A stretch of 64,000 nt of DNA from Geosiphon pyriformis uo1 (taxonomy: Eukaryota > Fungi > Glomeromycota). Position 1 is the stretch's first letter. Every line of letters starts with the position of its first letter. The notes below the pieces were generated by a model. The model made no database searches. It was not told the DNA's origin and was given only the letters and a program-made list of their open reading frames with translations. The translations under genes and the position numbers were made by a program. Where the stretch lies: NCBI GenBank assembly GCA_016748015.1, contig JAAOMT010000128.1, forward strand, positions 1,619,538 to 1,683,537, in the 5' to 3' direction. Positions 1 to 64,000 of this stretch are shown one piece after another.

Positions 1-1382
1 CTAAACGACCTGGTCGCAGCAAAGCAGGGTCCAAAGTATCAGGTCGATTCGTTGCCATAATGAGCTTAGTTTGCCCAAGATAATCAAAACCGTCCATCTG
101 ATTTAATAGCTAAGGATAAAATAGTAGCATCAATTAATCCTCAACTAGTTTGAAAACCTATCTAGCAATCCTAGGGATGTTAATGGGTTTACCTCCATGA
201 GCGTCCTTTGTATTTCACGATCAGCACTTGTACCTTCAGAAAACCTTCTTCCACCAATTGCATCAATTTCATCCATAAAAATAATGCATGGTTCATGATC
301 TTTTGCATAACCAAACATTTCTCGGATCAACCTTGCGCTTTCGCCGATATATTTGTCGACAATTGCACTAGATACTACTTTTAAGAAATTTGTTTCCAGT
401 GTGCTGGCAACGGCGCGTGCAAGAAGAGTTTTACCGGTACCCGGAGGTCCGTACAAAAGAACACCTTTAGGTGGTTTTATACCAACGCGAAGAAAAAGTT
501 CTGGATTCATTAATGGTAATTCGATGACCTAATCAAAATTTCGGTTAATTTGCCGGAGTTTCGATTTAGTAACCAATCCCACAATATTACAATTTAATAC
601 CTCTCTGAGTTCTCGGATTTGTTCCCCTAAGCCTCCTATACCGGCAAAATTTATTTTTCCAGGGTCTTCTAAGCTCATATTATACACGAGGGGATCTACT
701 TCCCTAGGTAGCATACGCATGATGGTCAGTGTTGTCATATCCAAAGCCACTCGGGTCCCCTGTTTGAGTTTTTCCTTATTAACTTTATTACGACATCCCA
801 CAACATATCGCGGGCCCGAAGAAGCTTTAACGATGACTTTAAGTGACAATCAATAAAGATTAGATAATAAATTAATTAAACAGATTAGAATCTAAGATCT
901 GGGAATAAAACTTACATCTTTCTTCGTCCAATTGTTTCAAGACTTCCCCGATGATTTGTCCAACACTCTGCAGGGCCTTGATGTCTTCTTCTGTTTTATC
1001 ATATTGCTTTTCAAAATCACGAAGTCCCAATCGAACTAGTTAGAACAGCAATTGCCGGAGTGTTTGTCAGAAGGGCCCAAAAACAAAGTTCGTGTGAAAA
1101 TCTGATCAATCAAACAATCAAATGGGTTTGTGAACGCTCCCTGATTCAAAATAATTTGAATCATAGTTTAGAGATGGGAGAGCAGGCAAAGTTGGCACCT
1201 TCAGTTTAGCGGAGAATCCTAGAAGTATGTAATGTTCTCATTAGTCAACTCATTATAGTAATTAACTTACACTCTTTGACTTTGGTTTCTATTTCACGGT
1301 GCTCTTGTAACTTTTTCCGATAATCACTCAGTGCTTTACTTCTACGTTCAGTATCTGAGTTAGAAGACGAGGAAGTCGCCAT
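1..1382 (-). CDS. RPT4: 26S proteasome regulatory AAA-ATPase subunit Rpt4 (PSMC6/10B); 3' part runs off the window
   Basis: GT-AG exons 1382-1271, 1035-916, 836-601, 528-193, 109-<1 join in frame: MATSSSS...[13 protein letters not shown]...[13 protein letters not shown]...GPPGTGKT (Walker A)...IIFMDEID (Walker B)...[29 protein letters not shown]...[10 protein letters not shown]. These match the Rpt4 subfamily signature. Confidence 0.95.
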
Positions 1383-1786
1383 TTTTGCTGCTGAAATTTG
1401 GCACTAAAGCTAAATGATGCGCGAGTTAAAAAGATGCGCGTTAATCTTGCTGACGCAATTATCTTGAGATTTTCTGCAGATCCCTAAAATTCATCGAGTA
1501 AGAGACTTACAAGACTAGTACAAAAATCCATGAAACTGCTTGCATGCGGAATGTGACTCAAAGATGCACGGCAATCATGAACTCTGAACAGCACTTCAAA
1601 AAGCTGGAAAATGAAATTGTAAACAATTTAATTTTCAATCCCGGCAAGCTCTTTACACCCTTCAAAGCGTCCTTACTACCTACAATCTTAACAAGGCTTT
1701 TACCTATTACCCTTTTCTAATCCACTAAATTTAGAGTCGTGAAGGGCACAATAGAAGGCCTAAATTAAATACACTCATTTTTCGTA
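1383..1786. promoter_or_regulatory. Head-to-head intergenic region, probable bidirectional promoter of RPT4 and the ArfGAP gene
   Basis: 404 bp between divergent ATGs at 1382(-) and 1787(+). Contains two GATGCGCG copies (~1416-1440) and TGACGCA (~1451). Confidence 0.55.
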
Positions 1787-4700
1787 ATGGGTAATATTAG
1801 CAGTTCTCTAGATGAACACCCGACTTTATACATAAAGAACCCAGACCGATGTAAGAAGAGCCACCCAGTTCTAAGATTTTTTCCTTTCAAAATTCCCACT
1901 TTACTCGATCAAAATTTAAAAATTTCATTGCAAGCCACATATTTATCCACTGCATTTATTAATGTGTTTCTTTAGTTCAACTATTGGAAATAATTGTTTC
2001 AAATTCGGCACATGAACCATATATCACATTTCCTGCCTCTTCAGATCGGATAGCTGCCATTCCTAACACCATAGATCTTTTAGAATTCACCCAAGACCCT
2101 GAATTTCAATCAATATCGCCCAACAAATTTTTGTTAAAATTGTCAAAGGATAAACGATTGGAGTTAAAATTTAAGTTTCGAATTGGCGGGATTGCTACCA
2201 GGAATGCGGAATTAAAAGGATTGACATTTATCAATGCTGCCAACGAAAAGGAATTGGCAAGAATACTTACGGTTGAGTTCAATGACGATCCTAATGTAAT
2301 TAGCATCCATGACAATTGCTTTCAAAATCCAAATATAAAACCTAATATTACTAATTAGCGAAATCAAGAACCATTATTAGAACTTATTCAGCTGTTATTC
2401 TTAGTTAATTTTTATTTTATAATTATACAGCCAAAATAAGAATCTTATTATATTTACGAAAATTTCCATCTTTTTTAAAATAAACGTCCTATGTAAAATA
2501 TTTCATGCAGCTTCACAAACATCCCAACGTGGACCTCCTAGGAAATTTTGTTTCTGATGGAACACAGCCAGATCTTATAGAGTGGACATGGAAATGGGAA
2601 CCTCCGCATTTAATGGATGAAGATCATCATGGCTGGCGTAACCATTGTTGTGTAAGTTTAATTTTTTCTCCTCAACAAAAATCTTCAATTTACTAATGAT
2701 TTTTTGATTTGTAGTTTGCCGAGTATGACAAAAAGGAACATAATTTCCAAGTCTTAAGCTCTTTCACTTTCTGGGTAGCTGGTTAGTGGTGATATAGATT
2801 CTAAGCAAAAAACTTCGTCTGTACGTGAAATATTAATTCGTGATATTATTTTAGAAAATATAAACCGATTTTCAAATCACCGACATTCAAGGAGCGCAAG
2901 CTCAGTAGATGGTTTTACTTCTTTTATCACTTTGCATTCCGCCTTTTCTTCACCCCAATCTGCCTTCTCGTCTCCTTCTATCCCGAAAAATCTTCGGCCA
3001 TCAAGCCCTGACCCTAATTTCCCTCCACTAACTCTCAATGCTTCTTATGCGAACTCTACGACATCCTCCCTTGCTTCTAATGGAGGACGCCGTTTGTCTG
3101 ATGACTCGACTTATCAACATGAACCCGAAGATGGCCCTCTTTTTCGCGCTACTCTATCTTTCTACGAGAAAAAAACTGGCCCACTTAAGCATCACATTAA
3201 AAGAGTTTTGAAGACTGCATCGGCCGCCCATGCGGCTATGATGGATTCCATAGAAGCTGACGAAGATTTTTTAAACTCCTTGAGAGAAGCAGCTGCGGTG
3301 CACCCTCAAGCCTTTCTGCCTGTTCTTGAAAACTACCTTGAAGAAGCCGCAAAAAAAATAGGTAGCCTAAAGGAAAATATGGCTAATCAAATGCAAGCTC
3401 TTCTCCTTGAACCTCTTCGAAAACTTTATGAAAATGATATAAAGGTTGCTGATACAAAAAGAAAAGAGTTTGAAGATGAATCTCGGGACTATTATCAATT
3501 TCTTTCTAAATACTTATCATTGAAAGTAGATACCGCCAAAGAAAAGAAAAAACTCGAATCTGATTCAAAATATCAGAACAAACGGAAAATGTTTGAATTG
3601 AAAAGATTCGATTATTACGCGTACATGCAAGATTTACATGGTGGAAGAAAAGACCAAGAAATCTTGTATCATTTTACAAATTTTGCAGAAAAACAATATT
3701 TTTGTTATCTACAAACAGCCTCGGGTATACAAACCCTGAAGCCAGGCTTAGAAAAATTGGCCTTAAACGTTGCAGAAGCGGCCAAAGAAATTCATCTAAT
3801 GAGAAAAGAAAGAGAAGAAAGAAGAAGGATGCTTGAAACTCGAGCAATTATGATGAATCCTTTCCCTAGCGAACCTTTCCATGAAGGAGACAACCTAACT
3901 CTTAGTAATGGTAGCAACTCAATTGGTGATAATGGAAGCGACATCGCTGATAATTCGCTGACTCCAGTCGGTTCACCAATAATACCCCACAACAAATTTA
4001 AAGGTATACGTGACATGGAAAATCATGATACCGAAACAGCATCACTGGCAGGCAGGAAAAAAGAAGGGTTTCTATTTGCTACATCACGTGTCACGCAACA
4101 TGGTGGTGTTGACCCACTTGCTAAAACGACCTGGCACAAGTAAGTGACTCAATAATTTAATATCATCACTTTCAGCATTGCTTAAACATTCATTAGAATT
4201 CAGGCAATCTATTCTCTGAATTTTCTCCAGATACTGGTGTGTTTTGGCTGGAGGGCAGCTTTGCGAATATAGTAATTGGAAGAAACAGCTCGAAACACAC
4301 AATGAGCCTATTAATCTACGGTTTGCTACAGTTAGAGAAGCACGGGGTGCCGATCGTCGCTTCTGCTTTGAAGTAATCACTCCACAGTACCGGAGAATAT
4401 ATCAAGCAACTTCAGCTGAAGACGTGAATTCCTGGATGACGGTGATTTCGAATGCTATTGAAAGTCTTTTGAATGGGACAAGTAGCTGCCGTAACTTAGA
4501 TCGGTTGGTAGATTCAAACAATCATAGTGCTGGCGTCGGTGAACCTTCGAAAAAACAAAATGCAATTCGACGCAGGGGAACATTTTCAAGCCTAGCGGAT
4601 AAAAGAAGGTTTGGTATAAAGAAACTGCCGTTGATTACCAAACAGTCCAATGGCACTTACTTCTCGAATAACAGGGCCCCTCAGGACGGAGGTGATTTTG

Positions 4701-6026
4701 ATTTGGCGGTAAAAATTTATGATATCATAAAAAAGGCTGATATTTCAAATTCAGCTTGTGCTGATTGTGGTGCTAGAAAAACCGAGTGGTGTTCTATAAA
4801 TCTGGGGGCGATTTTGTGTATTGGTAAGCTTTATTTTACCTGAGTTCTGAGTTTTAATTAGTCTCTCCATCTTCCTTTTATATCTTAACATTCATTTTGC
4901 AGAATGTTCTGGAATTCACCGAAGCCTTGGAACCCACATATCCAAGATAAGATCTCTGACTCTAGACACTAACTCATACACCCGTGATCTTGTTGAGCAG
5001 ATAAAGTTGATTGGTAACGCTCGGTCTAACGCCATTTGGGAAGCTAAGCTTGGATCTCCTGAGGCGAAATTGGAGCCAATAGACGCTAGGCAAACCTCTC
5101 AAGAAATCAAATTAATATTATCCGAAACTCATTTCTCACAAGAGCATTTTAAAAATAACGCACCAATACCACCTCCTAAGATTGGCGCGAGTGGAGCGCT
5201 AAAATCAGAAGATAAAACATTAATTAGTACTTCTCCAGATCCTGATTGGGTCGATATAATTAATATAGTACCCTCCTCATCTCTCGGGGCGTCCATATAC
5301 ACTAAGAAACTTCCACCTGTTCCAAAACCATCCAGCACTGACTCACGGGCTATGAAGCAAAAATACATTACTGCGAAATACGTTGACCGTGCTTTTGTTA
5401 ATTTTTCTTTAGTAGATGATAACATAACTGCAACAGACTTGCTTTTCGAAGCTGTAAAAGCTAATGATGTTCCTGGAGCAATGCAAGCAATTGCACTAAA
5501 AGCTGATGTCAATGCCGCTCGTCGATTTGAGGTCGAAGAAGATTATAGATTGAAAACACCCCTTATATTGGCGTTGTTACACATTCAGAACCCTACAAAA
5601 TCTGATGATGGAGAAAAGCAGTTATTTCCAATGGCGGAATTATTATTACAAAACGGTGCACTTGTGGAAAGAAGTTTATTTGACGACCTTGAAGATGTGC
5701 TCGCAGTGGGAACTCATCCATTAAAGCGTACCTCATTATCCAAAAGTGTGGGAGCGTGGGCAGCTGAGGTAATGGGAGACTTAAAGGGGCAAGAAAAGAC
5801 TATATTGGACATTATAAAAGCCAGCGGTAACGAGGCTGCCATCAAATATCTTATTCCTAAAGCTTTAGCTAGAGGCGCTTCCCCCACTGCACCCTCAATG
5901 AATGGGTCAGTGGGATCCACCCAAACAACGAGCACTGGCGGAGTAGTAGGCGGGTCAGCTATAGAAAGAAAATCGACTCAAAATCTTGGACGATCTCTTT
6001 CAATGTCTGTCCGGAATGCTCTGTGA
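1787..6026 (+). CDS. Arf GTPase-activating protein with BAR, PH, ArfGAP and ankyrin domains (ACAP/Csx2-like)
   Basis: GT-AG exons 1787-1850, 1976-2295, 2511-2651, 2715-2781, 2855-4139, 4231-4823, 4903-6026 join in frame. Motifs: BAR start EDGPLFRATL; PH KKEGFL...WHKYWCVL...RRFCFEVITP; ArfGAP zinc finger CADC-x16[24 protein letters not shown]; ankyrin-like TPLILAL / AELLLQNGA. N-terminal MG could be myristoylated. Confidence 0.9.
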
Positions 6027-6676
6027 CAGTATCATGACGGGACAATTACATCGCCGTGTATATACATTTCTTCATACCCTTTTAGCAATATATTATTCTG
6101 ATGTTATCATAAATTTAATATTTCTATTATTTGCTATAGATTATAATATTTACTATGTACATTTATAATATCAACTTTTGACTTGTGAACCATTGGTTTA
6201 TTATTATAAGTCAAAGAAGCAATACTTGTAAATTAGAGGTATTTTTGCTTTTGAAACCGTTTAATATCATTTCAAATTTGTATTTCAATTTGACCAAATC
6301 AATAACGTTAGACATCAAACCACATTATATTTTGTCATAAATAGTTAATGTGGGATACTTTGATGTTGCGCTCATTTCATGAAAAACTCTGATGGCGGTG
6401 GGTAAACAGATATAACATAAATCAAAGATTGTCATGAAAAATCGAGTCTAACTTTATTCTATTGTGGAACCATGAAATAAGATTAATCTTGAAAAATCAT
6501 AAACACTTGGCCGCTCAATATAAAGGAAATTTCAGATGCATTGAAAATCAGACTTGAATAAGTGACCTGTAAAATAAGAGATCTGGTTTGTTAATAAAGC
6601 AATGGAAATATTAATCAACTTTACCATTTCTTCCCGAATCTAGTAAAGGCTCCTCGAGTCCATCTGTTCCATAAGA

Positions 6677-8320
6677 TCAGGCTTTCACCTTTTTATTCGA
6701 CGGTTCATTATCTGCGACCTATGAGGATAATTATAGATGAAAGTGAGTTTGGAATATTAGAGTGATTATTTGAAATACTCACATCTCTTCCAAAACGTTC
6801 CGCTCTCTTTCTCTTCTTTTCTTCGTCTGTGAGAGAGCTCAACGAAGCGGGGGGAATAGTCTTAGAGCCACTGGCAGTTGGTGAGCCCAAAGACGCGGCT
6901 ACTGAAGTGCCTGTTCCTGTATCAGTCTTATATATGATGGTGTAAAATATGTATTCAATAAAACTAATATAGGTAACAGATAATAAAATTTCTATATTGT
7001 TTACCTCTGAGCTAAATCTTTCGGCTCTTCTTCGCTTCTTTTCCTCCTCCTCTTTATCAAGGATCCCTGTACCAAATTTTTCAGCCCTCTTTTTTTTTTT
7101 TTCTTCTTCATCCTCCTCATTGACAGCACCAAATCTCTGAGATCTGAGCCTTTTTCGTTCTTCATCGTTCAAAGAACTTACGGGGTTTTGTTGGCTAAGA
7201 GTTGAGAGGGTCGATGAAGTATTTTCTGTACCCAGACCGAACCTTTCCGCGCGTTTTCTCAACTTTTCTTGATCATCAACGTTTGAGCCCTAGTTAAATA
7301 GAAAATCTTAATAAATATAATATCGAAAAATCACTGAATATATGGTTTGAGAATACATACAGTTTTTTTAAGGGGGGGAGGTCGTTCAGCTACAAATATT
7401 TATGGGAGAAAATTTGTCGTTAGGAATCCAAGAAGTAATATAAATTACATATATTATGAATCCTTCAGTACCTTTTAAAGGAGAATCCACAGGACTAGAC
7501 ACTTCCAAACCGAATCGAGAAGCTCTCTCAAGTTTTTTATCTGTCTCAGTGAGTTGGCCTCCAAATCGCTCAGCACGTTTTTTTCTTCTTTCTAACTCGG
7601 CGTTCACATCAGAGTTAGAAGATTGCTTTGGAGGAGCGGAGAATGATGCATTAAATGTAATTTTTTTGCATGTGAATCCGGTGGGCTTAGTAATTATTTC
7701 TGACTCGCTCTGGATAGGAGCTAACTCAACATTAGGGGTTGATTTTGAAGTGATTGATGGTTTTTTGTTGTCGTAAGGTGTCGAACCTAGTTCAGCCTTA
7801 GACTTTTCGACAGATTTATCTTTTGCAGAATTATTTGAGAAAGTGGGTGAACTAGGCGAGTTTAATGATTCTAGCTCGGCATCTTTTCCAAAGTCGTTAA
7901 ACTCGCTTTTAAAGGTAATGTGTTCAGATATTAATCTAATTACTCCAAACTTTCAAAATCATTGTTTATGAAAGAGCAGGCTTACTCGGTTGTTAGCTTT
8001 ATATCGTCCCAGTCAAAGTCACCATCAAGCGCTGAGTTAGGATCACTCGGCGCGTTGAGGATTTCTTTTTCAAATAAATCAGTGTCATTATTTTTGTTTT
8101 CATTTTCAGGGGGACCTCCACCATTGGTTATATTGTTGTCATTATTGTTGAGGTTGAGGTTATTACTCTCCTCGGTTAATTTCGAAATACTGTCTTCAGT
8201 AGCCAAAAGACGAAAAATCAGGTCTTCCTTTTTACCGGAAGTGGCAAGACCCTTTTTAGCAAGTAGTTCCTTCAAATCAGCCACTTTAAGAGAACGAAGT
8301 TTCGCTTCTGTGGTAGACAT
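6677..8320 (-). CDS. SAP-domain ribonucleoprotein (SARNP/Tho1/Mlo1 family)
   Basis: Exons 8320-7986, 7905-7472, 7389-7361, 7289-7005, 6926-6783, 6718-6677 join in frame. N-terminal SAP domain (LKVADLKELLAKKGLATSGKKEDLIFRL), seven R-x-x-[RK]-F-[GS] repeats, ends NKKVKA-TGA. Confidence 0.85.
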
Positions 8321-10150
8321 TTAGCTGAATGTACGGTTTTGAGATAGAGAAATTTAATTAAAAAAAATCAAGTTTCGCTTTGGAAACTTAGCACTATACG
8401 TATTGTATTACAGGTTCGATTTTTGAACTGGTAAAACTTGAAAGTTTTGCTGATACTTGATTTTTCAATTATTTTTTTTTACTCCTATCAAAATACGCAC
8501 TTAGGATATAGATTGCTAAAGTGTAATATCCTAACTCCTTGTGTGAAAATATTAAAAAGATTTGCTTAATAATGCCTATCAATAAATTACTAATCAGTTC
8601 AAGTCGCGAAAATAAATACCACACCTTTTTCTCTTCTCACCTTCATCTTTCCCGCCGCCTCCACCACCTCTGCTACCAAGAAAGGTTATTTTTATGCTTG
8701 AGCAAAGCAAAAAGAGGATCCCGAGCGACGAAAGCAACTCCTCTTGATTTCAACCTCTTTGAATATATCTTTTTTATCTATTTTGCAAAATTTGATACTA
8801 TAATTTTTAATGCATATTGATAATAATACATTAGAGAAAAATCCAGAATATAAGATAAAAATCCAATTAAAACATAATTGTTATTTGTTTTAAAGGTTTA
8901 AATGATATTCATAAAACAGATTTTTGAATTTAACAATAAGGTATAGTCTCAACTCAAAATATTAATAAATTTGATTATAATGTTAAATTATTTATAGTAA
9001 ATTTATTGTTTGAAAATGGTAATCATTATTTTGTATTTTACAATTTTTTAATTGCTTAATTAATTTTTTGTTTTTAATTGTTTTATTTGAATTTTTATTA
9101 AAAAATTTTATTAATTGAAAATTATGTTAAAAAACTTATTAATTGAAAATTAAATGTGTTTATAATTTATTGTATTTATAATAATCATAAAATATTTAAA
9201 ATTAACATTGGTTTTTAAATTTTTTTAATCATAATTAAAACAAAAAATAAAATAAAAAAATTATTTTTTGTAATTTTTAAAAATATATTATTTAAAAAGC
9301 TTTTTTAAAGTTTAAGTTGGTTGTATTGGCTTTATTAATTAGGTTTATTATTATGTTTTTTAGTATTTTGATTACTTTAATTATTAAATTGTTAAATATT
9401 TCTTTTGTTTTACATATTAAATTACAAAATAATTATGTTATATTAAAAAAAAATTGTATTTTTGTTAATAAGTTGAATAAATTACATAAAAAATTGGTAA
9501 ATAAAAATTAAAAATAATAAAAATATATATTTTTATAATAATTTAGTTGTTAATAAAATTTTTAATAAGATATTAGCTTTTTAAAAGTTTTAATATCTTA
9601 AAATTAAAAATAATACAAATAATATTATCAAATAATTAACTAAAATAATTTGTAATAATAATAAAAATTTATGTTTTTAATTATTTGTTTATTATTATTA
9701 ATAACAATTAATATCAAAAAAACTTCTTTCTCTCCTTTGTCCAAATTCCCAAAAAAGAATCAAAGTTTTTTGAAAGAAGTTTTTTTTTACAATTCAGTAT
9801 AATAAATCCAAACTCTTTATTCTTGACTATGAGATCACTGTTGGCTGTAATATTGCTGTTATAAAGAAGACTGCTAAGATTTCTGGTTCTAGTAATGGCT
9901 TTAGGCCTGTTCTTCCAAGAAAAAAAAAGAGAGATGGTGTTTTAGAAAATGGTTCTGATGATAAGATTGTTGGTCCTAAGATTCAAGTTAGTTGTTTATA
10001 GGGTTCAGAGACTGGTGACACCACTGAGTCTAATAGCATTAATATGAAAAAAAAATGTCTGGTGAAAGAGACCAGTTTTGATTATAGTGAAAGTAGTACT
10101 ATTGCTGGTGATCTTAATCAAACACCTATTGGTTCAAAAGTTAAAACTAA

Positions 10151-10958
10151 TGTTACGGGATGGTTTTCTTGTTATATTTAATTGCTGATATCCCGCTTTA
10201 ATTGCAATCAGTCTTTCGTGAGTTCCTCAATTCTATTTGTGTGATAATGTCACTGTTACACTGAAGGCTTTTTTTTTACTGTTGCGATGTAAGTTATTCT
10301 TTAATTCTTGATTGTTGTGTGTGTTTATGTACTCCTTCTCAGAGGCTGAACTGAAATCTACCCACTGTCTGGGGTCTTCTCTGAGGCTATCCTTGCAATT
10401 GCCTGATGTGTTTCTCTAATCTAGAAACACAGAATGTTAATGGTCTTTAGCGCTTTTCTAATTCTCACAATAAAGCTTTTATCAATTAGTAAAAATGTGA
10501 ATAATCTTGATCAAGGATNNNNNNNNNNNNNNNNNNNNTTGTGATAGTTCAGTTTTAAATATTCTTTTTCATTTCTTTTTGATTTTAAAGGTTTCTTGGG
10601 ATATTTAATTTGAAAGTATGATTTAAAGTGGAGTTTGTTGGATAAAATTGGATCTATTGCTTGATAAGTTATGATTTTTATTACTTGATTGATTCTTTCC
10701 CAATATTAAAACTACTGTATATATACATGTTTGTAGTTCTACGAGAAAATACTTTCTTTTTGATATTTCAACCTGGTACTTGCTGCTATCACCAGTTGGT
10801 GTTGGCTGCTATTGTGAACTGGTGCTTGCCACTATCGCGAGATGGTGTTTGCTACTATGTTAATCATTACCTTTCTAAGATTATTACTGTGCTATATTAT
10901 GATTGAATAGTTTGTATTATTTTTATGATTCTTTTTGCTAAATTCTTAAACCGTAACA
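10151..10958 (-). mobile_element. LTR (apparent solo LTR) inserted in LINE ORF1; contains an assembly gap
   Basis: 8-bp inverted termini TGTTACGG...CCGTAACA; perfect TSD CTAA (10147-10150 / 10959-10962). Orientation inferred from tandem repeats at ~10780-10860 and TATATA at ~10718 near the right end. Confidence 0.85.
10519..10538. other. Assembly gap (20 N)
   Basis: Run of N in the sequence. Confidence 1.
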
Positions 10959-12452
10959 CTAAGAAGACATTAGGCAAATCTTTGAGTAAAATTAATTTTT
11001 CTTTAAATAACAATAAAAATAATGTTCTCTTAGATGCTCTACTGGAATTCTCCCTACCTTTAAAGAATCTGGTCAACATCTCTGTTCATAAATTTTTCAC
11101 TTTGGATATTGGTTTAAACAAGGTGATTGGAAAATCTTCTCAAAAAAGCTTCAAGTAGTCAGAAAGTTGTTTTCGAAGATCAATGGTTTTGAGGAGGCCT
11201 CTACCCTCTCAAATTTGCTGAGATCATCAGAGTAACATTCACTTCTGAATCAAGTTTGGCACAGGCTTCTAAAAAGGCTGAAAAAGTAAAGATTTTGGTA
11301 AACTCTGATCTCAGAAAATTATTTGAGCATTCAGATCGGGCTGTAATGTTGAAGGAAATTCCAATTGGTATATTAACTGAGGCTGTGCATGCTGTGCTAT
11401 CCCAGTTTGGCATAATTAAGTCGATTAAGATGCAATTGGTGGGGCTGTGGCAGAAAGCAGTGGTTGAATTTGAACAGGTTGAGTATGCTGATTTGGTTGC
11501 AGCATGTTGGTCTATCCTAATTGGGAAAGATGCAGTGCATGTTGCTAAGTCTAATGTAAACAAAAAATTATGGAATGTAAGAAATGTCCACAAAGCTCTT
11601 TTATATACTTTGCCAATGGAAACCAATACACATGATATCTGAGATTATATTACTTTGGTGGGTGAGTATCATTGACTATTACCTGGTCACTTATGCTCAG
11701 ACCAGGTGTGCTGCTGTTTGTTTTGATTCTGCTGAGTCACTGAATGCTGTCATGGAAACCATGTTTATTCTAAAAAAGGCCAATCTGTGCTGGTCTTGTC
11801 TTGTTCCGGCTAAGTGTGCCAAGTATGAAAAATTAGGCCATATATCTTTGTCTTGTTCTGTTGGTAGAAATAAGGATGTTTTATCTGGTATTTTATTACA
11901 TAAAACTCTCTCTGATTCTGATAAAAGCAGACTGGCTGCTATCTATGCTAAACACTCAGCTCTAATTGCTCATCCAGTTTCTTTTGGTGGTGTCTCATGA
12001 GTGCAGATTGCTGGTGGGTTTTTTCTTTTTTCTCTCTCTGTTCAGAATGTTTTGTTAAATGCTGGCTCTTTTTCAGAGATAAAGCCTACCCTACTGGTGT
12101 CTTTGGAATTAAATGATAGGTTTGTCACTCTTGAGCACAGTCTTGCCAATCTTACAGAGCATGTTAATATGCTGGCTAAGAGGTTGAACACACCTGAGCC
12201 AACAGTTTCCCAGCTTAGCTCTGGACATTAGTCATTAGTGACCTCTTCATTACAGAATCAAGAGACGGATATAGTGATGAATGAGAGTTTGGGTGTGGCC
12301 ACTAGTGGAAAGACTGTTGTGGGAGTGGTGGTTTTCAATTCTTTAGTTATCTCAAAAATGGAGGAAACATTGAACAATCTTTCAATCACAGTTATGAGCT
12401 CTTTGGCTAAAATAGACAATGCTGGTTCAGTTTTTACTCCTCTTCTTTCTCA

Positions 12453-15400
12453 ATGAGTAATAAAATCTAGAAAGTTGTCACTTGCAATGTTAGAGGAATG
12501 AACAATCCTGCAAAGCAGAGAGATATAATTTATTGGCATAAGGAAATGAACAATTTGGTTTTTATTATTACTGAGACTAAATTAAAAGATAAGGTCTGTC
12601 CATGGATTATAAACAAGTTTGATAGTGTTCGTGTTTTTACTTCTGGTATGGACTCTGGTTACTTGGGTTCAGGCATTGCTATTATTATGAACAATTTTTT
12701 GGCTAGTCACATGTGTAAAGTTTCTGAGGTGTCTGGTTGGATCCTTTTTGTCAAGTTGCTTTTTAAGAATAAGCTTTCTGTGATGATTTTGGGGCTGTAT
12801 GCTGGTGCTTCTTTGGTGGTTTGGTTCTCTCAGGCTGGTAACATCAATTCTCTTATTGCAAAGGCTGTAAATGAGTCTTTTTTTGTGATTCTTGGTGGTG
12901 ATTTTAATGAGGATAATTCTCATAAGTGCACTAGTTTCAGAAAGTGCTTTGATTTGAGTCTGGTCAATGCTTTGGCCAGAAGCTCATTTGATAAGATACT
13001 GACATGGTACAATTTTTGTAGTGTTGCTAAAACTATTGATTATATGTTTATTTCTTTAAATTTGGTCAATGCAATAGTTGATCACAATGTGGCTAGTGTT
13101 AAGGATTATTTTAATACCAATTATATGGCCATTTTTGTTTCTGTGAGTCTGAGTGGTTTGCTGAATGCTCAGCTGTTCTTGTTGCACAAGCAAGCAAACA
13201 GAAATTATTGGAAGTTTGACATCAAAAATGCCAATGAAAAGAAGTGATGCAAATTTAGAAATGTTACAGCTGCTAATGCTGCTATGTTTTCAGATGCATT
13301 TGTGGAGGCTAAGAGGTTTTCAGATCCAGATGCAATGTGGAATGTTGTTCGCAAGGTCATGATTTTTTCAGCCAATGGAACATTCAGAAAGAAATGGTTT
13401 AAAGATTATAACAGTGTTTTTACCAAAAAATTTTTTAGGTTTTATAAGCTGGAGTTGCTGGTGTTCAGGCTGGTTAAGACTTCTTGTTTGGTTTCAAATG
13501 TGGATTTCGCTTTACTGCTGAATACATGGAACAGACTTGACTCTAAAAGTGCAGCAGAAGTGAGATCTTTTTTTTTTCAGGATCTTGATTTTGGTGCTAT
13601 TTACTTTGGACTGGTGAAAGCAAGAAAGTCTTACTGTTCTTTAAAATTGCTGAAATTCAAGTGCATTGAGGAATCTTACATCAAGCAGGCCATTACCAGT
13701 AGAATGAAGAGTTTTAAATTAGAAAAGGGTCATATCATCAAAAGTGTGTTGGAGTGTTTTTTTTACAAAATGGTGTTGAATTATTTAATTGTAGGTGATG
13801 AGTTGGTCTTAGAGCCTGACTTGGTTAAGTCTAGGGTAAATGAGATTATGGAAAAGTGAACTAGAAAACATGGGGTGGTGTCTAATATCTCTGATGATTG
13901 AATTCACCAATATCAACTTTTGAATTATGTTTTTGATGGTGCATTTTCTGATGTAATGTGTTTGATTGGTTTTGATGAAATGTTTGCTGCAGTCTCGAAT
14001 CTGCCTAATGGAAAAGCAGCTGGTCTCTCTGGCATCTCTAATGAATTATAGAAACACTGTAACAAATCAGTTTTGGATATGCTATTGGTGCTCTTGAATC
14101 TGTATCTGACTTGTAAATCAGTACCTGGACCTTGGAAGAAAGCTTGGGTTTTAATAATTTTTAAGCCATATGAATAAAAAGGTGTTCTTACAAATATCTG
14201 TCCTATTGCTTTGATTGAAATGGCTCACAAAATCCTCTTTAAGATTCTTTTGGATAGGATTTCTTCAGCTTGCAGCACTCATAAGATTTTGCGTGAGAAC
14301 AATTTCTTTGTTTTAAAAAGTATGATAATGCAATTGCCTATTTTTGCCATCAGCTCAGTAGTTGAAGATGCTTTGGAAAAGAACCATGAACTGTGGCTGG
14401 TTTTGCAAGACATATGTAAAGCTTATGACTCTATTGGTTGGGTACATCTCAAGAGAAGTTTGGTTAGAATCAAAATGTATAACAGGTTTATTAGATTTTT
14501 TAGTAGCATTTACAATAACCATGTTAACAGAGTGATGATAGACTTTGAATTGACTAATAGGTACTGTTGTTACCAGACAAAATTAGAGATATTATTTAGC
14601 ATGAAATTATCTTTACAATTCCTATCATTAATTAACATATATTATTGTTTCAAATTATCACTTAGTATATTAGCAAAATGTCCAAAATTATTATTTAATT
14701 AATAACCTAATTTGTACATAACACAAATGTAACCTAATTGCGATGATCAATCATGCAATATCCCGAACTATATAACATTCAAAAGTTCACTGAAATTTAT
14801 AGAAATTCACCAAAATAATTGATAGTTCACCGAAATATCTAATAGTTCGCAGAAATAACTTGTAGTTTGCCAAAATGTATTTTTAGTTCAGCGAAATTGT
14901 AGAAAATAGCAAAGTTCAAGTTTATAGAATAGTGTTATGACAAGTTGTATAAAAGAAAAGCTTTTCTTTTTGAAAAAATATATCTTACTTTAGATTTATC
15001 ACTTAGAACCATTCCTATACACACAAAAAAGAAATAAATATTAAATAATTTGAAAAACCAAATTTTTTAAATTATTGCACTTGGAAAATCCTCAAAAACA
15101 CAACTAACAGTTTGAAATTGATTAGTTACCAATTTCAGTAGACTGTTAAAACACTTCCAGGCCTGGATCCAAAATGACTTTAACAAATCAATTCCTCATT
15201 TCTTCTTTTTCTTTCCTTTTCTTTTATTTTCTTTTCTTTTATTATCATAATCATTAGGGTAGCCTACAGACGAGATTCCTGTAGAAGAGTTGACTTTTAC
15301 AGTAAAAGTAACTATACACAATTTAGTGAGCTTCCAGACAAGCAATTCCTGGGAAAGAGTTGACGTTTACTACAATGTAACTATACAAAGTAACTGGCAC

Positions 15401-18136
15401 AGAATTGGCCATTCCACTCATAAGCCCAGCAAGTTCAAATTATAGGAGATAATTTGAAGATAAATTCAGTTACTGAAGGTTTAACCACATCCAGAAAATA
15501 TGAATTCACAGCAAACAAGCATCGACAACATTTAAGAAAAGAGACCAAAAAACCTCCGATAACACCATGTTTATGATGGGTTGGACCAAGGAGAAGTTTT
15601 TTTGTCTTTCTTTTGGCACATATTCTATGATTCACTTCTATGTGAGGTCAAAAAACAGGAGAATGTATATGATTACAGGTTGAATTCTTATTTCATCTTC
15701 AAGTCTAGTCAAGTGGAATCTCAGGCTGGATTGACTTCATTTTTCGCTGCTAGTGCTTTTGTTGACAATACAATTTGGGTTGATAATAGTTAGATTACTA
15801 CACAATACATCCTCAATGTTGCTAGTGAATTCTTCAGTTATAATGACATTTTCATAAATAATGACAAGACTGTGGCCATCTCTATTAACTGCCAGATTTC
15901 AGACCCTTATCTGACTGTCAATGGTTTATCTATTTCTGTTACAAAAAAGGAGAACCTTATTATTATTTGGGTATTTTCTTGTCTTCCGAGAGTCTTTCAA
16001 AACCTAACTTGGCTAAAGCACATTAAGATGTTCATTTTTTTGTCAATTTTGTCTTAAGAAAGATGATCTCGGATAAACAGTTTGCATATTTGGTCTTAGC
16101 AGTTTTTTTTCCTATTATCAGTTATAGGACTCAATTCAGTTTTGTTCCTATTAGTGTTTATAATAAATAGGATGCTCTGGTTTGCAAAGACTTGAAGTCT
16201 AAATCTGGTCTTTCACTCAATTTCCCCAATGATGCAATTCATCATTCTTCTTTGTATAGTTTAAAAACTTTTGAACAAATTCAGACTGAGAGCAAATTGG
16301 CATCTCTTGTTTCCTTTGCAAATTCGCTAGGTATTTTGGGTTGGTTATTTTCTCACAGATTTTATGATCTCCAGATTCTTAGCTGGTGTTCTCAATACTC
16401 TCTATAATTTCCAGCTCAAATTAGAGTCAACTTCTCAAACAATTTTCTGGTAGATATGGTCTGCATTTTTTCTAGATATAATTTGTTCTTAGGTGGATTT
16501 CTAACCAGTGCATTTCATTTTTGGGGTGATATTTTTATGTCTCTTGTACTTGGCAATCATAATTATTATAAGTATGTCTTCTCCTTTCAGTGTTATGGGG
16601 TTGCCTTTGTGGACCAGCTGTGTGATAAACATGGCACTGTTGTTAGTTGGACAACCTTTAAGTAGTGAAAATAGTTGGACTCTTATGGCTCTGTTCTTAT
16701 CTGATTCGAGCTTTTTGTTTGTTTTTTTGGAGGTGAGGTTTCTCCTTCTGTTTGTCCTCCATCTTTGGATGGTTTCTTTTCTTTTGATATTCTTTAATCT
16801 CATGATTTTGATATTGTTGGAGTTAATTTGTTGCATGTTGATACTGCTTGTCTTCTTGTGTACATGAATAGATCTCTGAGTGGTCTGGAAACTTCTGGTA
16901 TGATGATGCTGTTGTTTTCTTTGAGGATGTTGGTCTGGGTATAGGTGTAAGAATCTCTGGTTTGGTTTCTTCTATGATGATAGAGTTGCAGATTATTGCT
17001 CTGGCTCTTAAGTGTATTTCTTCTTCTTGCTCTGTTAACTTGTTTTCAAACAGCCAGACTGCTTTGGATGCTTGCAAGGCAGAGTCTATGCTAACTCATC
17101 TGGATTTCAGGAATCGTGTTGGATTGAGCATTGCCATATTTCTAATGTCATTTGTCAAAAAAATTTGGATGTTAATTGGATCAAAGTTAAAGGACACTCT
17201 GGTGTCTCTGGTAATAAGTATGCTGATGCTCTTGCCAGGGCTGCCATCTTTTCTAATTGGCACTTACCTCACATGATCAAGGAACACTTTTTTAGAGCTG
17301 GAGGCATAACTGTTTCTGGTAATTTTAGGCATTTTGTTCATTATATTTTCTGATCTATTAACTGTGCATGTTGGAAGATTGGTTCTGGTTCCTGGGTCAT
17401 GGTAGACAGCCTGCATGCTAATATTGATTGGTCCAAATCTTTGTTAGTATGGCACCCTAATTTTCACTTGACTGCAGGTTTTACCAGTGTGCGCACTGTC
17501 GGCTTGCAGTCATATTTTATGAAAACATTATATTATTGCCTTCCTGTTGCAGTGTACAAATAACTCTATAATAGGTGTTACCTTGGTGTGATTTGGTTGT
17601 TTTGTGGTGATGTTGAGATTTTGAACCACGTTTTTTCTTGCTCTTTTGATATTGCTGGTTGTTTTTGGCTGGTAGAAAATCATGCATCTGTTTAAGAGAC
17701 ACAATTGGGTTTATCTTGCTATTTCTCTTGTGTTTTGCAGTTGTTGTTTACTTGTGTTTCTGATGTTGTTGTTGGTACAGCTTTGTGTAAAGGCTTTGTT
17801 TTTAATAAGTGGTATTAAAAGTCTTTTTTTGTTTTCAAGAACCCTAAAGTTGTGACTCAGAACATTGTGTCCTTTGTGCACAAATTTTGTCTTGCATTTA
17901 GAGATAATATCTGGCTGGTGTGAATCAAATACCAAGCTGTTATGAAAAAAAGTGGTCTGATCTTGCGTGATAGTTCCATATCTGTTTCAATTTCTGATCT
18001 TTCTGTGGTGCTCTCAGCTGGAGTGGTTAGGTTATTGAGTATTGTTGATGCATTTAGTGTTAGTTTCAGATTTCGTAAGTCTTGTTTGTTTTTTCTGAAT
18101 ACTGGGGACATGTTATCTGTTTATATAGGTGTCTAA
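12453..18136 (+). pseudogene. LINE ORF2: APE endonuclease, reverse transcriptase, RNase H, C-terminal zinc finger
   Basis: APE motifs TCNVRGMN, ITETKL, ILGGDFN, TIDYMF. RT motifs LQDICKAYDS, GLDQGEV, AFVDNT (DD decayed). RNase H motifs VYMNRSL (YTDGS-like), ELQIIALAL, FSNSQ, WIKVKGHSGVSGNKYADALA. Terminal xLFCGDVEILNHVFSC. Many premature stops. Confidence 0.9.
14568..15564 (+). mobile_element. Solo LTR of family A inserted in the LINE RT domain
   Basis: 997 bp, TGTTACCAGA...CCGATAACA, colinear with LTRs at 34399 and 44261. Flanks CTGT / CCAT both derive from CCGT; excision restores YRVYDGLDQGE. Confidence 0.95.
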
Positions 18137-19195
18137 TGTTGTCTTGATTGGCTTGAGTGGCTGGTTATATGTAGCAAATACATGACTTGCATCTAGTTTA
18201 AATTATTAATGTAATGTATAGTACTAGGTCATATTTAGACTTCACTCATTAAATGTTAAAAAAAAATAATAATAATAATATTTTGCTAACTTATATATAT
18301 TATTACTTATATAAAAAAAATATAAAAAAATAATAATAGTATAAATAGTCAATAACAAAGTAGATTATTAAATCATATAATATTAAAAATTTCAGAAATT
18401 TTAATATAAATTTTAGAAATTTTAAGAATTATAGAAATACTAACAGAAATATTAGAAATTTTAAAAATATCAAAAATTTTAATAATAACTTAAAAAAATT
18501 ATAGAAATTTTAAAAATCTTATATTATAAAGATATATATATATATAATAAAAATAATAAAAACCAAAAAAGTATTAAAAAAAAACAAACCAGCTTATTTA
18601 AAATCAGTTTAATTATTTTTATTTCAAATAAAATTACAAATTAAATAAACTATCTATTAAATTTATATTACTTATTTATAAATAAATTCAAAACTATTTT
18701 ATTAAAACTTATATTATTATGAGTTGGAGTAACAAGCTAATAAATAGCAAAAAAAAACAAAATTGTAAAATAATAAAAATAATCAAAGAAAAAATTACAA
18801 TAAGAGAGCAAATTAAATGAGTAAAGATTCAATGTGTATAATTAGTCTTATAAAAATCACAGTTACAAATCTTTTTTAAAAATCTGAAAATAGAAGAATA
18901 GTTTATAATTGTTAACAAAATAACACTAATGTTATTATTTTATGCTTCAACTTGGCAATTTTTAGAATCAATAACAGATATTATTATGTTTTTTAATTAT
19001 TTTTTTATTCAATAAATTACAAAAGCAAGCAATTACTTCTTAAGCTAATTCTAATAATACAAATCAAAAAGAGAAAAAAAATAAGGTATGTGAATGCTAA
19101 CAAGTAATCTTTTATTCTAAGATATTCAAATACTTAAAAGTAAAGAAAAGAAAATAACCAATATAAGAAGAAGTAATTGATAGTGGGTTTTATTT

Positions 19196-19919
19196 TGTTA
19201 CTTTGATCATGTTTTTCTACAGCTAAGAGACTCATCACTTATATAGCTATTGAAAGTGGTCAATGATTAGGTCAATAACTAAGTCAATAATCAGGTTAAT
19301 AATTAGATCAATAATCAGATCATTGATCAAATTAATAATTAGGTTAATAATCAAGTCAACAGTCAGGTTATTGATTAGATCAATGATTATTATTTAAAAA
19401 TAGGATGGCTAATTATATGATATTAATGGCTAATATATGTGATAACTAATAAAAAATATGGGTTTTAACCATAACAATATTATTATTATATTAATACTAA
19501 TAGCATTTATTATAATTACTTAACAATATTAAAACAATAGCTTTTAATTATAGCTATTAATGAAATACTAATTATTACTTTATTATTTTATTATTGTAAT
19601 TATTTTGAGTTATTAACTAATTATAAAAAAAGTGTTAAAATTATAACGTCAAAGATTGTTTAATAAAAAACACCAGAAAAAAGTATAAACATGATTAAAA
19701 ATTAAAATTACTTATTAAAAAAATGTAAACATTAAAATAAACTAATTACTAAATTAAAAAAATTTCAAATTTATTATTAACTATTAACTATTAAATATCT
19801 GTTTATTATACAAAAAATTTTAATTCAAAATTCTCAAAAACTTTCAAAGTATATTAAATCTAATCTAAGTATTAAGTTATAAACATATTAAAACCTATTT
19901 AAAAAATTTATTCATAATA
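19196..19919 (+). repeat. Probable 5' LTR of element E, with ~12-bp tandem array (GATCAATRATCA-like, ~19258-19390)
   Basis: TGTTAC at 19196; decayed CATAATA end directly before the PBS. No partner LTR in the window to confirm. Confidence 0.45.
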
Positions 19920-22232
19920 TTTGGTGTTTTTTGTAAAGTATAATTTACAAAAAACAAAGTACCAATTAAATAACAATTAGTAAAAATAATAGAATTAAGT
20001 TTTATAAAAAATAATTATCTGAAATTTGTAAAATTATTATATAAACATTTTCAAAAAAATTTAAAATTAAATTCTTATTATTATTTAGTTAAATTTATAT
20101 TGAATTTCTATATTAACAAAAGATTTTAATAAAATATAAGAGAAACAATCAACATAAAAATTACAAAAGCTAATTTTACAAGATTATTAGAAAACACTTT
20201 AATTATTATTAATTATATAACTTTGTAACTATTTTGGCAATCTATAAATATATTAAAAAAAATTTCCATTTATTACAAGAAATTTACAATTTAGTCTAAC
20301 TATATAAACACTAATTATAATATCTAAAAAAATAGTTTTACTATTATAAAAAAAAATCTAAATTGATTTATCAATAGAATTATTATATTATTATATACTT
20401 AGCAATACTATTTAGATTTTATTAAAAACTGTATCTATATCTATATCAAAACTAAAACTTATTTTTCAAAATTATTCTAAAAATAATTATTTATTAGAAA
20501 AATACAAAGAATTTTTGAAAAATTTTAATTACAATTAGCTATATTTATTTTATTATAATTATTATTACCAAAACCCAATTTTTACTATAATTATTATTAA
20601 AAAAAGACGAAATTAGAGAAAAAAAATTAAAAAACAAAAAAAAACATAATTTTAAATTTGATTGTATTTTAAACTTTAGTAATTTAAACTTTAAAAATTA
20701 ATTAAATTTTAATAAATCCAATTATACAAGAAAATTTATTATTAGTACTACCAGTTTATTTAATATATTTACTCTAATTGCCAAGTTAAAAAAATTTACT
20801 AACAAAAAAAATAATATTTAAGTATGATTAAACAATATCAAAAAAGCTATTGTTATTAATAATTGAAATATTATTAGTCTTGTAAGCAATTTTATGTTTT
20901 TTTTAAAATATAATTAAATCTTAATATTAAAGTCTTATTATGAAACTAATATTATTTAATAATTATAAAATTGTGTTTTTACAGAATTTTAGCAATTACA
21001 ATAGTATTATCTGATTATAGTAATAGCAATTAAAAAATCAATATTAAAACTTTGATCCAAAAATCCAAATCCTAAACTATAAATTTAAAATTTAATAAAA
21101 ACAATATTTATTATTAAAATATTATATATTAATATTTCAACAATAACTACAATTATAACTAATATATATATTTTATTTTTAGTTATAATCTATTATTGCT
21201 TATTAACTCTTAAATTGGAAATTAGTATTACAATCATAACACCAAATTCTATTTTCAGCTCAAATTCAAAACTCAAAACCAAAAATTATTTAACAAAACT
21301 AAAAATTAGCAATAATAACATATTAATTAATTTCTAATATTGTCAATTCACAAGTTAAAATTTAAATCCAAAATTTAAAAAATATTCAACTATCTTTTTT
21401 GAATTTCCAGAACTATTTAAGTTTTTTTGCTATAATTAAAACAATTATGTTAACTAATAATTTCCAAAATCACAACATAATTTTATTTATAGCTATTATT
21501 AAAAACAACATACTTACTGTTATCTTTTTATTTAAATTGAAAAAAAAGCTGTTATTTAATAAAGCAGCCCTAAACTCAATATAATTTATTATTATCATAT
21601 ATATAGATATTAAAGTTAATAATCAATCTATTAAGTTTATTTTTATTAGTAGTTTAATAAATAATATTATTATATAATAATTTATAAATCAATTAGATTA
21701 TTAAGTTAATTAAACTATCAATATATGTATTATTACAACTAATAAAATTACAAAAATCTCAATTGGCAAAATTGATAACTTTTTATTTAAAATCAATAAT
21801 ATTATAATATTAATCAAGATTCTTATTATGAAAGCTACATAATATTAAGTTCTTATTATTAATAATTAGTTGTCTAAAACCAATACAATATTTAACTAAA
21901 ACACTTAAAAACTTTAATTAAGCTATTAAAAACACTATATAAAAATATCAACAACATATAAATATTTCAAAACAACTAATAAAACATTACTTATTGAGTT
22001 AAAAAAAGAAGAAAAAAAGCTTATCTTAAAAATATACCAAGTTTTCTAAACTAATAACTTAAAAAAAAAAGCAAAGAAATTATAAGTTACTATATTTACT
22101 TATATATTAATTTACTAAAAAAAACAATACAACTATATTACAAAAACCATATAGCAGTCATAAAAACTCACACTATTATAAACTAAAACTAATTTATATT
22201 AACTATAAGAAAAATTTTTTATTAATAAGTAC

Positions 22233-23172
22233 TGTTATAAGTTAATTTAATAAGATATAATTATAATATTTGGCACTTGTAATTTAAATGCTAAAAACAA
22301 TATAAAGATCAAATAAATTGGTTTTGATTATATTGTAAATTATTAATATCTAAAAAATTTTTTGTTTAAAGTTCTATCTATTAAGTTTTTTTGTTATAAA
22401 ATACAGAAACATTGTTTTTTTAATTAGATTACTATAGTTGTATTTTTTTTGAATTAATAAGTATAAGTATTAGAATCTAGTATTGTTTTTTTGATTTTTT
22501 GATAAGCTAATAAGATAAAATTAATATTTAAATCTAAAAAAAGCTTTTTTTTTATCAGATTATCATAAAATCTATTTTCAAATAATTAATTTTTAATGTT
22601 ATTATTTCATAAAAAAAAATTAGTATTTTATTAATTATTATAATTAAAAATAATTGGTTTAAATTATTAAAATTTTGAAACTATTTATGCTAATAGTATC
22701 TAGTCTAAAACAAAAATAAAAAAACAATTAATTTAATTTTGGCAATTAGAATATTGGAATTAGATACTTGTAAATTGAATAATAAGATTTTATTAAATTG
22801 ATTAAAGAATATATAAAATAAAAATAAAAATAAGATATTAGAAAGAAATTGATTCTTGTTTATTTTATTTTTTTTCTATTTACTAAAACTATTCTTTTTA
22901 TACATATTTTTTAATTTTATAGAATTGCTTTTAATTGCTTATTATTGTTGGTTATTGCTTATTATTTTAGTTATTGCTTTATTTTTTTCCATTATAATTA
23001 GTTATTTTATGTTATTATTAGTTATTTTGTGCTATTTTAAATTATTTTGCATTATTTTAAGTTAATTTGTATTATTTTGTTTTATTTTATGCTATTATAT
23101 TTTTTTTATATTATTATATAATAATTATATTCTTTTAATAATTTCAGATTGGTTTTTTTTATTTAGATAATA
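22233..23172 (-). repeat. 3' LTR of element D
   Basis: Aligns along its length with 61304-62270; adjacent to a minus-strand PPT. Confidence 0.85.
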
Positions 23173-23517
23173 TTATTTTTCTCTTTTAAAATTGAGTTCC
23201 TGTAAAATTATCTGTATTTTTAAAAATTGTTCTTTTAGTAAAATATTCAATTTTTATGTTAAATATTGTTTTTTGTAAGTTTTTAAACTAAAAATTTGTT
23301 ATTTATCCAATATTATTAACTGTAATAATCTTTAATAAATTGTTTAATTATATAATTAAATAGTATTTAAATGTTAAGTATAATTAATATGTTGTCTTAT
23401 AGTATAGTATTAAATTGTTTTTTCCAACAAATTTTTTTACTTGTTTAAAAGCTTTTCTGTAAAATATTTATTTGTTGTTATCTATGTATAATGTTTATAG
23501 ATTTAGTCTTTTGTCAA

Positions 23518-24304
23518 TATTACTTATAGAAAAAAATACATAAAAAAAATAAAAAAACAGATCATAAAATAGACCAATAAGAAAATAATATTTAATAAAT
23601 AAACACATTTTTAGAAAGTAGTATAAAAAAAAGTAAAAATGTGTAAGATTTTGTATAATATAAATTATATATATAGTAAAAGTATTAAAAGCAAAAAAAA
23701 CAGAACAGAAGCTAAAAACAAGTAATTATCTAATACTTTTCTCTTCAAAAGATAGTTTTCCTATAATTTAAAATAGAATTATATTTATATTAATAAAATA
23801 TTCAATTATTATCCAATCTATGTTATTATTACTTGATTAAAAATTTTCATTACTTTCTTATTATTAACAATTTATGTTGATAATATCCAATACTTAACCA
23901 CATTAAACCAATAATTTTTGATTATAGCTATTAATAAAATATTAATTCTTTACTTTTTTTCTTATTTTTATTTTATTTTATTTTTTTTGTTGTTACTAAT
24001 TAATTTAGAAATTAAGTATTAAGTAATTAATATCAAAAATAGTCTGGTAAAAAATCTGTAAAACAAAAGTAGAAAACTTAAAGATAGCTTATCAGAAGGG
24101 CATAACTGTCAAATTAAATTGGCTACTATGCTAAAAACAGAAATTGGGAAGAAACTATTAATTAAATTTTTGTTTATTATACAAAAAACTTAATAAACTC
24201 TTTAGATTACAAAAATCTTTAAAAATTATTATTAGCAATAGCTATTAAGCACCAAGTTATAAGTTTGTTATTTGTTCCAACATTCCAAATAATCATCTAT
24301 AATA
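23518..24304 (+). repeat. 5' LTR of element C
   Basis: TATTACTTAT...TATAATA (decayed TGTTACTCAT...TGTAACA); matches 32427-33192 plus 54185-54237. Confidence 0.85.
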
Positions 24305-24368
24305 TTTGGTATTCTTTATGAGATATAATCTAACAGAAAACCAATACTAGTAACAATTATCTGTAAAA

Positions 24369-27300
24369 GTGGCAAAATCAAAAATAGTAGTAACAAACTA
24401 TTTAAGATTTACTAAATCTTTATTTTAACAATATTAACAACAATTAAGATTAACCAACAACTATTTTCTAGTTAATCAGTTTTCAATTTTTACATTAATA
24501 AGAGAATTATATATTTTCTAGGAAAACAAGCAAATTCTGAATTAGCAAAAGGAAATTTTTACAATAAATTACTTTAATACACTAGTTTACTACTAAATTA
24601 CAATTTTGTTATAATTATTACTAAAATTAATTGTAAAATTAAAAAATATATTCAGCAAAAGTTTCCAATTATATTTACAAACAAAGACAAAACAAAATAC
24701 AAACACCAGCAAACACATCTAAAACAATATAACCACTTAATTAAAAAAAACTCAAAGTTGTTTTCTTAATACATTTATTATACTATTATATATTAAAAAG
24801 TACTATTAATATATTATCAGGATTCATATTATTATCTACAGTAAAATCAACTGTTACAAGAGTTCTATTTTAAAACAATTAAAAGAAATCTAAACTATTA
24901 AAAACCTACAGTAATTATTTTAAAAGATTTAAATTATAACTAACAATTTTATTAGAACTTTAATTATTGCCACTTCAACTTAATTTTAGATTTATTAGTA
25001 ATTAAACAGAAACCAAATCAAAAGAAAAAAAAACAATAATCAAAAAATTAATAATTAAAACCTAATTCCAAATAATTCAAAAGTCTAAATTCTGATTATT
25101 CAAACTCAGCAAAACCTAAAAAATTCAAATTTACTTCTTATTATTTAATAAAACTTATCTTTAGTTATCCAAATTAATTCACTACTAGTTGCACTAATTG
25201 CTGTCTTTTTACAATTATAATAACAACTACTAGTATTAATGACATATATATCAATTGCCAAATTAGAAAACTTCATCAGTAAAAAACAATAACATTCAAG
25301 CCTAATTGAATAATATAGTAAAAGCTATTACAGTCAATAAATAAAACAATATCAAAGCCTTTTAAGCAATTTTTTACTTTTTGTAAAATACCACAAACTC
25401 ATGATATTAAAGCCTAATAAACAAATCACAAGATTTTAACACATTTAAGATTATATTATTACAATATTTTAACAATTACAACAGCATCAACTGTCTGTTA
25501 ATTGGTTTTATTACTATTAAACAAGATGATACTAAAGCAGTTACTACTTACTTGAAATGTTTTTACAGAAATCTGTGCCAAATTTAAGCAATTAATGCTA
25601 ACTACTTTATAATATTACAAATTTTAAATTAATTTATTCATAAATTATACAGCAGTTTGTTATAATAAGTATATCTACTATACCTAAATATATTTCAAGA
25701 TGTAGTCATCTATGCCAAAAATTTCAAATTAGCTAAGCTTGAAGCTAATTATGTCCAAGCTGTAAATCTAGTAATAAATGAATTATTTGAATTAAATATC
25801 AAGTTGAAACAATTTGGCAAAACAATTAATCAGAAAATTGAGAAATACTTAATTAGCAATCAAACAATTTATCAATTTTTTCAATGTTGTGATCATCAAG
25901 AAGTCTTTAATTAATTTTAAAATTAGTTGTATTTATTATCATCAACTTCAGCAACTCAAAAATAATAGCAAAAACATGTATTTACCACTATTGTAATAAA
26001 TAAAAACATTTAAAAATAAACTATAGGACAAAATTAAATAATTAATAATTGAGAAATCAATATTAAAACCCTAATTACAGATTTTAAACTCCAAACTACA
26101 CCAACAATTCATTATTAGAACCATACTAATATTAACTATAATATGTACTAATAATACAACAGCCAATATATATACCTTCAATCTATTAAACTCTAATACT
26201 GGTAATTATTAAGTCTTATAGTTACCAGTTATTTATTAATTTTAATAAATTCAAATACTATTTCAAATTCTAATTCAATTATCAACTAAAAACCAAAGGC
26301 TAAAAGTTATGTATACTTAACAAAATTGGAGATTAACAATAGTTATGTACCAACTGCTATTTAGTTCTTCAAACCAGTCATTAAGATTATGTTAACAAAA
26401 TTTAGAAAATGAATATGCTCAAAATCCGAATTTTAGAACTATTTAAGTCTTCTGGTAATCTTAGAAATCACAATATTCAATTTGCTAAAAACCAATAACT
26501 AATTACTTATTAACAACATTTTATCAGCAACTATTATTAAAGACAAATTATTAGTTGCCATATTTTTCTTTAAGTTAAAAAACTTAATAGACATACTGCT
26601 ATTTAGTAAAATCATTCTTAATACTAAACCAATTACTGCTATATATACTAATATCAAAGTTAATGGTTATTTTATGAAACTCATTCTTAATAGTGGTTTA
26701 GCAGACAGTATTATTATTAGACAATTTATAAACCAATTAAATCATTAAGTTGATCATATTGCCAATACCAGAATTATTACTGTTAATAGAGTAACAAAAA
26801 TTTCTATTGGTAAAATTGTCAACTTTTTATTTGAAGTCAATAGTATTATCATGTCTATCAAAGTTTTAATAATAAAAGTTATATAATATCAAGCTTTTAT
26901 TAGTAATAATTGGCTGTTTAAAACCAATGCTGTATTTAACTGAAATACTCAAGAGTTCTAATTAACATTTGATGATTAGCATAATTAAGTATCTACTATT
27001 TGTAAATACTTTAAAGCTTTTTTAAGAAAGCAATTATTAATTGAGTTGGAAGAAAAAAAAATTACTTAGGAAGTTTACCAAGTTTTATGGGCCAAAAAAA
27101 ACACAATAAGTTATTACTAATACTTACTTGGAATAAAAAAAAAAAGAAAAAAAGGAAAACAAATCTTAAACCACCAACTTTATAAAAAAACCAGCAAATA
27201 ATTAGAGTATCTTATATTCAACATTAATATTAAAAAAACACTTATTCTATATTCTATTCAAGTAAATAAACTGTAAAAAAAAGCTTTCATCTATAAAAAC

Positions 27301-30300
27301 TTGTATATTATCCAAAAAAAATATGAAACATATATCTGTTACTATTGTAAAACATATTACTAGGAACAATTTGGATAACTAAAAAGACAAAACAAATAAA
27401 ACAATAAATTATGTCTCACTTGTAAAGAAACTCTACTTGATAAAAGAATATAGAATAACATTTCTAATTATAAAAGAATATGTAATACATTATATTAATA
27501 CACAATTTTCACTAATAATTAGAAAAGCAAAAAAACATTTTTCAATACTATATAGAATAGAGCTTTTTTATGTTTAGATGGTTATCTACATGATAAAAAT
27601 AAAATCTGGCAAATGGCAAGTGCTAAAATCAAAAATGTTTTACTTAATAAGATATTAGCAATCAAAAACAACCCACCAGAATCTATTAAAACCATTTTTA
27701 TTTCAAATTCAAACATCTTTGTTAACATTATAAATAATCCAAAACAATTCTATAAATATTATCAAAATCTAATATCTACTTAAAAAAAACAAGAGCAGTA
27801 TTTAAAACAATTAAATATTAGACTCTGTAAACATTGTTTAATTTCCAGTGATTTCAAATATTGTGACAATTGTGATTTTATTTACAATTTACTACTGCAC
27901 ATAATTTATTCAATCTCTAAAAAAAAAGAATTAATTAACAGTTATGCTTTAGAATTAGAATTGAAACTTAATTTCAATTAAACTTTAACAATAACAACAG
28001 TAATAATTCTTTCACAATAACAATAACAATAACAATAATTCAAATTTTAATAAAAACTTCAAATAATATATTATGCTTTTAGATCTTTTAATAGAACAAA
28101 AATTTAAATAATTTAATAATAATAACAAAAATATCATATCAGAATACATATATGATACTAATATAAAGTTTAATCTCAAATATTTTGAAAAAACTGCCAT
28201 CAAATTGAAATCTTATTTGTATATTAGCATAAATTTAAAATTAGCACTAAAAATTCTAGCAACAACAATAATACAATTAGCATCCAAATCTAGTTTAGTA
28301 AAAAAAAAGATTAATATTAAAGAAAAAATAATTAATACAGAATATATAAAAAATATTATTACAATACTACAAAATAAATCGAAAAAAGCATATATAATTA
28401 AACCAAATAAAAAAATAGCACAGGCAATATTTTTGCTTTTGGTAAAAATAACTTAATTAATATTAATAAAAATAAAATAAAAATTAGAAATAACAGCAAA
28501 AAAGATAAATAAATTTGGATTTATAAATAAAATAAAGATACCAGTTAATATAATAGAAAAAAAACAATTGGTTAGAAAGAAATTATCTTCATTTATTAAT
28601 CAATTTCTATTTTATTATATAACTAATATATATTAACTATTAAATAAAAAATAAAAAATCAACCTCAAATTTTTGAATAGACTATATTATTTGTAAATCA
28701 AGAAAAATTGCCATTATTAATCTCTATATACTAGCCAAAAACCATAAAAACATTAAAATTTTAATATATAATACAACTGAAAACCCAATAGAAATATCAA
28801 GTAAAACTATTATTAAATACTTAAAAACTAAAATTAAAGATTAATCACCAACAATCATTTCAAATTTTTCACAACTGTGTAGATATATGGACATTATATT
28901 ACAAACTATTTACAAACAAAAAGAATATTATTTGCTGCAACCAAATAATTAGAGCAAATAAATTTAAGAAACTTAGATCTATTCCAATATATACAAATTA
29001 AGCTATTACTTAACAATTTTACTGATATTTTTGTAAATAAAAATAAATTTGACAGAACTAACATTATTTAACACTAGGTTAAAACTAGAATACAATTTTA
29101 ATTAAACAAAAAGCATATTAAATACTACTTACTAACTATAAAATTATTTATTAAAAAATCAATCACATGTTAAACAATGGATTAATTCAACTATTAATAA
29201 GTTTATGATTATTATCAGTAGTATTTATCTAAAAAAAAATGGAAAGATTTGCTTTTATGTAATTATAAAAAACTTAACAGTATTACTTATAAAGACAGCT
29301 ATTTAACTCCACAAATTCAAAAATAGTTTTAACATTAAATTTAAATAGTGATTATTGACAAGTAGTCATAAATTCAGCCAACAAGAAAAAAACAGCATTC
29401 ACTATCAAAAAAAAACTTTGAATTTGATGTTATGCCTTTTGAATTAACCAATGCTCCAGTTACCTTTTGATAATTAATGAAAATTATTTATATTAAATTA
29501 TTATAGAAATCAATAATAATCTACTTAAATAACAAAAATGTGTTCTCCAAAATATTTAACAATTATTTTTACTATCTTTAGCAAGTATTTAAAAGATTAA
29601 AAAAAGCAAAATTAAAGTTAAATACTATTAAGTATTTTTTTGAAAAAACTAAACTCAAGTTTTTAGAACATGTCATAAGTAAAAACAGCATTAAAATAGA
29701 TTTAAATAAAATTAAGATAGTTAAAAACTTTTTAATATTAACCAACTTAATATAACTAAAAACATTCTTGGAATTTATTGGATATTATTACTATTTTATT
29801 TAAAACTTCTCCAAATTGGCTTAATTATTATATTAGTTTTAAGCAAAAAATATCAAGTATGAATAAATTAAAAAACAACAAAAAGCTTTTAATACATTAA
29901 GAAGAAAGTTCATTTAAGCTCTAATTTTAATCTACTTAAATCACAGCAAGTTATTTATTATTACTACTAATATATTAAGTCAAGTATTGAAAGCTGTATT
30001 ATCACAAAAAAAATTAAATAAATAAAAACATTCAATAGCATATGCCAGTCAAAATTTGAGTATAGCTAAAAAAAACTATAAAACTCTAACACTAGAATAT
30101 TTAGCTATTTTTTGGACTGTTATTAAATAAAAAGAATACTTAAGCCAAAAACTTAATATATATATTAACCACAAAAAATTGACATTAATTTAAAAGCAAA
30201 AATTTGGAAATAATTGTTATGCAAGATAGAAAATAAAACTATTATCATTTAATTATAAAGTACATTATAAAAATAAAAATACTAATAACTTATCATAAAT

Positions 30301-32413
30301 AAAACAAATTTAAAAACATTTCAATTCAAAAATATAACAAAAAATAAACACACAAAAATATTAACAACTCCAATATTATATTAATACTCAATAGTTTAAA
30401 AATAAATTATCTCAAAAAAAACAAAACAACATAAAACAGCAATCAAAATATTTTATTACTTATTAAAATATATTATATTAGAAATACAAAAAAATCTAAA
30501 CCAACTACTTAAAGTAATTACAAAACCAAAAAAAGAAAAAATACTGTTTAATATGTATTTAAATCTAACTGCAAAACATTTTTATAAAGAAGCAATCATA
30601 AAAAAAACCAGAAAAAGATACTATTGGCCATCAATATATCCAGATATTATCTAATATGTTCAAAATTATAATGTTTGTTAAAAAAAAAAACAAGATTCAG
30701 TAAACCACTAAAACCAATTAAAATAAGACAACTATTTGATTAGATTGAAATTGACTTAATAAAACCATTAATAATAATTAGCAAAAACAATTAATACATA
30801 ATAATAATTATAGATTATTATACAAAATAGCCAGAAGCTAAAGCCATTTAAAAAGCAAATGCAAAATTTATAACCAAATTCATATACCAGAATTTGATTT
30901 GTTAACATAAATGTTCAAAAAAATTGTTATTAAACCAAAAAACTCATTTTATAATTAAAACATTAACAGAATTAAGTTAAAAATTTGGAATTAAAAAACT
31001 ATTATTATCTTTATATTATTTATAAACAAATAGCTTAGTTAAAAAGTTTAACAGAATATTATACAAAACAATAACCAAGATTAATTAAAAAAACCAGAAT
31101 AAATAATATTTGTTTATACTATTAATATTATTTACTTATTAAACAATAAAGCAAGATATTATATAAGCAATATTATTTTAACTAGTCTATAATAGAATAG
31201 TAATATTATTAATTAAGACAGATATTAATACATACCTAACAGAACCAATAACAAAAGCCAACTTTCAAAAAACATTGCTAAAAAAAACATATAACTTAAT
31301 AAAAACTCTAAAAAACAAAAGATAAAAAGCAGTTAATAATATACAAAAATCACAAAAAAAATAAAAAAACAATATGACAACCAATTATCAAAAAAACCAG
31401 TCAAATTCAAGATTAAAAACAAAATATTTTTACATTGTACCAAAAAAAAAAAACAATAAAGTAAAAAATTTAACTCTAAATGAGACAATTTATTTTATAT
31501 TAAAAAAATTCTAGAAAATAAAATTTATAAATTAAGATAGAACAACAAAATTTTAACTAAAACAATACAAAGTAATTGGCTAAAACCATATTATAATATA
31601 GTATTATTATTCACTAATAATATTCTACAATTGAGAATACAAGAAATACTAGTCAAACCAAATAAAATTTCATAAAATTTGAAACCAATTATAATTATTA
31701 AAGAAAACATAAAAAGTAGATAAAATAAAAGTATATAAAAACACAGTATGTGTGACAAAAACAACAATAAAAAATAAAAATCTCAGACTACATTTATACA
31801 ATAGTACAACAATTGTTTTAAGCCATAAATTAACAACAATTAGACATAAAAATTATTATCAATTACTAAACAATTTGTTATAAAAACACAAAAAAAGAAA
31901 GAAAAACAAAAATTACTCTATATTAACAATTATAAAACCAAATAAAGTATTGATTAGATAAGATTATAAAAAAAGTAAAGAATACTTTTAGAAAAATACC
32001 AATTATTATTCTAACAGAAGAACTAACTAAAAAAAAAACTGAAAACTATGAACAAAATAACTTTCAATAGAATACTATTACTATTAATTGAGACAAAAGC
32101 TGAATATTTAGGAATTGTATATTAACAAATCCAAAAAATGTTTAATCAAAAAATAATACAATAGATTAAAGACTTTATTAAAAAAAAACAAGTTCAATAC
32201 TATATATTAAAACAATTTATTAGCCATCTATTATATTTCAAGATTATTTAAAAATACTATTATATTTAAAAATAGAAACAATAATTATTAACCAATAAGA
32301 AAAAATAACTAACTTTTAATTTAAAAACATAAGAACCAAAATTGACAAATAGTATTAGAAAAAGAAGTAATAAACTTAATTTAAAATAAAAATTTTAATA
32401 GAACTTAATGATA
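24369..32413 (+). pseudogene. Element C coding remnants: Gag-PR-Cys-rich-dUTPase-RT-RNH (to 30313), integrase (~30343-31720), accessory ORF (~31780-32413)
   Basis: Colinear with element B throughout (e.g. dUTPase ORF 28205-28456 IQLASKSSL...KKIAQAIF); very many stops from transitions. Confidence 0.8.
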
Positions 32414-32426
32414 AAAAAAGAGATAA

Positions 32427-33192
32427 TATTACTTATAAAAAAAAGTACATAAAAAAAATAGAAAAAACAGATTATAAAATAAACCAATAAAAAAATAATA
32501 CTCAATAAATAAACATATTTTTAGAAAATTATAATACATTTTTAAAAATAAGCACATTTTTAAAAAATAATATAAAAAAAAATAAAAATATGTAAAGTCC
32601 TATATAACATGAATTATGTATATATAGTAAAAATATTAAAAGCAGAAAAGACAAAACAGAAGCTAAAAACAAATAATTATCTTATACTTTTCTTTTTAAA
32701 AGATAGTTTTTCTATAACTTGAAATGGAATTATATTTATATAAATAAAATATTCAATTATTATTTAATTTATATTATTATTGCTTGATTAAAAATTTTTA
32801 TTACTTTTTTATTATTAACAATTTATGTTGATAGCATCTGATATTTAATTATATTGGACTAATAATTCTTGATTATAACTATTAATAGAATACTAATTTT
32901 TTACTTTTTTTTTATTTTTTTTATTTTGTTGTTATTAATTAATTTAGGAATTAAGCATTGAATAATTGATATCAAGAATAGCCTAATAAAAAACTCATAG
33001 AACAAGAGTAGAAAACTTAAAAATAGTTTATTAGAAAAACATAACTGTCAGATTAAACTAGCTATTATATTAAAAACATAAATTGGGAAAAAATCATCAA
33101 TTAAATTTCGGTTTATTATACAAAAAACTTAACAAAACTCTTTAAATTACAAAAACTTTTAGAAATTATTATTAGCAACAGTTATTAAGCAC
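32427..33192 (+). repeat. 3' LTR of element C, left part (the last 53 bp lie at 54185-54237)
   Basis: Follows PPT AAAAAAAGAGA-TAA; matches the 5' LTR up to TTAAGCAC and resumes after element B. Confidence 0.88.
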
Positions 33193-34052
33193 TGTTACTC
33201 ATAAAAATGAAAACAGATATAGAAAAATAGTAGGCCAATAAGAAAGTAGTAGTTAGCACGTGAGCACATTGTTCAGCAATATGAAGCAATATCAGAAATC
33301 ATAACACATCACTCAGCAATATGGAGCAATGTCAAGAAAATATGGCACATTGCTCAGCAATGTGAGCATTGTTTGAGAAATTATAGCACATTGCTCGAGA
33401 ATGTGAGTGATCTTGTAGAACCCAAATTATGTATATATAGTGGTAGCATTAGAAGTAAAAAAGACAGACCTTCTAGTTTAGATTTAATCTAAGCAATCTT
33501 TCCATTCACAAATATTAATAAATAATTATTCATTATCTTAATCCACTTTCCACTATTAACACTTCATGTTGATAGCAATTGATACTTAACTATACTGGAA
33601 CAATAGCTCTTGATCATGGCTATTAACGGAATACTAACTTGCAATTGCATTGGCTCATTTCTTCATTTTTTATTTTTTTTATTTTTTTTCTTTGATTTTA
33701 TTGTTGTGTACTAAATTAATTAAGAGAATTAAAGTGCTAAGTTACTAATGTCACAAATAATCTGGTAAAAAATCCAGAAATAAGAATAGAATTATATATA
33801 TTAACAGATAGCTTACCAAAAGGGCACAACTGCCAGATTAAACCAGCCATTACACTGAAGACAGAAATTGGGAAAACAACTTGAAGAAAACAACTTAAAC
33901 CAACCATAGTGAATCTCTGTCCATTATACAAAAAACTTGGCAACAAACCTTCAGATTCATTAAACTTTTAGATATTAACACCAGAATACCAAACCAGCAC
34001 TAAGTTATGGATTTGTTATTTGACTTAAGATCCCAAATAATCATCTGTAACA
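33193..34052 (+). repeat. 5' LTR of element B
   Basis: Direct repeat of 53321-54180; U3 tandem GCACATTGCTCAGCAAT units; TATATATA at ~33432. Confidence 0.95.
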
Positions 34053-34064
34053 TTTGGTGCTCCC
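34053..34064 (+). promoter_or_regulatory. Primer-binding site of element B
   Basis: TT-TGGTGCTCCC immediately after the LTR; TGG complements the tRNA CCA end. Confidence 0.8.
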
Positions 34065-34398
34065 TGTAAGATATAATCCTACAGAAAACCAGCACCAACA
34101 ACAATCATTTAAAAGTGGTAGAATCAGAAATTATAGGGACAAACCATTTAGGATTCGCCAAATTTTTGTTTCAACAGTACAGCCAACAATTAGAATTAAA
34201 CAATAATTATTTCCCAGTAAAATCAGCCTTTAACTTCTATGTCAATAATAAAATCACAGACTGCTTAGGAGGAACAGTTGACATTGAATCTGCAAGAGAA
34301 AACTTCTATACAGAATTATTTCAACATACCAGTTTACCAAAAAACTACAGTTTTGCACCAATCATCAAAGAAATCAATCAAACCATTAAAAGATACAC

Positions 34399-35390
34399 TG
34401 TTACCAGACGAAATTAGAGATATCATTGAGCATGAAACTATCTTATAATTCTTATCATTAATTAGCATATATTATCATTTCAAATTATTACTTATTACAT
34501 TAGCAAAAATGTCCGAAATTATTATTTAATTAATAACCCAAATTGTACACAACACAAATATAACTTAATTGTGATGATCAATCATGCAATACCCCGAACT
34601 ATGTAACATTCAAAAGTTCACCAAAATTTATAGAAATTTGCCAAAATAATTGATAGTTTACTGAAATATCTAATAGTTCACAGAAATAACTTGTAGTTCG
34701 CTGAAATGTATCTTTAGTTCAGCGAAATTGTAGAAAATAGCAAAGTTCAAGTTCATAGAATAGTGTTATGACAAGTTGTATAAAAAAAAGAGCTTCTTTC
34801 TTCGAGAAAATGTATCTTACTTTAGATTTATCACTTAGAACCATTTCTACACACACAAAAAGAAATAAATATCAGATAATTCAAAAAACCAAATTCTTTA
34901 AATTATTGCACTTGGAAAATCCTCAAAAACACAACTAACAGTTTGAAATTGATTAGCTACCAATTTCAGTAAACTGTTAAAACACTTCCAGGCCTGGATC
35001 CAAAATGACTTTAACAAATCAATTTCTCATTTCTTCTTTTTCTTTCTTTTTCTTTTATTTTCTTTTCTTTTATCATCATAATTATTAGGGTAGTCTACAG
35101 ACAAAATTTCTGTAGAAAAGTTGACTTTCACAGCAAAGTAACTATACATTTTAGTGAGCTTCCAGACAAGCAATTCCTGGAAAAGAGTTGACGTTTACTA
35201 CAATGTAACTACATAAAGTAACTGGCATGAAATTGGCCATTCTACTCATAAACCCAGCAGCTCAAATTATAAGAGATAATTTGAGGATAAATTCAGTTAC
35301 TGGAGGTTCAACTACATTTAGAAAATGTGAATTCACAGCAAACAAGCATCGACAATATTTAAGAAAAGAGACCAAAAACCTCTGGTAACA
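34399..35390 (+). repeat. 5' LTR of element A
   Basis: TGTTACCAGA...TCTGGTAACA (10-bp inverted termini); direct repeat of 44261-45252. Confidence 0.95.
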
Positions 35391-35403
35391 TTTGGTGCTC
35401 TCC
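35391..35403 (+). promoter_or_regulatory. Primer-binding site of element A
   Basis: TT-TGGTGCTCTCC directly after the 5' LTR. Confidence 0.8.
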
Positions 35404-35435
35404 CATGGAAATAACACAGCAACAACAAATTCAAA

Positions 35436-38400
35436 GTGGCGACTGCCTCAGACATCACAACCTTAGAGTACTATCAATTGATTTACACACACTGCAAACA
35501 ACAATTTGAAATACGTGACAGAATCATAGCTTTCAAGAAAACACTTTTTCAATACATCGAAAATTGAATCAATGACTACCTCTTTGGAAACTATAACATT
35601 ACAACAGTTAAAAGAGATCTTTTTGAGAACATACTACACTATTCCAACACTGAATCAGAAAACATTAGTGCTGAAGCTTGCACTACTTATTTTGAAGAAC
35701 TTGATTATAATATCATTTGATTCTGTGAAGAAAAATATCCTGCAAACACACAATTTGTCTTTGAACTCAAATCTGAACCTAAAACCAGTAGCAACAAAAG
35801 ACAAAGAGATAACCGACCTGTTCACATAACACCCAATACTCCCAAAATATTATTTAAACATTTACAAACACCTGAACAAAGAACCAGTTCAAAACTTCCA
35901 CTTACTATCACACCTTTTCCAGCTTCACTTGCACAAGCACAAACACCTAATTCACCTTTAAATCGATTTGCAAGACCAGAAGATTTTACATTACTCAGAA
36001 GTCCCACCAGACAACAAGAACCCCTTCAAACTAGTTCCAATCTCCTTGATTTTCTAGCTGAAAATCAAAGTGAACACTCTAAGACAGCAGCAAATGAAGA
36101 AAACAACTCTGAAATAACTAAAGAAGAATCAATAGACAGTGAAAATGAAGAAGACGAAATGACAACATACATCGCAAAAATCCCTGAATTCAATGGAGAA
36201 GATATTGAGACCAGTCCTCAAGAATGGCTCGACCAAGTTACTAAAGCTAGAGATGCAAATAGATGGAATACTGCCAGAATGTTAAGAACAATTCCCTATT
36301 TTCTCAAAGAAACAGCAGGAGAATGGTTTGAAAACCTTGCCACTCCATTTAATGATTGGAACACTTTCAAAACAGCCTTCCTTGAACAGTTCACTGACAA
36401 TAACACCTCCATCATTCTTCGCAATTGTTTTCGAAATATCAAACAAGAACCCTCCGAATCTATTATGACTTATATTGGGAAATTCAACAAACTTCTCAGA
36501 CAAATTCGCCAACTCGAGACAAACAATTATTATTCCAATGCTCAAATCTTGGATCAATTTATCGCTGGTCTAAAAGATAAACTAATTAAAAAGGTTCGCC
36601 CACATGTGCCAGAAGATTTAAACTCTGCCATACAGCATGTGAAAAGATATGAAATGGCCATAAAAGAGGCCAACCGCACAAAACTTGTAAATTTGGCAAT
36701 TGGAGAAACCAGCTCAGCAGCTGAGAAAAAAATTGACCAACTCACAAAGAAGGTTAAAAACTATTTTACCAATCAACAACAACAGCAACCCCAAAGATAT
36801 CAACCACTCCAAAGACAAAATCAAAATAACTTTGCACTACTTTCCAATAACCAGCCTCAGAATTGCCATTACTGTGGAATTTCTGACCACTGAAAAAGAG
36901 ATTGCAGAAAGCTACAATGAGACCAACAAAATAGGAGTAATCAACATTACCCTCCACTACAGCAATCTTATTATTAACCGCCACCACCAGCTTACTATCT
37001 ATCAAGACCCCAATATCAAAATAACTATCATCAGCCTGTCCCACAGCCAATCCCACAGCAATACCAATAACTGCTCACACAACATTATCAAGTACCTGCT
37101 CGAAGACTGCTTACACAAAATCAATTCACACCACAAAACTGATACCAAGCAAACAACAATAGAATCAGTTCAAACAACCAATTGGTTCCCCAAAATACCA
37201 CTCAACCAAGATCCAACCACTACCATACTCAACCCAGTTATTTAACAATGCCAGAAGAACAGGATTTTTACCATACTGCACTTTTGGAAGGTAGAGCTGC
37301 AGCACAACAACAAAACCCTTCCTATATTTCCACCACAATTCCATCAGCCAGAATCGCTGAAAACGCTAATCTTTCAGATATATTCCTTTTTAAGTTCGAA
37401 GCAAATGAGTCACCATTTCTGCTTAGCAATGCAGCCACCAATGAACAAAAAGCAATCATGGCCATGTACACTGAAGCCGAAATCGAAGGAAAGACAATTC
37501 GCTTGATCCTAAACAGTGGATCCACCGGAAGCATTATCACCTACCAGTTAATGCAACAGTTAAAAAGAAATGTTGACCGACCAGCTCAAACAGTAATCGT
37601 CACTGCTGATGGCATGAAAAAGACCCCAGTAAGAGAAATTGACAATTTTCTGTTCACTCTTGATGGAATCACCATTCCAGTCAAAGTTCTTGTAATGGAC
37701 GCACCCCAATACCAAGCTCTTGTCGGAAATGATTGGCTTCAAAAAGCCAATGCTAATCTGAATTGGGAAACACAAGAGTTAACAATCTCCTACCAAGGAC
37801 AACACACCTGGGTACCTGCCATTTGTGGTACATTCAACAAATGCTCTGAAAAAGCCCCGGCTTTTGAATTTGAACTGGAAAAGGAAAAACCTTTCATTGA
37901 AACATTCATGGCTCTTGGATCAACGTCCAACTGGGCCGATGAAACAGAACAAGAACATTTTACTCTGCACTCTAAACCTGAAACCTCTGAATGGAATATA
38001 TCTTACTCAAAACCCGAACCAAGGAAACAACGCCCCTATATTCCTCTTAAATGTAAGAACTGCCACAAGAAACTATCGTCAATGGGAGCCTGCATTTCAC
38101 CTAAAAAAAAATATAAGAATCATACTTGTTATTACTGCAAGGCTTGCCACAGAAAATGATAGGGCCATCTAATAAAAAGGAGTGGAAAATAGGACAACAC
38201 CTCTTGTTTGACTTGTGGAGATATGCTACTGGAAGAATGCAATTGGATTGATGTAGCCATGAGAGGAGGAGTCTGCGATCAGACCTGCCAATATGCTTTA
38301 TCAATTTCAGAAAAAGTAAAAAGAAGAACACCCTTTAATGCAGCATACAACAGTGCTCTCAACAAACTTTATCACTATTCCCATGATGCCGAAATGATTT

Positions 38401-41045
38401 TTGACCTAGCAATAGCATTAATTAATAGAGCTACCAAAGAAGATGTTTGCCAAATAAAGAAAGCAGAATACATTGAATACACTATGGAATTAGCTGAATT
38501 TGATTACAAAGACAAAGTAGAAGTCTACCACCAAATTGCAAGTCACATTTACCCAACCCAAGAAGCTCAAATTCAACGATTAGAGCAAATGAACATTAGG
38601 CTATGTGAAAAATGTATTATGCTTTGTGATGAACAGTGGTGTCCTGAATGCTACGCTCTTAGCATTCCCTTGCCCAATGAAAATGATAAATATGAAATTG
38701 AATTCGGAGAACTTGAAGCAACAGAAGAAATTGAGACAACACCTATCTATCTCATTGAAAATCAATCTGCTTTACAACTCAAATATTTCAACAACAATGG
38801 ACAAGGAATAAAACCAGAAAAAGCCCACGAAATTGATGCTGGATATGATCTAAGATATCTAGGAAAAGATACTCTTACTCTCAAACCCAAATCTCTCACA
38901 AAAATCAACTTCAAAATTGCTCTCGAAATCTCACTAAGAGCAATGGTTCAAATTGCTTCTCGATCATCCTTGGCAAACAAAGGAATCAATGTTAGAGGAG
39001 GAATCATCGATGTGGAATACACAGGAGACATCACAGTCATGTTACAAAATGAAACTGATAAACCTTTCAAAATTGGATATGCTGAAAAAATTGCTCAAGC
39101 TATCTATCTACTCTTAATCAACATTTCGGGTTTACAATTAGTTAATCAAAGAGAACAGTTGGGAAAAAGTAAAAGAGGAACACAAGGTTTTGGTTCAACT
39201 GGACATTTCACAGTTCCAGTAAACATAGCTCTCAATGAACAAAAAGAATCTCACCAGATTTTACAACTTCCACAACCAATTACCATTTCACCCTTTAGAG
39301 AACACTCTGAAATTTACATTTGTGAAAAGCCAACAATCACACAACAAATTTTTGAATCAAATGAACAAATCTGATTAAAACATAAAATCTCGATCCCAAA
39401 CATTTATATTCCAGAAGGAACAAAGAAAGTCCGAGTTACTTTTTACAATCCCAACAATTATCCCATAGTTTTATTAAATAACTTAGAAATAGGAATCATT
39501 CATAGTAACATCTTTCAACAAGAATTACCCCAAACAGTTCCCGATTTTTCTGAAATTATTGGATATTCACTACCAAAAATCAATCCAAACCCCAGCTCCG
39601 AAAACTACCATGTTGTCATGGAAAAACTATCTCAAATCAACATGGGACAACATGAACCACAACAACAGACCCAGCTCAAAGAACTAATTGCAGAATTTGC
39701 TGATATCTTCACTGAAAACAACAATGACTTAGGAAGAACCGATTTGGTCCAACACCAAATTTATACAGGAGATGCCAAACCAAGAAGACAACAAGCATAT
39801 CGAGTTGCTCCAGAAAGCCACCAATTTATCCGAGAAGAAGTACAACAGATGCTTAACAATAGGCTTATTTAACCATCAATGAGTCCATAGACCTTACCAG
39901 TGGTCCTAGTTAAAAAAAAGAATGGAAAGATATGATTTTGTGTTGATTATTGACAATTCAACAGTGTCACCATTGGGGATGCTTACCTTCTTCCATGAAT
40001 TGATGACATGTTAGATGCCCTTGGAAAATCTAAATACTTTTCAACATTAGACCTAGAAAGCGAATACTGGCAAGTTGCCATGGATCCCAAGGACCGCCCC
40101 AAAACAGCATTTACAACACAAGGAGGAAACTATGAATTCAATGTAATGCCCTTTGGATTATGCAATGCACCAGCAACATTCCAAATACTCATGAATGTTG
40201 TATATGCTGAACTCCTTTGGAAATCAGTAGTTGTCTATCTTGATGACACTGATGTTTATTCCCCATCTTTCGGACTTCATTTAATTCACCTGTGAGAAGT
40301 TTTTCAACGATTATGTAGAGCAGAATTAAAACTAAACATTAAAAAATGCCATTTTGGAAAAACAAGTTTGGCCTTTCTTGGTCACATAGTTAGTGAAGAA
40401 GGAGTCAAACCAGATCCAGGAAAAATCAGTGCTGTTAAGAATTTCAAAGTTCTATGAAATACTACAGAACTAAAAGGATTCATAGGATTAGCATCCTACT
40501 ATTGGAAGTTTATCAAAGGATTCTTAGAAATTGCAAAACCCCTCAACCAGCTCACCACCAAAAACATGGAATACAAATGGACTACCAAACACCAAAAAGC
40601 TTTTGAAATTCTCAGGGAAAAACTGACAACAGCCCCAATCCTCGCCTACCCGGATTTCAGCAACCAATTTCGACTAGCTACAGATGCTTTATATACTGTC
40701 TTTGGTGCCATCTTATCACAACTAGATGATAATAGAAATGAGCAAGTAATTGCCTATGCTAGCAAAACATTAAAACCAGCTAAGAAAAACTACCCTGCCA
40801 CAGAACTAGAAACAGCAGCTGTAATTTGGGCTCTACACCACTTCAACCTTTATCTCAGGCCTAAAGAATTTGATATTATCACTGATAATATTGGACTCAA
40901 ATGGCTTCAGAACAAAAATACTCAGCTGAATGCAAAACAAACCCGATGGACAGGATTTCTAGCAAACTATTGATACATAGTACATCACAAACCAGGAAAA
41001 CTCCACATCAATGTTGACTGTCTCTCCAGAATAAGACAAGATTAG
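35436..41045 (+). pseudogene. Element A single-frame polyprotein: N-extension, Gag, zinc knuckle, aspartic protease, Cys-rich domain, dUTPase, RT, RNase H
   Basis: ORF fragments at 36159, 37182, 38208, 39618, 40008 and 40566 share one frame and are separated only by in-frame stops explicable as transitions. Motifs: CHYCGISDH*KRDC, LILNSGS (DSG decayed), AGYDL/RSSLA/GIIDVEYTG/IAQ/RGTQGFGSTG, MPFGLCNAPATFQ, YLDD, TDA...ELE...TDN...NVDCLSR. Confidence 0.93.
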
Positions 41046-41075
41046 AAAACAAAAACCAACACTCAACTTAACCAA

Positions 41076-42055
41076 TGTTACTGGAGGTTTTTGGTCTCTT
41101 TTCTTAAATGTTGGTAATGTTGATTTGCTGTGAATTCATGTTTTCAGGAAGTAGTTGAACCTCCAATAACTGAATTTATCTTCAAATTATCTCCTATAAT
41201 TTGAACTGCTGGGCTTATAAGTAGAATGGCCAATTCCTTGCCAGTTATTTTATGTAGTTACGTTGTAATAAATGTCAACTCTTTTCCAGGAATTGCTCAT
41301 CTGGAAGCTCACTAAAATGTATAGTTACTTTGCTGTGAAAGTCAACTCTTCTACAGAAATCTCGTCTGTAGGCTACCCTAATGATTGTAATAAGAAAAGA
41401 AAAAGAAAATAAAAGAAATGTAAAAGAAATAAAATTTTGTCAAGAGAAACATTTTCTATTCAGGCCTGGAGTCACTAACAGTTTACTGAAATTGGTAGCT
41501 AATTAATTTCGAAATGTTAGTTGGGTTTTGGGAATTTTCCAAGTACAATAATTAAAGAATTTGGTTTTTTGAATTATTTGATATTTATTTCTTTTTGTGT
41601 GTATAGAAATGGTTTTAAGAGATAAATCTAAAGTAAGATACATTTTCTCAAAGAGAAAAGCTCTTCTTTTATACAACTTGTCGTAACACTATTCTATAAA
41701 CTTGAACTTTACTATTTTCTACAATTTCACTGAACTAAAGATACATTTCGGTGAACTACAAGTTATTTCTGCAAACTATTAGATATTTCGGTGAACTATC
41801 AATTATTTCAGCGAATTTCTATAAATTTCGGCAAACTTTTGAATATTACATAGTTCAGAGTATTGCATGATTGATCATTGCAATTAGGTTACATTTGTGT
41901 TGTGTACAATTTGGGTTATTAATTAAATGATAATTTTGGACATTCTTTGCTAATGTAATAAGTGATAATTTGAAATGATAATATATGCTAATTAATGATA
42001 GGAATTATGAGATAATTTCATGCTAAAATGATATCTCTAATTTTGTCTGGTAACA
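41076..42055 (-). mobile_element. Inverted solo LTR of an A-related subfamily
   Basis: 980 bp, reverse complement of LTR-A with a divergent central tract (~41410-41480); perfect TSD CCAA (41072-41075 / 42056-42059). Confidence 0.95.
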
Positions 42056-42078
42056 CCAACCAAAAGAGCCAACAAACA

Positions 42079-43464
42079 ATGAATTCAGAAAACTATAGCA
42101 ATCTTAAACAATATTTGGAAACATTAACAATCCCAACAGATTGGTCTTCAGATAAAAAACATTAACTACAACAACAAGCCAAACAATATTTTCTACACAA
42201 CAACATTATTTATCATCGAAATTTCAAAAACCCAGACAAACCACTCAGACTAATACAAGAACAGAAAAAAGAGACCATATTATACAACATGCACTCAAAT
42301 TCTTCATCAGCACACTTTGGAAAAGATAGCACCACTTAAAGAACACTAGAATACTACTTTTGGTCTCGAATAAGAAAAGACATTCACGAATATGTCAAAT
42401 CTTGTGATAGTTGTCAAAGAAGAGGAGAAACACACTCTACTGAATCATTAAATCCAATTAAAGTTGGACAACCCTTTGACCGAGTTGGTATCGATTTAGT
42501 TGGATCATTATCTATTACCACTCAAGGAAACCATTATATTGCAGTAGCTGTAGACTATCTTATTAAATGGCCCAAAGCCAGAGCCATTCAATGAACAGAT
42601 GCGAAATCAGTAGTAAATTTCATCTATAAAGACATCATTTGTAGACACGGATGTTCAATTGAACTTTTATCCAACCAGGGAACACACTTTGTGAACAACC
42701 TAATACAAGAAATTTGTAAACAATTCAATGTCAAAAAACCTCTGTCTTCGCTCTACCATCCACAAACAAATGAACTTGTGGAATGTTTTAACAGAACATT
42801 GTGTGAGTCATTAGCCAAAGTCTCAACCGATTTTGAGCAAGAATGGGATATCTTTATTCCATCAGTGTTACTAGCATATAGAACACTAAAACAAGATACC
42901 ACAAAACACACACCATTTGATTTAACTTACGAAAAGACAGCAACACTACCAATTAAGTTCACAGTGGAAACATACTCAGCACAACCAATCAATAAAGACA
43001 ATTTCCAGAAAACACTTCAACGAAGAGCCTACACTCTGCTTAGCATGTTGGAAGAAAAATGACGAATAGCAGCCACCTATATTGAACACTCCCAAGCTCG
43101 ACAAAAAGAACGGCATAATAACAAATTGCCTCCAGTCACTAATAAATTTAAAATTGGAAACAAAGTTCTCTTACACAGAACTAAAGCTGAAAAACAATGG
43201 AGTGGGAAATTTGAAAATAAATAGGATAAACCATTCTTTATCCATGAAGTCCTAGGCAATGAATCATATAAACTAAGACTTGATGACAAAATCCTAGCAA
43301 AAGTTGCACATGGAAATCGTTTGAAACACTATTATTCCAGAAACAATCCTGAACCATTAATTCCACAAATTGGTATACATTCCCCTTTAGTCAATCCCGA
43401 AGATATTCCCCAAAACTTAGAACCAATAGTTGTCATTAAACAACCTTTCAACCTGAACATTTAA
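42079..43464 (+). pseudogene. Element A integrase, stand-alone ORF
   Basis: Own ATG at 42079 (MNSENY). HHCC finger (MHS...AHFG...CDSCQ), core VGIDLVG / LLSNQGTHF / NELVECFNRTL, GPF-type module (W...PFFIHEVLGNESYKL...HGNRLKHY). No chromodomain. Confidence 0.9.
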
Positions 43465-43572
43465 TTTAATTTTACTAGTTATTCCTTTATAATTTAGAAA
43501 TAATTAAAACAAAAAATAATATAAAAACCCATACACCAAAAATAATTTTCTTTTATTTTCAAATCTCTTATA

Positions 43573-44249
43573 ATAAATATTCCACAAAACATTCAACAAT
43601 TATCCCAAAAACTAATATTAGCTTTAAAAACAATACCCGAATTATCCATTACTGTTACTGGAAACCATATTAATTATACCCAAACAGAAGTAGTTACAAA
43701 TTTAGCCCCAAATTCACGAAAATATCACCTGTATAAAAAAAACACAAGAAGTTATACTGGAATTCACCTGCCAGAACTTTTAAAGCTTGCTTTAAGAGAA
43801 AATTTAATGCTCACTCCGATTAGTATTCCACCAAATGCTACAATTTAACAAAGACTTCAACTGTGTCTCAATGAGAAAAACACTGAATATCCTCCAATCT
43901 ATAGATATTTTCACATTGGAAAAACACTCTACAAATGGAAACTGGAACTTACAACAACAAATCTCACAAAAAAAGCTATTCAGAAACAACTCCACAACGA
44001 ATTCAAGACAACAGCTGGATTAACAAACAGTTGCTATAGGCTCAGAGCTGCTCTTAGACTTTATGACATATTCCACACCTGTGAAAACGTACTACAAAAC
44101 CCAATTTTTCAACCTTTGAAGATTCAATACATTGGAAAGCTCACAGAACTGAAATTTCAACAATTTTCAGACCAAATTTCTTCAATAATTTTGGATTATT
44201 ATCTGGAAATAACAAACAGTACTTGGACTTCAATGGAGCTCAGTCTTGA
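43573..44249 (+). pseudogene. Element A 3' accessory ORF (ORF-X), unknown function
   Basis: Long frame starting ATA-NIPQNIQQL (probable decayed ATG) with one internal TAA. Aligns by eye with B 52672-53307. A 1-nt shift near the end gives DFNGAQS-TGA at the PPT. Confidence 0.7.
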
Positions 44250-44260
44250 GGAGAAAGTTA

Positions 44261-45252
44261 TGTTACCAGATGAAATTAGAGATATCATTAAGCATGAAAC
44301 TATTTTATAATTCCTATTATTAATTAGCATATATTATCGTTTTAAATTATCACTTATTACATTAGCAAAAATGTCCAAAATTATCATTTAATTAATAACC
44401 CAAATTATACACAACACAAATGTAACCTAATTGTGATGATCAATCATGCAATACCCTGAACTATGTAACATTCAAAAGTTTGCCGAAATTTATAGAAATT
44501 CGCTGAAATAATTGATAATTCACCAAAATATCTAATAGTTCATAGAAATAACTTGTAGTTTGCCGAAATGTATTTTTAGTTCAGCAAAATTGTAGAAAAT
44601 AGCAAAGTTTAAGTTTATAGAATAGTGTTATAACAAGTTGTATAAAAAGAAGAGCTTCTCTCTTCGAGAAAATGTATCTTACTTTAGATTTATCACTTAG
44701 AACCATTCCTACGCACACAAAAAGAAATAAATATCAGATAATTCGAAAAACCAAATTCTTTAAATTATTGCACTTGGAAAATCCTCAAAAACACAATTAA
44801 CAGTTTGAAATTGATTAGCTACCAATTTCAGTAGACTGTTAAAACACTTCCAGGCCTAGATCCAAAACGACTTTAACAAATCAATTCCTTATTTTTTCTT
44901 TTTCTTTCTTTTTCTTTTATTTTCTTTTCTTTTATCATCATAATCATTAGGGTAGCCTACAGATGAGATTTCTGTAGAAGAGTTGACTTTCACAGCAAAG
45001 TAACTATACATTTTAGTGAGCTTCCAGACAAGCAATTCCTGGGAAAGAGTTGACGTTTACTACAACGTAACTACATAAAGTAACTGGCACAGAATTGGCC
45101 ATTCCACTCATAAGCCCAGCAGCTCAAATTATAGGAGATAATTTGAGGATAAATTCAGTTACTGGAGGTTCAACCACATCCAGAAAATGTGAATTCACAG
45201 CAAACAAGCATCAACAACATTTAAGAAAAGAGACTAAAAACCTCCGGTAACA
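44261..45252 (+). repeat. 3' LTR of element A
   Basis: Follows the PPT; direct repeat of 34399-35390. Confidence 0.95.
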
Positions 45253-48200
45253 ACGCACAACAACAATTCTCTATTACCTACACAGACAAAAACAAAGGAA
45301 GGTTGTAAACACCAGCAGTAATACCAAAACAAATACAACCACCCACTTGAAAGAAAACCAGAGTTGAATCACCAGCAAACCCATTATATTACTATACATT
45401 CGGAAGCACCATTAACATCACATCAACAAACGTGTCCACATTAACTATGATATCAACATTTGGATGATTCCCATTCCAGAGTAAACAAAGAAAAGAAGAT
45501 CTTCTAGAACTATACAGTATGTATTTTGAAGGATTTAAGTTACAATTACCAATGCCATCAGGACTTTGATCTCCACCACTCCAACCCAATTTTGGAACCA
45601 TAAGTCCTTGAAAAATAATGGAATTGGAAAAAGAACAAGAAGAAGAGAAAGAAAAATTTGAAGATCAAGAATTTACTTACCAAAACTCGATCCCAAAAAA
45701 CCTGGAAATTGAAACTCCGAACCTACAAACTCAGCAAAATCTAAACTTGAAAAATCCAGAAATCGGAACTCTGAATATTCAAACACTGCCAAATCAAGAC
45801 AATTCAAACCCTGAGTTAATTAATTAGCAAAACTTATCTTCAATAATTGTCATTGATCAGCCACCAGCTGAACTGATCCAACTGCAACAAATACCACCAC
45901 TTCAACAACTCTAACAGCCACTTCAACAGCCACAATAACAACTTCAACAACCAAACTTGGATCTAATGGCCTATGTTCTAATAGCAAAACTTGAGAAATT
46001 CACCGGCAAAGAAAATAATGCCCAAATATGGCTTAACAATATTGAAAAAGCTATCGCAACCAACAGATGAAATGACCAGAGAGCACTCCAAGCCATCTTT
46101 TATTTCTTACAAGATACTGTTGACTTGTGATATCAAAGCTTAGTCACCAAATCCTAAACATTCCAGGAATTTAAAATCGCATTCTTGGGATACTTCAGTA
46201 ATAATAATAGCATTAACTGATTGGCAAACACTTTTACCACCATTAAGCAAGAAGAAAATAAAGCAGTCACTACTTATTTAGGATGCTTCCACAGAAATCT
46301 GTGCCAAATCCAGGCCATACAGACTGATTATTTCACAGCACCACAAATTTTGAATTAATTTATTAGAGGCCTGCACAGCAGCATTCTTCAACACATATGC
46401 CTAATGCATCCAGTAGACTTTCAAGCTGCAGTTACAAATGCCAGAGATTTTGAAGCAGCCAAACTCGAAGCCAACCATGCCCAAGCCATAAATCTAGTGA
46501 TGAACGAATCATCTGACTTAGATTCCAAACTAAAGCAATTAAGTAACTCACTCAATCAGAAATTAAAAAAGTACTTAGCTAACAACAATCAAGTCATTTA
46601 TCAACCTTCCCAACAATGCAACAATCAGGGAAATGGAAATTGATTCCAAAATCAGTCACATTTAACATCTTCCATAACTAATCAACAGTGACAACAAGAA
46701 ACACATGCTTGCCACTATTGTGGTAAACAAGGCCACTTGCAAATTGATTGCCGCCAACATTTAAATAACCAATGATTAGGAAATCAATATTGAAATTCTG
46801 ATCACCGAATTCAAATTCCGAATCATCAATCAAATCCAGCTCTATATCAACCAAATTATCTACTGATAACACAGTCATTGTATCAAATCCCAATGATGCA
46901 GCAATTATACTCACCTTCAGTCTATTAGTCTCCAGCATCAATTTATCAACTGTAGTCTTAACTCATTTATTAGCCACAGTTTCAGGTAATTTATCAGCCC
47001 CAACAAAATCAAACACTGTCCTAGTACTTATCTTAAAATGGAACCCAAAAGCCAAGACTGATACAACAAAGCTGGAGATTATTAATAGTAGTCTATCAAC
47101 TGATCCCCAGTTCCTCAAACCAGCCATCAGGATCTTGACAATGGAATTTGGGCACTGAGTACACCCAAAATCCGAATTCTCAACCATATTTAAAGTCTAC
47201 TGGTTATTCCAGAAGATGTCTAACCCAATAATCTGGAAACCAATCAACAACCAACACTTACTAGCAATATTCTACCAGCTACCATTACCAAAAACGAATC
47301 ACTGGATGCTATTTTTCTATTCAAACTTGAGGAACTGTTAATCACACCATTGTTTAGTGGAGCTGCCCTTAAGGAAAAACCTATTATGGCCATGTATACT
47401 GATGCCAAAGTTGATGGCCACCCCATTAAACTAATCCTAGACAGTGAATCAGCTGGCAACATTATTACAAGACAACTCATGGACCAATTAGGTTACCAAG
47501 TTGATCAAGCTGCCAGTGCCAAAATCATAACAGCTGATGGAACAACCAAAACTCCAATTAGCAAGATTGACAATCTATCTATTAAAATCAATGGCATCAT
47601 AGTACCCATCAAAGTCCTAGTAATAGAAGCAACACAGTACCAAGCACAAGTTGGAAATGACTAGTTAGTCAAAACCAACACCATGCTAAACTGGAACACA
47701 CAGGAGCTTCAACTTAGCCAGAATAGTCAACATACCTGCATACCAGCCATGTGTGATCATTTCAAGACTACCAAAATGCCAACACCACTTATCAAGTTCA
47801 AGAAAGAAGAAAAGAAACTTACTTAGGAAACATACCAAGTGTTATGGGCTGAAGAAAACCACAACGAGTTACCACTAATATCCTCTTGGGATGACAACAG
47901 AAAAAGAAAACAGAAAGAAGAACTTACCTGGAATCCCAACCAAGTCTGGGAAATTGACAACAACCAGAAAAAGATAATAAATTGGGAGTGAGAAAAAAAT
48001 ACAAAAGGAAAGAGAAAGAGAAAAGAAGAAGAACCAATATTACCCACCACCACCACCACCACTACTTATAATCAATATACCTATACTGCACCACAATGAT
48101 TCACCTATTATTGGCCAAAACTTATATGTGTTGATTGCAGTAAGAAATTGTCATCAATAGATGCATGCTGTAGCAACAATGAGGAATACTCAACAGTAAC

Positions 48201-51200
48201 CAAATTTTATTGCCATGCATGTGTTATAGAATGCTTTGGACAACCAAAATGGAAAGAAAAATGAGACAACAAACCTTGTTTAGCTTGTGGAGAAACATTA
48301 CTTGACAAAGGAATGTGAAATGACATTCCTGGTTGAGGAGGAACATGTGACACTTCATGCCAGTACACGATTCTTATTAGTAACTGGATTAGGAAAGGAA
48401 CACCAATAGAAGCCACATGGAAAAAAACCATACAGTAATTGGACAATTGTTCACACAATGATGATGAGATATAGAGAATGGCAATCACCAAAATCAAAAG
48501 AGCATCACCAAAAGAAATAAAAACAATTAAAAATAACCCACTTGAATCCATAGAACTTGACTGAAACCCAGAACCAGTTATAAATCTACTAGATCCGGAA
48601 CAATTCCATAAACACTATCAGGAATTAGCACTTACTAGAGAAGAACAAGAGCAATGGTTGGAAGAAATCAACACTCGACTATGTGATCATTGTTTAATTC
48701 CCTATAACTTTCAATATTGTAATAAGTGTGACCTCATTTACAATCCACCAATCCACATGATCTACACAATTCCAAAGAAAGAAGAACCAATCAGCAGCTG
48801 CACATCAGAATCAGAATCAAATTTCAATCTTGATTCAAACTCCGACAATGACAATGATGAAAACAACAGTTTCAGTTCTACTCTAAATAGCAATAAAAAT
48901 TATGATGATTCAAACTCTGATTCAAATCCCGAAATATTTATTACACTTTCTGACCTCACCAAGGAACAGGAACTTAAATGGTTCAGCAATAGTGGTGAAG
49001 ATATCATGCCAGAACATATACATAATACGGATGCAAGGTTTGATCTAAGATATCCAGAAAAAAATCCCATTAAATTGGAACCACATTCGTGCACCTATAT
49101 TGATCTTAAAATAGCACTGGAAATTCTAGTGACTACTATGGTTCAATTAGCATCTAGAAGTAGTTTAGCAAAAAAAGGAATCAATATCAGAAAAAGAATA
49201 ATTAATGCAGGGTATATAGGAAATATTATTGCTATGCTACAAAATGATTCAGAAAAGACCTATAACATAGAACCACAGGCAATATTCTTATCTTTGGTGA
49301 AAATAGCTCAGTTAGTGTTAGTAAGAAGCAGAAAAGAATTAAGAATAATAGCAAGAGAGATACAGGGATTCAAATTAATGGGTAAAATAGATGTATCAGT
49401 TAATATAACAGAGAAAGAGATTATTGACAAAGGAGAAATTATCTCAACCCATCAATCAATTTCTATTCCACCATATGGCCAGTATATATTAGCCATAAAA
49501 AGAGAAGTAAAGAATCAAGCTCAGTTGTTTGAAGCAAAAGCTACCATTTGTGAATCAGAAGAGATTGAACTCATTAATCTTTACATATCAGCCAAAAGCC
49601 CCAAAAACATCAAAATTCCCATCTACAACATAATGGGAAATATCATTGAGATACCAAAGGAAATCATCATTGGATATTTAACCACTGAAGTTGAGGATCA
49701 ACCACCAGACTATATTCCAGATTTTCTACAGCTTTGTGGATATATGGACATCACATCACAAACCATCTATGGGTGAAGTGAATGTTATCTGCTCTAACCA
49801 AAACAATTGGAACAGATAAACATGAGAAATCTAGACCCACTTCAACAGATGCAACTAAGAATATTACTTAGCAATTTTAATGACATCTTTGCTAGCAAAA
49901 ATGAATTTGGCTGCACCAATATTATCCAACATCAGATTAAGACTGAAGATGCAATGCCAATTAAGCAAAGAGCGTACAGAGTACCACCAGCTAGTCATGA
50001 GATTATTCATTAAGAAATCAATTAGATACTTAACAATGGGCTAATTCAGCCATCAATAAGTCCATGGTTATCACCAGTAGTACTAGTCTGAAAAAAAAAG
50101 AGAAAATTCACTTTTGTGTGGATTACCAGAAACTAAATAGAGTTACCAAAAAAGACAGCTATCCAACTCCAAAGATCCAAGAACTATTTGACGCTTTTGG
50201 AGGAAATAAATGGTTCTCAATACTAAATTTAGATAGTAGTTACTGACAAGTAGCCATGGATTCAGCCAACAAAGAGAAAACAGCATTTACCACAAGAAAG
50301 AGAAATTTTGAGTTTGAAGTCATGCTATTTGGCTTAATGAATGCCCCAGCAACATTTCAATGGCTCATGGAAATTGTTTATACTAGATTACTGTGGAAAT
50401 CAGTAGTTGTTTATTTAGATAACACAAATGTGTTCTCAAAAACATTCGATGATTATCTGCACCATTTCCAACAAGTATTTGAAAGACTCAGACGAGCAGG
50501 ATTGAAACTAAATGCCAACAAATGCTTCTTTGGAAAAACAGAACTAAAATTCTTAGGACATGTTGTGAGTAAAGATGACATCAAAACAGATCCAGACAAG
50601 ATTGAAGCTGTCAAGAACTTTCCAGTACCAAACAATCTCACAGAGCTAAGAGCATTCTTGGGATTTGCAGGGTACTATTGCCACTTTATCAAAGACTTTT
50701 CTAAACTGGTCCAGCCACTCCATCATTTACAAACTAAGAATGTGAAGTATGAATAGACAGAAGCTCAACAAAAAGCATTTGACACACTAAGAAAAAAGCT
50801 TATTCAAGCTTTAGTGTTAATGTATCCAGATCACAACAAACTATTCATCATCACCACTAATGCATCAGACCAAACATTGAGAGCAGTACTATCACAAAAA
50901 AGACCAGATGAAAGAGAACATCCAGTAGCTTATGCCAGTAGAAGCTTAAGTCCAGCTGAAAAAAACTATGGAACATCAGCATTAGAACACTTAGCAATCT
51001 ATTAGGCAGTCATAAAATGGAAAAAATGCTTGAGCCAAAAGTTTAAAATATACATGAATCACAAAGGATTGACTTCAATCCAGAAGCAAGAATTTGGAGA
51101 TGACCACCATGCCAGATGGAAAATAAAACTTTCACCATTTAATTATACAGTACATTATAAAAAAGGAAAAAACAATAGAAATACCAACAGTTTGTTACAA

Positions 51201-51245
51201 ATGAGACAAATCTAAAAACACTTCAAACCCAAAAATATAAAAAAA

Positions 51246-52617
51246 ATAAATATACAAAAATACCAACAACTTCAACATTATATAAATATCCAACTGTTTA
51301 AGGAGAAATTATCTCAAAAGAAACAAAACAACATAAAACAACAATCAAAATATTTTATCAATTATCAAAATATACTTTACCAGAAAAACAGAAGAACTCC
51401 AGACCAGCCAACAAGAGTAATTACAGAACTGGAAAAAAAGACAATATTGTTCAACATGCACTCAGATCTAACAACAGGACATTTTCATAAAGAAGCAATC
51501 ATAGAAAGAACTAGAAAAAAATACTATTGGTCATTAATGTATTCAGAAATCATCTAATATGTTCAAAATTGTGATGCTTGTCAGAAAAGAAGAGGAACAA
51601 AACTCAATGAATCATTGAGACCAATCAAAGTGAGACAACTATTTGATCACATTGGAATTGACTTAGTCAGACCATTAACAATTACCAGCAAAGACAACAG
51701 ATATATTGCAGTAGTCATGGACTATCTTACTAAATGGCCAGAAGCAAAAGCCATTCAAAGAGCAGATGCAAAATCTATTGCTAAATTCGTTCATCAAGAT
51801 TTGATCTGTTGACACAGATGTCCAAAAGAATTATTATCAAATCAAGGAACTCACTTTGTAAATAGAACATTAGCAGAATTAAGCCAAAGATTTGGAATAA
51901 AAAGACCACTATTATTACCATACCATTTACAAACAAATGGGTTAGTTGAAAGGTTCAACAAAACACTGTGTAAAGCAATAGCCAAAATTAGCCAAAAAAA
52001 CCAGGACAAATAAGATTTGGTTATACCATCAGTATTATTTGCTTATCAAACAATGAAGCAAGATACCATACAAGCAACACCATTTAAATTGGTATACAGT
52101 AGAACAGCAACATTACCAGTTGAGATAGAGGTCAATACATATTCAACTGAACCAATAACAAAAGATAATTTTCAAGAAACACTATTAAGAAGAACATATG
52201 ACTTAATAGAAACACTAGAAAACAGATAATGAAAAGCAGCTGATAACATCCAAAAGTTACAAAAAAAACAAAAAGAATGACACAATAACCAACTACCAGA
52301 TAAACCAGTTGAATTTAAGATTAGAGACAAAGTACTATTACATTATACTAAAGTGGAGTGGAAAATTTAACCTCAAATGGGACAGACCATTTCACATAGA
52401 AGAAATTCTAAGAAATGGAGCTTATAAATTAAGATGGGACAACAAAATCTTAGCCAAAGCAGCACATAGTAATTAACTGAAACCATATCACCAGATAGCA
52501 TCATCATTTACCAATAACATTTCACAACTGAGAGTACAAAGAATACTAGTTCAACCAGATAAGATTCCACGAGATCTGGAACCAATCATAGTTATTGAAC
52601 CAAACACATCAAATTAA
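51246..52617 (+). pseudogene. Element B integrase, stand-alone ORF
   Basis: Starts ATA-NIQKYQQL 30 nt after the pol stop. HHCC (MHS...GHF...CDACQ), IGIDLV, LTKWPEAKAI, NGLVERFNKTL; ends DLEPIIVIEPNTSN-TAA. Confidence 0.88.
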
Positions 52618-52671
52618 ACAACCAAAAAGTATATAAAGACACAGTACACATGACAAAAGCAACCAAGAAAA

Positions 52672-53307
52672 ATGGAAATACCAGATCATATTCACACTAT
52701 AGTTCAACAATTGTTTCAGGCCTTAAGTAAACAACAGTTAGACATGGAAATTGTTATTAACAACCAAATAATTTGCTATCGAAACACCCAAAGAAAGACA
52801 AAAAATACACTATATCAGTGGCCACCAAAGAATGATAAAAACTGGACAAATAACTTAATAGAAAAAGTAAAGAACACTTTTGGGAAAATACCTATTATAG
52901 CACCAACAGAAGAGCTTACAAAAAAAAATTGGAAGCAATGAACAGAACAACTTCCAATATCATATTGCTACTACCAGTTAGGTCAAAAGTTGAATATTTA
53001 AGAGTTGTATATTGACAAATCTAAGAGAATATTCAACTAAGACATAATACAGCAAATTGAAAAATTTATTAGAAAAAAAATGAATTTAACACTAGATGTT
53101 AAAACAATGTACCAACTACACAACATATTTTGAAACTATTCAGAAATACTGTTACACTTTGACATGAAAACCATAATCATTAACCAATAGAGAAAAATGA
53201 ATAATACACAAGTTGAAAACATGAGAAACAGAGTCAAACAAACAATACTTGAAAAAAAAGTACTAAAATTAATTTAATATGAAGATTTCAATAGAGCTCA
53301 ATATTAA
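52672..53307 (+). pseudogene. Element B 3' accessory ORF (ORF-X), unknown function
   Basis: ATG at 52672 (MEIPDHIHTIVQQLFQAL). One frame with transition-type stops to EDFNRAQY-TAA, overlapping the PPT. Confidence 0.75.
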
Positions 53308-53320
53308 AAAGAGGAGATAA

Positions 53321-54180
53321 TGTTACTCATAAAAAAGAAAACAGATATAGAAAAATAGTAGGCCAATAAGAAAGTAGTAGTTAGCACATGAGCACATTGC
53401 TCAGTAATGTGGAGCAATGTCAAAAATCATGGCACATTGCTTAGCAATATGAAACAATATCAAGAAAATATGGCACATTGCTCAGCAATATGAGCATTGC
53501 TTGAGAAATTATAGCATATTGCTCGAGAATGTAAATAATCTCATAGAACCCAAATTATGTATATATAATGGTAGCATTAGAAGTAGAAAAGACAGACCTT
53601 CCAGTTTAGATTTAATCTAAGCAACTTTTTCATTCACAAATATTAATAAATAATTATTCACTATTTTAATCCACTTTCCACTATTAACACTTCATGTTAA
53701 TAGCAATTGATACTTAACCATACTGGAACAATAGTTCTTGATCATGGCTATTGATAGAATACTAACTTGCAATTGCATTGGCTCATTTCTTCATTTTTTA
53801 TTTTTTTTATTTCTTTTCTTTGATTTTATTGTTGTGTACTAAATTGATTAAGAGGATTAAAGTACTGAGTTATTGACGTCATGGATAGCCTGATAAAAGA
53901 CCCAGAAATAAGAGTAGAATTATATATATTAATGGATAGCTTACCAGAAGAGCACGACTGCCAGATTAAACTGGCCACTACACTGAAGACAGAAATTGGG
54001 AAAACAACTTGAGAAAAACAACTTAAACCAACCATAGTAAACCTCTGTCCATTATACAAAGAACTCAGCAACAAACCTTCAGATCCACCAAATCTTCAGA
54101 TATCAACACTAGAATACCAAACCAGCACCAAGTTACAAATTTTTTATTTGACTTGAGACCCCAAATAATCATCTGTAACA
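53321..54180 (+). repeat. 3' LTR of element B
   Basis: Direct repeat of 33193-34052, followed by TSD GCAC. Confidence 0.95.
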
Positions 54181-54184
54181 GCAC

Positions 54185-54237
54185 TAAATTATGAGTTTAT
54201 TATTTGTTCTAACACCCTAAATAATTTATTTATAACA
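54185..54237 (+). repeat. Right remnant of the element C 3' LTR
   Basis: Matches 24253-24304; ends TATAACA. Confidence 0.85.
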
Positions 54238-57200
54238 CTAATTTTAAAAAACCAGTATGTTAATAAAAGGTTTTTTTATATTTTAGAGGTTTTGGAAATT
54301 TATTTTCCAATATTTAATTTTATAGTTAAGTTGTATAATTTTTTTTGATTTTTTTTATTGTTTGAAAACATATATATATTTTTTTCTGATTTTTTATAAA
54401 ACTAGAAATATTTAATTCTAATTAAACTTTTATTTATTTATTTTTTGCTTGTATTTTTGTATTATATCTTTTTTTTATCAATTGTGATTTCTATTAGTGT
54501 TGTGAATTATTGTAAAAGTTTTAAAATTTTGTTTAAAAGATTTATACTAAAAATGTTTTGATCTTTTTTTCTTATTCTTTTGGTATTTATATATATATAA
54601 TTTGTGTAATTTAATTTTTTGTAATTGGATTGTGTTTTACAATAACAATTAATTTTAAATCTTGTAAAATATCTTCAGATTTAATTAATAATATTTTTTG
54701 TATTATATAATAAAATTTTAAACAATTTTTATGTATGATTTTTTTTAAAATTCTGTTTTTTAATTATAGTTTGTAAGCTTTATTGCCAAAAACTTTATGT
54801 ATGTAAAATGGTCTGTTCTATTTTGAGTCAAATTTTTCATTTTACAGTTTTTTAACTTTAATACAATATAATAATATTTGATCTTCAATTTTAAATTCAA
54901 TTAATTGGTCTAACAGGTAATTATTATGTCTTTTTTTTGTTATTTTTAAGAATTATTAATATTATTAGCTGTTGTTTTATGATTGTTTTTTAGTATTTCT
55001 ATGAGCTAATATGTTTTTTAATATAAAATAACTGCAAAGTTTTCTTTAGTAATTGTTTTTATTAAAAAAAAAATATTTTTAATTTAATAAGCAGTATGGT
55101 TCTTTTATAAACTAGTTTAAATAGTGTAAATTAGATAGTATTTTGCTTTAATATTTAATATGCAAATAATATTAAGAGTATAAATAAGTCTTATTCTTAT
55201 ATATTTTTGTAACTTATTTTTATTAAAGCTTTATATAATATTTGGTTAAATTATTCTACTAATCTGTTTGTTTAAGGATAATATAAGAATAACAAAGATT
55301 ATTTTATTTTAAATTATTGGCTTAGTTTTATTAAAGTACTATTAACAAAATAAGTTTTTTAATCAGATAATAATTTTTTTAAGTATTTATATTAACAGAT
55401 CAAAATTTGGTATATAAATTTAGCTATTATTTTAATATCTATAACTTGAATAGCTCGAGTTTTTGGCCATTTAAAATAGTCTATAGCTATTATAATATAT
55501 TGGTTTTTTTAAAAATAATTGAAAAAAATCCAATCAAATTAATTTTAATTCTATTAAATAAATTTTCAATTAAAATAAATTAAAATAGTTTTGTTATTCT
55601 GGCTCTTTTTTTTTAACAGAAGTTATAGTTGTGAACATATTTAAAAATATTTTTAATATAAATTTATTGTTTTTTCTAAGATAGCATTTTTATTAAAGTG
55701 TTTAGTAATTGAATTAGAATTTATGTTAAATAAAATTGTTTCTTTTTCTATATCTTTTATGACTTTTTGTAATGTATTGTAGTTTTAGTATTCTTATTAA
55801 TATAATTATTTATTGTAAATAAAATAGTTTTAAGCTTGTTTTTATATAATACTTTGTTTTTGTTGAGATAATTTCTTTTTAAACTAAAGTATTAACAGAT
55901 ATTAATATAATTTTTGGTATATAAGTGTGTCTATTTAGCAAGATTAAACCTGTGTTATTTTTAATAAACTGTTAGCATTGGTATTTTTAGCTTTTTTTTT
56001 TTAATATATTTTATAGAAAAATTATTAGAAGTAAATATTCTATTTTACATATCTTTTTTTAAGTTGTGGTTTGCTAAAAAATCAGACTAATTCTTTATAA
56101 TTTATATGTAAATTAAATAGTTTGTAAAGATAATATTTCCAATATTATATGGTTCAGTAAATAATAAAGTATTCTAAGTCTATAGTACTGTATATTTTTT
56201 CAGCTGTATTAGTGTTTTTGCTAATACAAACAATTAAATATTTTTTATTATCAAACTTAATTTGAAATGAAACTGCTTTAAAAGTATTCTTTAATATATT
56301 AGTAACTACAATAAATTATTTATTAAAATCTAGATATATTAAGATTAAAACTTTAATTAATTAATGCTTAAAGTAATTAAAAATCTTCTATTGTTCAGTT
56401 TTTTATATATATGATATATGTTTTAAGAGCAAATAATAGAAAAGTTTAATAATATTTGAAAATTTTTTAATAAAATAACAGTTATTTTTGACAAGTCTTA
56501 AAAATTTTTAAGTTTACAAAGATTAGTTGAGACCAGAAATTTTTTACCTTTTTTAACTTTGTTTAAATCAAATTTTACTTTATTTTTTCTAAAAATATGT
56601 TTAAGAAATTTTAGTTTAGTTTTTCTAAAAAAATATTTGTTAAGATTAAGTTTTAGTTTAATATTACAAAAACAATTAAAAATTTGTTAAAGATAAAACA
56701 GATAATTATCAAAGATCTTTAAAAAAATATTGGTATTATTTAAATAGATAATAATTGATTTTTACAGAATTTTTTGTACATAATATTTATTAAGTATTAA
56801 AAAGTAGCAGAAGTATTGTAAAGTCCAAAAAGCATTATATTAAACTTAAAGTTTTCATTTTGAATATTAAAAACAGTTTTTTTTTTCATTTGAATTCATT
56901 TTGATTTGTCAATATTTGCTGGCTAAATCTAATAAAAAAAACTATTTTTTATTTTCTAAATTGTTTAAAATTTCTTAAATAAAAAAAATTAAATAACTAT
57001 CTTCTTAAATATATTATTAAGTTTTTAATAGTCAACATAAAAACATATTTTCTTGTTTTTTTGGGTAATTAAGATAACAAATAAAAATTAGAAGCTTAAT
57101 AATTTTTTGATTAAGCCATTATTTAACATTTATTGTATTTTTTGTTTGATTAAATTGTCTTTATTTAGGATAATCTTATAAGTTTATTATTTAATTGGCC

Positions 57201-60200
57201 TGGTATTTTTATTATGTATTGTCAATATAATAGGATTAAAATAACAGTGGTTATATTGATAAGTTTTATTTTGTTACTGGTTTTTTTTTATATAATTAAT
57301 TTATATATATTTTTTTTTATTAAATTCAAATTTTTGGATTTTTTTAGCAATAAGACTTAGTTTTTTTCGCATAATTACTAAGATCAGTTGTAAAATTTTT
57401 ACAAAAAGTAAAAAAATTGTTTAAGCAATTTTTTTTGTGATTTAATTATATAGAGCTTGTTAGAATTGTTTTAAAGCATTATAATAATATTTTTAATATA
57501 TTCAATATTAATTATTTCTTCTTTGACATTAATTTTTTTATTTGTAAAGCTAAAATAAGATATAATTTATATTATTATGCTAATAAAAATTTTTAAAGCT
57601 AATTTAAAATCTATTTTTATAAAAGAATAGACAACTATAATTATAAAGAATTATTCAAAGTATCTTAAATTAAATTTTATATTATTTGCATGTACTCTTT
57701 CAGAAAATATTTTTTTATTATTATTATTGTATTATTTTAATTTTAACTTTTTAAAAAAATTGAGATAAATAAAGTATTGTTTAATTTTAATAATCATATT
57801 TAGTTCTTAAAATATAATGTTTTTTGTATTTAATAAGTATTTTTCTTTGGGTTTTTCAAGTTCAGAAATAAAATAAAGTACTTATAAAAATAAATTAAAC
57901 AAAAACTTATATTTATTATAATATTAAAAATGACAAAAAATTAAACAGTGATTATATAATTTGGTGTTAAGATTAGCCAATTTTTGTTTTTGTTTTTTTT
58001 AAGTAGAAACAAGTTCTTAATAATATTTTTAAAACATTTTAAGATTATTAATAAACAGGTTATCTATCTTTTTAACTATTATTAAGATATTTTTAATAAT
58101 ATATATCTCTTTAATAATAACTTTTTTTATTTTATTGTAGCTATTTTCTAAATTTTGTTTTTATTATAAAGATATAAATCTAATTGCTTAATTATAGGTA
58201 ACAACAAATAGAGTTCTTTTTTAAGTCTAATTGGTAATTAAAATTGTGTATTAATATAATTTATTACATGTTTTTTCTCTATCAAGAATATTGTTTTATA
58301 GTTTTTTATTTAATAGAATCTTATTATAGATAAAACATAATATATTATTCTATTTAGTTTTGTTATATTAAGTGTTCAAATTATTTTAATATATAAGAAC
58401 AACAATAATATCTGAGAATAGTCAATTATATTTTATTATCTTTAATATATGTACTTATTGATAATAATTTTTTTTACAATCTATACAAATTAATTTTAGA
58501 AGATAATATAGTTAATTATATTGGTTTTATAAAACATAAGCAAAGATTAAAGCTTGTAATATTTTTTTGGCTTTTTTTTATATAAGAAGTAAGAGTAATT
58601 TTGTTTTAAATTCATTAATTCAAGAAATTTGGTATGTTTTTAAGATTAGTTAAATTATAAACTTTTTAAATTTGATAAAAGATAGTTTAAATATTGTTAA
58701 TTTAAAATGTCTACAAGTGACAGATATTCGAATATATTGATTATTAAATAAAATTTAAAGCTCTTGAATATTCTAATTAAGAATAATATAAGTCTTAGTT
58801 AATTAATTATTATTAATTAAAGTTTGGTATTAAGTTACTTTTATTACAAAAACTTTGATTAAAATTATGATTCCATTTAATTTAAAAAAAAATTGTTAAT
58901 TTTTCTTATTTGTATTTTGATATTTTTATTAACTATAATAATTTTAACTATAGTTATATAATTAATTTACAATCTAATTAATTCACAAACTGTTTTATGA
59001 TTATATTACCAGTTAAGTTGTTATTAAATATTAGTTTAATATTTATTTGTTCTATTGTGATATTAGTATATATTGTTATAATTGGTTTGTTTTAATTGAT
59101 AACAGCTTTACTAAAAAAATTAAAAGTATTTATGTTGTTAATTTTGAATAAAAATATGACTACAAACATTTTATTTTTATTGATTATAACTGGAAAAATT
59201 ATATTAAAAAAGACTTAGTTATTGTTAATACAAAAAAAATTGGTAATTTTAATTGTAGTTTTTTTTTTTAAAAAATACAATATTATTAAAATTCTGGGTT
59301 TCAATAAAATTAAGATATAATACTTGGTTTAGATATTCAATTGGTGGTGTTTATAATAATAAGTTGTTGTAATTTATGTTTCAAATTAGTATTATTGGGT
59401 TTTAAAATTGGTTTTTGAGATTATTTCTTTATTTTTGGCTATAATTAATAGTTTTAAGTTTTAAATTAATGTTTTAAGAGATTTAATATTGAGATTAAAG
59501 TAGTATTATTGTTTGAAAAAATTGGTAATAGTTTAGTAATAACTACAATATATATTGAAATTGCTAATATTAAAAAATAGAATAATAATATTCTAATAAT
59601 TGTAAATATTTTAATTATTATTAATATTAATTTTTATGATTTTAGTATGTTATTTTTTTGCAACAATTTTTTATAATATAACTAAATTTCTAATAATAAT
59701 AATTATAGAAATCTTGTATCCAAAGTTATTGTTGTTGTTAATATTATTGTTGTTATTAGTATTTTGTATTATTGTTATTTTCTTAATATTATAAAAACTA
59801 ATATATTTTTAAATTTTTTACAAAGAATTTTTCAATTTTTTAAAGTAATTCTTACTTAATTAAGTAAGTTTTATGTCAATATTAGAAGTTTTATTTATGG
59901 CCAAATTAACAGCTTGGGTGTAATTTGCTTTTTGTTTAGCAGATTTAAAGTTATAAACAAACATTATTGTATTTTGTAAACTTTTAAAATAGTAAGATCT
60001 AATAAACCAAAAAATATTGCTTTTAAATTTTTTTATAAATTGGTTTAAAATTTGGTTAAATGTATAATAATTTTTTTTAATGATAAAAAATTTGATTAAA
60101 TTAATTAAGATAAGTAATAACTGCTTTATAATTTTTTTGTTTTATAATATTAAATTGATTTTATAGTTGAATTATGATATTAAAATCACAAAAATACTAT

Positions 60201-61303
60201 AAAAAAACAAATTTAAAAATAGCAAAGTCAGTTAGTTTTTCATTAAAACTTTGATATTATAAGTTTGTAATTTTAATCAAAAAAAAGTAAAACTTGAATT
60301 GTTCTGATCTTGTTTTAATTATTGGCTATAATTGTTTTTTTAGCTTTAATAATTTAAGTGTAGACATTTTTTTTTTAAGAATTTTTTTAATCTAGCAATG
60401 TTTTTGTAAGCCATAATAAAAGTAATAAAAAGTTGTTTGTTTACTAACAAAAAAAAAATTGGTAAAAATAATTTGGGTTTTTTTGTTAAATTTAATATTA
60501 ATTGTTTTTTTTTGTTTATAGTTATAATTAATTGAAAAAGTACTGTTTTTTTAAAGAAAGTAATTATTAATTCTGTTAATAATTATAATAGTTGTTGTTT
60601 TTAAGTAATAGTATTCTAGAAAGAATTGTTTATTATTAGAATAAGATTTTTAAATAATGTTTTGTATTTTTTCAATAATTTAATTTAGAAATTTCTGTTA
60701 AAATCTTAAAAATAAAAATTTCTAAAAATTTTTGGAGTTTTTGGCTAAGATCTGATAAGTTGATTAAATAAAATTCTACTTTTTGAAGTCTAATAATATG
60801 AAAGTATTGTTAGTAATAAAAGTCTTGATTTTTTTTTAATAGTAGATTGCAGTTTTTTTGTTTAAATTGTTATTAGATATTATTTTCTGTGTTTAATTTG
60901 GATTTTTTCAAAAAATTTAATATTGTAATTTTTTTTAAGTTGTAAATAACAGTTTTGCATATATATCTCGATTTTTTTGTTAATAAAAAGAAGAGTTTTT
61001 ATAATTGCTCTTTTGGTGATTAAAATTAAATATGATAATAAATTCTAGTAAATCTGTTTTTTAAGTTTTTTAGTATCTGCTGTTTTGTCTAAATAATAGT
61101 CAATTTTAAAATGTAAATAATAAAAAAAATTACTTTTAGCTATAAATGTTTTTTTTATATTTTTTAAATTTTTTTAAAAGTATTGATATAATGCTCTTCT
61201 AAAAAACAAGTAGTCTTTTCTAATTGTTTTAATAGTTGCTATTTTGTAAGTTTTTTGAATGTTTTGTTTCTGAAAATTTTATAATCTTATAAGAAGCAAC
61301 AAA

Positions 61304-62270
61304 TATTATAGATTAATTTGATAAAATATAATCTTAATATTTGGCATTTATGATTTAAATACTAAAAGCAGTATAAAAATTAAATAAATTGGTTTTGGTT
61401 ATATTGTAAATTATTAGTTTTAAAAGTTTTTTTGTTTAAAGTTTTACCTATTAAGTTTTTTTGTTATAAAGCACAAAAATATTGTTTTTTCAATTAGATT
61501 GCTATAATTGTATTTTTTTTAGAGCTAATAAGCACAATTACTAAAGTCTGATATTATTTTTTGTTTTTTTAATAAGTAAACAAAATAAAGTTAATATTTT
61601 AACCTAAAAAAAACTTTTTTTTTTATCAAACTATTATGAAGTTTATTCTTAAACAATTAATTTTCAATGTTGTTACTTCACAAAAAAAATAAATAAATAA
61701 TTAGTATCTTATTGATTATTATAATCAAAAGCAATTAGTCTAAATCATTAAAGTTTTAAAAGTATTTATATTAATAGAATCTGGTTTAAAACAAAGATAA
61801 AAAAAACAATTAATTTAATTTAATAATTAAAATATTGAAATTAAGTACTTGTAAATTAAATAATAAGATTTTATTAAATTAATCAAAAAATATATAAAAT
61901 AAAATTTTATTAAACTAAAGTTAAGATAGTAAAAAAAAATTAATTTTTGTTTGTTTTGTTCTTTTTCTATCTGCTAAAATTATTTTTTTTATACATATTT
62001 TCTAGTTTTATAGAATTGCTTTAATTGTTTGTTATTACTAATTACTATTTACTATTTTAGCTATTGCTTTGTTTTTTTATTATAAGTAATTATTCTATAT
62101 TATTACTAATTATTTTGTGCTATTTTGTGTTATTGTGTATTATCTTGTATTATTCTGAATTATTTTGTATTATTTTGTATTATTTTATGTTATCACATTT
62201 TTTTTATGTTATTATGTAGTAATTATATTTTTTTAATAATTTTAAATTATTTTTTTTTATTTAGATAACA
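61304..62270 (-). repeat. 5' LTR of element D
   Basis: Direct repeat of 22233-23172; adjacent decayed minus-strand PBS (TTTGTTGCTTC). Confidence 0.85.
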
Positions 62271-63525
62271 ATATTTATTATAATAGCAATAAAAAATATC
62301 TAATAACAACCAAGTATTATTGTTGTTCATGTATTTTAAAATAATTTAACTACTCAAAAAGACAAAAAAAATGAGATAACAAATTATGTTTAATCTGTAA
62401 AAAAACTTTTTCTAACAAAAAAATATAAAAAAATAGTTTAAAAAAAGAAAAAACATGTAATAAATCATATTAATACATAATTTTTATACATAAATGAATA
62501 AAAAAATGCTATTAAAAGCTATATATAATCATGTTTTTATTTGTTTAAATAGTTGTTTATATAACAAAAATAAAATCTAAAGAATAGTAATTACTAAATA
62601 TAATAGTATCATTAAAAAAAAATACATGTAATTAAAAACATGCATAAAAAAAATTATTTTTTGTAATATTTAACAATCTAACAAAATTAAATAAGTATTA
62701 CCAATTACTAATATTTACTTAAAAAAAACAAAAACAAGATTTAATACAGGGAACTAATAGTCTTACTTGTCAAGAAAAACTTATTAATCTTAATATTTAA
62801 TTATGTAAATACTATTTTATTTTATATTAATTCAAATATTGTAATAAATATAATCTTATTTATAATTCACTATCACATATTATCTATTTTATTTTAAAGC
62901 TTAACAAACCAATTACCAAAGCCAATAAATTAGAATTAGAGTTTAATTTTAATTCAAATATTACTTTTAAATTTAACATAAATTTTAATATTGTTTCTAA
63001 AACTAAATAATATATTGTCTTTAATTTAATAAAAATAGAAGAATTAAAATAGTTTAGCAAAGATAATAAAGATATTATGTCTAAAAAAGCACATAAAACA
63101 AATATTAAATTTAATTTTAAATATTTAAAACAAGTTTTTATAGTTTTAAAACTTTACTTACTTATTAATATAGATTTAAAATTAGCATTAAAAGTTTTGA
63201 CAACTATTATAGTTTAATTTGCATTCAGATCTAGCTTAATTAAAAAATAAATTACTGTAAAAAAAGAAATAGTTAATACCAAATATATAAGAAATATTGT
63301 TATTATGCTACAAAATAAAGCTAAAAAAATAGCACAAAATATATATTTGTCTTTAATTAAAATATTTAAATTAGTATTAATAAGAATGAAAAAAAATCAA
63401 AAATAACTGCTAAAGAAATTAAAAGATTTAAATCAATAAAAAAATCAATATATTTGTTAACATAACAAAAAAAATTATAGATCAAAGAAAAATTATTTTT
63501 ACAAGTTATATTGTTTTTATTCTGT

Positions 63526-64000
63526 TGTTATTAACTTGTAGTTTGATGAAATATATTTTCAATTTGTAAAAATATTAGAAAAAAAAGAGTATTAAATCAT
63601 AATATAATATTATAACAAATTATATAAAAAAAAGTTTTTTTTTTAAAAAAATATATTTTGATTCAAAATTTTTCTATTAGATATTAATTAAAACTATTTT
63701 CTATATAAATCAATTTTAATAAAACTTAATTTGAAAAACATAAAAATCTTTAATTATTTTTGTTTCGAAATTAACCATTTTATTAATATTTTGAAATTAA
63801 TTAATTACCAATTTTAGTAATCATTAATAACTTTCAGATTTAAATCTTAAATAACTTTATTAACACATTTTTTTAGTTTATTATTATTTTTTCTTTTATT
63901 TTTTTTTATATTATTAAATAGTTTACAGTTAAGATTTCTTGTAAAAGAGTTGACTTTTATAGCAAAGTAATTACACATATTTTTAAAAAGCTTATAGACA
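63526..64000 (+). mobile_element. Decayed LTR-A-related sequence interrupting element E; runs off the window
   Basis: AACTTGTAGTTTG..., the TATAAAA region and GAGTTGACTTTTATAGCAAAGTAA match LTR-A blocks. It starts at TGTTA but lacks about 290 bp of the LTR-A 5' part. Confidence 0.6.

Follow-up and report, generated by a model that had tools for sequence, protein, structure and literature searches.

Context-broad C-to-T erosion of nested Ty3/Gypsy retrotransposons in Geosiphon pyriformis

The transposons within a 64-kb stretch of the Geosiphon pyriformis (Glomeromycotina) genome, referred to here as the window, raise the question of what has removed their C and G, and whether that process is RIP. 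Five Ty3/Gypsy elements, with target duplications of 4 bp, lie nested in the order E>D>C>B>A, and a preliminary description of the sequence had seen E, D and C as nearly pure A/T yet colinear with B, which composition, k-mer chains and alignments confirm. It had proposed broad-context methylation or a RIP-like defence; of these the first fits the data, while RIP of the Neurospora kind does not, there being neither a CpA or TpCpG target nor strand-coordinated clusters. Once inserted, the transposons of this Geosiphon genome turn C:G into T:A on either strand, site by site and about 100 times as fast as they acquire transversions, whereas C, G and CpG persist in the single-copy DNA nearby.

The elements show the TG..CA LTRs, target duplications and gag-protease-RT-RNase H order of Ty3/Gypsy retrotransposons. 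Colinearity was mapped by purine/pyrimidine k-mer chains and alignments, because permissive self-BLAST drowned in AT-rich noise, and the layer letters were assigned through two counts of the preliminary description that could be reproduced exactly, namely 10 transitions among the 11 differences in the first 60 nt of the D LTR pair (22233/61304) and five among five in the A pair. Layer A, on the forward strand, consists of LTRs at 34399..35390 and 44261..45252 (target duplication ACAC/ACGC) and an internal region at 35391..44260 with gag, protease, dUTPase, RT/RNase H, an integrase-like region and several stops. Pfam matches within it are Retrotrans_gag, Ty3_capsid, Asp_protease_2, dUTPase and RT_RNaseH, and a Pfam search of the integrase-like ORF at 42595-43062 gave no match; a solo A-type LTR, S2, sits on the reverse strand in its pol (41076..42055; CCAA/CCAA). 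Layer B, also forward, has paired LTRs at 33193..34052 and 53321..54180 (GCAC/GCAC), a short internal part ahead of A (34053..34398) and a main part (45253..53320; CpG o/e 0.14) with Pfam Asp_protease_2, dUTPase and RVT_1, which served as the reference for the older layers. The forward-strand layer C has a 5' LTR at 23518..24304 paired with a 3' LTR that B splits into a main part (32427..33192) and an end piece (54181..54237), and its internal region (24305..32426), with a longest stop-free stretch of 114 aa, holds gag, protease, dUTPase, RT, RNase H and integrase by colinearity with B. Its target duplication, TCAA/CTAA, is the source of the CCAA>TCAA/CTAA example in the preliminary description.

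Layer D is reversed, with its 3' LTR on the left (22233..23171) and its 5' LTR on the right (61304..62270; GTAC/ATAT), an internal remnant between the left LTR and the C target duplication (23172..23517), and a main internal part at 54238..61303 that is recognised by reverse chains to B and C and has no stop-free stretch longer than 93 aa. Layer E, forward, begins at 19526..22232 with the 3' half of a B-type LTR, a primer-binding-like site near 19920 and an eroded gag/protease region (chains 19526-19947 to the B LTR and 21024-21922 to the C/B internal region), and resumes towards the dUTPase at 62271..63530 (chain 62276-63319 to B). Right of it a k-mer chain identifies F, a heavily eroded forward A-type LTR running past the window end (63532..64000). 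To the left of recognisable E lies an AT-rich stretch without assigned origin (18280..19525; GC 9-18%), with a 12-nt tandem array at 19250-19387, for which no purine/pyrimidine match was found elsewhere in the window. Mildly eroded comparators on the forward strand are a LINE-like element (9780..18140; 35% GC, CpG o/e 0.13-0.14), with 120 Geosiphon relatives, some having RT and RNase H domains, and the solo A-type LTR S1 within it (14568..15564; CTGT/CCAT). The uneroded control is a single-copy gene block (1..8770; CpG o/e 0.85) that encodes, by Pfam, an AAA proteasome-type ATPase, a BAR-PH-ArfGAP protein and a Tho1-type protein; an Rfam search of 1-10500 gave a single sub-threshold match, which was disregarded.

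GC content is 15.3% in the left part of E, 15.7% in D internal, 19.3% in C internal, 33.7% in B internal, 36.9/32.7% in A internal and 37.7% in the gene block, and in the older nested layers C-to-T change in every context has removed roughly half of the C and G, or more. From B to C, C>T outnumbers T>C by 667 to 180 and G>A outnumbers A>G by 603 to 152 (6957/8505 columns), at rates of 0.51 and 0.60 that are even along 8 kb, with a loss of 0.55 even at second codon positions. Against B, the C>T and G>A rates are 0.58 and 0.74 in the left part of E, 0.61 and 0.70 in its right part, and 0.54-0.61 and 0.56-0.63 in D internal. Alignment columns within three of a gap were excluded, as were columns of B against old layers in windows below 80% purine/pyrimidine identity. 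Among four A-type LTRs, 87 columns have one copy without C/G and 19 one copy with C/G; solo A-type LTRs are eroded like paired ones, and F (207 columns) gives C>T 14 and G>A 18 versus T>C 3 and A>G 1. The erosion extends past the interval 18280..33192 of the preliminary description, to 54181-64000 and probably 8780-9725.

Comparison of LTR pairs places these changes after insertion. The A pair differs by 65 transitions without a transversion or gap (992 columns), the B pair by 83 transitions and 2 transversions (860 columns), the C pair by 97 and 6 (719 columns) and the D pair by 123 and 15 (863 columns), giving 368 transitions against 23 transversions for the four pairs (368/391) and 148 against 2 for the young A and B pairs (148/150). 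Transition:transversion ratios of plant LTRs are a few to one. All seven differences within the six target duplications are likewise C>T or G>A. Stronger erosion in older layers, as the preliminary description had it, is seen in the non-CpG loss per cytosine, which grows from 0.078 in A through 0.129 in B and 0.39 in C to 0.52 in D. Its proposal that the nest provides an internal time series also holds, in that the ratio of non-CpG loss to transversions, 104 when pooled (95% CI 69-163), is constant across layers (chi2 p=0.52). The transversion clock comprises 23 events in all, 14 of them A/T.

The sequence context of the changes bears on several candidate causes. Decay of 5mC at CpG alone is ruled out by 185 LTR-pair transitions at CpC and CpT, which cannot be hidden CpGs, against 23 transversions; 314 of 362 classed transitions lie outside CpG, so that the erosion is not confined to ancestral CpG. 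CpA, CpC and CpT are affected besides CpG, as had been noted earlier, and to nearly the same degree (0.59, 0.57 and 0.60 from B to C; 0.092, 0.098 and 0.083 in 105 annotated copies of the LTR family), the overall order of rates being CpG >> TpC > CpC > ApC/GpC without preference for CpA. Because CpG is the fastest context, in A at about 5-6 times the non-CpG rate (0.40 versus 0.09 for CpA in the A pair), ordinary methyl-CpG decay makes up a share of the signal, and the CpG rate is flat across 5' neighbours, as such decay predicts (ACG 0.48, CCG 0.68, GCG 0.33 and TCG 0.41 in the A and B pairs; TCG 0.36 against 0.40, 0.28 and 0.43 for other CpGs in the four A-type LTRs). The CHG rate is low in the four A-type LTRs (0.043 versus 0.126), a sparing that is absent from B-to-C and from the C and D LTR pairs. 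Outside CpG a 5' T raises the rate of a cytosine 2-2.5-fold in four data sets, with an extra preference for T at -2, pyrimidine-rich flanks are favoured, and a modest 5' pyrimidine preference is seen (TCH 0.13 against GCH 0.05).

In a soil-surface fungus, this preference could point to light-driven deamination at pyrimidine dimers, since a 5' pyrimidine about doubles the rate in the A and B pairs (YCA 0.15 and YCY 0.13 versus RCA 0.05 and RCY 0.08). Cytosines without pyrimidine neighbours nevertheless mutate at 0.05-0.32, tandem CC>TT is not in excess (14 in the same copy versus 12 in different copies), a 3' T brings no increase and genes are spared. UV as the sole cause is largely refuted, and we regard light as a very improbable explanation, one that could add to another cause and not replace it.

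The TpC preference may resemble that of APOBEC3 targets, and a TpC-preferring DNA cytosine deaminase (AID/APOBEC-like), acting on repeat chromatin alongside methyl-CpG decay, would account for the effect of T at both upstream positions. Against it, strand-coordinated clusters are absent, and an initially apparent sense-strand G>A excess mostly disappears once flanks are fitted (+0.12 +/- 0.08). C>G is scarce (1 of the 23 LTR-pair transversions), the enzyme is hypothetical, and altered target duplications show that the changes are not edits of cDNA. A deaminase of this kind is distinctly unlikely. Editing of cDNA before insertion is ruled out by the differing target duplications and LTR pairs.

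Single-copy DNA provides the control for a genome-wide C>T bias, under which GC in gene regions would be kept solely by selection or gene conversion. Fourteen RNA-supported introns nearby have 27.8% GC and a CpG o/e of 0.62, compared with 16.6% and 0.06 in the old layers; GC is 29-37% in intergenic DNA, whose CpG o/e is 0.83-0.97, and 31% at fourfold sites. The introns are themselves somewhat CpG-poor. Their low GC and CpG would agree with a general bias, and runs X1, X2 and X3 showed no gene-block variants that could give a single-copy substitution rate, but introns, intergenic DNA and fourfold sites all lie far above the equilibrium of about 9% GC that the repeat spectrum predicts, and the boundaries of erosion are sharp, GC falling within about 100 bases at the gene block edge (8775). 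A general bias is therefore an improbable explanation. The possibility that single-copy DNA behaves like the repeats is refuted by composition only, and by composition only is the erosion restricted to repeats. X2 and X3 are RNA, since they are spliced on the gene block; they hold just 38 and 12 pieces on A/B, which is not taken as a sign of silencing.

The same runs bear on a sequencing, amplification or assembly artefact, which might be entertained in that read support covers 1-9800 rather than 18280-33192. X1 contains 0.99 of the sampled words of 1-9800, including an 11% GC patch, and may be the assembly source; its contigs, placed on A/B, show differences at 3468 transition and 511 transversion sites. 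The changes on a single strand include G>A as well as C>T, increase with nesting depth and end at element edges; a bisulfite-type artefact is rejected because the strand that has lost C has lost G too. The erosion is almost certainly no artefact of any of these kinds.

The erosion signature is common to two unrelated element families genome-wide. At the protein level, in tests that cover annotated, mildly eroded copies, residue changes of the C>T/G>A type occur at 0.095 per opportunity in the 105 LTR-family copies, against 0.007 for the reverse and 0.0025 for transversions, and at 0.088, 0.021 and 0.0056 in 120 LINE-family copies; six ArfGAP orthologues are symmetric (0.0105, 0.0084 and 0.0033). 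Columns with fewer than 15 copies or a majority below 60% were excluded, and the copy set leaves out P0121, which is identical to A, along with P0175 and P0228, which are not from Geosiphon. Many annotated "hypothetical proteins" of Geosiphon are eroded transposon copies. A metagenome scan gave four distant loci of unknown host (35-48% identity, 36-56% GC, CpG o/e 0.69-1.01), which were set aside as unsuitable for a comparison across species.

These copies also allow the grouping of changes by strand to be examined, for which 99 of the 105 LTR-family and 116 of the 120 LINE-family copies had enough sites. The split between strands is binomial, with chi2/df of 0.99 in the LTR family (about 29 changes per copy) and 0.78 in the LINE family, where simulated strand-coherent rounds give 1.9-29, and distance-binned tests find a correlation between nearby changes of about zero. 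True RIP, that is, a RID-dependent, pairing-triggered, premeiotic process, would here need very many cryptic sexual cycles, each changing a copy at about one site, and a broad target. In its favour are the almost pure C:G>T:A change in repeats, 368 against 23 in the LTR pairs, a target context that differs between fungi, RID as reported from the AMF clade (PMC8298701), and a weak same-polarity excess in two tests (B-to-C, 702 versus 670, p=0.01; four LTR pairs, p=0.08), which disappears in distance-binned tests. Yet no narrow CpA or TpCpG target is found, and load per copy is just mildly overdispersed (chi2/df 1.5-1.6). Moreover, erosion is even along C, solo LTRs are affected like paired ones, and in Neurospora, according to PMC7296669, clusters contain 76% of the mutations and are single-strand in 92% of cases. 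In the old layers the composite RIP index is -0.20 to +0.26, TpA/ApT 1.02-1.15 and the substrate index 0.89-1.22. The RIP label is not supported for Geosiphon, and true RIP is an unlikely cause.

Spectrum, direction, rise with depth, occurrence in two element families and lack of strand-coordinated clusters are established. On balance, they probably reflect repeat-targeted CG and non-CG cytosine methylation, with individual methylated sites turning into T in vegetative nuclei. Silenced repeats would bear dense mCG of DNMT1/DNMT5 type and lower non-CG methylation of DIM-2 type; deamination of 5mC, either spontaneous or taking place on the methyltransferase, would leave a T:G mismatch that is poorly repaired. 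Conversion would take place in mitotic or resting nuclei without premeiotic bursts, and in old copies it would bring GC down towards about 9% and destroy the reading frames. The AMF clade is described as having DNMT1, DNMT2, DNMT5, DIM-2 and RID (PMC8298701); transposons carry high CG methylation in Rhizophagus, and CG and CHH methylation in Phycomyces (PMC11258239). The low CHG rate of the four A-type LTRs resembles Phycomyces methylation, while the 5' T preference and pyrimidine-rich flanks run counter to the methylation reading, being unmatched by the methylation patterns consulted. Alternatively, though we hold this only tentatively, the erosion may be an active, sex-independent defence against any repeat class, acting on all cytosines with a TpC bias through an enzyme, of DIM-2/RID type or a deaminase, whose target no described fungal mutator shares.

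Methylation followed by conversion would make the Geosiphon process a slow, context-broad analogue of the mutator of Zymoseptoria tritici, where, as described in PMC8016269, Dim2-dependent mitotic C>T changes exceed 95% of mutations, sex is not needed and TE inactivation is proposed. Both act in repeats and almost exclusively as C>T. The Zymoseptoria mutator has more than 98% of its changes at CpA and spares CpG, whereas in Geosiphon CpG is fastest, CpA, CpC and CpT are about equal and a 5' T is preferred, which counts against the analogy; Dim2 dependence and mitotic timing, demonstrated there, are inferred here, where the build-up of single events is compatible with a mitotic origin, and the phyla differ. 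Neurospora crassa RIP (RID/DIM-2), as PMC7296669 presents it, shares C:G>T:A change in repeats, AT-rich dead relics and sharp gene borders, but Geosiphon differs in lacking a CpA target, clusters and strand coordination, in its steady transversion ratio and in element families that are still highly repeated. The TpCpG hypermutation described from Pucciniomycotina (PMC3318451) is likewise repeat-associated C>T outside Ascomycota with a 5' T effect; in Geosiphon, however, TpCpG does not exceed other CpGs, and the 5' T acts on heavily mutated non-CpG cytosines. Methyl-cytosine decay in plant and Agaricomycotina TEs, as reported, also lowers GC with copy age, fastest at CpG and by about 1% GC per Myr in Brachypodium (PMC7497039, PMC3318451), but such passive decay matches neither the preponderance of non-CpG transitions nor the near absence of transversions. 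Zoophthora radicans and its allies, also non-Dikarya with Ty3 expansion, are suspected of meiosis-independent RIP-like change on CpA-based indices (PMC11105155), where the Geosiphon evidence comes from aligned copies and is not CpA-directed.

No earlier report of C>T erosion in Geosiphon was found in the literature searched, the text of the genome paper lying outside the search. RIP has been stated as observed only in Dikarya, its signatures as not detected in Gigaspora or Mucoromycotina, and RIP-like signatures as confined to ascomycetes and favouring CpA. A C>T process that runs at about 100:1 whatever the context would, in an early-branching mycorrhizal relative, carry repeat-directed hypermutation past this range, and context-broad forms would escape index-based RIP screens. 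The pattern is no evidence of cryptic sex, because the mutations do not fall in strand-coordinated bursts. Ages of Geosiphon transposons taken from LTR or Kimura divergence would come out far too high if they were not based on transversions alone. The Geosiphon pattern offers a direct test of what the DIM-2/RID-type enzymes reported for the clade do and, if the sex-independent defence is true, would represent the first RIP-like hypermutator clearly seen in Glomeromycotina, one invisible to CpA-based screens.

Purine/pyrimidine k-mer chains, junction reads and Pfam resolve the nest into dUTPase-bearing Ty3/Gypsy elements. The oldest layer, E (about 19526-22232 and 62271-63530), is the host of D (22233-62270, minus strand), which is the host of C (23518-54237); B (33193-54180) is inserted in the 3' LTR of C, and A (34399-45252) lies within B and itself carries a solo LTR (41076-42055). 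Junction reads reveal a 4-bp target duplication at every insertion, and the six duplications checked differ at seven positions, all of them C>T or G>A. The layer letters follow the preliminary description and were assigned here through two of its transition counts, 10/11 and, for the A pair, 5/5, both reproduced exactly.

The dUTPase domain (PF00692) lies between protease and RT in both Ty3/Gypsy subfamilies (38193-39374 and 48565-49776) and is retained in many copies across the genome; it would not counter cytosine deamination in DNA. Across 84% of its extent, the dUTPase frame of A matches P0121, a protein listed under Geosiphon pyriformis, at 100% identity. The best named matches of the ArfGAP gene are from Glomeromycotina (64-67% identity). 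Additional coding-like sequence occupies the interval from integrase to 3' LTR (43849-44310 and about 52600-53300), where the 153-aa frame of A had no match in a Pfam search. Left of the LTR of E, an AT-rich stretch holds an array of about 11 tandem 12-nt units (19250-19387), and the LINE-like element contains a TG..CA solo-LTR-like insert of another family (10151-10958), flanked by CTAA/CTAA and spanning a 20-N gap.

The LTRs of one element are identical when inserted, and the pairs now differ by 65 transitions and 0 transversions in A, 83 and 2 in B, 97 and 6 in C, and 123 and 15 in D. C>T/G>A erosion beyond CpG, stronger in older layers, had been proposed beforehand, and both parts hold: 314 of the 362 transitions with readable context are non-CpG, 185 of the 362 falling at CpC or CpT sites, where a hidden CpG is impossible, and non-CpG loss per cytosine climbs from 0.078 in A through 0.129 in B and 0.39 in C to 0.52 in D. 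GC content is 37% in the interior of A, 34% in B, 19% in C, 16% in D and 15% in E, with CpG o/e at 0.35 in A, 0.14 in B and 0.06 in the old layers. The direction of change is C:G to T:A. With B as reference, 6957 of 8505 columns compared with C gave 667 C>T, 603 G>A, 180 T>C and 152 A>G changes, spread evenly across 8 kb, and 55% of C/G at second codon positions is gone; A and B, both mildly eroded, differ near-symmetrically.

Corrected for multiple hits, non-CpG loss per site runs at 104 times the level of transversions (95% CI 69-163), and the layers are alike in this ratio (transversions expected in A to D 1.5, 2.3, 6.9 and 12.3, seen 0, 2, 6 and 15; p = 0.52), on a crude clock of 23 transversions, 14 of them A/T. 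Because the ratio is the same in all layers, the jump from B to C is compatible with a steady process and a gap between insertion times.

CpG is the fastest context (0.40 in A and 0.66 in B, LTR pairs), and its rate stays flat whatever the 5' neighbour. At non-CpG sites the 3' base is nearly without effect (CpA 0.59, CpC 0.57, CpT 0.60 in C) but cytosines preceded by T are lost 2-2.5 times as fast as those preceded by G or A; a deaminase acting at TpC seems quite unlikely. Pyrimidines at −3, −2, +2 and +3 add smaller increases (copy set and B-to-C), a test for tandem CC>TT changes found no excess, and light-driven deamination is very improbable.

In Neurospora RIP, 76% of mutations are reported as clustered and 92% of clusters as single-strand (PMC7296669), whereas in Geosiphon C>T and G>A changes divide binomially within single copies (chi2/df of 0.99 across 99 LTR-family copies with about 29 changes each, and of 0.78 across 116 LINE-family copies); simulated strand-coherent rounds gave 29 for one round, down to 1.9 for 32. 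Correlation between sites is about zero at 1-4000 bases, and neither CpA nor TpCpG emerged as a target. Weak signals run the other way: B-to-C has a slight excess of adjacency (p = 0.01), and the four LTR pairs gave p = 0.08. Of the two alternatives in the preliminary description, broad-context methylation and a RIP-like defence, the second is not supported in the Neurospora sense, and RIP at a very low dose is an unlikely account. In its action the erosion resembles a slow RIP-like mutator of mitotic nuclei, yet it does not pass the tests that define RIP.

The pattern extends across the genome. With the codons of A as frame, residue changes per opportunity among 105 annotated Geosiphon copies were 0.095 for the C>T/G>A type, 0.007 for reverse transitions and 0.0025 for transversions, recurring in three ORFs; 120 copies of an unrelated LINE-like family gave 0.088, 0.021 and 0.0056 with the same 5' T bias, both protein sets being restricted to copies intact enough for annotation. 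Six ArfGAP orthologues changed symmetrically and, as genes under selection, serve as a method control only. Between A/B and the contigs of sequencing run X1, possibly the source of the assembly, there are 3468 transition and 511 transversion differences. An artefact is scarcely credible.

GC is 27.8% in 14 introns of the gene block (1..8770) confirmed by splice joints, where CpG o/e is 0.62; intergenic stretches range over 29-37% GC with CpG o/e of 0.83-0.97, and fourfold sites have 31% GC. Since these are far richer in GC than the equilibrium of about 9% predicted from the repeat spectrum, the oldest patches being down to 9-11%, composition argues for erosion restricted to repeats, and a genome-wide C>T bias appears quite improbable. 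Runs X1-X3 contained no variants in the gene block; two of them, X2 (“DNA?” by its listing) and X3 (“RNA? (probably DNA)”), skip GT..AG introns and are thus RNA runs. An 11% GC patch without CpG (8780-9725), probably an ancient eroded repeat, begins abruptly some 460 bases 5' of the Tho1-type gene. Two motifs of 40-50 nt upstream of the gene block (8551-8600 and the hairpin-like 8702-8745) have matches of about 90% on other contigs in all three runs, and none in Rfam.

The explanation we lean towards is a conversion of C to T that is coupled to methylation and takes place in vegetative nuclei: dense mCG would give the fast, flat CpG component and lower-level non-CG methylation the remaining C>T changes, and T:G mismatches would be poorly repaired. 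The AMF clade is said to possess DNMT1, DNMT2, DNMT5, DIM-2 and RID (PMC8298701), and high CG methylation is described for transposable elements of Rhizophagus (10.1101/2021.03.30.436303), CG and CHH methylation for those of Phycomyces (PMC11258239). In Zymoseptoria repeats, Dim2 is reported to drive mitotic C>T change, over 95% of mutations, at CpA (PMC8016269), whereas CpA, CpC and CpT rates in Geosiphon are near equal. The flank preference is left unexplained by methylation-coupled conversion.

The C>T erosion of repeats is real, unusually pure and broad, and appears unreported for Geosiphon's lineage. The literature searched contained no report of it in Geosiphon, whose genome paper, outside that search, may mention erosion. 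A survey of transposable elements in Glomeromycotina puts the LTR cover of G. pyriformis at 41.2% and does not use “RIP” or “repeat-induced” in the text available (PMC11952901). A kingdom-wide screen describes RIP-like signatures in ascomycetes only; Geosiphon and Ambispora are absent from 12 of its 19 supplementary files, and the other seven may bear on the question. An index-based RIP-like signal is given with caveats for Zoophthora (PMC11105155); related work includes 10.1101/2025.06.16.659975, PMC13297926, PMC7862722, PMC12344493, PMC7497039 and PMC3318451. More than 220 Geosiphon “hypothetical protein” entries (P0121-P0227, P0229-P0348) are eroded LTR or LINE copies, and the gene count is therefore likely inflated by transposon relics. 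In the old layers the composite RIP index ranges only from −0.20 to +0.26, a possible reason why screens based on indices would overlook erosion of this kind.

Follow-up and report, generated by a model that had tools for sequence, protein, structure and literature searches.

Nested clusters of LTR retrotransposons were reportedly described in maize by SanMiguel in 1996. Clusters in which LTR elements lie in older ones, each with a target-site duplication, are also reported from plants (PMC6911290) and from Mycosphaerella graminicola (PMC4522978), where, in the cited part of that report, they have a lowered GC and comprise two to seven elements in 7.5-63 kb. The nest analysed here, from Geosiphon pyriformis, resembles these clusters and differs from them in having five successive levels in line, from one lineage and in Glomeromycota, and in that its layers can be dated by graded, non-RIP decay. 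Among single elements, the closest are the fungal Ty3/gypsy elements with a dUTPase between protease and RT and the order PR-RT-RH-INT (PosPlaTy3-5, Phanerochaete elements and Tuber Tmt1, as described in the cited section of PMC2864245). In contrast to these, the elements in the window (the whole stretch of 64,000 nucleotides that was analysed) have 4-bp duplications and no chromodomain; their gag carries a long extension, a stop closes the frame after RNase H, integrase has a start of its own, and a third ORF precedes the 3' LTR. Compared by eye with the descriptions available for Ginger1/YPYY (PMC2836005), their integrases are similar in being stand-alone and of gypsy type (about 420-460 aa) and in carrying extra N-terminal sequence ahead of H2C2; a 4-bp duplication and TGTNR termini are also shared. 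However, Ginger1 elements are TIR transposons without RT, whereas the elements in the window have direct LTRs, gag and RT.

Architecture of the nest

The nest of LTR elements at 19196-64000 of the window is genuine. Self-BLAST and junction inspection located the nesting as E > D (minus) > C > B > A > A' (minus), and its parts, with two solo LTRs outside it, are as follows.

19196-19919, plus strand: 5' LTR of E, starting with TGTTAC, with a 12-bp tandem array near the start and a PBS-like TTTGGTG after the LTR
19920-22232, plus strand: gag and protease of E, ending where D is inserted; the left copy of the duplication, GTAC, lies at 22229-22232
22233-62270, minus strand: D, with LTRs at about 22233-23172 and at 61304-62270; duplication GTAC/ATAT
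23518-54237, plus strand: C, with the 5' LTR at 23518-24304 and the 3' LTR at 32427-33192 plus 54185-54237; duplication TCAA/CTAA
33193-54180, plus strand: B, with LTRs at 33193-34052 and 53321-54180; duplication GCAC/GCAC
34399-45252, plus strand: A, with LTRs at 34399-35390 and 44261-45252; duplication ACAC/ACGC
35391-41045, plus strand: gag-PR-dUTPase-RT-RNase H of A, a single frame with 21 stop codons and no frameshift
41076-42055, minus strand: A', an inverted solo LTR in the spacer that separates the RNase H stop of A from its integrase start; duplication CCAA/CCAA
42079-43464, plus strand: integrase of A, a separate ORF with its own ATG; H2C2, rve and SH3-like
43573-44260, plus strand: third ORF of A, decayed, function unassigned, 5' of the polypurine tract
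62275-63500, plus strand: E resumed, with the PR-dUTPase linker and dUTPase, breaking off at about 63500
63532-64000, plus strand: Z, an A-family LTR fragment, 5'-truncated (it starts at LTR position 288) and heavily decayed (GC 0.13)
14568-15564, plus strand: X, outside the nest, a solo LTR of the A family within the RT of a LINE; duplication CTGT/CCAT
10151-10958, minus strand: Y, outside the nest, a solo LTR resembling the LTR of D, within the first ORF of that LINE; duplication CTAA/CTAA

D carries gag, PR, dUTPase, RT, RH and INT on the minus strand, and C was inserted downstream of its integrase. B entered the 3' LTR of C about 50 bp from its end, and A entered the N-terminal extension of the gag of B. 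A' belongs to a different A-family subfamily (17-19 transversions against the LTRs of A) and was probably left by LTR-LTR recombination of a full element. The 5' LTR of E aligns with those of C and B above shuffles. X, whose ancestral duplication was probably CCGT, served as an outgroup and added a sixth target site; Y, with a z of 5.8 against the LTR of D, provided a seventh. An additional outer layer at 18270-19195 was considered and left as unproven (block-shuffle z of 0.2 against the LTRs of C and 2.0-2.8 against those of B), and with the AT-rich segment at 8850-9800 most LTRs did not score clearly higher than shuffles.

The 4-bp flanks of the five nested inserts are identical to those given in a sequence-only reading of this DNA; all mismatches within these duplications are transitions, and the purine/pyrimidine pattern agrees in 5/5. 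Each insert was then cut out in silico and the rejoined host was aligned across the junction with a paralogue from the window. The B site, aligned with the 5' LTR of C, was free of gaps out to 30 columns from the junction; the A site had no gaps against C, and the gag frame of B is open through the junction; the D site had no gap against B and one against C; and the C site was colinear to within 1 nt. At the A' site, which is present empty in other A-family copies, the alignment spans the junction but is broken by 19 gap columns, the spacer being different from family to family. The claim that the host resumes colinearly after each removal holds, with this gap at A'. The same reading proposed six layers with every junction resolvable. 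Five junctions are; E has neither a 3' LTR nor a testable duplication in the window. The seventh LTR fragment, Z, was missing from its inventory, and since Z is a second element adjoining or inside E, the nest is not purely serial.

That similar repeats were joined by the assembly into a chimera is very improbable. The region is repetitive throughout and none of the contigs listed spans the nest; among them, a single junction (C/B, at 33193) is bridged, with 0 differences, by a public contig (record 8, run X1) that may come from the assembly's own sample. No bridging piece was among those listed for the remaining left-hand junctions, and runs X2 and X3 contain next to nothing of the stretch. 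Against a chimera, however, stand the matching duplications of all five nested inserts, LTR-pair ages that track depth, similar GC on either side of each layer, reading frames that are restored on excision, and unique-looking contigs of depth 52-82 over C and D.

Classification and the integrase reading frame

By their sequence, the layers are best classed as dUTPase-bearing Ty3/gypsy elements without a chromodomain. They have direct LTRs, TG...CA termini (partly decayed by transitions in C and D), PBS-like and polypurine sites, the domain order gag, PR, RT, RH, INT, and a 4-bp duplication at 7/7 inserts whose two ends both fall in the window (4-6 in Ty3/gypsy). Neither the integrase of A nor that of an intact relative (P0243) gave a Chromo match at E<=0.1, and the elements are not chromoviruses. 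Troyka was rejected, since it has CG...CG termini and a 3-bp duplication in the cited description (PMC12440569). The C-terminal 137 aa of the third ORF of A had no Pfam match; this ORF has a counterpart at the same location in B, from 52672, and the version in C resembles that in B by eye.

In 4/4 elements (A, B, C and D), a stop directly after RNase H is followed by a separate integrase start. In A, the last pol stop (TAG, 41043-41045) lies four codons past an LSR motif; in the others the layout is as follows.

51213-51248, plus strand: RNase H stop, 30-nt spacer and integrase start of B, the start now being ATA
30311-30346, plus strand: RNase H stop, 30-nt spacer and integrase start of C, laid out as in B
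55946-55932, minus strand: RNase H stop, 9-nt spacer and integrase start of D

The spacers in B, C and D are in frame, and that of A is 49 nt against 48 in another A-family copy; thus the stop may, formally, be read through or be a decayed Gln codon. In one relative (L039), the stop is followed by a 139-nt spacer and an out-of-frame ATG. A length-filtered search gave 120 RT-RH relatives, of which 106 terminate no more than 25 aa from where RNase H ends; likewise length-filtered, 119/120 integrase relatives are stand-alone proteins of 390-453 aa, 117/120 beginning with M. When the length filter was removed, 29 of 38 hand-picked single-stretch matches, among 150 listed, were fused; this representative search returned mostly multi-RT chimeric gene models and was used solely as a source of fused relatives. 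Among 86 fetched loci (6 distant metagenome loci found with the decayed RT of A as query, 2 viral and 78 from a genome scan), 51 were fused, 1 split, 3 of other layouts and 1 without integrase, and 30 were uninformative. In a FastTree phylogeny, 32/32 fused proteins fell into one group, with the window elements outside it.

Judging from these reading frames, the lineage likely expresses its integrase from an ORF of its own behind the RNase H stop, by restart, read-through or a separate RNA. In the usual Ty3/gypsy layout, as given in the cited part of PMC3248453, the pol polyprotein ends with integrase. The window elements depart from this layout, read-through being possible, and are classed as a variant that would work like Ty3/gypsy.

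Layer ages and cytosine decay

The LTR pairs differ by transitions/transversions of 65/0 in A (with 0 indels), 83/2 in B, 92/6 in C and 124/16 in D. The non-CpG C-to-T lambda per copy is 0.081 in A, 0.138 in B, 0.495 in C and 0.733 in D, and its steps along D<C<B<A are significant for successive pairs (Fisher p 0.012, 4e-12 and 0.023). Transversions increase monotonically with depth (0, 0.0012, 0.0043 and 0.0092 per site and copy from A to D), no single step being significant. The LTR ages thus agree with the nesting for the four datable layers. The sequence-only reading had given a strict order E<D<C<B<A<A', of which D<C<B<A is upheld by these ages. E<D follows from structure, because GC is saturated near 0.15 in both, and for A<A' there is one loophole: the RNA of A may have carried A', which is located in a non-coding spacer.

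Every layer has undergone C-to-T change on both strands and in all contexts, and the deeper layers are stripped of most cytosines. Non-CpG C-to-T per C is about 80-120 times transversions per site (lower 95% bounds 33-53), a ratio roughly constant across layer ages, as of a clock, and C-to-T is 6-8 times faster at CpG. CpA and CpT are about equal and CpG is highest in 4/4 LTR pairs (dinucleotide contexts), and in the pair of A, 60 of the 65 differences polarise from G/C to A/T. The number of strand runs showed no deficit in 4/4 LTR copies (p 0.19-0.80, with 27-47 events each), a signal that repeated rounds would blur. Neighbouring host genes are spared this load, the excess being restricted to repeats; the ratio of observed to expected CpG is 0.80-0.86 for these genes and 0-0.38 for the elements.

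RIP of the Neurospora type depends on RID, acts before meiosis and makes strand-coordinated mutation tracts. The nest resembles RIP (Neurospora RID/DIM-2) in that almost all change is C:G to T:A and limited to repeats, with GC driven to about 14%. However, it has no CpA bias, CpG is fastest, no strand tracts showed in the four LTR copies, the change is clock-like and the host lies outside Dikarya; classical RIP was rejected on sequence context. In Pucciniomycotina, RIP is described in a TpCpG form (PMC3318451, cited part). The loss would rather reflect steady deamination of methylated DNA on both strands, with CpG and non-CpG cytosines methylated (DNMT1-like plus DIM-2-like activity) and decaying cumulatively. 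A ratio near 100 is well beyond ordinary mutation spectra, so that an active repeat-directed cytosine mutator, RIP-like without the context bias of RID, must be considered in place of passive methylcytosine decay; the purity of the differences in the A LTR pair and the sparing of adjacent genes would also suit it. We regard it as rather unlikely, for CpA is not preferred, the effect is strongest at CpG, no strand-coordinated runs showed in the four LTR copies, and the ratio to transversions is roughly constant across ages, clock-like and not episodic. Moreover, RID is listed for Ascomycota alone in the cited section of PMC13297926, and RIP signatures are reported absent from Gigaspora margarita and Mucoromycotina in that of 10.1101/2021.03.30.436303. 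In the literature searched, we found neither non-RIP C-to-T decay nor a separate integrase for Glomeromycota.

Target sites and the origin of the nesting

All 7/7 target sites have a pyrimidine-purine (YR) centre (chance 3.5e-5), which agrees with the target choice of retroviral integrases of 4-bp stagger (PMC4422553, cited part). The local target may thus be picked by the bendable YR step, as for those integrases, and each element would have inserted in turn into tolerated transposon DNA, with no chromatin targeting, survival there reflecting selection against genic insertions. We consider it probable that the nest arose by such serial insertion without targeting, followed by C-to-T change on both strands, likely through deamination of methylated DNA. 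The Geosiphon genome is about 129 Mb, and this value was used to simulate uniform insertion into a tolerated space whose sizes were guessed. Elements at layer 6 or deeper numbered 0.2, 2.2, 17 and 75 per genome for tolerated spaces of 60, 40, 20 and 10 Mb, respectively; the low figure at 60 Mb counts against the untargeted reading. LTRs are given as 41.2% of the G. pyriformis genome in the cited part of PMC11952901.

The sequence-only reading had offered preference for, or tolerance within, TE chromatin. Tolerance suffices in the simulation; preference is not borne out by a single nest of elements without a chromodomain. Active targeting to silenced TE chromatin, its stronger form, would account for 7/7 insertions with a duplication lying in other TEs and 0 in 8 kb of host genes; contig joints elsewhere in the genome put more LTR ends beside TE sequence, and nesting is described as non-random in plants (PMC6911290). 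We nevertheless find it improbable: the integrase has no chromodomain match, purging of genic insertions by selection yields the same picture, simulated uniform insertion attains this depth, and the nests of M. graminicola are described with no obvious preference in the cited part of PMC4522978.

A strictly serial path of five insertions would occur in about 0.9% of cases under length-proportional insertion, and therefore some funnelling toward young layers is possible. Here the integrase would prefer YR targets containing C/G, like the CCGG/CCGT at which Ginger1 makes its 4-bp duplications (PMC2836005, cited part), and decay would erase them from older layers. A TA centre is now found in at most 2/7 sites (Y and D, both explicable by decay), and TA accounts for 28-33% of all YR steps in A, in B and in the LINE, against 63-70% in C and D. 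YR steps that contain C become scarcer, from about 160/kb in A and B to about 68/kb in D and E, and CpG drops from 10 to 0.4/kb. One of the seven sites reconstructs to CCGT, three (CCAA, CCAA and CTAA) could derive from CCGG by transitions, and three are RYRY. We still think funnelling doubtful, because there are just seven sites, the exact Ginger1 site is found only at X, and the reconstructed sites are biased to G/C by the pooling of two copies. Furthermore, by a hand estimate the serial probability rises merely threefold or so, C was already partly decayed when B was inserted, and Z is a branch. In the full combination, Geosiphon would run an RID-independent, all-context, TE-directed cytosine mutator equivalent to RIP, with the nest as its time series; the recording lineage would be an undescribed gypsy one with a free-standing Ginger1-like integrase, and erasure of the C/G-containing targets by the mutator would steer new copies to the youngest layer. 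This combination seems to us improbable.

Taken by itself, the nest is a good instance of a known phenomenon, and its value lies in the ordered series of layers. For Glomeromycota, a group with reports that RIP is absent, the series quantifies C-to-T change that is restricted to repeats. LTR identity in Geosiphon gauges cytosine decay, not neutral time; therefore, ages from standard LTR dating would come out many-fold too high, and the TE age landscapes published for Archaeosporales may need a transversion clock. If this gypsy lineage makes its integrase apart from the pol polyprotein, the route of the enzyme into the particle needs an explanation, and the case bears on the relation of Ginger-type DNA transposons to gypsy integrases.

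Structure of the nest and its surroundings

The nest of related Ty3/gypsy LTR elements was confirmed, and the insertion order was supported where it was testable. Self-BLAST of the window gave four bracket-like nested LTR pairs (elements A to D) and one inverted solo LTR (A'), the outermost element being E.

Features of the window
1-8300: host genes (AAA ATPase, BAR-PH-ArfGAP, Tho1/MOS11-like), normal CpG
9800-18270: LINE with ORF1, endonuclease-like start, RT, RNase H-like end and A-rich tail
from 19196: E
22233-62270, minus strand: D
23518-54237: C
33193-54180: B
34399-45252: A
41076-42055, minus strand: A', solo LTR
43573-44260 (A) and 52672-53320 (B): third ORF, ~190-230 aa, between integrase and 3' LTR
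63532-64000: Z, A-family LTR, GC 0.13, matching from LTR position 288 onward, with the first 288 bases missing

By Pfam and tblastn, A to D each contain gag, protease, dUTPase, RT, RNase H and integrase, and E contains a gag-like sequence, protease and dUTPase. The five target-site duplications of the sequence-only reading were recovered exactly, and those of the solo LTRs in the LINE are CTGT/CCAT (X) and CTAA/CTAA (Y). All seven mismatched positions among the seven pairs are transitions; the chance of seven purine/pyrimidine-matched pairs is about (1/16)^7 by hand arithmetic. The claim that the host resumes colinearly after each excision also held: B left 0 gap columns within 30 of the junction (against the 5' LTR of C), A left 0 gaps against C with the gag frame of B continuing across, D left 0 gaps against B and 1 against C, and C, with one duplication copy kept, was colinear within 1 nt. 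The A' junction was spanned with a 19-column gap, because the spacers differ. When X or Y is excised, the reading frames of the LINE continue uninterrupted through the junction. Among the listed contigs assembled from a public sequencing run (X1), possibly the assembly's own sample, one with a depth of 82 bridges the C/B junction, reaching 251 letters to one side and 46 to the other with 0 differences, and no piece bridges the other left-hand junctions. The depth of other long pieces is 52-78. Two X1 joints bypass A' (41072 to 42058; 41075 to 42069), and thus A-family copies without A' exist.

Within the window, E lacks a 3' LTR. E is alignable to B up to ~63500, and Z abuts the dUTPase of E. 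The missing first bases of Z may mean that it inserted and then lost them by deletion, or that LTRs of its subfamily begin elsewhere. There are thus at least seven elements in all, in a structure that is branching or truncated at E; the five junctions of the proposed six-layer nest stand, and Z was omitted from it. Judging by the heavy decay of Z, the A family goes back as far as the outer layers do.

An exon of the BAR-PH-ArfGAP gene at 2779-6026 matches a Geosiphon pyriformis protein with 100% identity, and the next-best matches come from other Glomeromycota (58-75%). The host genes end ~550 bases ahead of a decayed stretch directly adjoining them (8850-9800, GC 0.16), which is probably another fully decayed element. 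The LINE, CpG depleted yet with GC still 0.35, forms with X and Y (Y includes a 20-N run) a second, shallower nest. Between its tail and E, 18270-19195 is AT-rich and starts like a B/C-type LTR; it could be a further outer layer, the match being not significant against block shuffles. LTR elements reportedly make up 41.2% of the genome (PMC11952901).

Insertion order and cytosine decay

LTR-pair differences and GC of homologous protease blocks (columns near gaps left out of LTR counts)
Element; transitions; transversions; columns; non-CpG differing; non-CpG C-to-T per copy; protease GC
A; 65; 0; 992; 40/278; 0.081; 0.41
B; 83; 2; 860; 64/281; 0.138; 0.39
C; 92; 6; 694; 87/155; 0.495; 0.21
D; 124; 16; 872; 121/177; 0.733; 0.14
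E; protease GC 0.14

The non-CpG fraction rises at each step (A-B, B-C and C-D: Fisher p 0.012, 4e-12 and 0.023), and transversions, proposed earlier as the dating check, climb monotonically with single steps short of significance (p 0.13-0.22). Of the proposed order E<D<C<B<A<A', D<C<B<A is therefore supported twice, by structure and by LTR ages, and E<D comes from structure only. B lies ~50 bp from the end of the 3' LTR of C, a terminal part that would be absent from the RNA of an LTR element, and hence B is later than C. A' differs from the LTRs of A by 17-19 transversions, and thus derives from another subfamily; as it occupies a non-coding spacer, it was possibly carried inside the RNA of A rather than inserted after A.

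Polarised with X and A' as outgroups, 60/65 differences in the A LTRs are G/C to A/T (4 ambiguous or reverse, 1 unclear). CpG decay in A and B is 6-8 times faster than non-CpG decay, and the ratios of non-CpG C-to-T to transversions per site are 118, 114 and 80 in B, C and D (lower bounds 33-53 in all four of A-D). Changes of both strands are interspersed (runs p 0.19-0.80), and CpG in the host genes is 0.80-0.86 of expectation. CpT and CpA decay about equally fast in all LTR pairs, so hidden CpGs are not the explanation. The outcome resembles that of RIP, but in its classical form RIP is ruled out by this context. Our preferred reading is that cytosines, probably methylated both at CpG and elsewhere, have been deaminated cumulatively. 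In PMC13297926, RID appears under Ascomycota only, and Phycomyces has an entry for a DIM-2 homologue that methylates every CpN. Gigaspora margarita and Mucoromycotina reportedly lack RIP signatures (10.1101/2021.03.30.436303). A literature search at the level of listings and abstracts found no description of such decay in this fungus, on which the genome paper of Geosiphon or its supplements may have a bearing.

Is chromatin targeting needed?

The sequence-only reading took the nest to indicate preference for, or tolerance within, TE chromatin. The integrase has no chromodomain match in Pfam. When 5300 ten-kb elements (41% of a genome that we take to be ~129 Mb) were inserted uniformly, the mean number at layer 6 or deeper over 20 runs was 0.2, 2.2, 17 and 75 for tolerated spaces of 60, 40, 20 and 10 Mb; uniform insertion in tolerated space can thus reach six layers. 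A purely serial path in a six-element nest had a probability of 0.9%, but this window was picked after the fact, and Z reveals a branch. Published fungal nests hold 2-7 elements with no obvious preference (PMC4522978), and mild non-randomness was reported in plant nests (PMC6911290). The target choice that is demonstrated is local: a YR centre occurs in 7/7 target sites (chance 3.5e-5), as expected for short-stagger integrases (PMC4422553); these seven sites would also fit an integrase preferring C/G-containing targets, erased from old layers by decay. Chromatin preference is therefore unnecessary for the nest, and unproven.

Element architecture and the integrase reading frame

In A, gag through RNase H form a single frame. 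In A, B, C and D a stop lies four codons past the LSR-equivalent motif, followed after a spacer of 49, 30, 30 and 9 nt, respectively, by an integrase starting with ATG or ATA; the probability of a Gln codon decaying independently in all four is ~0.002 (hand product of decay rates). Among 120 length-filtered RT-RH relatives, 95 of 104 whose motif could be scored end within 21 aa, and an alignment of all 120 classes 106 as short, 8 as long, 3 as fused and 3 as truncated. Among 120 integrase relatives, likewise length-filtered, 119 have 390-453 aa and 117 start with M, mostly at the homologous position. Where relatives in the two lists carry a name, it is mostly Rhizophagus; Dentiscutata, Geosiphon and a 'Bacillus' MAG label occur once each. 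Without the length filter, fused proteins dominate (29/38 single-stretch matches hand-picked among 150 listed), and RT-RH and integrase are fused at 51/86 DNA loci. In a FastTree of 162 RT-RH sequences, with decayed copies on long branches and no named clade references, all 32 fused sequences cluster with 8 short and 13 long ones in a single 53-member group (support 0.94), set apart from the elements of the window and 101 short sequences.

We consider it very probable that the integrase is encoded as a separate ORF. Read-through of the RNase H stop is possible, the spacers being mostly in-frame; at one DNA locus (L039) the stop is followed by a 139-nt spacer and an out-of-frame ATG. No overlapping ATGAATAA start/stop is present at the RNase H/integrase boundary of the window's elements. 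A search of published papers found no description of a separate integrase ORF; 'separate ORF' passages in two of them concern other genes.

By eye, five pairs of RT-RH and stand-alone integrase share a longest-contig size (5404, 6570, 7024, 3738 and 15698), which suggests that both ORFs are on one contig. Eukaryotic gypsy RT genes also occur on 78 prokaryote-labelled genome contigs (L009-L086), probably through binning contamination.

The dUTPase between PR and RT is shared with known fungal gypsy elements (PMC2864245). The third ORF has no Pfam match for the part scanned, and C is inserted in D within the region matching it. A Cys-rich insert (several CxxC) lies between protease and dUTPase (A 37900-38500, and matching parts of B-E), and is the insertion point of D in E. 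A PBS-like TTTGGTGCTC motif directly follows the 5' LTRs (35391, 34053, 24305 and 19920; decayed in C and E). The LTRs carry short tandem arrays in E (19258-19389, 12-bp unit), where the region is apparently less decayed than the remaining E, and in B (33263-33396 and 53386-53524, 41-bp unit).

Nesting itself is a known phenomenon; relative to the papers searched, what appears to be new here is the architecture of the elements and their graded decay in all cytosine contexts.

Follow-up and report, generated by a model that had tools for sequence, protein, structure and literature searches.

LTR elements normally fuse integrase (IN) to Pol, an arrangement that ties its amount to that of reverse transcriptase (RT) and brings it along into the particle. 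The ICTV profile of Metaviridae places integrase within pol and allows gag-pol, gag plus pol, or gag plus pol plus env (PMC7879559). A dUTPase and extra ORFs already have precedent in LTR elements. Fungal Gypsy elements with a dUTPase between protease (PR) and RT (PosPlaTy3-5, Phanerochaete elements and Tmt1) are built as one Gag-Pol or as Gag plus Pol, and some dUTPase-bearing ones carry an unnamed additional ORF; the accessible part of that paper mentions neither a separate integrase nor a Cys-rich domain (PMC2864245). According to the available portions of their descriptions, rotifer Juno, Vesta and TelKA resemble the elements studied here in having a dUTPase and a non-env ORF3 but keep integrase in pol (PMC5408684), and plant Ogre/Tat elements likewise have the polyprotein region in two ORFs plus extra 3' ORFs, whereas Ogre is split between PR and RT with integrase kept in pol, unlike the split between RNase H (RH) and integrase found here (PMC6317226). 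In the same portions, the extra ORFs of the rotifer and Ogre/Tat elements are heterogeneous and family-specific, while here one ORF3 family spans deeply diverged elements (PMC5408684, PMC6317226). Lokiretroviruses, Odin, Troyka and Kuafuorterviruses are LTR lineages, named in recent years, that also came from genome mining, but from animal hosts (PMC7947760, PMC9040795, PMC12440569, PMC11673190, each in excerpt). In these excerpts lokiretroviruses have gag, pol and env, unlike here, and the idea that Loki or Odin is a split-integrase precedent is not borne out. Troyka has one Gag-Pol, target-site duplications (TSDs) of 3 bp and CG...CG ends in its excerpt, as against 4-bp TSDs and TG...CA ends here, and membership in Troyka was rejected on TSD length and termini. 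Within the literature covered, with Repbase, GyDB, supplements and most subscription papers outside its scope, no stand-alone integrase is described in LTR elements; a first-pass annotation of the locus had considered the lineage not formally described, and no description in print was found in that scope.

The window, a stretch of 64,000 nucleotides from Geosiphon pyriformis, holds nested elements A to E, of which the innermost, A (34399..45252), has the following features.

34399..35390, + strand: 5' LTR, 992 bp, TG...CA, 93.4% identical to the 3' LTR
35393..35410, + strand: putative primer-binding site (PBS), PBS-like TGGTGCTC, 2 nt past the 5' LTR
35415..41045, + strand: ORF1, Gag-PR-Cys-dUTPase-RT-RH in a single frame, 19 internal stops, 0 frameshifts
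36291..36575, + strand: Gag capsid domain, PF03732 (Retrotrans_gag), E 2e-13
~36870-36911, + strand: CCHC knuckle of Gag, downstream of the capsid domain
37473..37742, + strand: aspartic protease, PF13650, E 2e-8
37989..38798, + strand: Cys-rich domain between PR and dUTPase, 17 Cys, 6 CxxC
38814..39203, + strand: dUTPase between PR and RT, PF00692, E 1e-20
39909..40970, + strand: reverse transcriptase with YLDD, and RNase H of the Ty3 type (RVT_1, RT_RNaseH)
41043..41045, + strand: TAG closing ORF1 right behind RNase H
41076..42055, - strand: solo LTR of A's own family, inverted, in the RH-IN spacer, TSD CCAA
42079..43464, + strand: ORF2, a separate integrase gene of 461 codons that opens with an ATG of its own and contains 5 internal stops
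43573..44310, + strand: ORF3, predicted soluble helical accessory protein, decayed start codon, 1 internal stop, extending across the purine tract and on into the 3' LTR
44235..44257, + strand: GGAGCTC motif, then polypurine tract (44248-44257)
44261..45252, + strand: 3' LTR

Metaviridae of the Ty3 type share with this locus the LTRs, PBS, polypurine tract, Gag (capsid plus nucleocapsid), PR-RT-RH-IN order and 4-bp TSD; the departures from the canonical plan are that integrase is a gene of its own and that the third gene is not env. An integrase outside pol counts against calling the element a canonical member, not against its working like Ty3/Gypsy, and the layout, first put forward as a candidate new system, amounts to a variant of Ty3/Gypsy. 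In the lineage as a whole, Pol very probably ends after RNase H, with integrase and a small helical ORF3 encoded as separate genes.

Element A, a Ty3/Gypsy LTR retrotransposon, is dead: transition mutations and the solo-LTR insertion have inactivated this copy. Its LTRs differ by 65 transitions and 0 transversions, and the two copies of its 4-bp TSD by one transition; the TSDs of the window elements are the trace of past integration. The first 8 letters of the PBS are identical in A and B. The earliest in-frame ATG upstream of the capsid domain, at 36159, is a candidate start only. The catalytic Asp of the protease has become Asn in A and is retained in B and in P0195, and the Cys-rich domain, which has 0 Pfam matches and homologues in B, C and P0195, is one that we infer would bind zinc. 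For RT-RH, the top PDB match is Ty3 RT (E 1.7e-92), well ahead of the remaining PDB entries. The integrase contains H2C2, rve and SH3 parts, and integrases of intact relatives finish shortly past the SH3-like part; a chromodomain gave no match at E up to 1, and assignment to the chromoviruses was rejected. From what is known of the family, tRNA-primed reverse transcription would take place inside a Gag particle, the protease would cut the ORF1 product and the dUTPase would reduce uracil in the cDNA.

The elements around A are as follows.

33193..54180, + strand: element B, which carries A inside it and has TSD GCAC; Pol stop at 51213-51215, then a spacer of 30 nt, integrase starting at 51246 and a 3' ORF starting at 52672
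23514..54235 (approximate ends), + strand: element C, related to B but older and hypermutated, with B inserted in its 3' LTR
22233..62270, - strand: element D, host of C, hypermutated, with a stop after RH and integrase next
19517..63530 (approximate ends), + strand: element E, split by D; LTR and PR remnant on the left, dUTPase on the right

Judged by sequence, B and C are one family (common LTR end and PBS, 70.6% identity over 5.2 kb), and the LTR region of E is 64% like that of C, so A to E are not five independent witnesses. The earlier view that these elements have distinct LTRs and the same layout therefore stands in part: the stop and integrase recur in A to D and a dUTPase was found in each of the five elements, while the LTRs of B, C and E are alike. 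At protein level the Cys domain was seen in A, B and C only, D and E having a collinear AT-rich likeness in DNA alone. The polyprotein with two extra domains was confirmed for the reading frame of A and is not lineage-defining: among 80 environmental loci from a metagenome survey the dUTPase occurs in 1 and the Cys domain in 0, so both are limited to a sub-branch. A dUTPase between PR and RT has also been published for fungal Gypsy elements, in the part of PMC2864245 cited above.

Pol of elements B, C and D ends behind RH at a homologous stop, and integrase follows in frame past that one stop, with a spacer of 30 nt in B and C and of 9 or 21 nt in D. In A the solo LTR, an insertion that the first-pass annotation passes over, entered the RH-IN spacer after the element had formed; once it is removed, 49 nt of ATG-free spacer remain, and three contigs of the A family that lack the solo LTR have spacers of 48, 42 and 48 nt. 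At the TAG at 41043, contigs of the A family show no alternative letter at 3% of depth or more, while 7 neighbouring sites vary. Because the stop is invariant among family copies, recurs at the same site in B, C and D, and precedes integrase in 27 of the 71 informative metagenome loci, it is not damage. Hypermutation and solo-LTR insertion are extremely unlikely to have created the split and ORF3 out of a canonical Gypsy element. The 19, 5 and 1 internal stops, most of which C-to-T changes can explain, and the position of the solo LTR exactly at the RH-IN junction would suit such an origin; the family-invariant stop, intact elements with the same layout, and an ORF3 that is open in many copies and belongs to a family of 506 clusters speak against it, and intact split loci, located integrase ATGs and the invariant stop refute it. 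The check for one continuous Pol-IN ORF without a 3' ORF came out contrary, with the stop invariant and ORF3 conserved.

Of the 80 metagenome loci, 71 reach the RH end and the 9 that do not were excluded; the loci were retrieved with a query made from Pols stopping after RH, which biases the counts, including the 27 split loci. Of the closest intact environmental Pols, ten end 0-5 residues past RH, and several of them are equal-length members of multi-assembly clusters. Another five loci with a stop or shift after RH (L034, L052, L065, L074 and L076) fall outside the split group and were taken, with no ATG check, for fused copies that are broken or cut off. A pattern that requires Met found an integrase ATG in 22 of the 27 split loci, so that the start counts are biased; the pattern gave none in L008, L010, L011, L031 and L055, of which L031 and L010 do show one. 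The first-pass claim of integrase as its own ORF is thus upheld by the ATG at 42079 in A, by stop plus integrase in B, C and D, and by the split metagenome loci.

Could integrase still be made as a fusion to Pol, by readthrough of the stop, by frameshifting or by removal of the spacer as an intron? In Ogre the inter-ORF region is spliced out (available text of PMC6317226), integrase lies in frame past a single stop in B, C and D, and the 48, 42 and 48 nt spacers noted above also fit. Such a fusion is nevertheless very unlikely: relative to Pol, the integrases of the 22 loci occupy frames 0, 1 and 2 in 6, 8 and 8 cases, further stops lie inside 5 of the 6 in-frame spacers, the A family also has 49-nt, +2 and +3 spacers, and only 2 of 22 loci could hold a fusing intron with consensus ends. 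Moreover, the first integrase Met falls in one alignment column in 19 of 20 rows, including P0430 with extra residues upstream, and a conserved first Met would be pointless in a fusion.

Stop-restart at the nearby integrase ATG may be the main route to integrase, a reading we hold tentatively. Ribosomes would terminate at the end of Pol and reinitiate at the adjacent integrase ATG, and the free integrase would need a way of its own, outside Gag-Pol, into the particle or to the cDNA. In its favour, 8 of the 22 integrase starts overlap the Pol end (ATG offsets from the Pol stop of -14, -11, -8, -8, -4, -4, -4 and -1, with ATGA and TAATG overlaps), three of them (L003, L007, L048) in close kin. 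UAAUG and AUGA overlaps are restart signs in SART1 and in the fungal viruses CHV1 and HvV190S; overlaps of this type occur at the RH-IN junctions of four relatives, whereas the window copies are gapped, and the accessible text does not describe restart for the integrase of an LTR element (PMC10275272). Against restart, A to D have gaps of 49, 30, 30 and 9 or 21 nt, and it leaves unexplained the L061 spacer of 727 nt with 12 ATGs. Also against it, the remaining 14 of the 22 loci have a gap, with offsets of +28 to +93 (n = 10) or 163-833 nt (n = 4), and a TURBS-like pentamer was not enriched upstream (2/21 versus 14/147). In favour of restart, in L013 the TAA of an extra ORF adjoins the integrase ATG.

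The integrase ATG is the earliest past the Pol stop in 10 of 11 spacers of up to 163 nt, which contain 2 ATGs against 8.4 expected (P about 0.01), and an A at -3 is found at 13 of 22 integrase starts compared with 21 of 99 internal ATGs. Both the lack of ATGs in spacers and the good start context would suit a second, shorter RNA just as well. It is possible, if somewhat doubtful, that integrase (and ORF3) are read from separate shorter RNAs, which either a splice from a 5' donor or an internal promoter would supply, as for env and accessory genes of complex retroelements. The range of spacers (-14 to 833 nt), the 12 ATGs of L061, integrase-to-ORF3 distances of -68 to 1600 nt and the description of rotifer LTR-element ORF3s as products of spliced messages (available part of PMC5408684) argue for it; but a separate RNA has no need of starts that overlap the Pol end within 14 nt in 8 of 22 loci, and in 9 of 22 loci the region scanned before and at the start contains no YAG acceptor.

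Internal initiation on the genomic RNA through a structured spacer element is improbable. A motif of about 40 nt between stop and ATG is conserved in 5 loci of one sub-branch, with compensatory changes in 4 of 11 predicted pairs and no Rfam match (Rfam on 10 loci gave one weak, unrelated match). The window lacks this motif (allowing 3 mismatches gives 2 matches versus 1.8 expected), exact copies are confined to 4 of 80 loci, five sequences that are related carry little weight, and the motif could equally help restart.

Split-integrase elements cluster in the RT-RH tree (support 90/90, from a bootstrap that had not settled) and in the integrase tree (99/99, with two fused rows within). The fused P0194 sits within the split group in three trees, and one quick tree failed to group split elements. 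Trees after the 126-row one had 74, 50 and 48 rows hand-picked from those 126 or from the loci, L064 and L075 being dropped as short; the rows are database proteins and metagenome loci only. These groupings, together with the intact split loci and the ORF3 family, agree with the coherent clade first proposed, and the reading of a split integrase and a conserved 3' ORF as inherited traits of a coherent lineage extending well past the window is supported.

ORF3 lies downstream of integrase in 8 of 8 split loci of sufficient length and in none of 14 fused loci that are long, counts biased by a profile seeded with the same loci that it then scanned. A's ORF3 has 204 protein relatives, and all of the 120 listed carry the name G. 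pyriformis; its 506-cluster family is unnamed. The 3' ORF of B scored -7.7 bits against the family profile (hhalign to A's family E 0.01), and direct BLASTP of A's against B's ORF3 gave E 0.30; by these comparisons homology is demonstrated for A only, the 3' ORFs of C and D being heavily decayed. For the further ORF that had been placed in the env position, conservation therefore stands for A alone. None of 128 family members has a membrane-length hydrophobic stretch (mean hydropathy above 1.6 over 19 residues; Geosiphon copies reach about 1.0); with no membrane segment, ORF3 is not Env, and an Errantivirus or other env-bearing element was rejected. Nothing points to a virus, as the label 'virus-like' had implied. 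A scan of viral contigs gave 6 stretches, with 0 confirmed.

The model of family member P0281 is all-helical (148 residues, pLDDT 97), while that of the Geosiphon ORF3, from 19 close copies, is poor (pLDDT 44). For the P0281 model, Foldseek found no match at E 0.001 in PDB or BFVD, the best VIA result has Z 4.5 with rmsd 3.3 over 70 residues, and the best atlas feature score is 0.85, with TM up to 0.45; no result among these identifies a fold or shows it to be new. Pfam and PHROGs on 126 members returned weak single-member matches only, and the best E of a profile search of PDB was 0.025. ORF3 likely acts as an intracellular regulator or adaptor that binds nucleic acid or protein, not as an envelope, and it possibly has a role in expressing or packaging downstream products. 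A fuller picture, unlikely as a whole, would be a family-level fungal branch (Glomeromycotina and kin) with a fixed three-gene plan, free integrase made by stop-restart, and a new-fold ORF3 that drives restart or loads integrase into the particle, in a role comparable to the caulimovirus transactivator.

A large and diverse lineage without a Pol-IN fusion needs another way of making and packaging integrase, and it offers natural material for studying how polycistronic RNA is read in fungi. ORF3 would add an unnamed protein family, confidently folded in prediction, that is retained across the lineage. Elements of this kind make up a large part of the G. pyriformis genome, for which the available part of one report gives an LTR share of 41.2% (PMC11952901), and their ORF3s stand annotated there as hundreds of 'hypothetical' host genes.

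Element A, a Ty3/Gypsy LTR retrotransposon copy, has a layout that represents a real variant of this group, with a stand-alone integrase and a conserved non-envelope third gene (ORF3).

Features of element A (window coordinates)
34399-45252, + strand: element A, with LTRs at both ends
35415-41045, + strand: ORF1, a single frame with Gag, protease (PR), dUTPase, RT and RNase H (RH); stop TAG at 41043
41076-42055, inverted: solo LTR of the family of A, TSD CCAA, splitting the RH-integrase spacer
from ATG 42079, + strand: integrase, with its own start codon
43573-44310, + strand: ORF3, reading into the 3' LTR

Element A is a dead copy. ORF1 contains 19 internal stops and no frameshifts, and the two LTRs (992 bp each, identity 93.4%) differ by 65 transitions and no transversions. 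The contexts of these transitions (34399-35390 vs 44261-45252) are CA (30), CG (15), CT (15) and CC (5), and 83 of the 85 LTR differences in element B are transitions. LTR differences so dominated by transitions in A and B point to RIP-like or methylation-driven mutation, in which case LTR divergence overstates age. A PBS-like sequence lies 2 nt 3' of the 5' LTR and a purine tract just 5' of the 3' LTR. Given its domains and the ICTV description of Ty3/Gypsy replication (PMC7879559), A would have replicated as a Ty3/Gypsy element. About 250 open codons (35415-36158) precede the capsid Met, also in other copies (such as P0158), and ATG 35413 is not kept in another copy. The motif GGAGCTC, which may act in cis during reverse transcription, occurs shortly 5' of the polypurine tract in A (44235-44241) and in metagenome loci L006 (9190), L012 (5476), L023 (2124) and L061 (9147), with a one-letter variant in B; two of six pattern matches were in loci with fused Pol and integrase.

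The first-pass annotation had read the integrase as a separate ORF, and this was borne out. In contigs of A's family, no alternative letter reached 3% at TAG 41043, while seven positions nearby vary. The RH-integrase spacer measures 48, 42 and 48 nt in contigs lacking the solo LTR, and insertions of +2 and +3 also occur. Of the intact proteins that A's RT-RH matches best (49-55%), ten end within 5 residues past RNase H, some being identical-length members from several assemblies. The RNase H end was covered in 71 of 80 metagenome loci, and 27 of the 71 have a stop before integrase, in a sample biased by the use of RNase H-ending Pols as query alignment. The integrase ATG was located in 22 of these 27, overlapping the Pol end in 8 and lying 28-93 nt downstream in 10 and 163-833 nt downstream in 4. 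Because these starts fall in all three frames (6/8/8) and additional stops occur in 5/6 in-frame spacers, readthrough and frameshifting do not hold up as lineage-wide routes. An intron fusing RNase H to integrase is possible in just 2/22 loci. Extensions of 160-590 residues between RNase H and the stop were observed in L005, L010, L014, L028, L061, P0189, P0223 and P0235, and extra ORFs in L006 (coiled-coil-like, 3' of integrase) and L013 (between Pol and integrase).

Judged from sequence, integrase may well be made by stop-restart translation, although this is held tentatively: ribosomes would stop at the Pol end and then restart at the integrase ATG. This route is favoured by overlaps of the ATGA/TAATG type, by an abutting TAA-ATG in L013, and by 10 of 11 short spacers, in each of which the first ATG past the Pol stop is that of integrase; it is established in fungal viruses and SART1, according to passages of PMC10275272. 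Translation from a second RNA is a somewhat doubtful but serious possibility, as long spacers contain many ATGs and Pol and integrase do not overlap in A-D. Internal ribosome entry would be improbable; the structured motif that suggests it, found in one sub-branch, could equally serve stop-restart or a second RNA. This stem-loop of about 40 nt, with compensatory changes, lies downstream of the Pol stop and ahead of the integrase ATG (L005 4464, L010 2238, L014 ~3298, L022 2799, L028 5193); it had no match in Rfam and was absent from the window.

The further ORF placed in the env position proved to be conserved but is not Env. The ORF3 family lies 3' of integrase in 8/8 sufficiently long split loci and 0/14 long fused loci, and no membrane segment was found in a family member. 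Mutually homologous 3' ORFs occur in nine loci of the split group. The protein collection searched contains 204 relatives of A's ORF3; among the matches listed, 120/120 are from Geosiphon pyriformis, mostly with 221-245 residues and in two subfamilies. This fungus is accordingly the most probable source of the window. A profile search gave 506 clusters at 50% identity. When 20 proteins were looked up, 18 of them belonging to the family, a single one was named, from Glomus cerebriforme. Against a profile built on 128 members from outside Geosiphon, the ORF3 of A scored 12.9 bits, attained by 0/200 shuffles, and profile-profile comparison gave a probability of 84% (E 7.6e-6), with mild circularity as the members were originally gathered by a profile including Geosiphon rows. 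One member has a predicted fold of eight helices (pLDDT 97) and retains positions with Arg, Tyr, Gln and Thr; we infer a regulatory or adaptor protein.

The split elements likely, though not provably, share one origin, as far as trees built without named reference clades can tell. On RT-RH, all split elements grouped with A and B in FastTree (126 rows, support 0.98) and quick IQ-TREE (74 rows, SH-aLRT 100), with fused P0194 inside both times. A quick run of 50 rows did not group them, but once run to completion the search on those rows reached a better likelihood and grouped 23 split rows and environmental P0195 at 90/90; one change was counted in 91% of 200 bootstrap trees, the bootstrap not having settled. 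In the integrase tree, 19/19 split rows fell together at 99/99, in a group that also took in two fused rows, one being P0194 and the other a plant protein on a long branch. The proposed coherent clade is supported by both regions, qualified by the fused rows inside it and the one ungrouped quick tree.

The two extra domains do not characterize the whole clade as proposed, since dUTPase was found in 1/80 loci and the Cys domain in 0/80. They mark a sub-branch that additionally gained them, to which A belongs; P0195 carries both. The 17-Cys region of A, between protease and dUTPase, has no Pfam match. In L038, from another sub-branch, a dUTPase between PR and RT is 50% identical to that of A. 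Between PR and RT, other members (P0173, P0175, P0183, P0186 and P0223) carry Cys-containing inserts of their own, with no homology to A's Cys domain detected.

The first-pass annotation also described five elements with distinct LTRs and the same layout. The layout holds in that B, C and D, like A, stop at a homologous place after RNase H, followed by in-frame integrase after 30, 30, and 9 or 21 nt, respectively; dUTPase is present in 5/5 elements (A-E), and for A, B and C the Cys domain was detected at the protein level. However, B and C form one family and the LTR of E resembles that of C, so the window offers about three independent witnesses, not five. The 3' ORF of B is weakly similar to A's ORF3 (E 0.01) and showed no resemblance to the wider ORF3 family.

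Passages of PMC2864245 give precedents in fungal Gypsy elements for dUTPase between PR and RT and in fungal elements for unnamed extra ORFs. No description of a stand-alone integrase in LTR elements was found in the literature; together with the conserved non-envelope third gene, it makes a Ty3/Gypsy variant new to the literature searched, a scope outside which lie Repbase, GyDB and supplements that could hold one.

The nest (19517-63530) has six levels in the order E > D > C > B > A > solo LTR: D lies inside E, C inside D, B in the 3' LTR of C, A in the 5' coding region of B, and the solo LTR in A. Four junctions have 4-bp TSDs, and GC falls to 13-22% in the outer elements. Another solo LTR of A's family lies at 14568-15564 (92% identity), and a diverged A-like LTR (67%) at 63532-64000 is cut by the window end. 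Decayed reading frames at 11193-14702, which have no Pfam match, resemble a LINE endonuclease region, and a host gene at 2779-6026, split by introns, encodes BAR, PH and ArfGAP domains.

Follow-up and report, generated by a model that had tools for sequence, protein, structure and literature searches.

The window analysed here, a 64,000-nucleotide stretch of Geosiphon pyriformis DNA, contains a Ty3/Gypsy LTR retrotransposon (element A) with the gag-PR-RT-RNase H-IN order between two LTRs (Table 1). TG...CA termini, a primer-binding site, a purine tract and a short target duplication are all present; the 4-bp duplication is exact for a second element, B, and for a nested solo LTR, and carries one mismatch for element A. 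Gag, protease, dUTPase, RT and RNase H of copy A share one frame with a cysteine-rich domain located between the protease and the dUTPase. Element A has its own Gag knuckle, and its dUTPase is of the trimeric kind, with PF00692 above cut-off and the C-terminal RGxxGFGSTG motif present. At the C-terminus of the integrase of copy A, no match was found to the chromodomain that marks chromoviruses; the matches are H2C2, rve and a weak SH3.

Table 1. Features of element A and related copies of the cysteine-rich domain, by position in the window.
Feature	Position	Strand	Remarks
Decayed domain copy C	27248..27888	+	frameshifted
Element B LTRs	33193-34052 and 53321-54180		element A nested inside B
5' LTR, element A	34399..35390	+	followed by primer-binding-site-like TGGTGCTC
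Gag capsid (PF03732)	36291..36575	+	same frame as Pol
Aspartic protease (PF13650)	37473..37736	+	catalytic Asp replaced by Asn in copy A
Cleavage-like hydrophobic motif after protease	37902..37916	+	inferred N-end of released protein
Basic arm before first Cys	38010..38051	+	possible nuclear localisation signal
Cys-rich accessory domain, copy A	38046..38669	+	about 208 aa; premature stops 38157-38162 and 38190-38192
Zinc site 1, CxxC-x24-CxxC	38052..38147	+	predicted knuckle, hairpin and helix, treble-clef-like
Zinc site 2, CxxC-x19-CxxxC	38205..38288	+	last Cys at helix start
Three-helix bundle	38280..38423	+	model pLDDT about 90
Acidic helical half	38424..38603	+	pLDDT 56-81
Zinc site 3, CxxC-x8-CxxC	38604..38651	+	low model confidence
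Cleavage-like motif before dUTPase	38745..38759	+	inferred C-end of released protein
dUTPase (PF00692)	38814..39203	+	E 1.3e-21
Reverse transcriptase and RNase H	39909..40970	+	
Integrase (H2C2, rve, weak Tf2-type SH3)	42061..43461	+	
3' LTR, element A	44261..45252	+	93.4% to 5' LTR
Cys-rich domain in element B	48127..48729	+	6 stops
Decayed domain copy D	57894..58376	-	
Decayed domain copy E	62276..62866	+	

The cysteine-rich domain is present in all five dUTPase-bearing copies of the window, in each case in the order protease-domain-dUTPase, and all five copies of it are broken. An earlier note on this DNA had described the domain as in frame between protease and dUTPase; the placement stands, but the frame is not open, with three premature stops in A, a dead element, and six in B. 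The six cysteine motifs listed for copy A (CKNC at 38052, CKAC, CLTC, CDQTC, CEKC and CPEC, ending at 38651) all lie in one frame, the six of copy B were all located, and the remnants claimed in C, D and E were found as decayed copies. In A and B alike a stop codon stands where the proposed WD-x-x-x-C motif has its W, but 63 of the 69 A-type relatives and 33 of the 36 B1-type ones keep it; KKLSSMG, said to be common to A and B, reads KKLSSID in B.

The named relatives of the domain are Geosiphon pyriformis gene models in every case. Among 371 proteins no order other than protease-domain-dUTPase occurs, save for one duplicated model and one model without dUTPase. An ENA record provides a stop-free protein (P0275) with an intact domain in this same order, and copy A pairs with it against B in protease, in domain and in dUTPase. 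The domain has been inherited vertically along with these two neighbours. The contigs of run X1, which are short and make a weak test, give similar coverage of the protease, the domain and the dUTPase; none of the joints listed bypasses the whole domain.

Twelve cysteines characterize the domain, in the pattern CxxC-24-CxxC, CxxC-19-CxxxC, CxxC-8-CxxC. Their spacing, set beforehand as the refuting test, is fixed across six lineages that share 30-52% identity. The eight N-terminal cysteines are modal in six of six lineages, the four C-terminal ones in five of five lineages with data, and exactly 12 are modal in every lineage with data. Six CxxC motifs fall within 201 aa; shuffles of the same residues give five or more at P=0.006, and only 2 of 2538 six-frame windows reach five, none exceeding it, so the cluster is not due to chance. 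Nucleotide identity between A and B is 0.54/0.66/0.36 by codon position, with third positions saturated, and on this comparison of codon positions the domain has evolved under purifying selection. Invariant basic residues are few (K13, K14, K53 and K143), and the linkers bounding the domain are poorly conserved and variable in length. The three zinc sites are not repeats of each other (hhalign probability 0.9-3.3%).

The domain, of about 210 residues, probably binds three zinc ions. Two to three zinc-binding modules had been proposed from the first inspection, and three predicted C4 sites are now well supported by the twelve modal cysteines and by zinc-knuckle geometry at the first two sites in the models. 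Both structure models are of middling quality (mean pLDDT 65.5 and 69.3; pTM 0.38 and 0.42), with the second and third sites scoring under 60. They suggest a front half of two treble-clef-like fingers plus a three-helix bundle, followed by helices and a third zinc knuckle. The secondary structure fits the knuckle-hairpin-helix of the broad treble-clef fold; the Foldseek rows are non-significant, and the VIA lists barely cover residues 1-48. Charge is polarised along the domain, the front half being mildly basic (pI 8.3, only +3) and the back half strongly acidic. Overall the intact copy has an acidic net charge of -15, unlike a nucleocapsid, the inferred released product of 263 aa has a net charge of -18 (-21 in its back half), and the linker of 35-80 aa leading to the dUTPase is also acidic. 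Absent from the first account were the helical core of the domain and the cleavage-like motifs on either side of it.

No significant match to the domain was found in Pfam (50 scanned members and P0275), PHROGs or NCBIfam, nor among PDB sequences, where the best E-values (0.53 for HapE and 0.17 for Ap4A hydrolase) are taken as chance. Foldseek searches of PDB and BFVD with the domain models gave no significant row, the best Z of the wide VIA search (6.0 and 5.2) are background for helical bundles, and the best ESM Atlas values (0.82 and 0.86) are leads only. Phages and plasmids returned nothing by tblastn at E 1, and exact peptide patterns gave no confirmed hit in IMG/VR and JGI metagenomes. 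No description of the domain was found in the literature searched, and it may be annotated in the Geosiphon genome paper, Repbase, GyDB, Dfam or supplements. The claim that the domain is unrecognised holds for the libraries searched, but blank library results do not establish a new fold.

Several identities were rejected by ligand pattern across 88 copies. The PHD finger (C4HC3) and the LIM domain (CxxC...HxxC-xx-CxxC, also with no Pfam match) both occur in 0/88, and a reading of the domain as a standard histone reader thus lacks support; PF13771 appears in P0302 only and below threshold (E 0.0019, 18.8 bits vs a cut-off of 29.1). A gag knuckle or NC-type domain does not fit either, CCHC being present in one copy and the net charge being -15. 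The second Cys motif of badnaviruses, CX2CX11CX2CX4CX2C, is absent from all 88 even with x9-13 allowed, as is a CxH-x10-14-CxxC module (the small CxH-x12-CxxC type), and the HxE expected before PCxxC in a zinc-dependent deaminase is conserved in just five. Site 3 (CxxC-x8-WCxxC) may resemble the Cys repeats of glomeromycotan kinases; a literature search on this likeness found nothing.

Release from the polyprotein is suggested by a hydrophobic motif of the form [TSQVI][YFN][VILMH][ATI][LFIMEY], which we take to resemble retrotransposon protease sites. Because the motif was drawn up after inspection of these same sites, the P of 0.0015 attached to it is circular. In A it falls on the four domain borders and nowhere else, four of its five matches in P0275 mark borders, and in B only two of four borders carry it; the border between domain and dUTPase has it in A, B and P0275. 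Since cleavage-like motifs lie on both flanks, the element's protease probably cuts the domain out as a protein of about 31 kDa, unfused to the dUTPase. At least four K/R within eight residues ahead of the first Cys are found in 53 of 72 proteins, which are kin and not independent, vs 719 of 5000 random stretches. Basic clusters are common in general and this one is not aligned residue by residue; it suggests nuclear import.

Our leading interpretation, with a probability of roughly one in three, is that this conserved twelve-cysteine domain of Gypsy Pol is a zinc-binding nuclear adaptor of about 31 kDa, released by the protease, that aids the element. Cleavage at the hydrophobic motifs on either side would free the protein and the basic arm would direct it into the nucleus, where the finger and bundle half may grip a chromatin protein or a defence protein of the host via a conserved Trp/Tyr surface and the acidic half may recruit a second partner. 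Such an adaptor could make it easier for the element to be expressed or to integrate where the host genome mutates its repeats at cytosines. CpG observed/expected is 0.14-0.32 in the elements vs 0.84 in the neighbouring host gene, and the LTR pairs differ by 65 transitions and 0 transversions (element A) and by 83 and 2. The libraries and patterns searched yielded no interacting partner, no matching fold and no motif of known function, and the link of the domain to host silencing is circumstantial. A bolder version seems unlikely, namely that the released protein has a new three-zinc fold and, in the nucleus, counters cytosine-methylation silencing or trans-activates its own LTR. If true, the protein would be to a retrotransposon what accessory proteins are to retroviruses, and it might have brought about the LTR burst of the Geosiphon lineage.

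Alternatively, though somewhat less probably, the domain may serve the neighbouring enzyme. Fused to or docked on the trimeric dUTPase, it could hold the latter on genomic RNA or the reverse-transcription complex and lower the uracil content of new cDNA, by analogy with the nucleocapsid of betaretroviral NC-dUTPase. It always lies directly upstream of the dUTPase, and the recurrence of zinc modules beside the dUTPases of other retroelements, as reported for NC-dUTPase (PMC1802613) and for the extra knuckle of rotifer Juno (PMC5408684), favours such a tether. However, both the domain and its linker are acidic, a cleavage-like motif separates it from the dUTPase, and CCHC is confined to one copy in an element that already has its own Gag knuckle.

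More doubtful is a DNA-binding trans-activator or anti-silencer that would bind its own LTR by the basic arm, two fingers and three-helix bundle, while the acidic half would drive transcription or displace methylation, a role comparable to that of VANC for VANDAL. The polarised charge is consistent with this, as are LIM and GATA fingers among the weak, non-significant Foldseek rows, winged-helix domains in the VIA rows (Z 3.8-4.7), the strong CpG depletion of the elements and the reported VANC precedent (PMC6719617). Nevertheless, the front half reaches only +3 with few invariant basic residues, the fold rows are at background, and known anti-silencers are separate genes rather than pieces of a polyprotein.

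It is improbable that the domain is a structural protein of the particle or pre-integration complex with no host-facing role, serving RT or integrase as scaffold or chaperone, or acting as a tether for integration targeting. Because Gag, all the enzymes and the domain are encoded in a single frame, the domain is likely packaged, and the integrase without a chromodomain match leaves room for another targeting module; yet Gypsy elements generally function without the domain, and known targeting modules are located on the integrase C-terminus. An enzyme such as a zinc-dependent deaminase, suggested by the PCLxC typical of site 2, is very improbable, as the HxE is rare, its His is not kept across lineages, the model has a knuckle rather than a helix start at PCxxC, and neither Pfam nor PDB gave a deaminase match. 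A functionless passenger or decayed insertion would suit the five broken window copies, but is largely refuted by the conservation of the domain, with twelve cysteines fixed at 30-52% identity, saturated third codon positions and an intact copy in P0275.

LTR retrotransposons are described as seldom gaining a domain stably, and such gains as tending to mark host-element conflict (PMC9289625), few transposon-encoded anti-silencing factors are reported (PMC6719617), and the fungal family of the host is noted for a striking LTR expansion (PMC11952901). Here a domain is retained in lineages that have reached saturation at third codon positions, and several hundred G. pyriformis 'hypothetical protein' models are explained as pieces of it. 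The domain is so far known from a narrow range, and its structure and function can be tested directly on the stop-free copy P0275.

Among known systems, the treble-clef fingers (LIM, GATA, TRASH/FCS, ZZ) resemble the modelled knuckle-hairpin-helix, and the site 2 spacing, CxxC-x19-CxxxC, is that of TRASH/FCS. Unlike these families, the domain has no Pfam match, no His ligand, Foldseek E-values above 2 and fingers 19 aa apart. The badnavirus second Cys motif is likewise an extra all-Cys motif in the polyprotein of a reverse-transcribing element, but is described as part of the coat protein (PMC4926197), and its spacing is not found in the domain copies. VANC is also an accessory protein encoded by a transposon in a repeat-silencing genome, an analogy only; VANC is reported to be encoded by a gene of its own in a plant DNA transposon (PMC6719617).

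Ty3/Gypsy elements bearing a dUTPase are known from fungi, including PosPlaTy3-5 of Postia placenta and elements of Phanerochaete and Tuber, and these resemble element A in having the dUTPase between protease and RT (PMC2864245). The portion of that survey available, which treats them as chromodomain elements, mentions no Cys-rich domain (PMC2864245), whereas element A has no chromodomain match; within the literature searched, the new aspect is the three-site domain ahead of the dUTPase. The NC-dUTPase of M-PMV and MMTV likewise has a zinc-binding module immediately on the N-terminal side of a trimeric dUTPase, but betaretroviral NC is described as small, basic, of CCHC type, derived from Gag and resistant to cleavage (PMC1802613), while the acidic C4 domain of 210 aa follows the protease and has a cleavage-like motif before the dUTPase. 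In Juno of bdelloid rotifers PR and RT also enclose the dUTPase, which is adjoined by an additional zinc module, reported as a single knuckle after the dUTPase (PMC5408684), in contrast to the three-site domain that precedes the enzyme in Geosiphon.

The Cys-rich accessory domain between the protease and dUTPase of these Ty3/Gypsy elements is real and conserved. In element A, the six Cys motifs named in the earlier note share one frame, as it had stated, which is also that of Gag, protease, dUTPase, RT and RNase H, although this frame is interrupted by three stops (six in the domain of element B). Six CxxC in 201 residues exceeds chance: shuffles give five or more at P 0.006, and five are reached by 2 of 2538 six-frame windows. 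Copy B is 35% identical to copy A, and the domain lies directly upstream of the dUTPase in all five dUTPase-bearing copies in the window.

Coordinates of the elements, domain copies and neighboring features
Feature	Position	Strand	Remarks
Element A LTRs	34399-35390, 44261-45252		93.4% identity
Element B LTRs	33193-34052, 53321-54180		
Gag, A			PF03732; same frame as Cys domain
Protease, A	37473-37736		PF13650
Cys motifs, A	38052-38651		
dUTPase, A	38814-39203		PF00692
Beta-rich segment, A	39230-39600	+	~120 aa, conserved; between dUTPase and RT
Extra frame, A	43561-44250	+	~230 codons; between integrase and 3' LTR
Domain, B	48127-48729		
Unrelated-looking frame, B	~52670-53320		position equivalent to extra frame of A
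Domain remnant	27248-27888		
Domain remnant	57894-58376	minus	
Domain remnant	62276-62866		
Solo LTR, A family	41076-42055	-	within A, between RNase H and integrase; CCAA duplication
Solo LTR, A family	14568-15564	+	
Decayed copies, same Gypsy family	18000-34000, 54000-64000		heavily decayed; very AT-rich (14-22% GC)
Host gene	2779-6026	+	BAR, PH, ArfGAP domains; ACAP/centaurin-type
Assembly gap	10519-10538		20-base run of N

Both copies as queries retrieved many relatives (251 matches among 322 candidates for A, 154 among 172 for B), and the 120 matches listed for each were all Geosiphon pyriformis hypothetical proteins, at up to 89% identity, which makes this fungus or a near relative the likely source of the window. 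Searching 1.84 billion proteins with a profile yielded 467 matches at E up to 0.001; the best 150 included 128 new ids, and ten taken from the more divergent of these comprised nine Geosiphon proteins and one ENA protein, P0275. Other organisms may be represented among the remaining 317 matches and 118 ids. The latter is a 1064-aa polyprotein without stops, arranged protease-domain-dUTPase-RT, whose domain matched 2 of 123 long candidates, P0275 itself and one Geosiphon model.

The 215 of 371 proteins with at least 130 aligned residues fall into six lineages of 30-52% mutual identity. The Cys spacing, on whose conservation the earlier note had made its reading depend, is maintained across them, with 12 Cys modal in all lineages with data: eight (8, 11, 36, 39, 59, 62, 82 and 86 of the A translation) in six of six, and four (192, 195, 204 and 207) in five of five. 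The remaining Cys and His vary, except H167; KKL after the first Cys pair, KW54, W72, Y88, TP100-101, K143 and Q180/L184/N188 are also fixed. A-B nucleotide identities by codon position (domain 0.54/0.66/0.36, protease 0.66/0.84/0.40, dUTPase 0.68/0.73/0.40) indicate purifying selection on the domain, weaker than on the protease and dUTPase. In all three regions A pairs with P0275, B being more distant from both, and the linkers flanking the domain vary in sequence and length, as would be expected of a self-contained domain inherited with Pol.

The domain, called unrecognized from the outset, indeed had no significant match in Pfam, PHROGs, NCBIfam, PDB sequence, Foldseek PDB, BFVD, VIA wide or ESM Atlas. 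In two AlphaFold2 models, with mean pLDDT values of 65.5 and 69.3, the first finger is predicted as knuckle-hairpin-helix, its Cys pairs reaching pLDDT 84-89 in the second model. Both also show a second finger, predicted with less certainty, that leads into a confident three-helix bundle (pLDDT about 90), as well as three more helices and a third site of low confidence. Non-significant Foldseek rows repeatedly show LIM, GATA, ZZ and RING chains, in keeping with treble-clef fingers, though no proof of them. Among 88 copies, the rejected PHD, LIM and badnavirus patterns occur in none, nor does CxH-x12-CxxC; the CCHC knuckle (1 of 88) and HxE...PCxxC (5 of 88) were likewise rejected.

The element copies are dead and mutated at cytosines. 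Element A, which sits inside B and itself contains a solo LTR, retains a sequence that resembles a primer-binding site, and its 4-bp target duplication has one mismatch; no chromodomain was found in its integrase. Between the paired LTRs there are 65 transitions and no transversions in A, and 83 and two in B, in CpG, CpA and other contexts, which suggests strong cytosine mutation of repeats, RIP-like or methylation-driven. CpG observed/expected is 0.14-0.32 in the elements versus 0.84 in the host gene region (2000-6100). RIP is reported as undetected in this fungal group, and Rhizophagus transposons have been shown to be CG-methylated (10.1101/2021.03.30.436303); a striking LTR expansion is described in Geosiphonaceae (PMC11952901). 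Two low-depth contigs of run X2, <90% identical over the protease region (37442-37768), represent a more distant relative of the element; this run is a further one from that sample.

Outside the domain, the beta-rich segment has A-B identity of 0.60 at second codon positions and 0.36-0.37 at the others; like the extra frame of A, which is 80-91% identical to pieces of four retrieved proteins, it has no Pfam match. The segment may represent a degenerate second dUTPase-like fold.

A short hydrophobic motif occurs on each side of both the protease and the dUTPase; all four matches in A and four of five in P0275 are at these borders, and two of four borders are matched in B, statistics that are circular because the motif was defined after the sites were seen. 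We take it to resemble retrotransposon protease sites. If real, it would release the P0275 domain as a 263-aa, 31 kDa protein, polarized in charge: its front half has a pI of 8.3 (net +3) and its back half a net charge of -21. Of 72 proteins, 53 have a basic cluster ahead of the first Cys, compared with a frequency of 14% in random stretches. Gag and Pol share one frame in A, and the protein would therefore be made alongside Gag. Taken together, these four features point tentatively (probability about one third) to an accessory protein that would be cut free at the flanking motifs, go to the nucleus and work through protein contacts. Alternatively, the domain may tether the dUTPase, like betaretroviral NC-dUTPase (PMC1802613); this reading, somewhat less likely than the first, is favored by zinc modules recurring beside retroelement dUTPases (PMC5408684), but the acidity of the domain and the cleavage-like motif intervening before the dUTPase weaken it. 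The other main rival, slightly less likely again, is a DNA-binding trans-activator or anti-silencer, by analogy with VANC (PMC6719617).

No description of this element or domain was found in the literature searched, which did not extend to Repbase, GyDB, supplements or the paper on the Geosiphon genome. The domain family is apparently new and without prior description, with a narrow known range and a putative function. A dUTPase between PR and RT has already been described in fungal Gypsy elements (PMC2864245) and in rotifer elements (PMC5408684), and the roles of retroviral dUTPases are reviewed in PMC4531489. The host element, a Gypsy with dUTPase, is of a known kind, and what is apparently new is the domain family that it carries.
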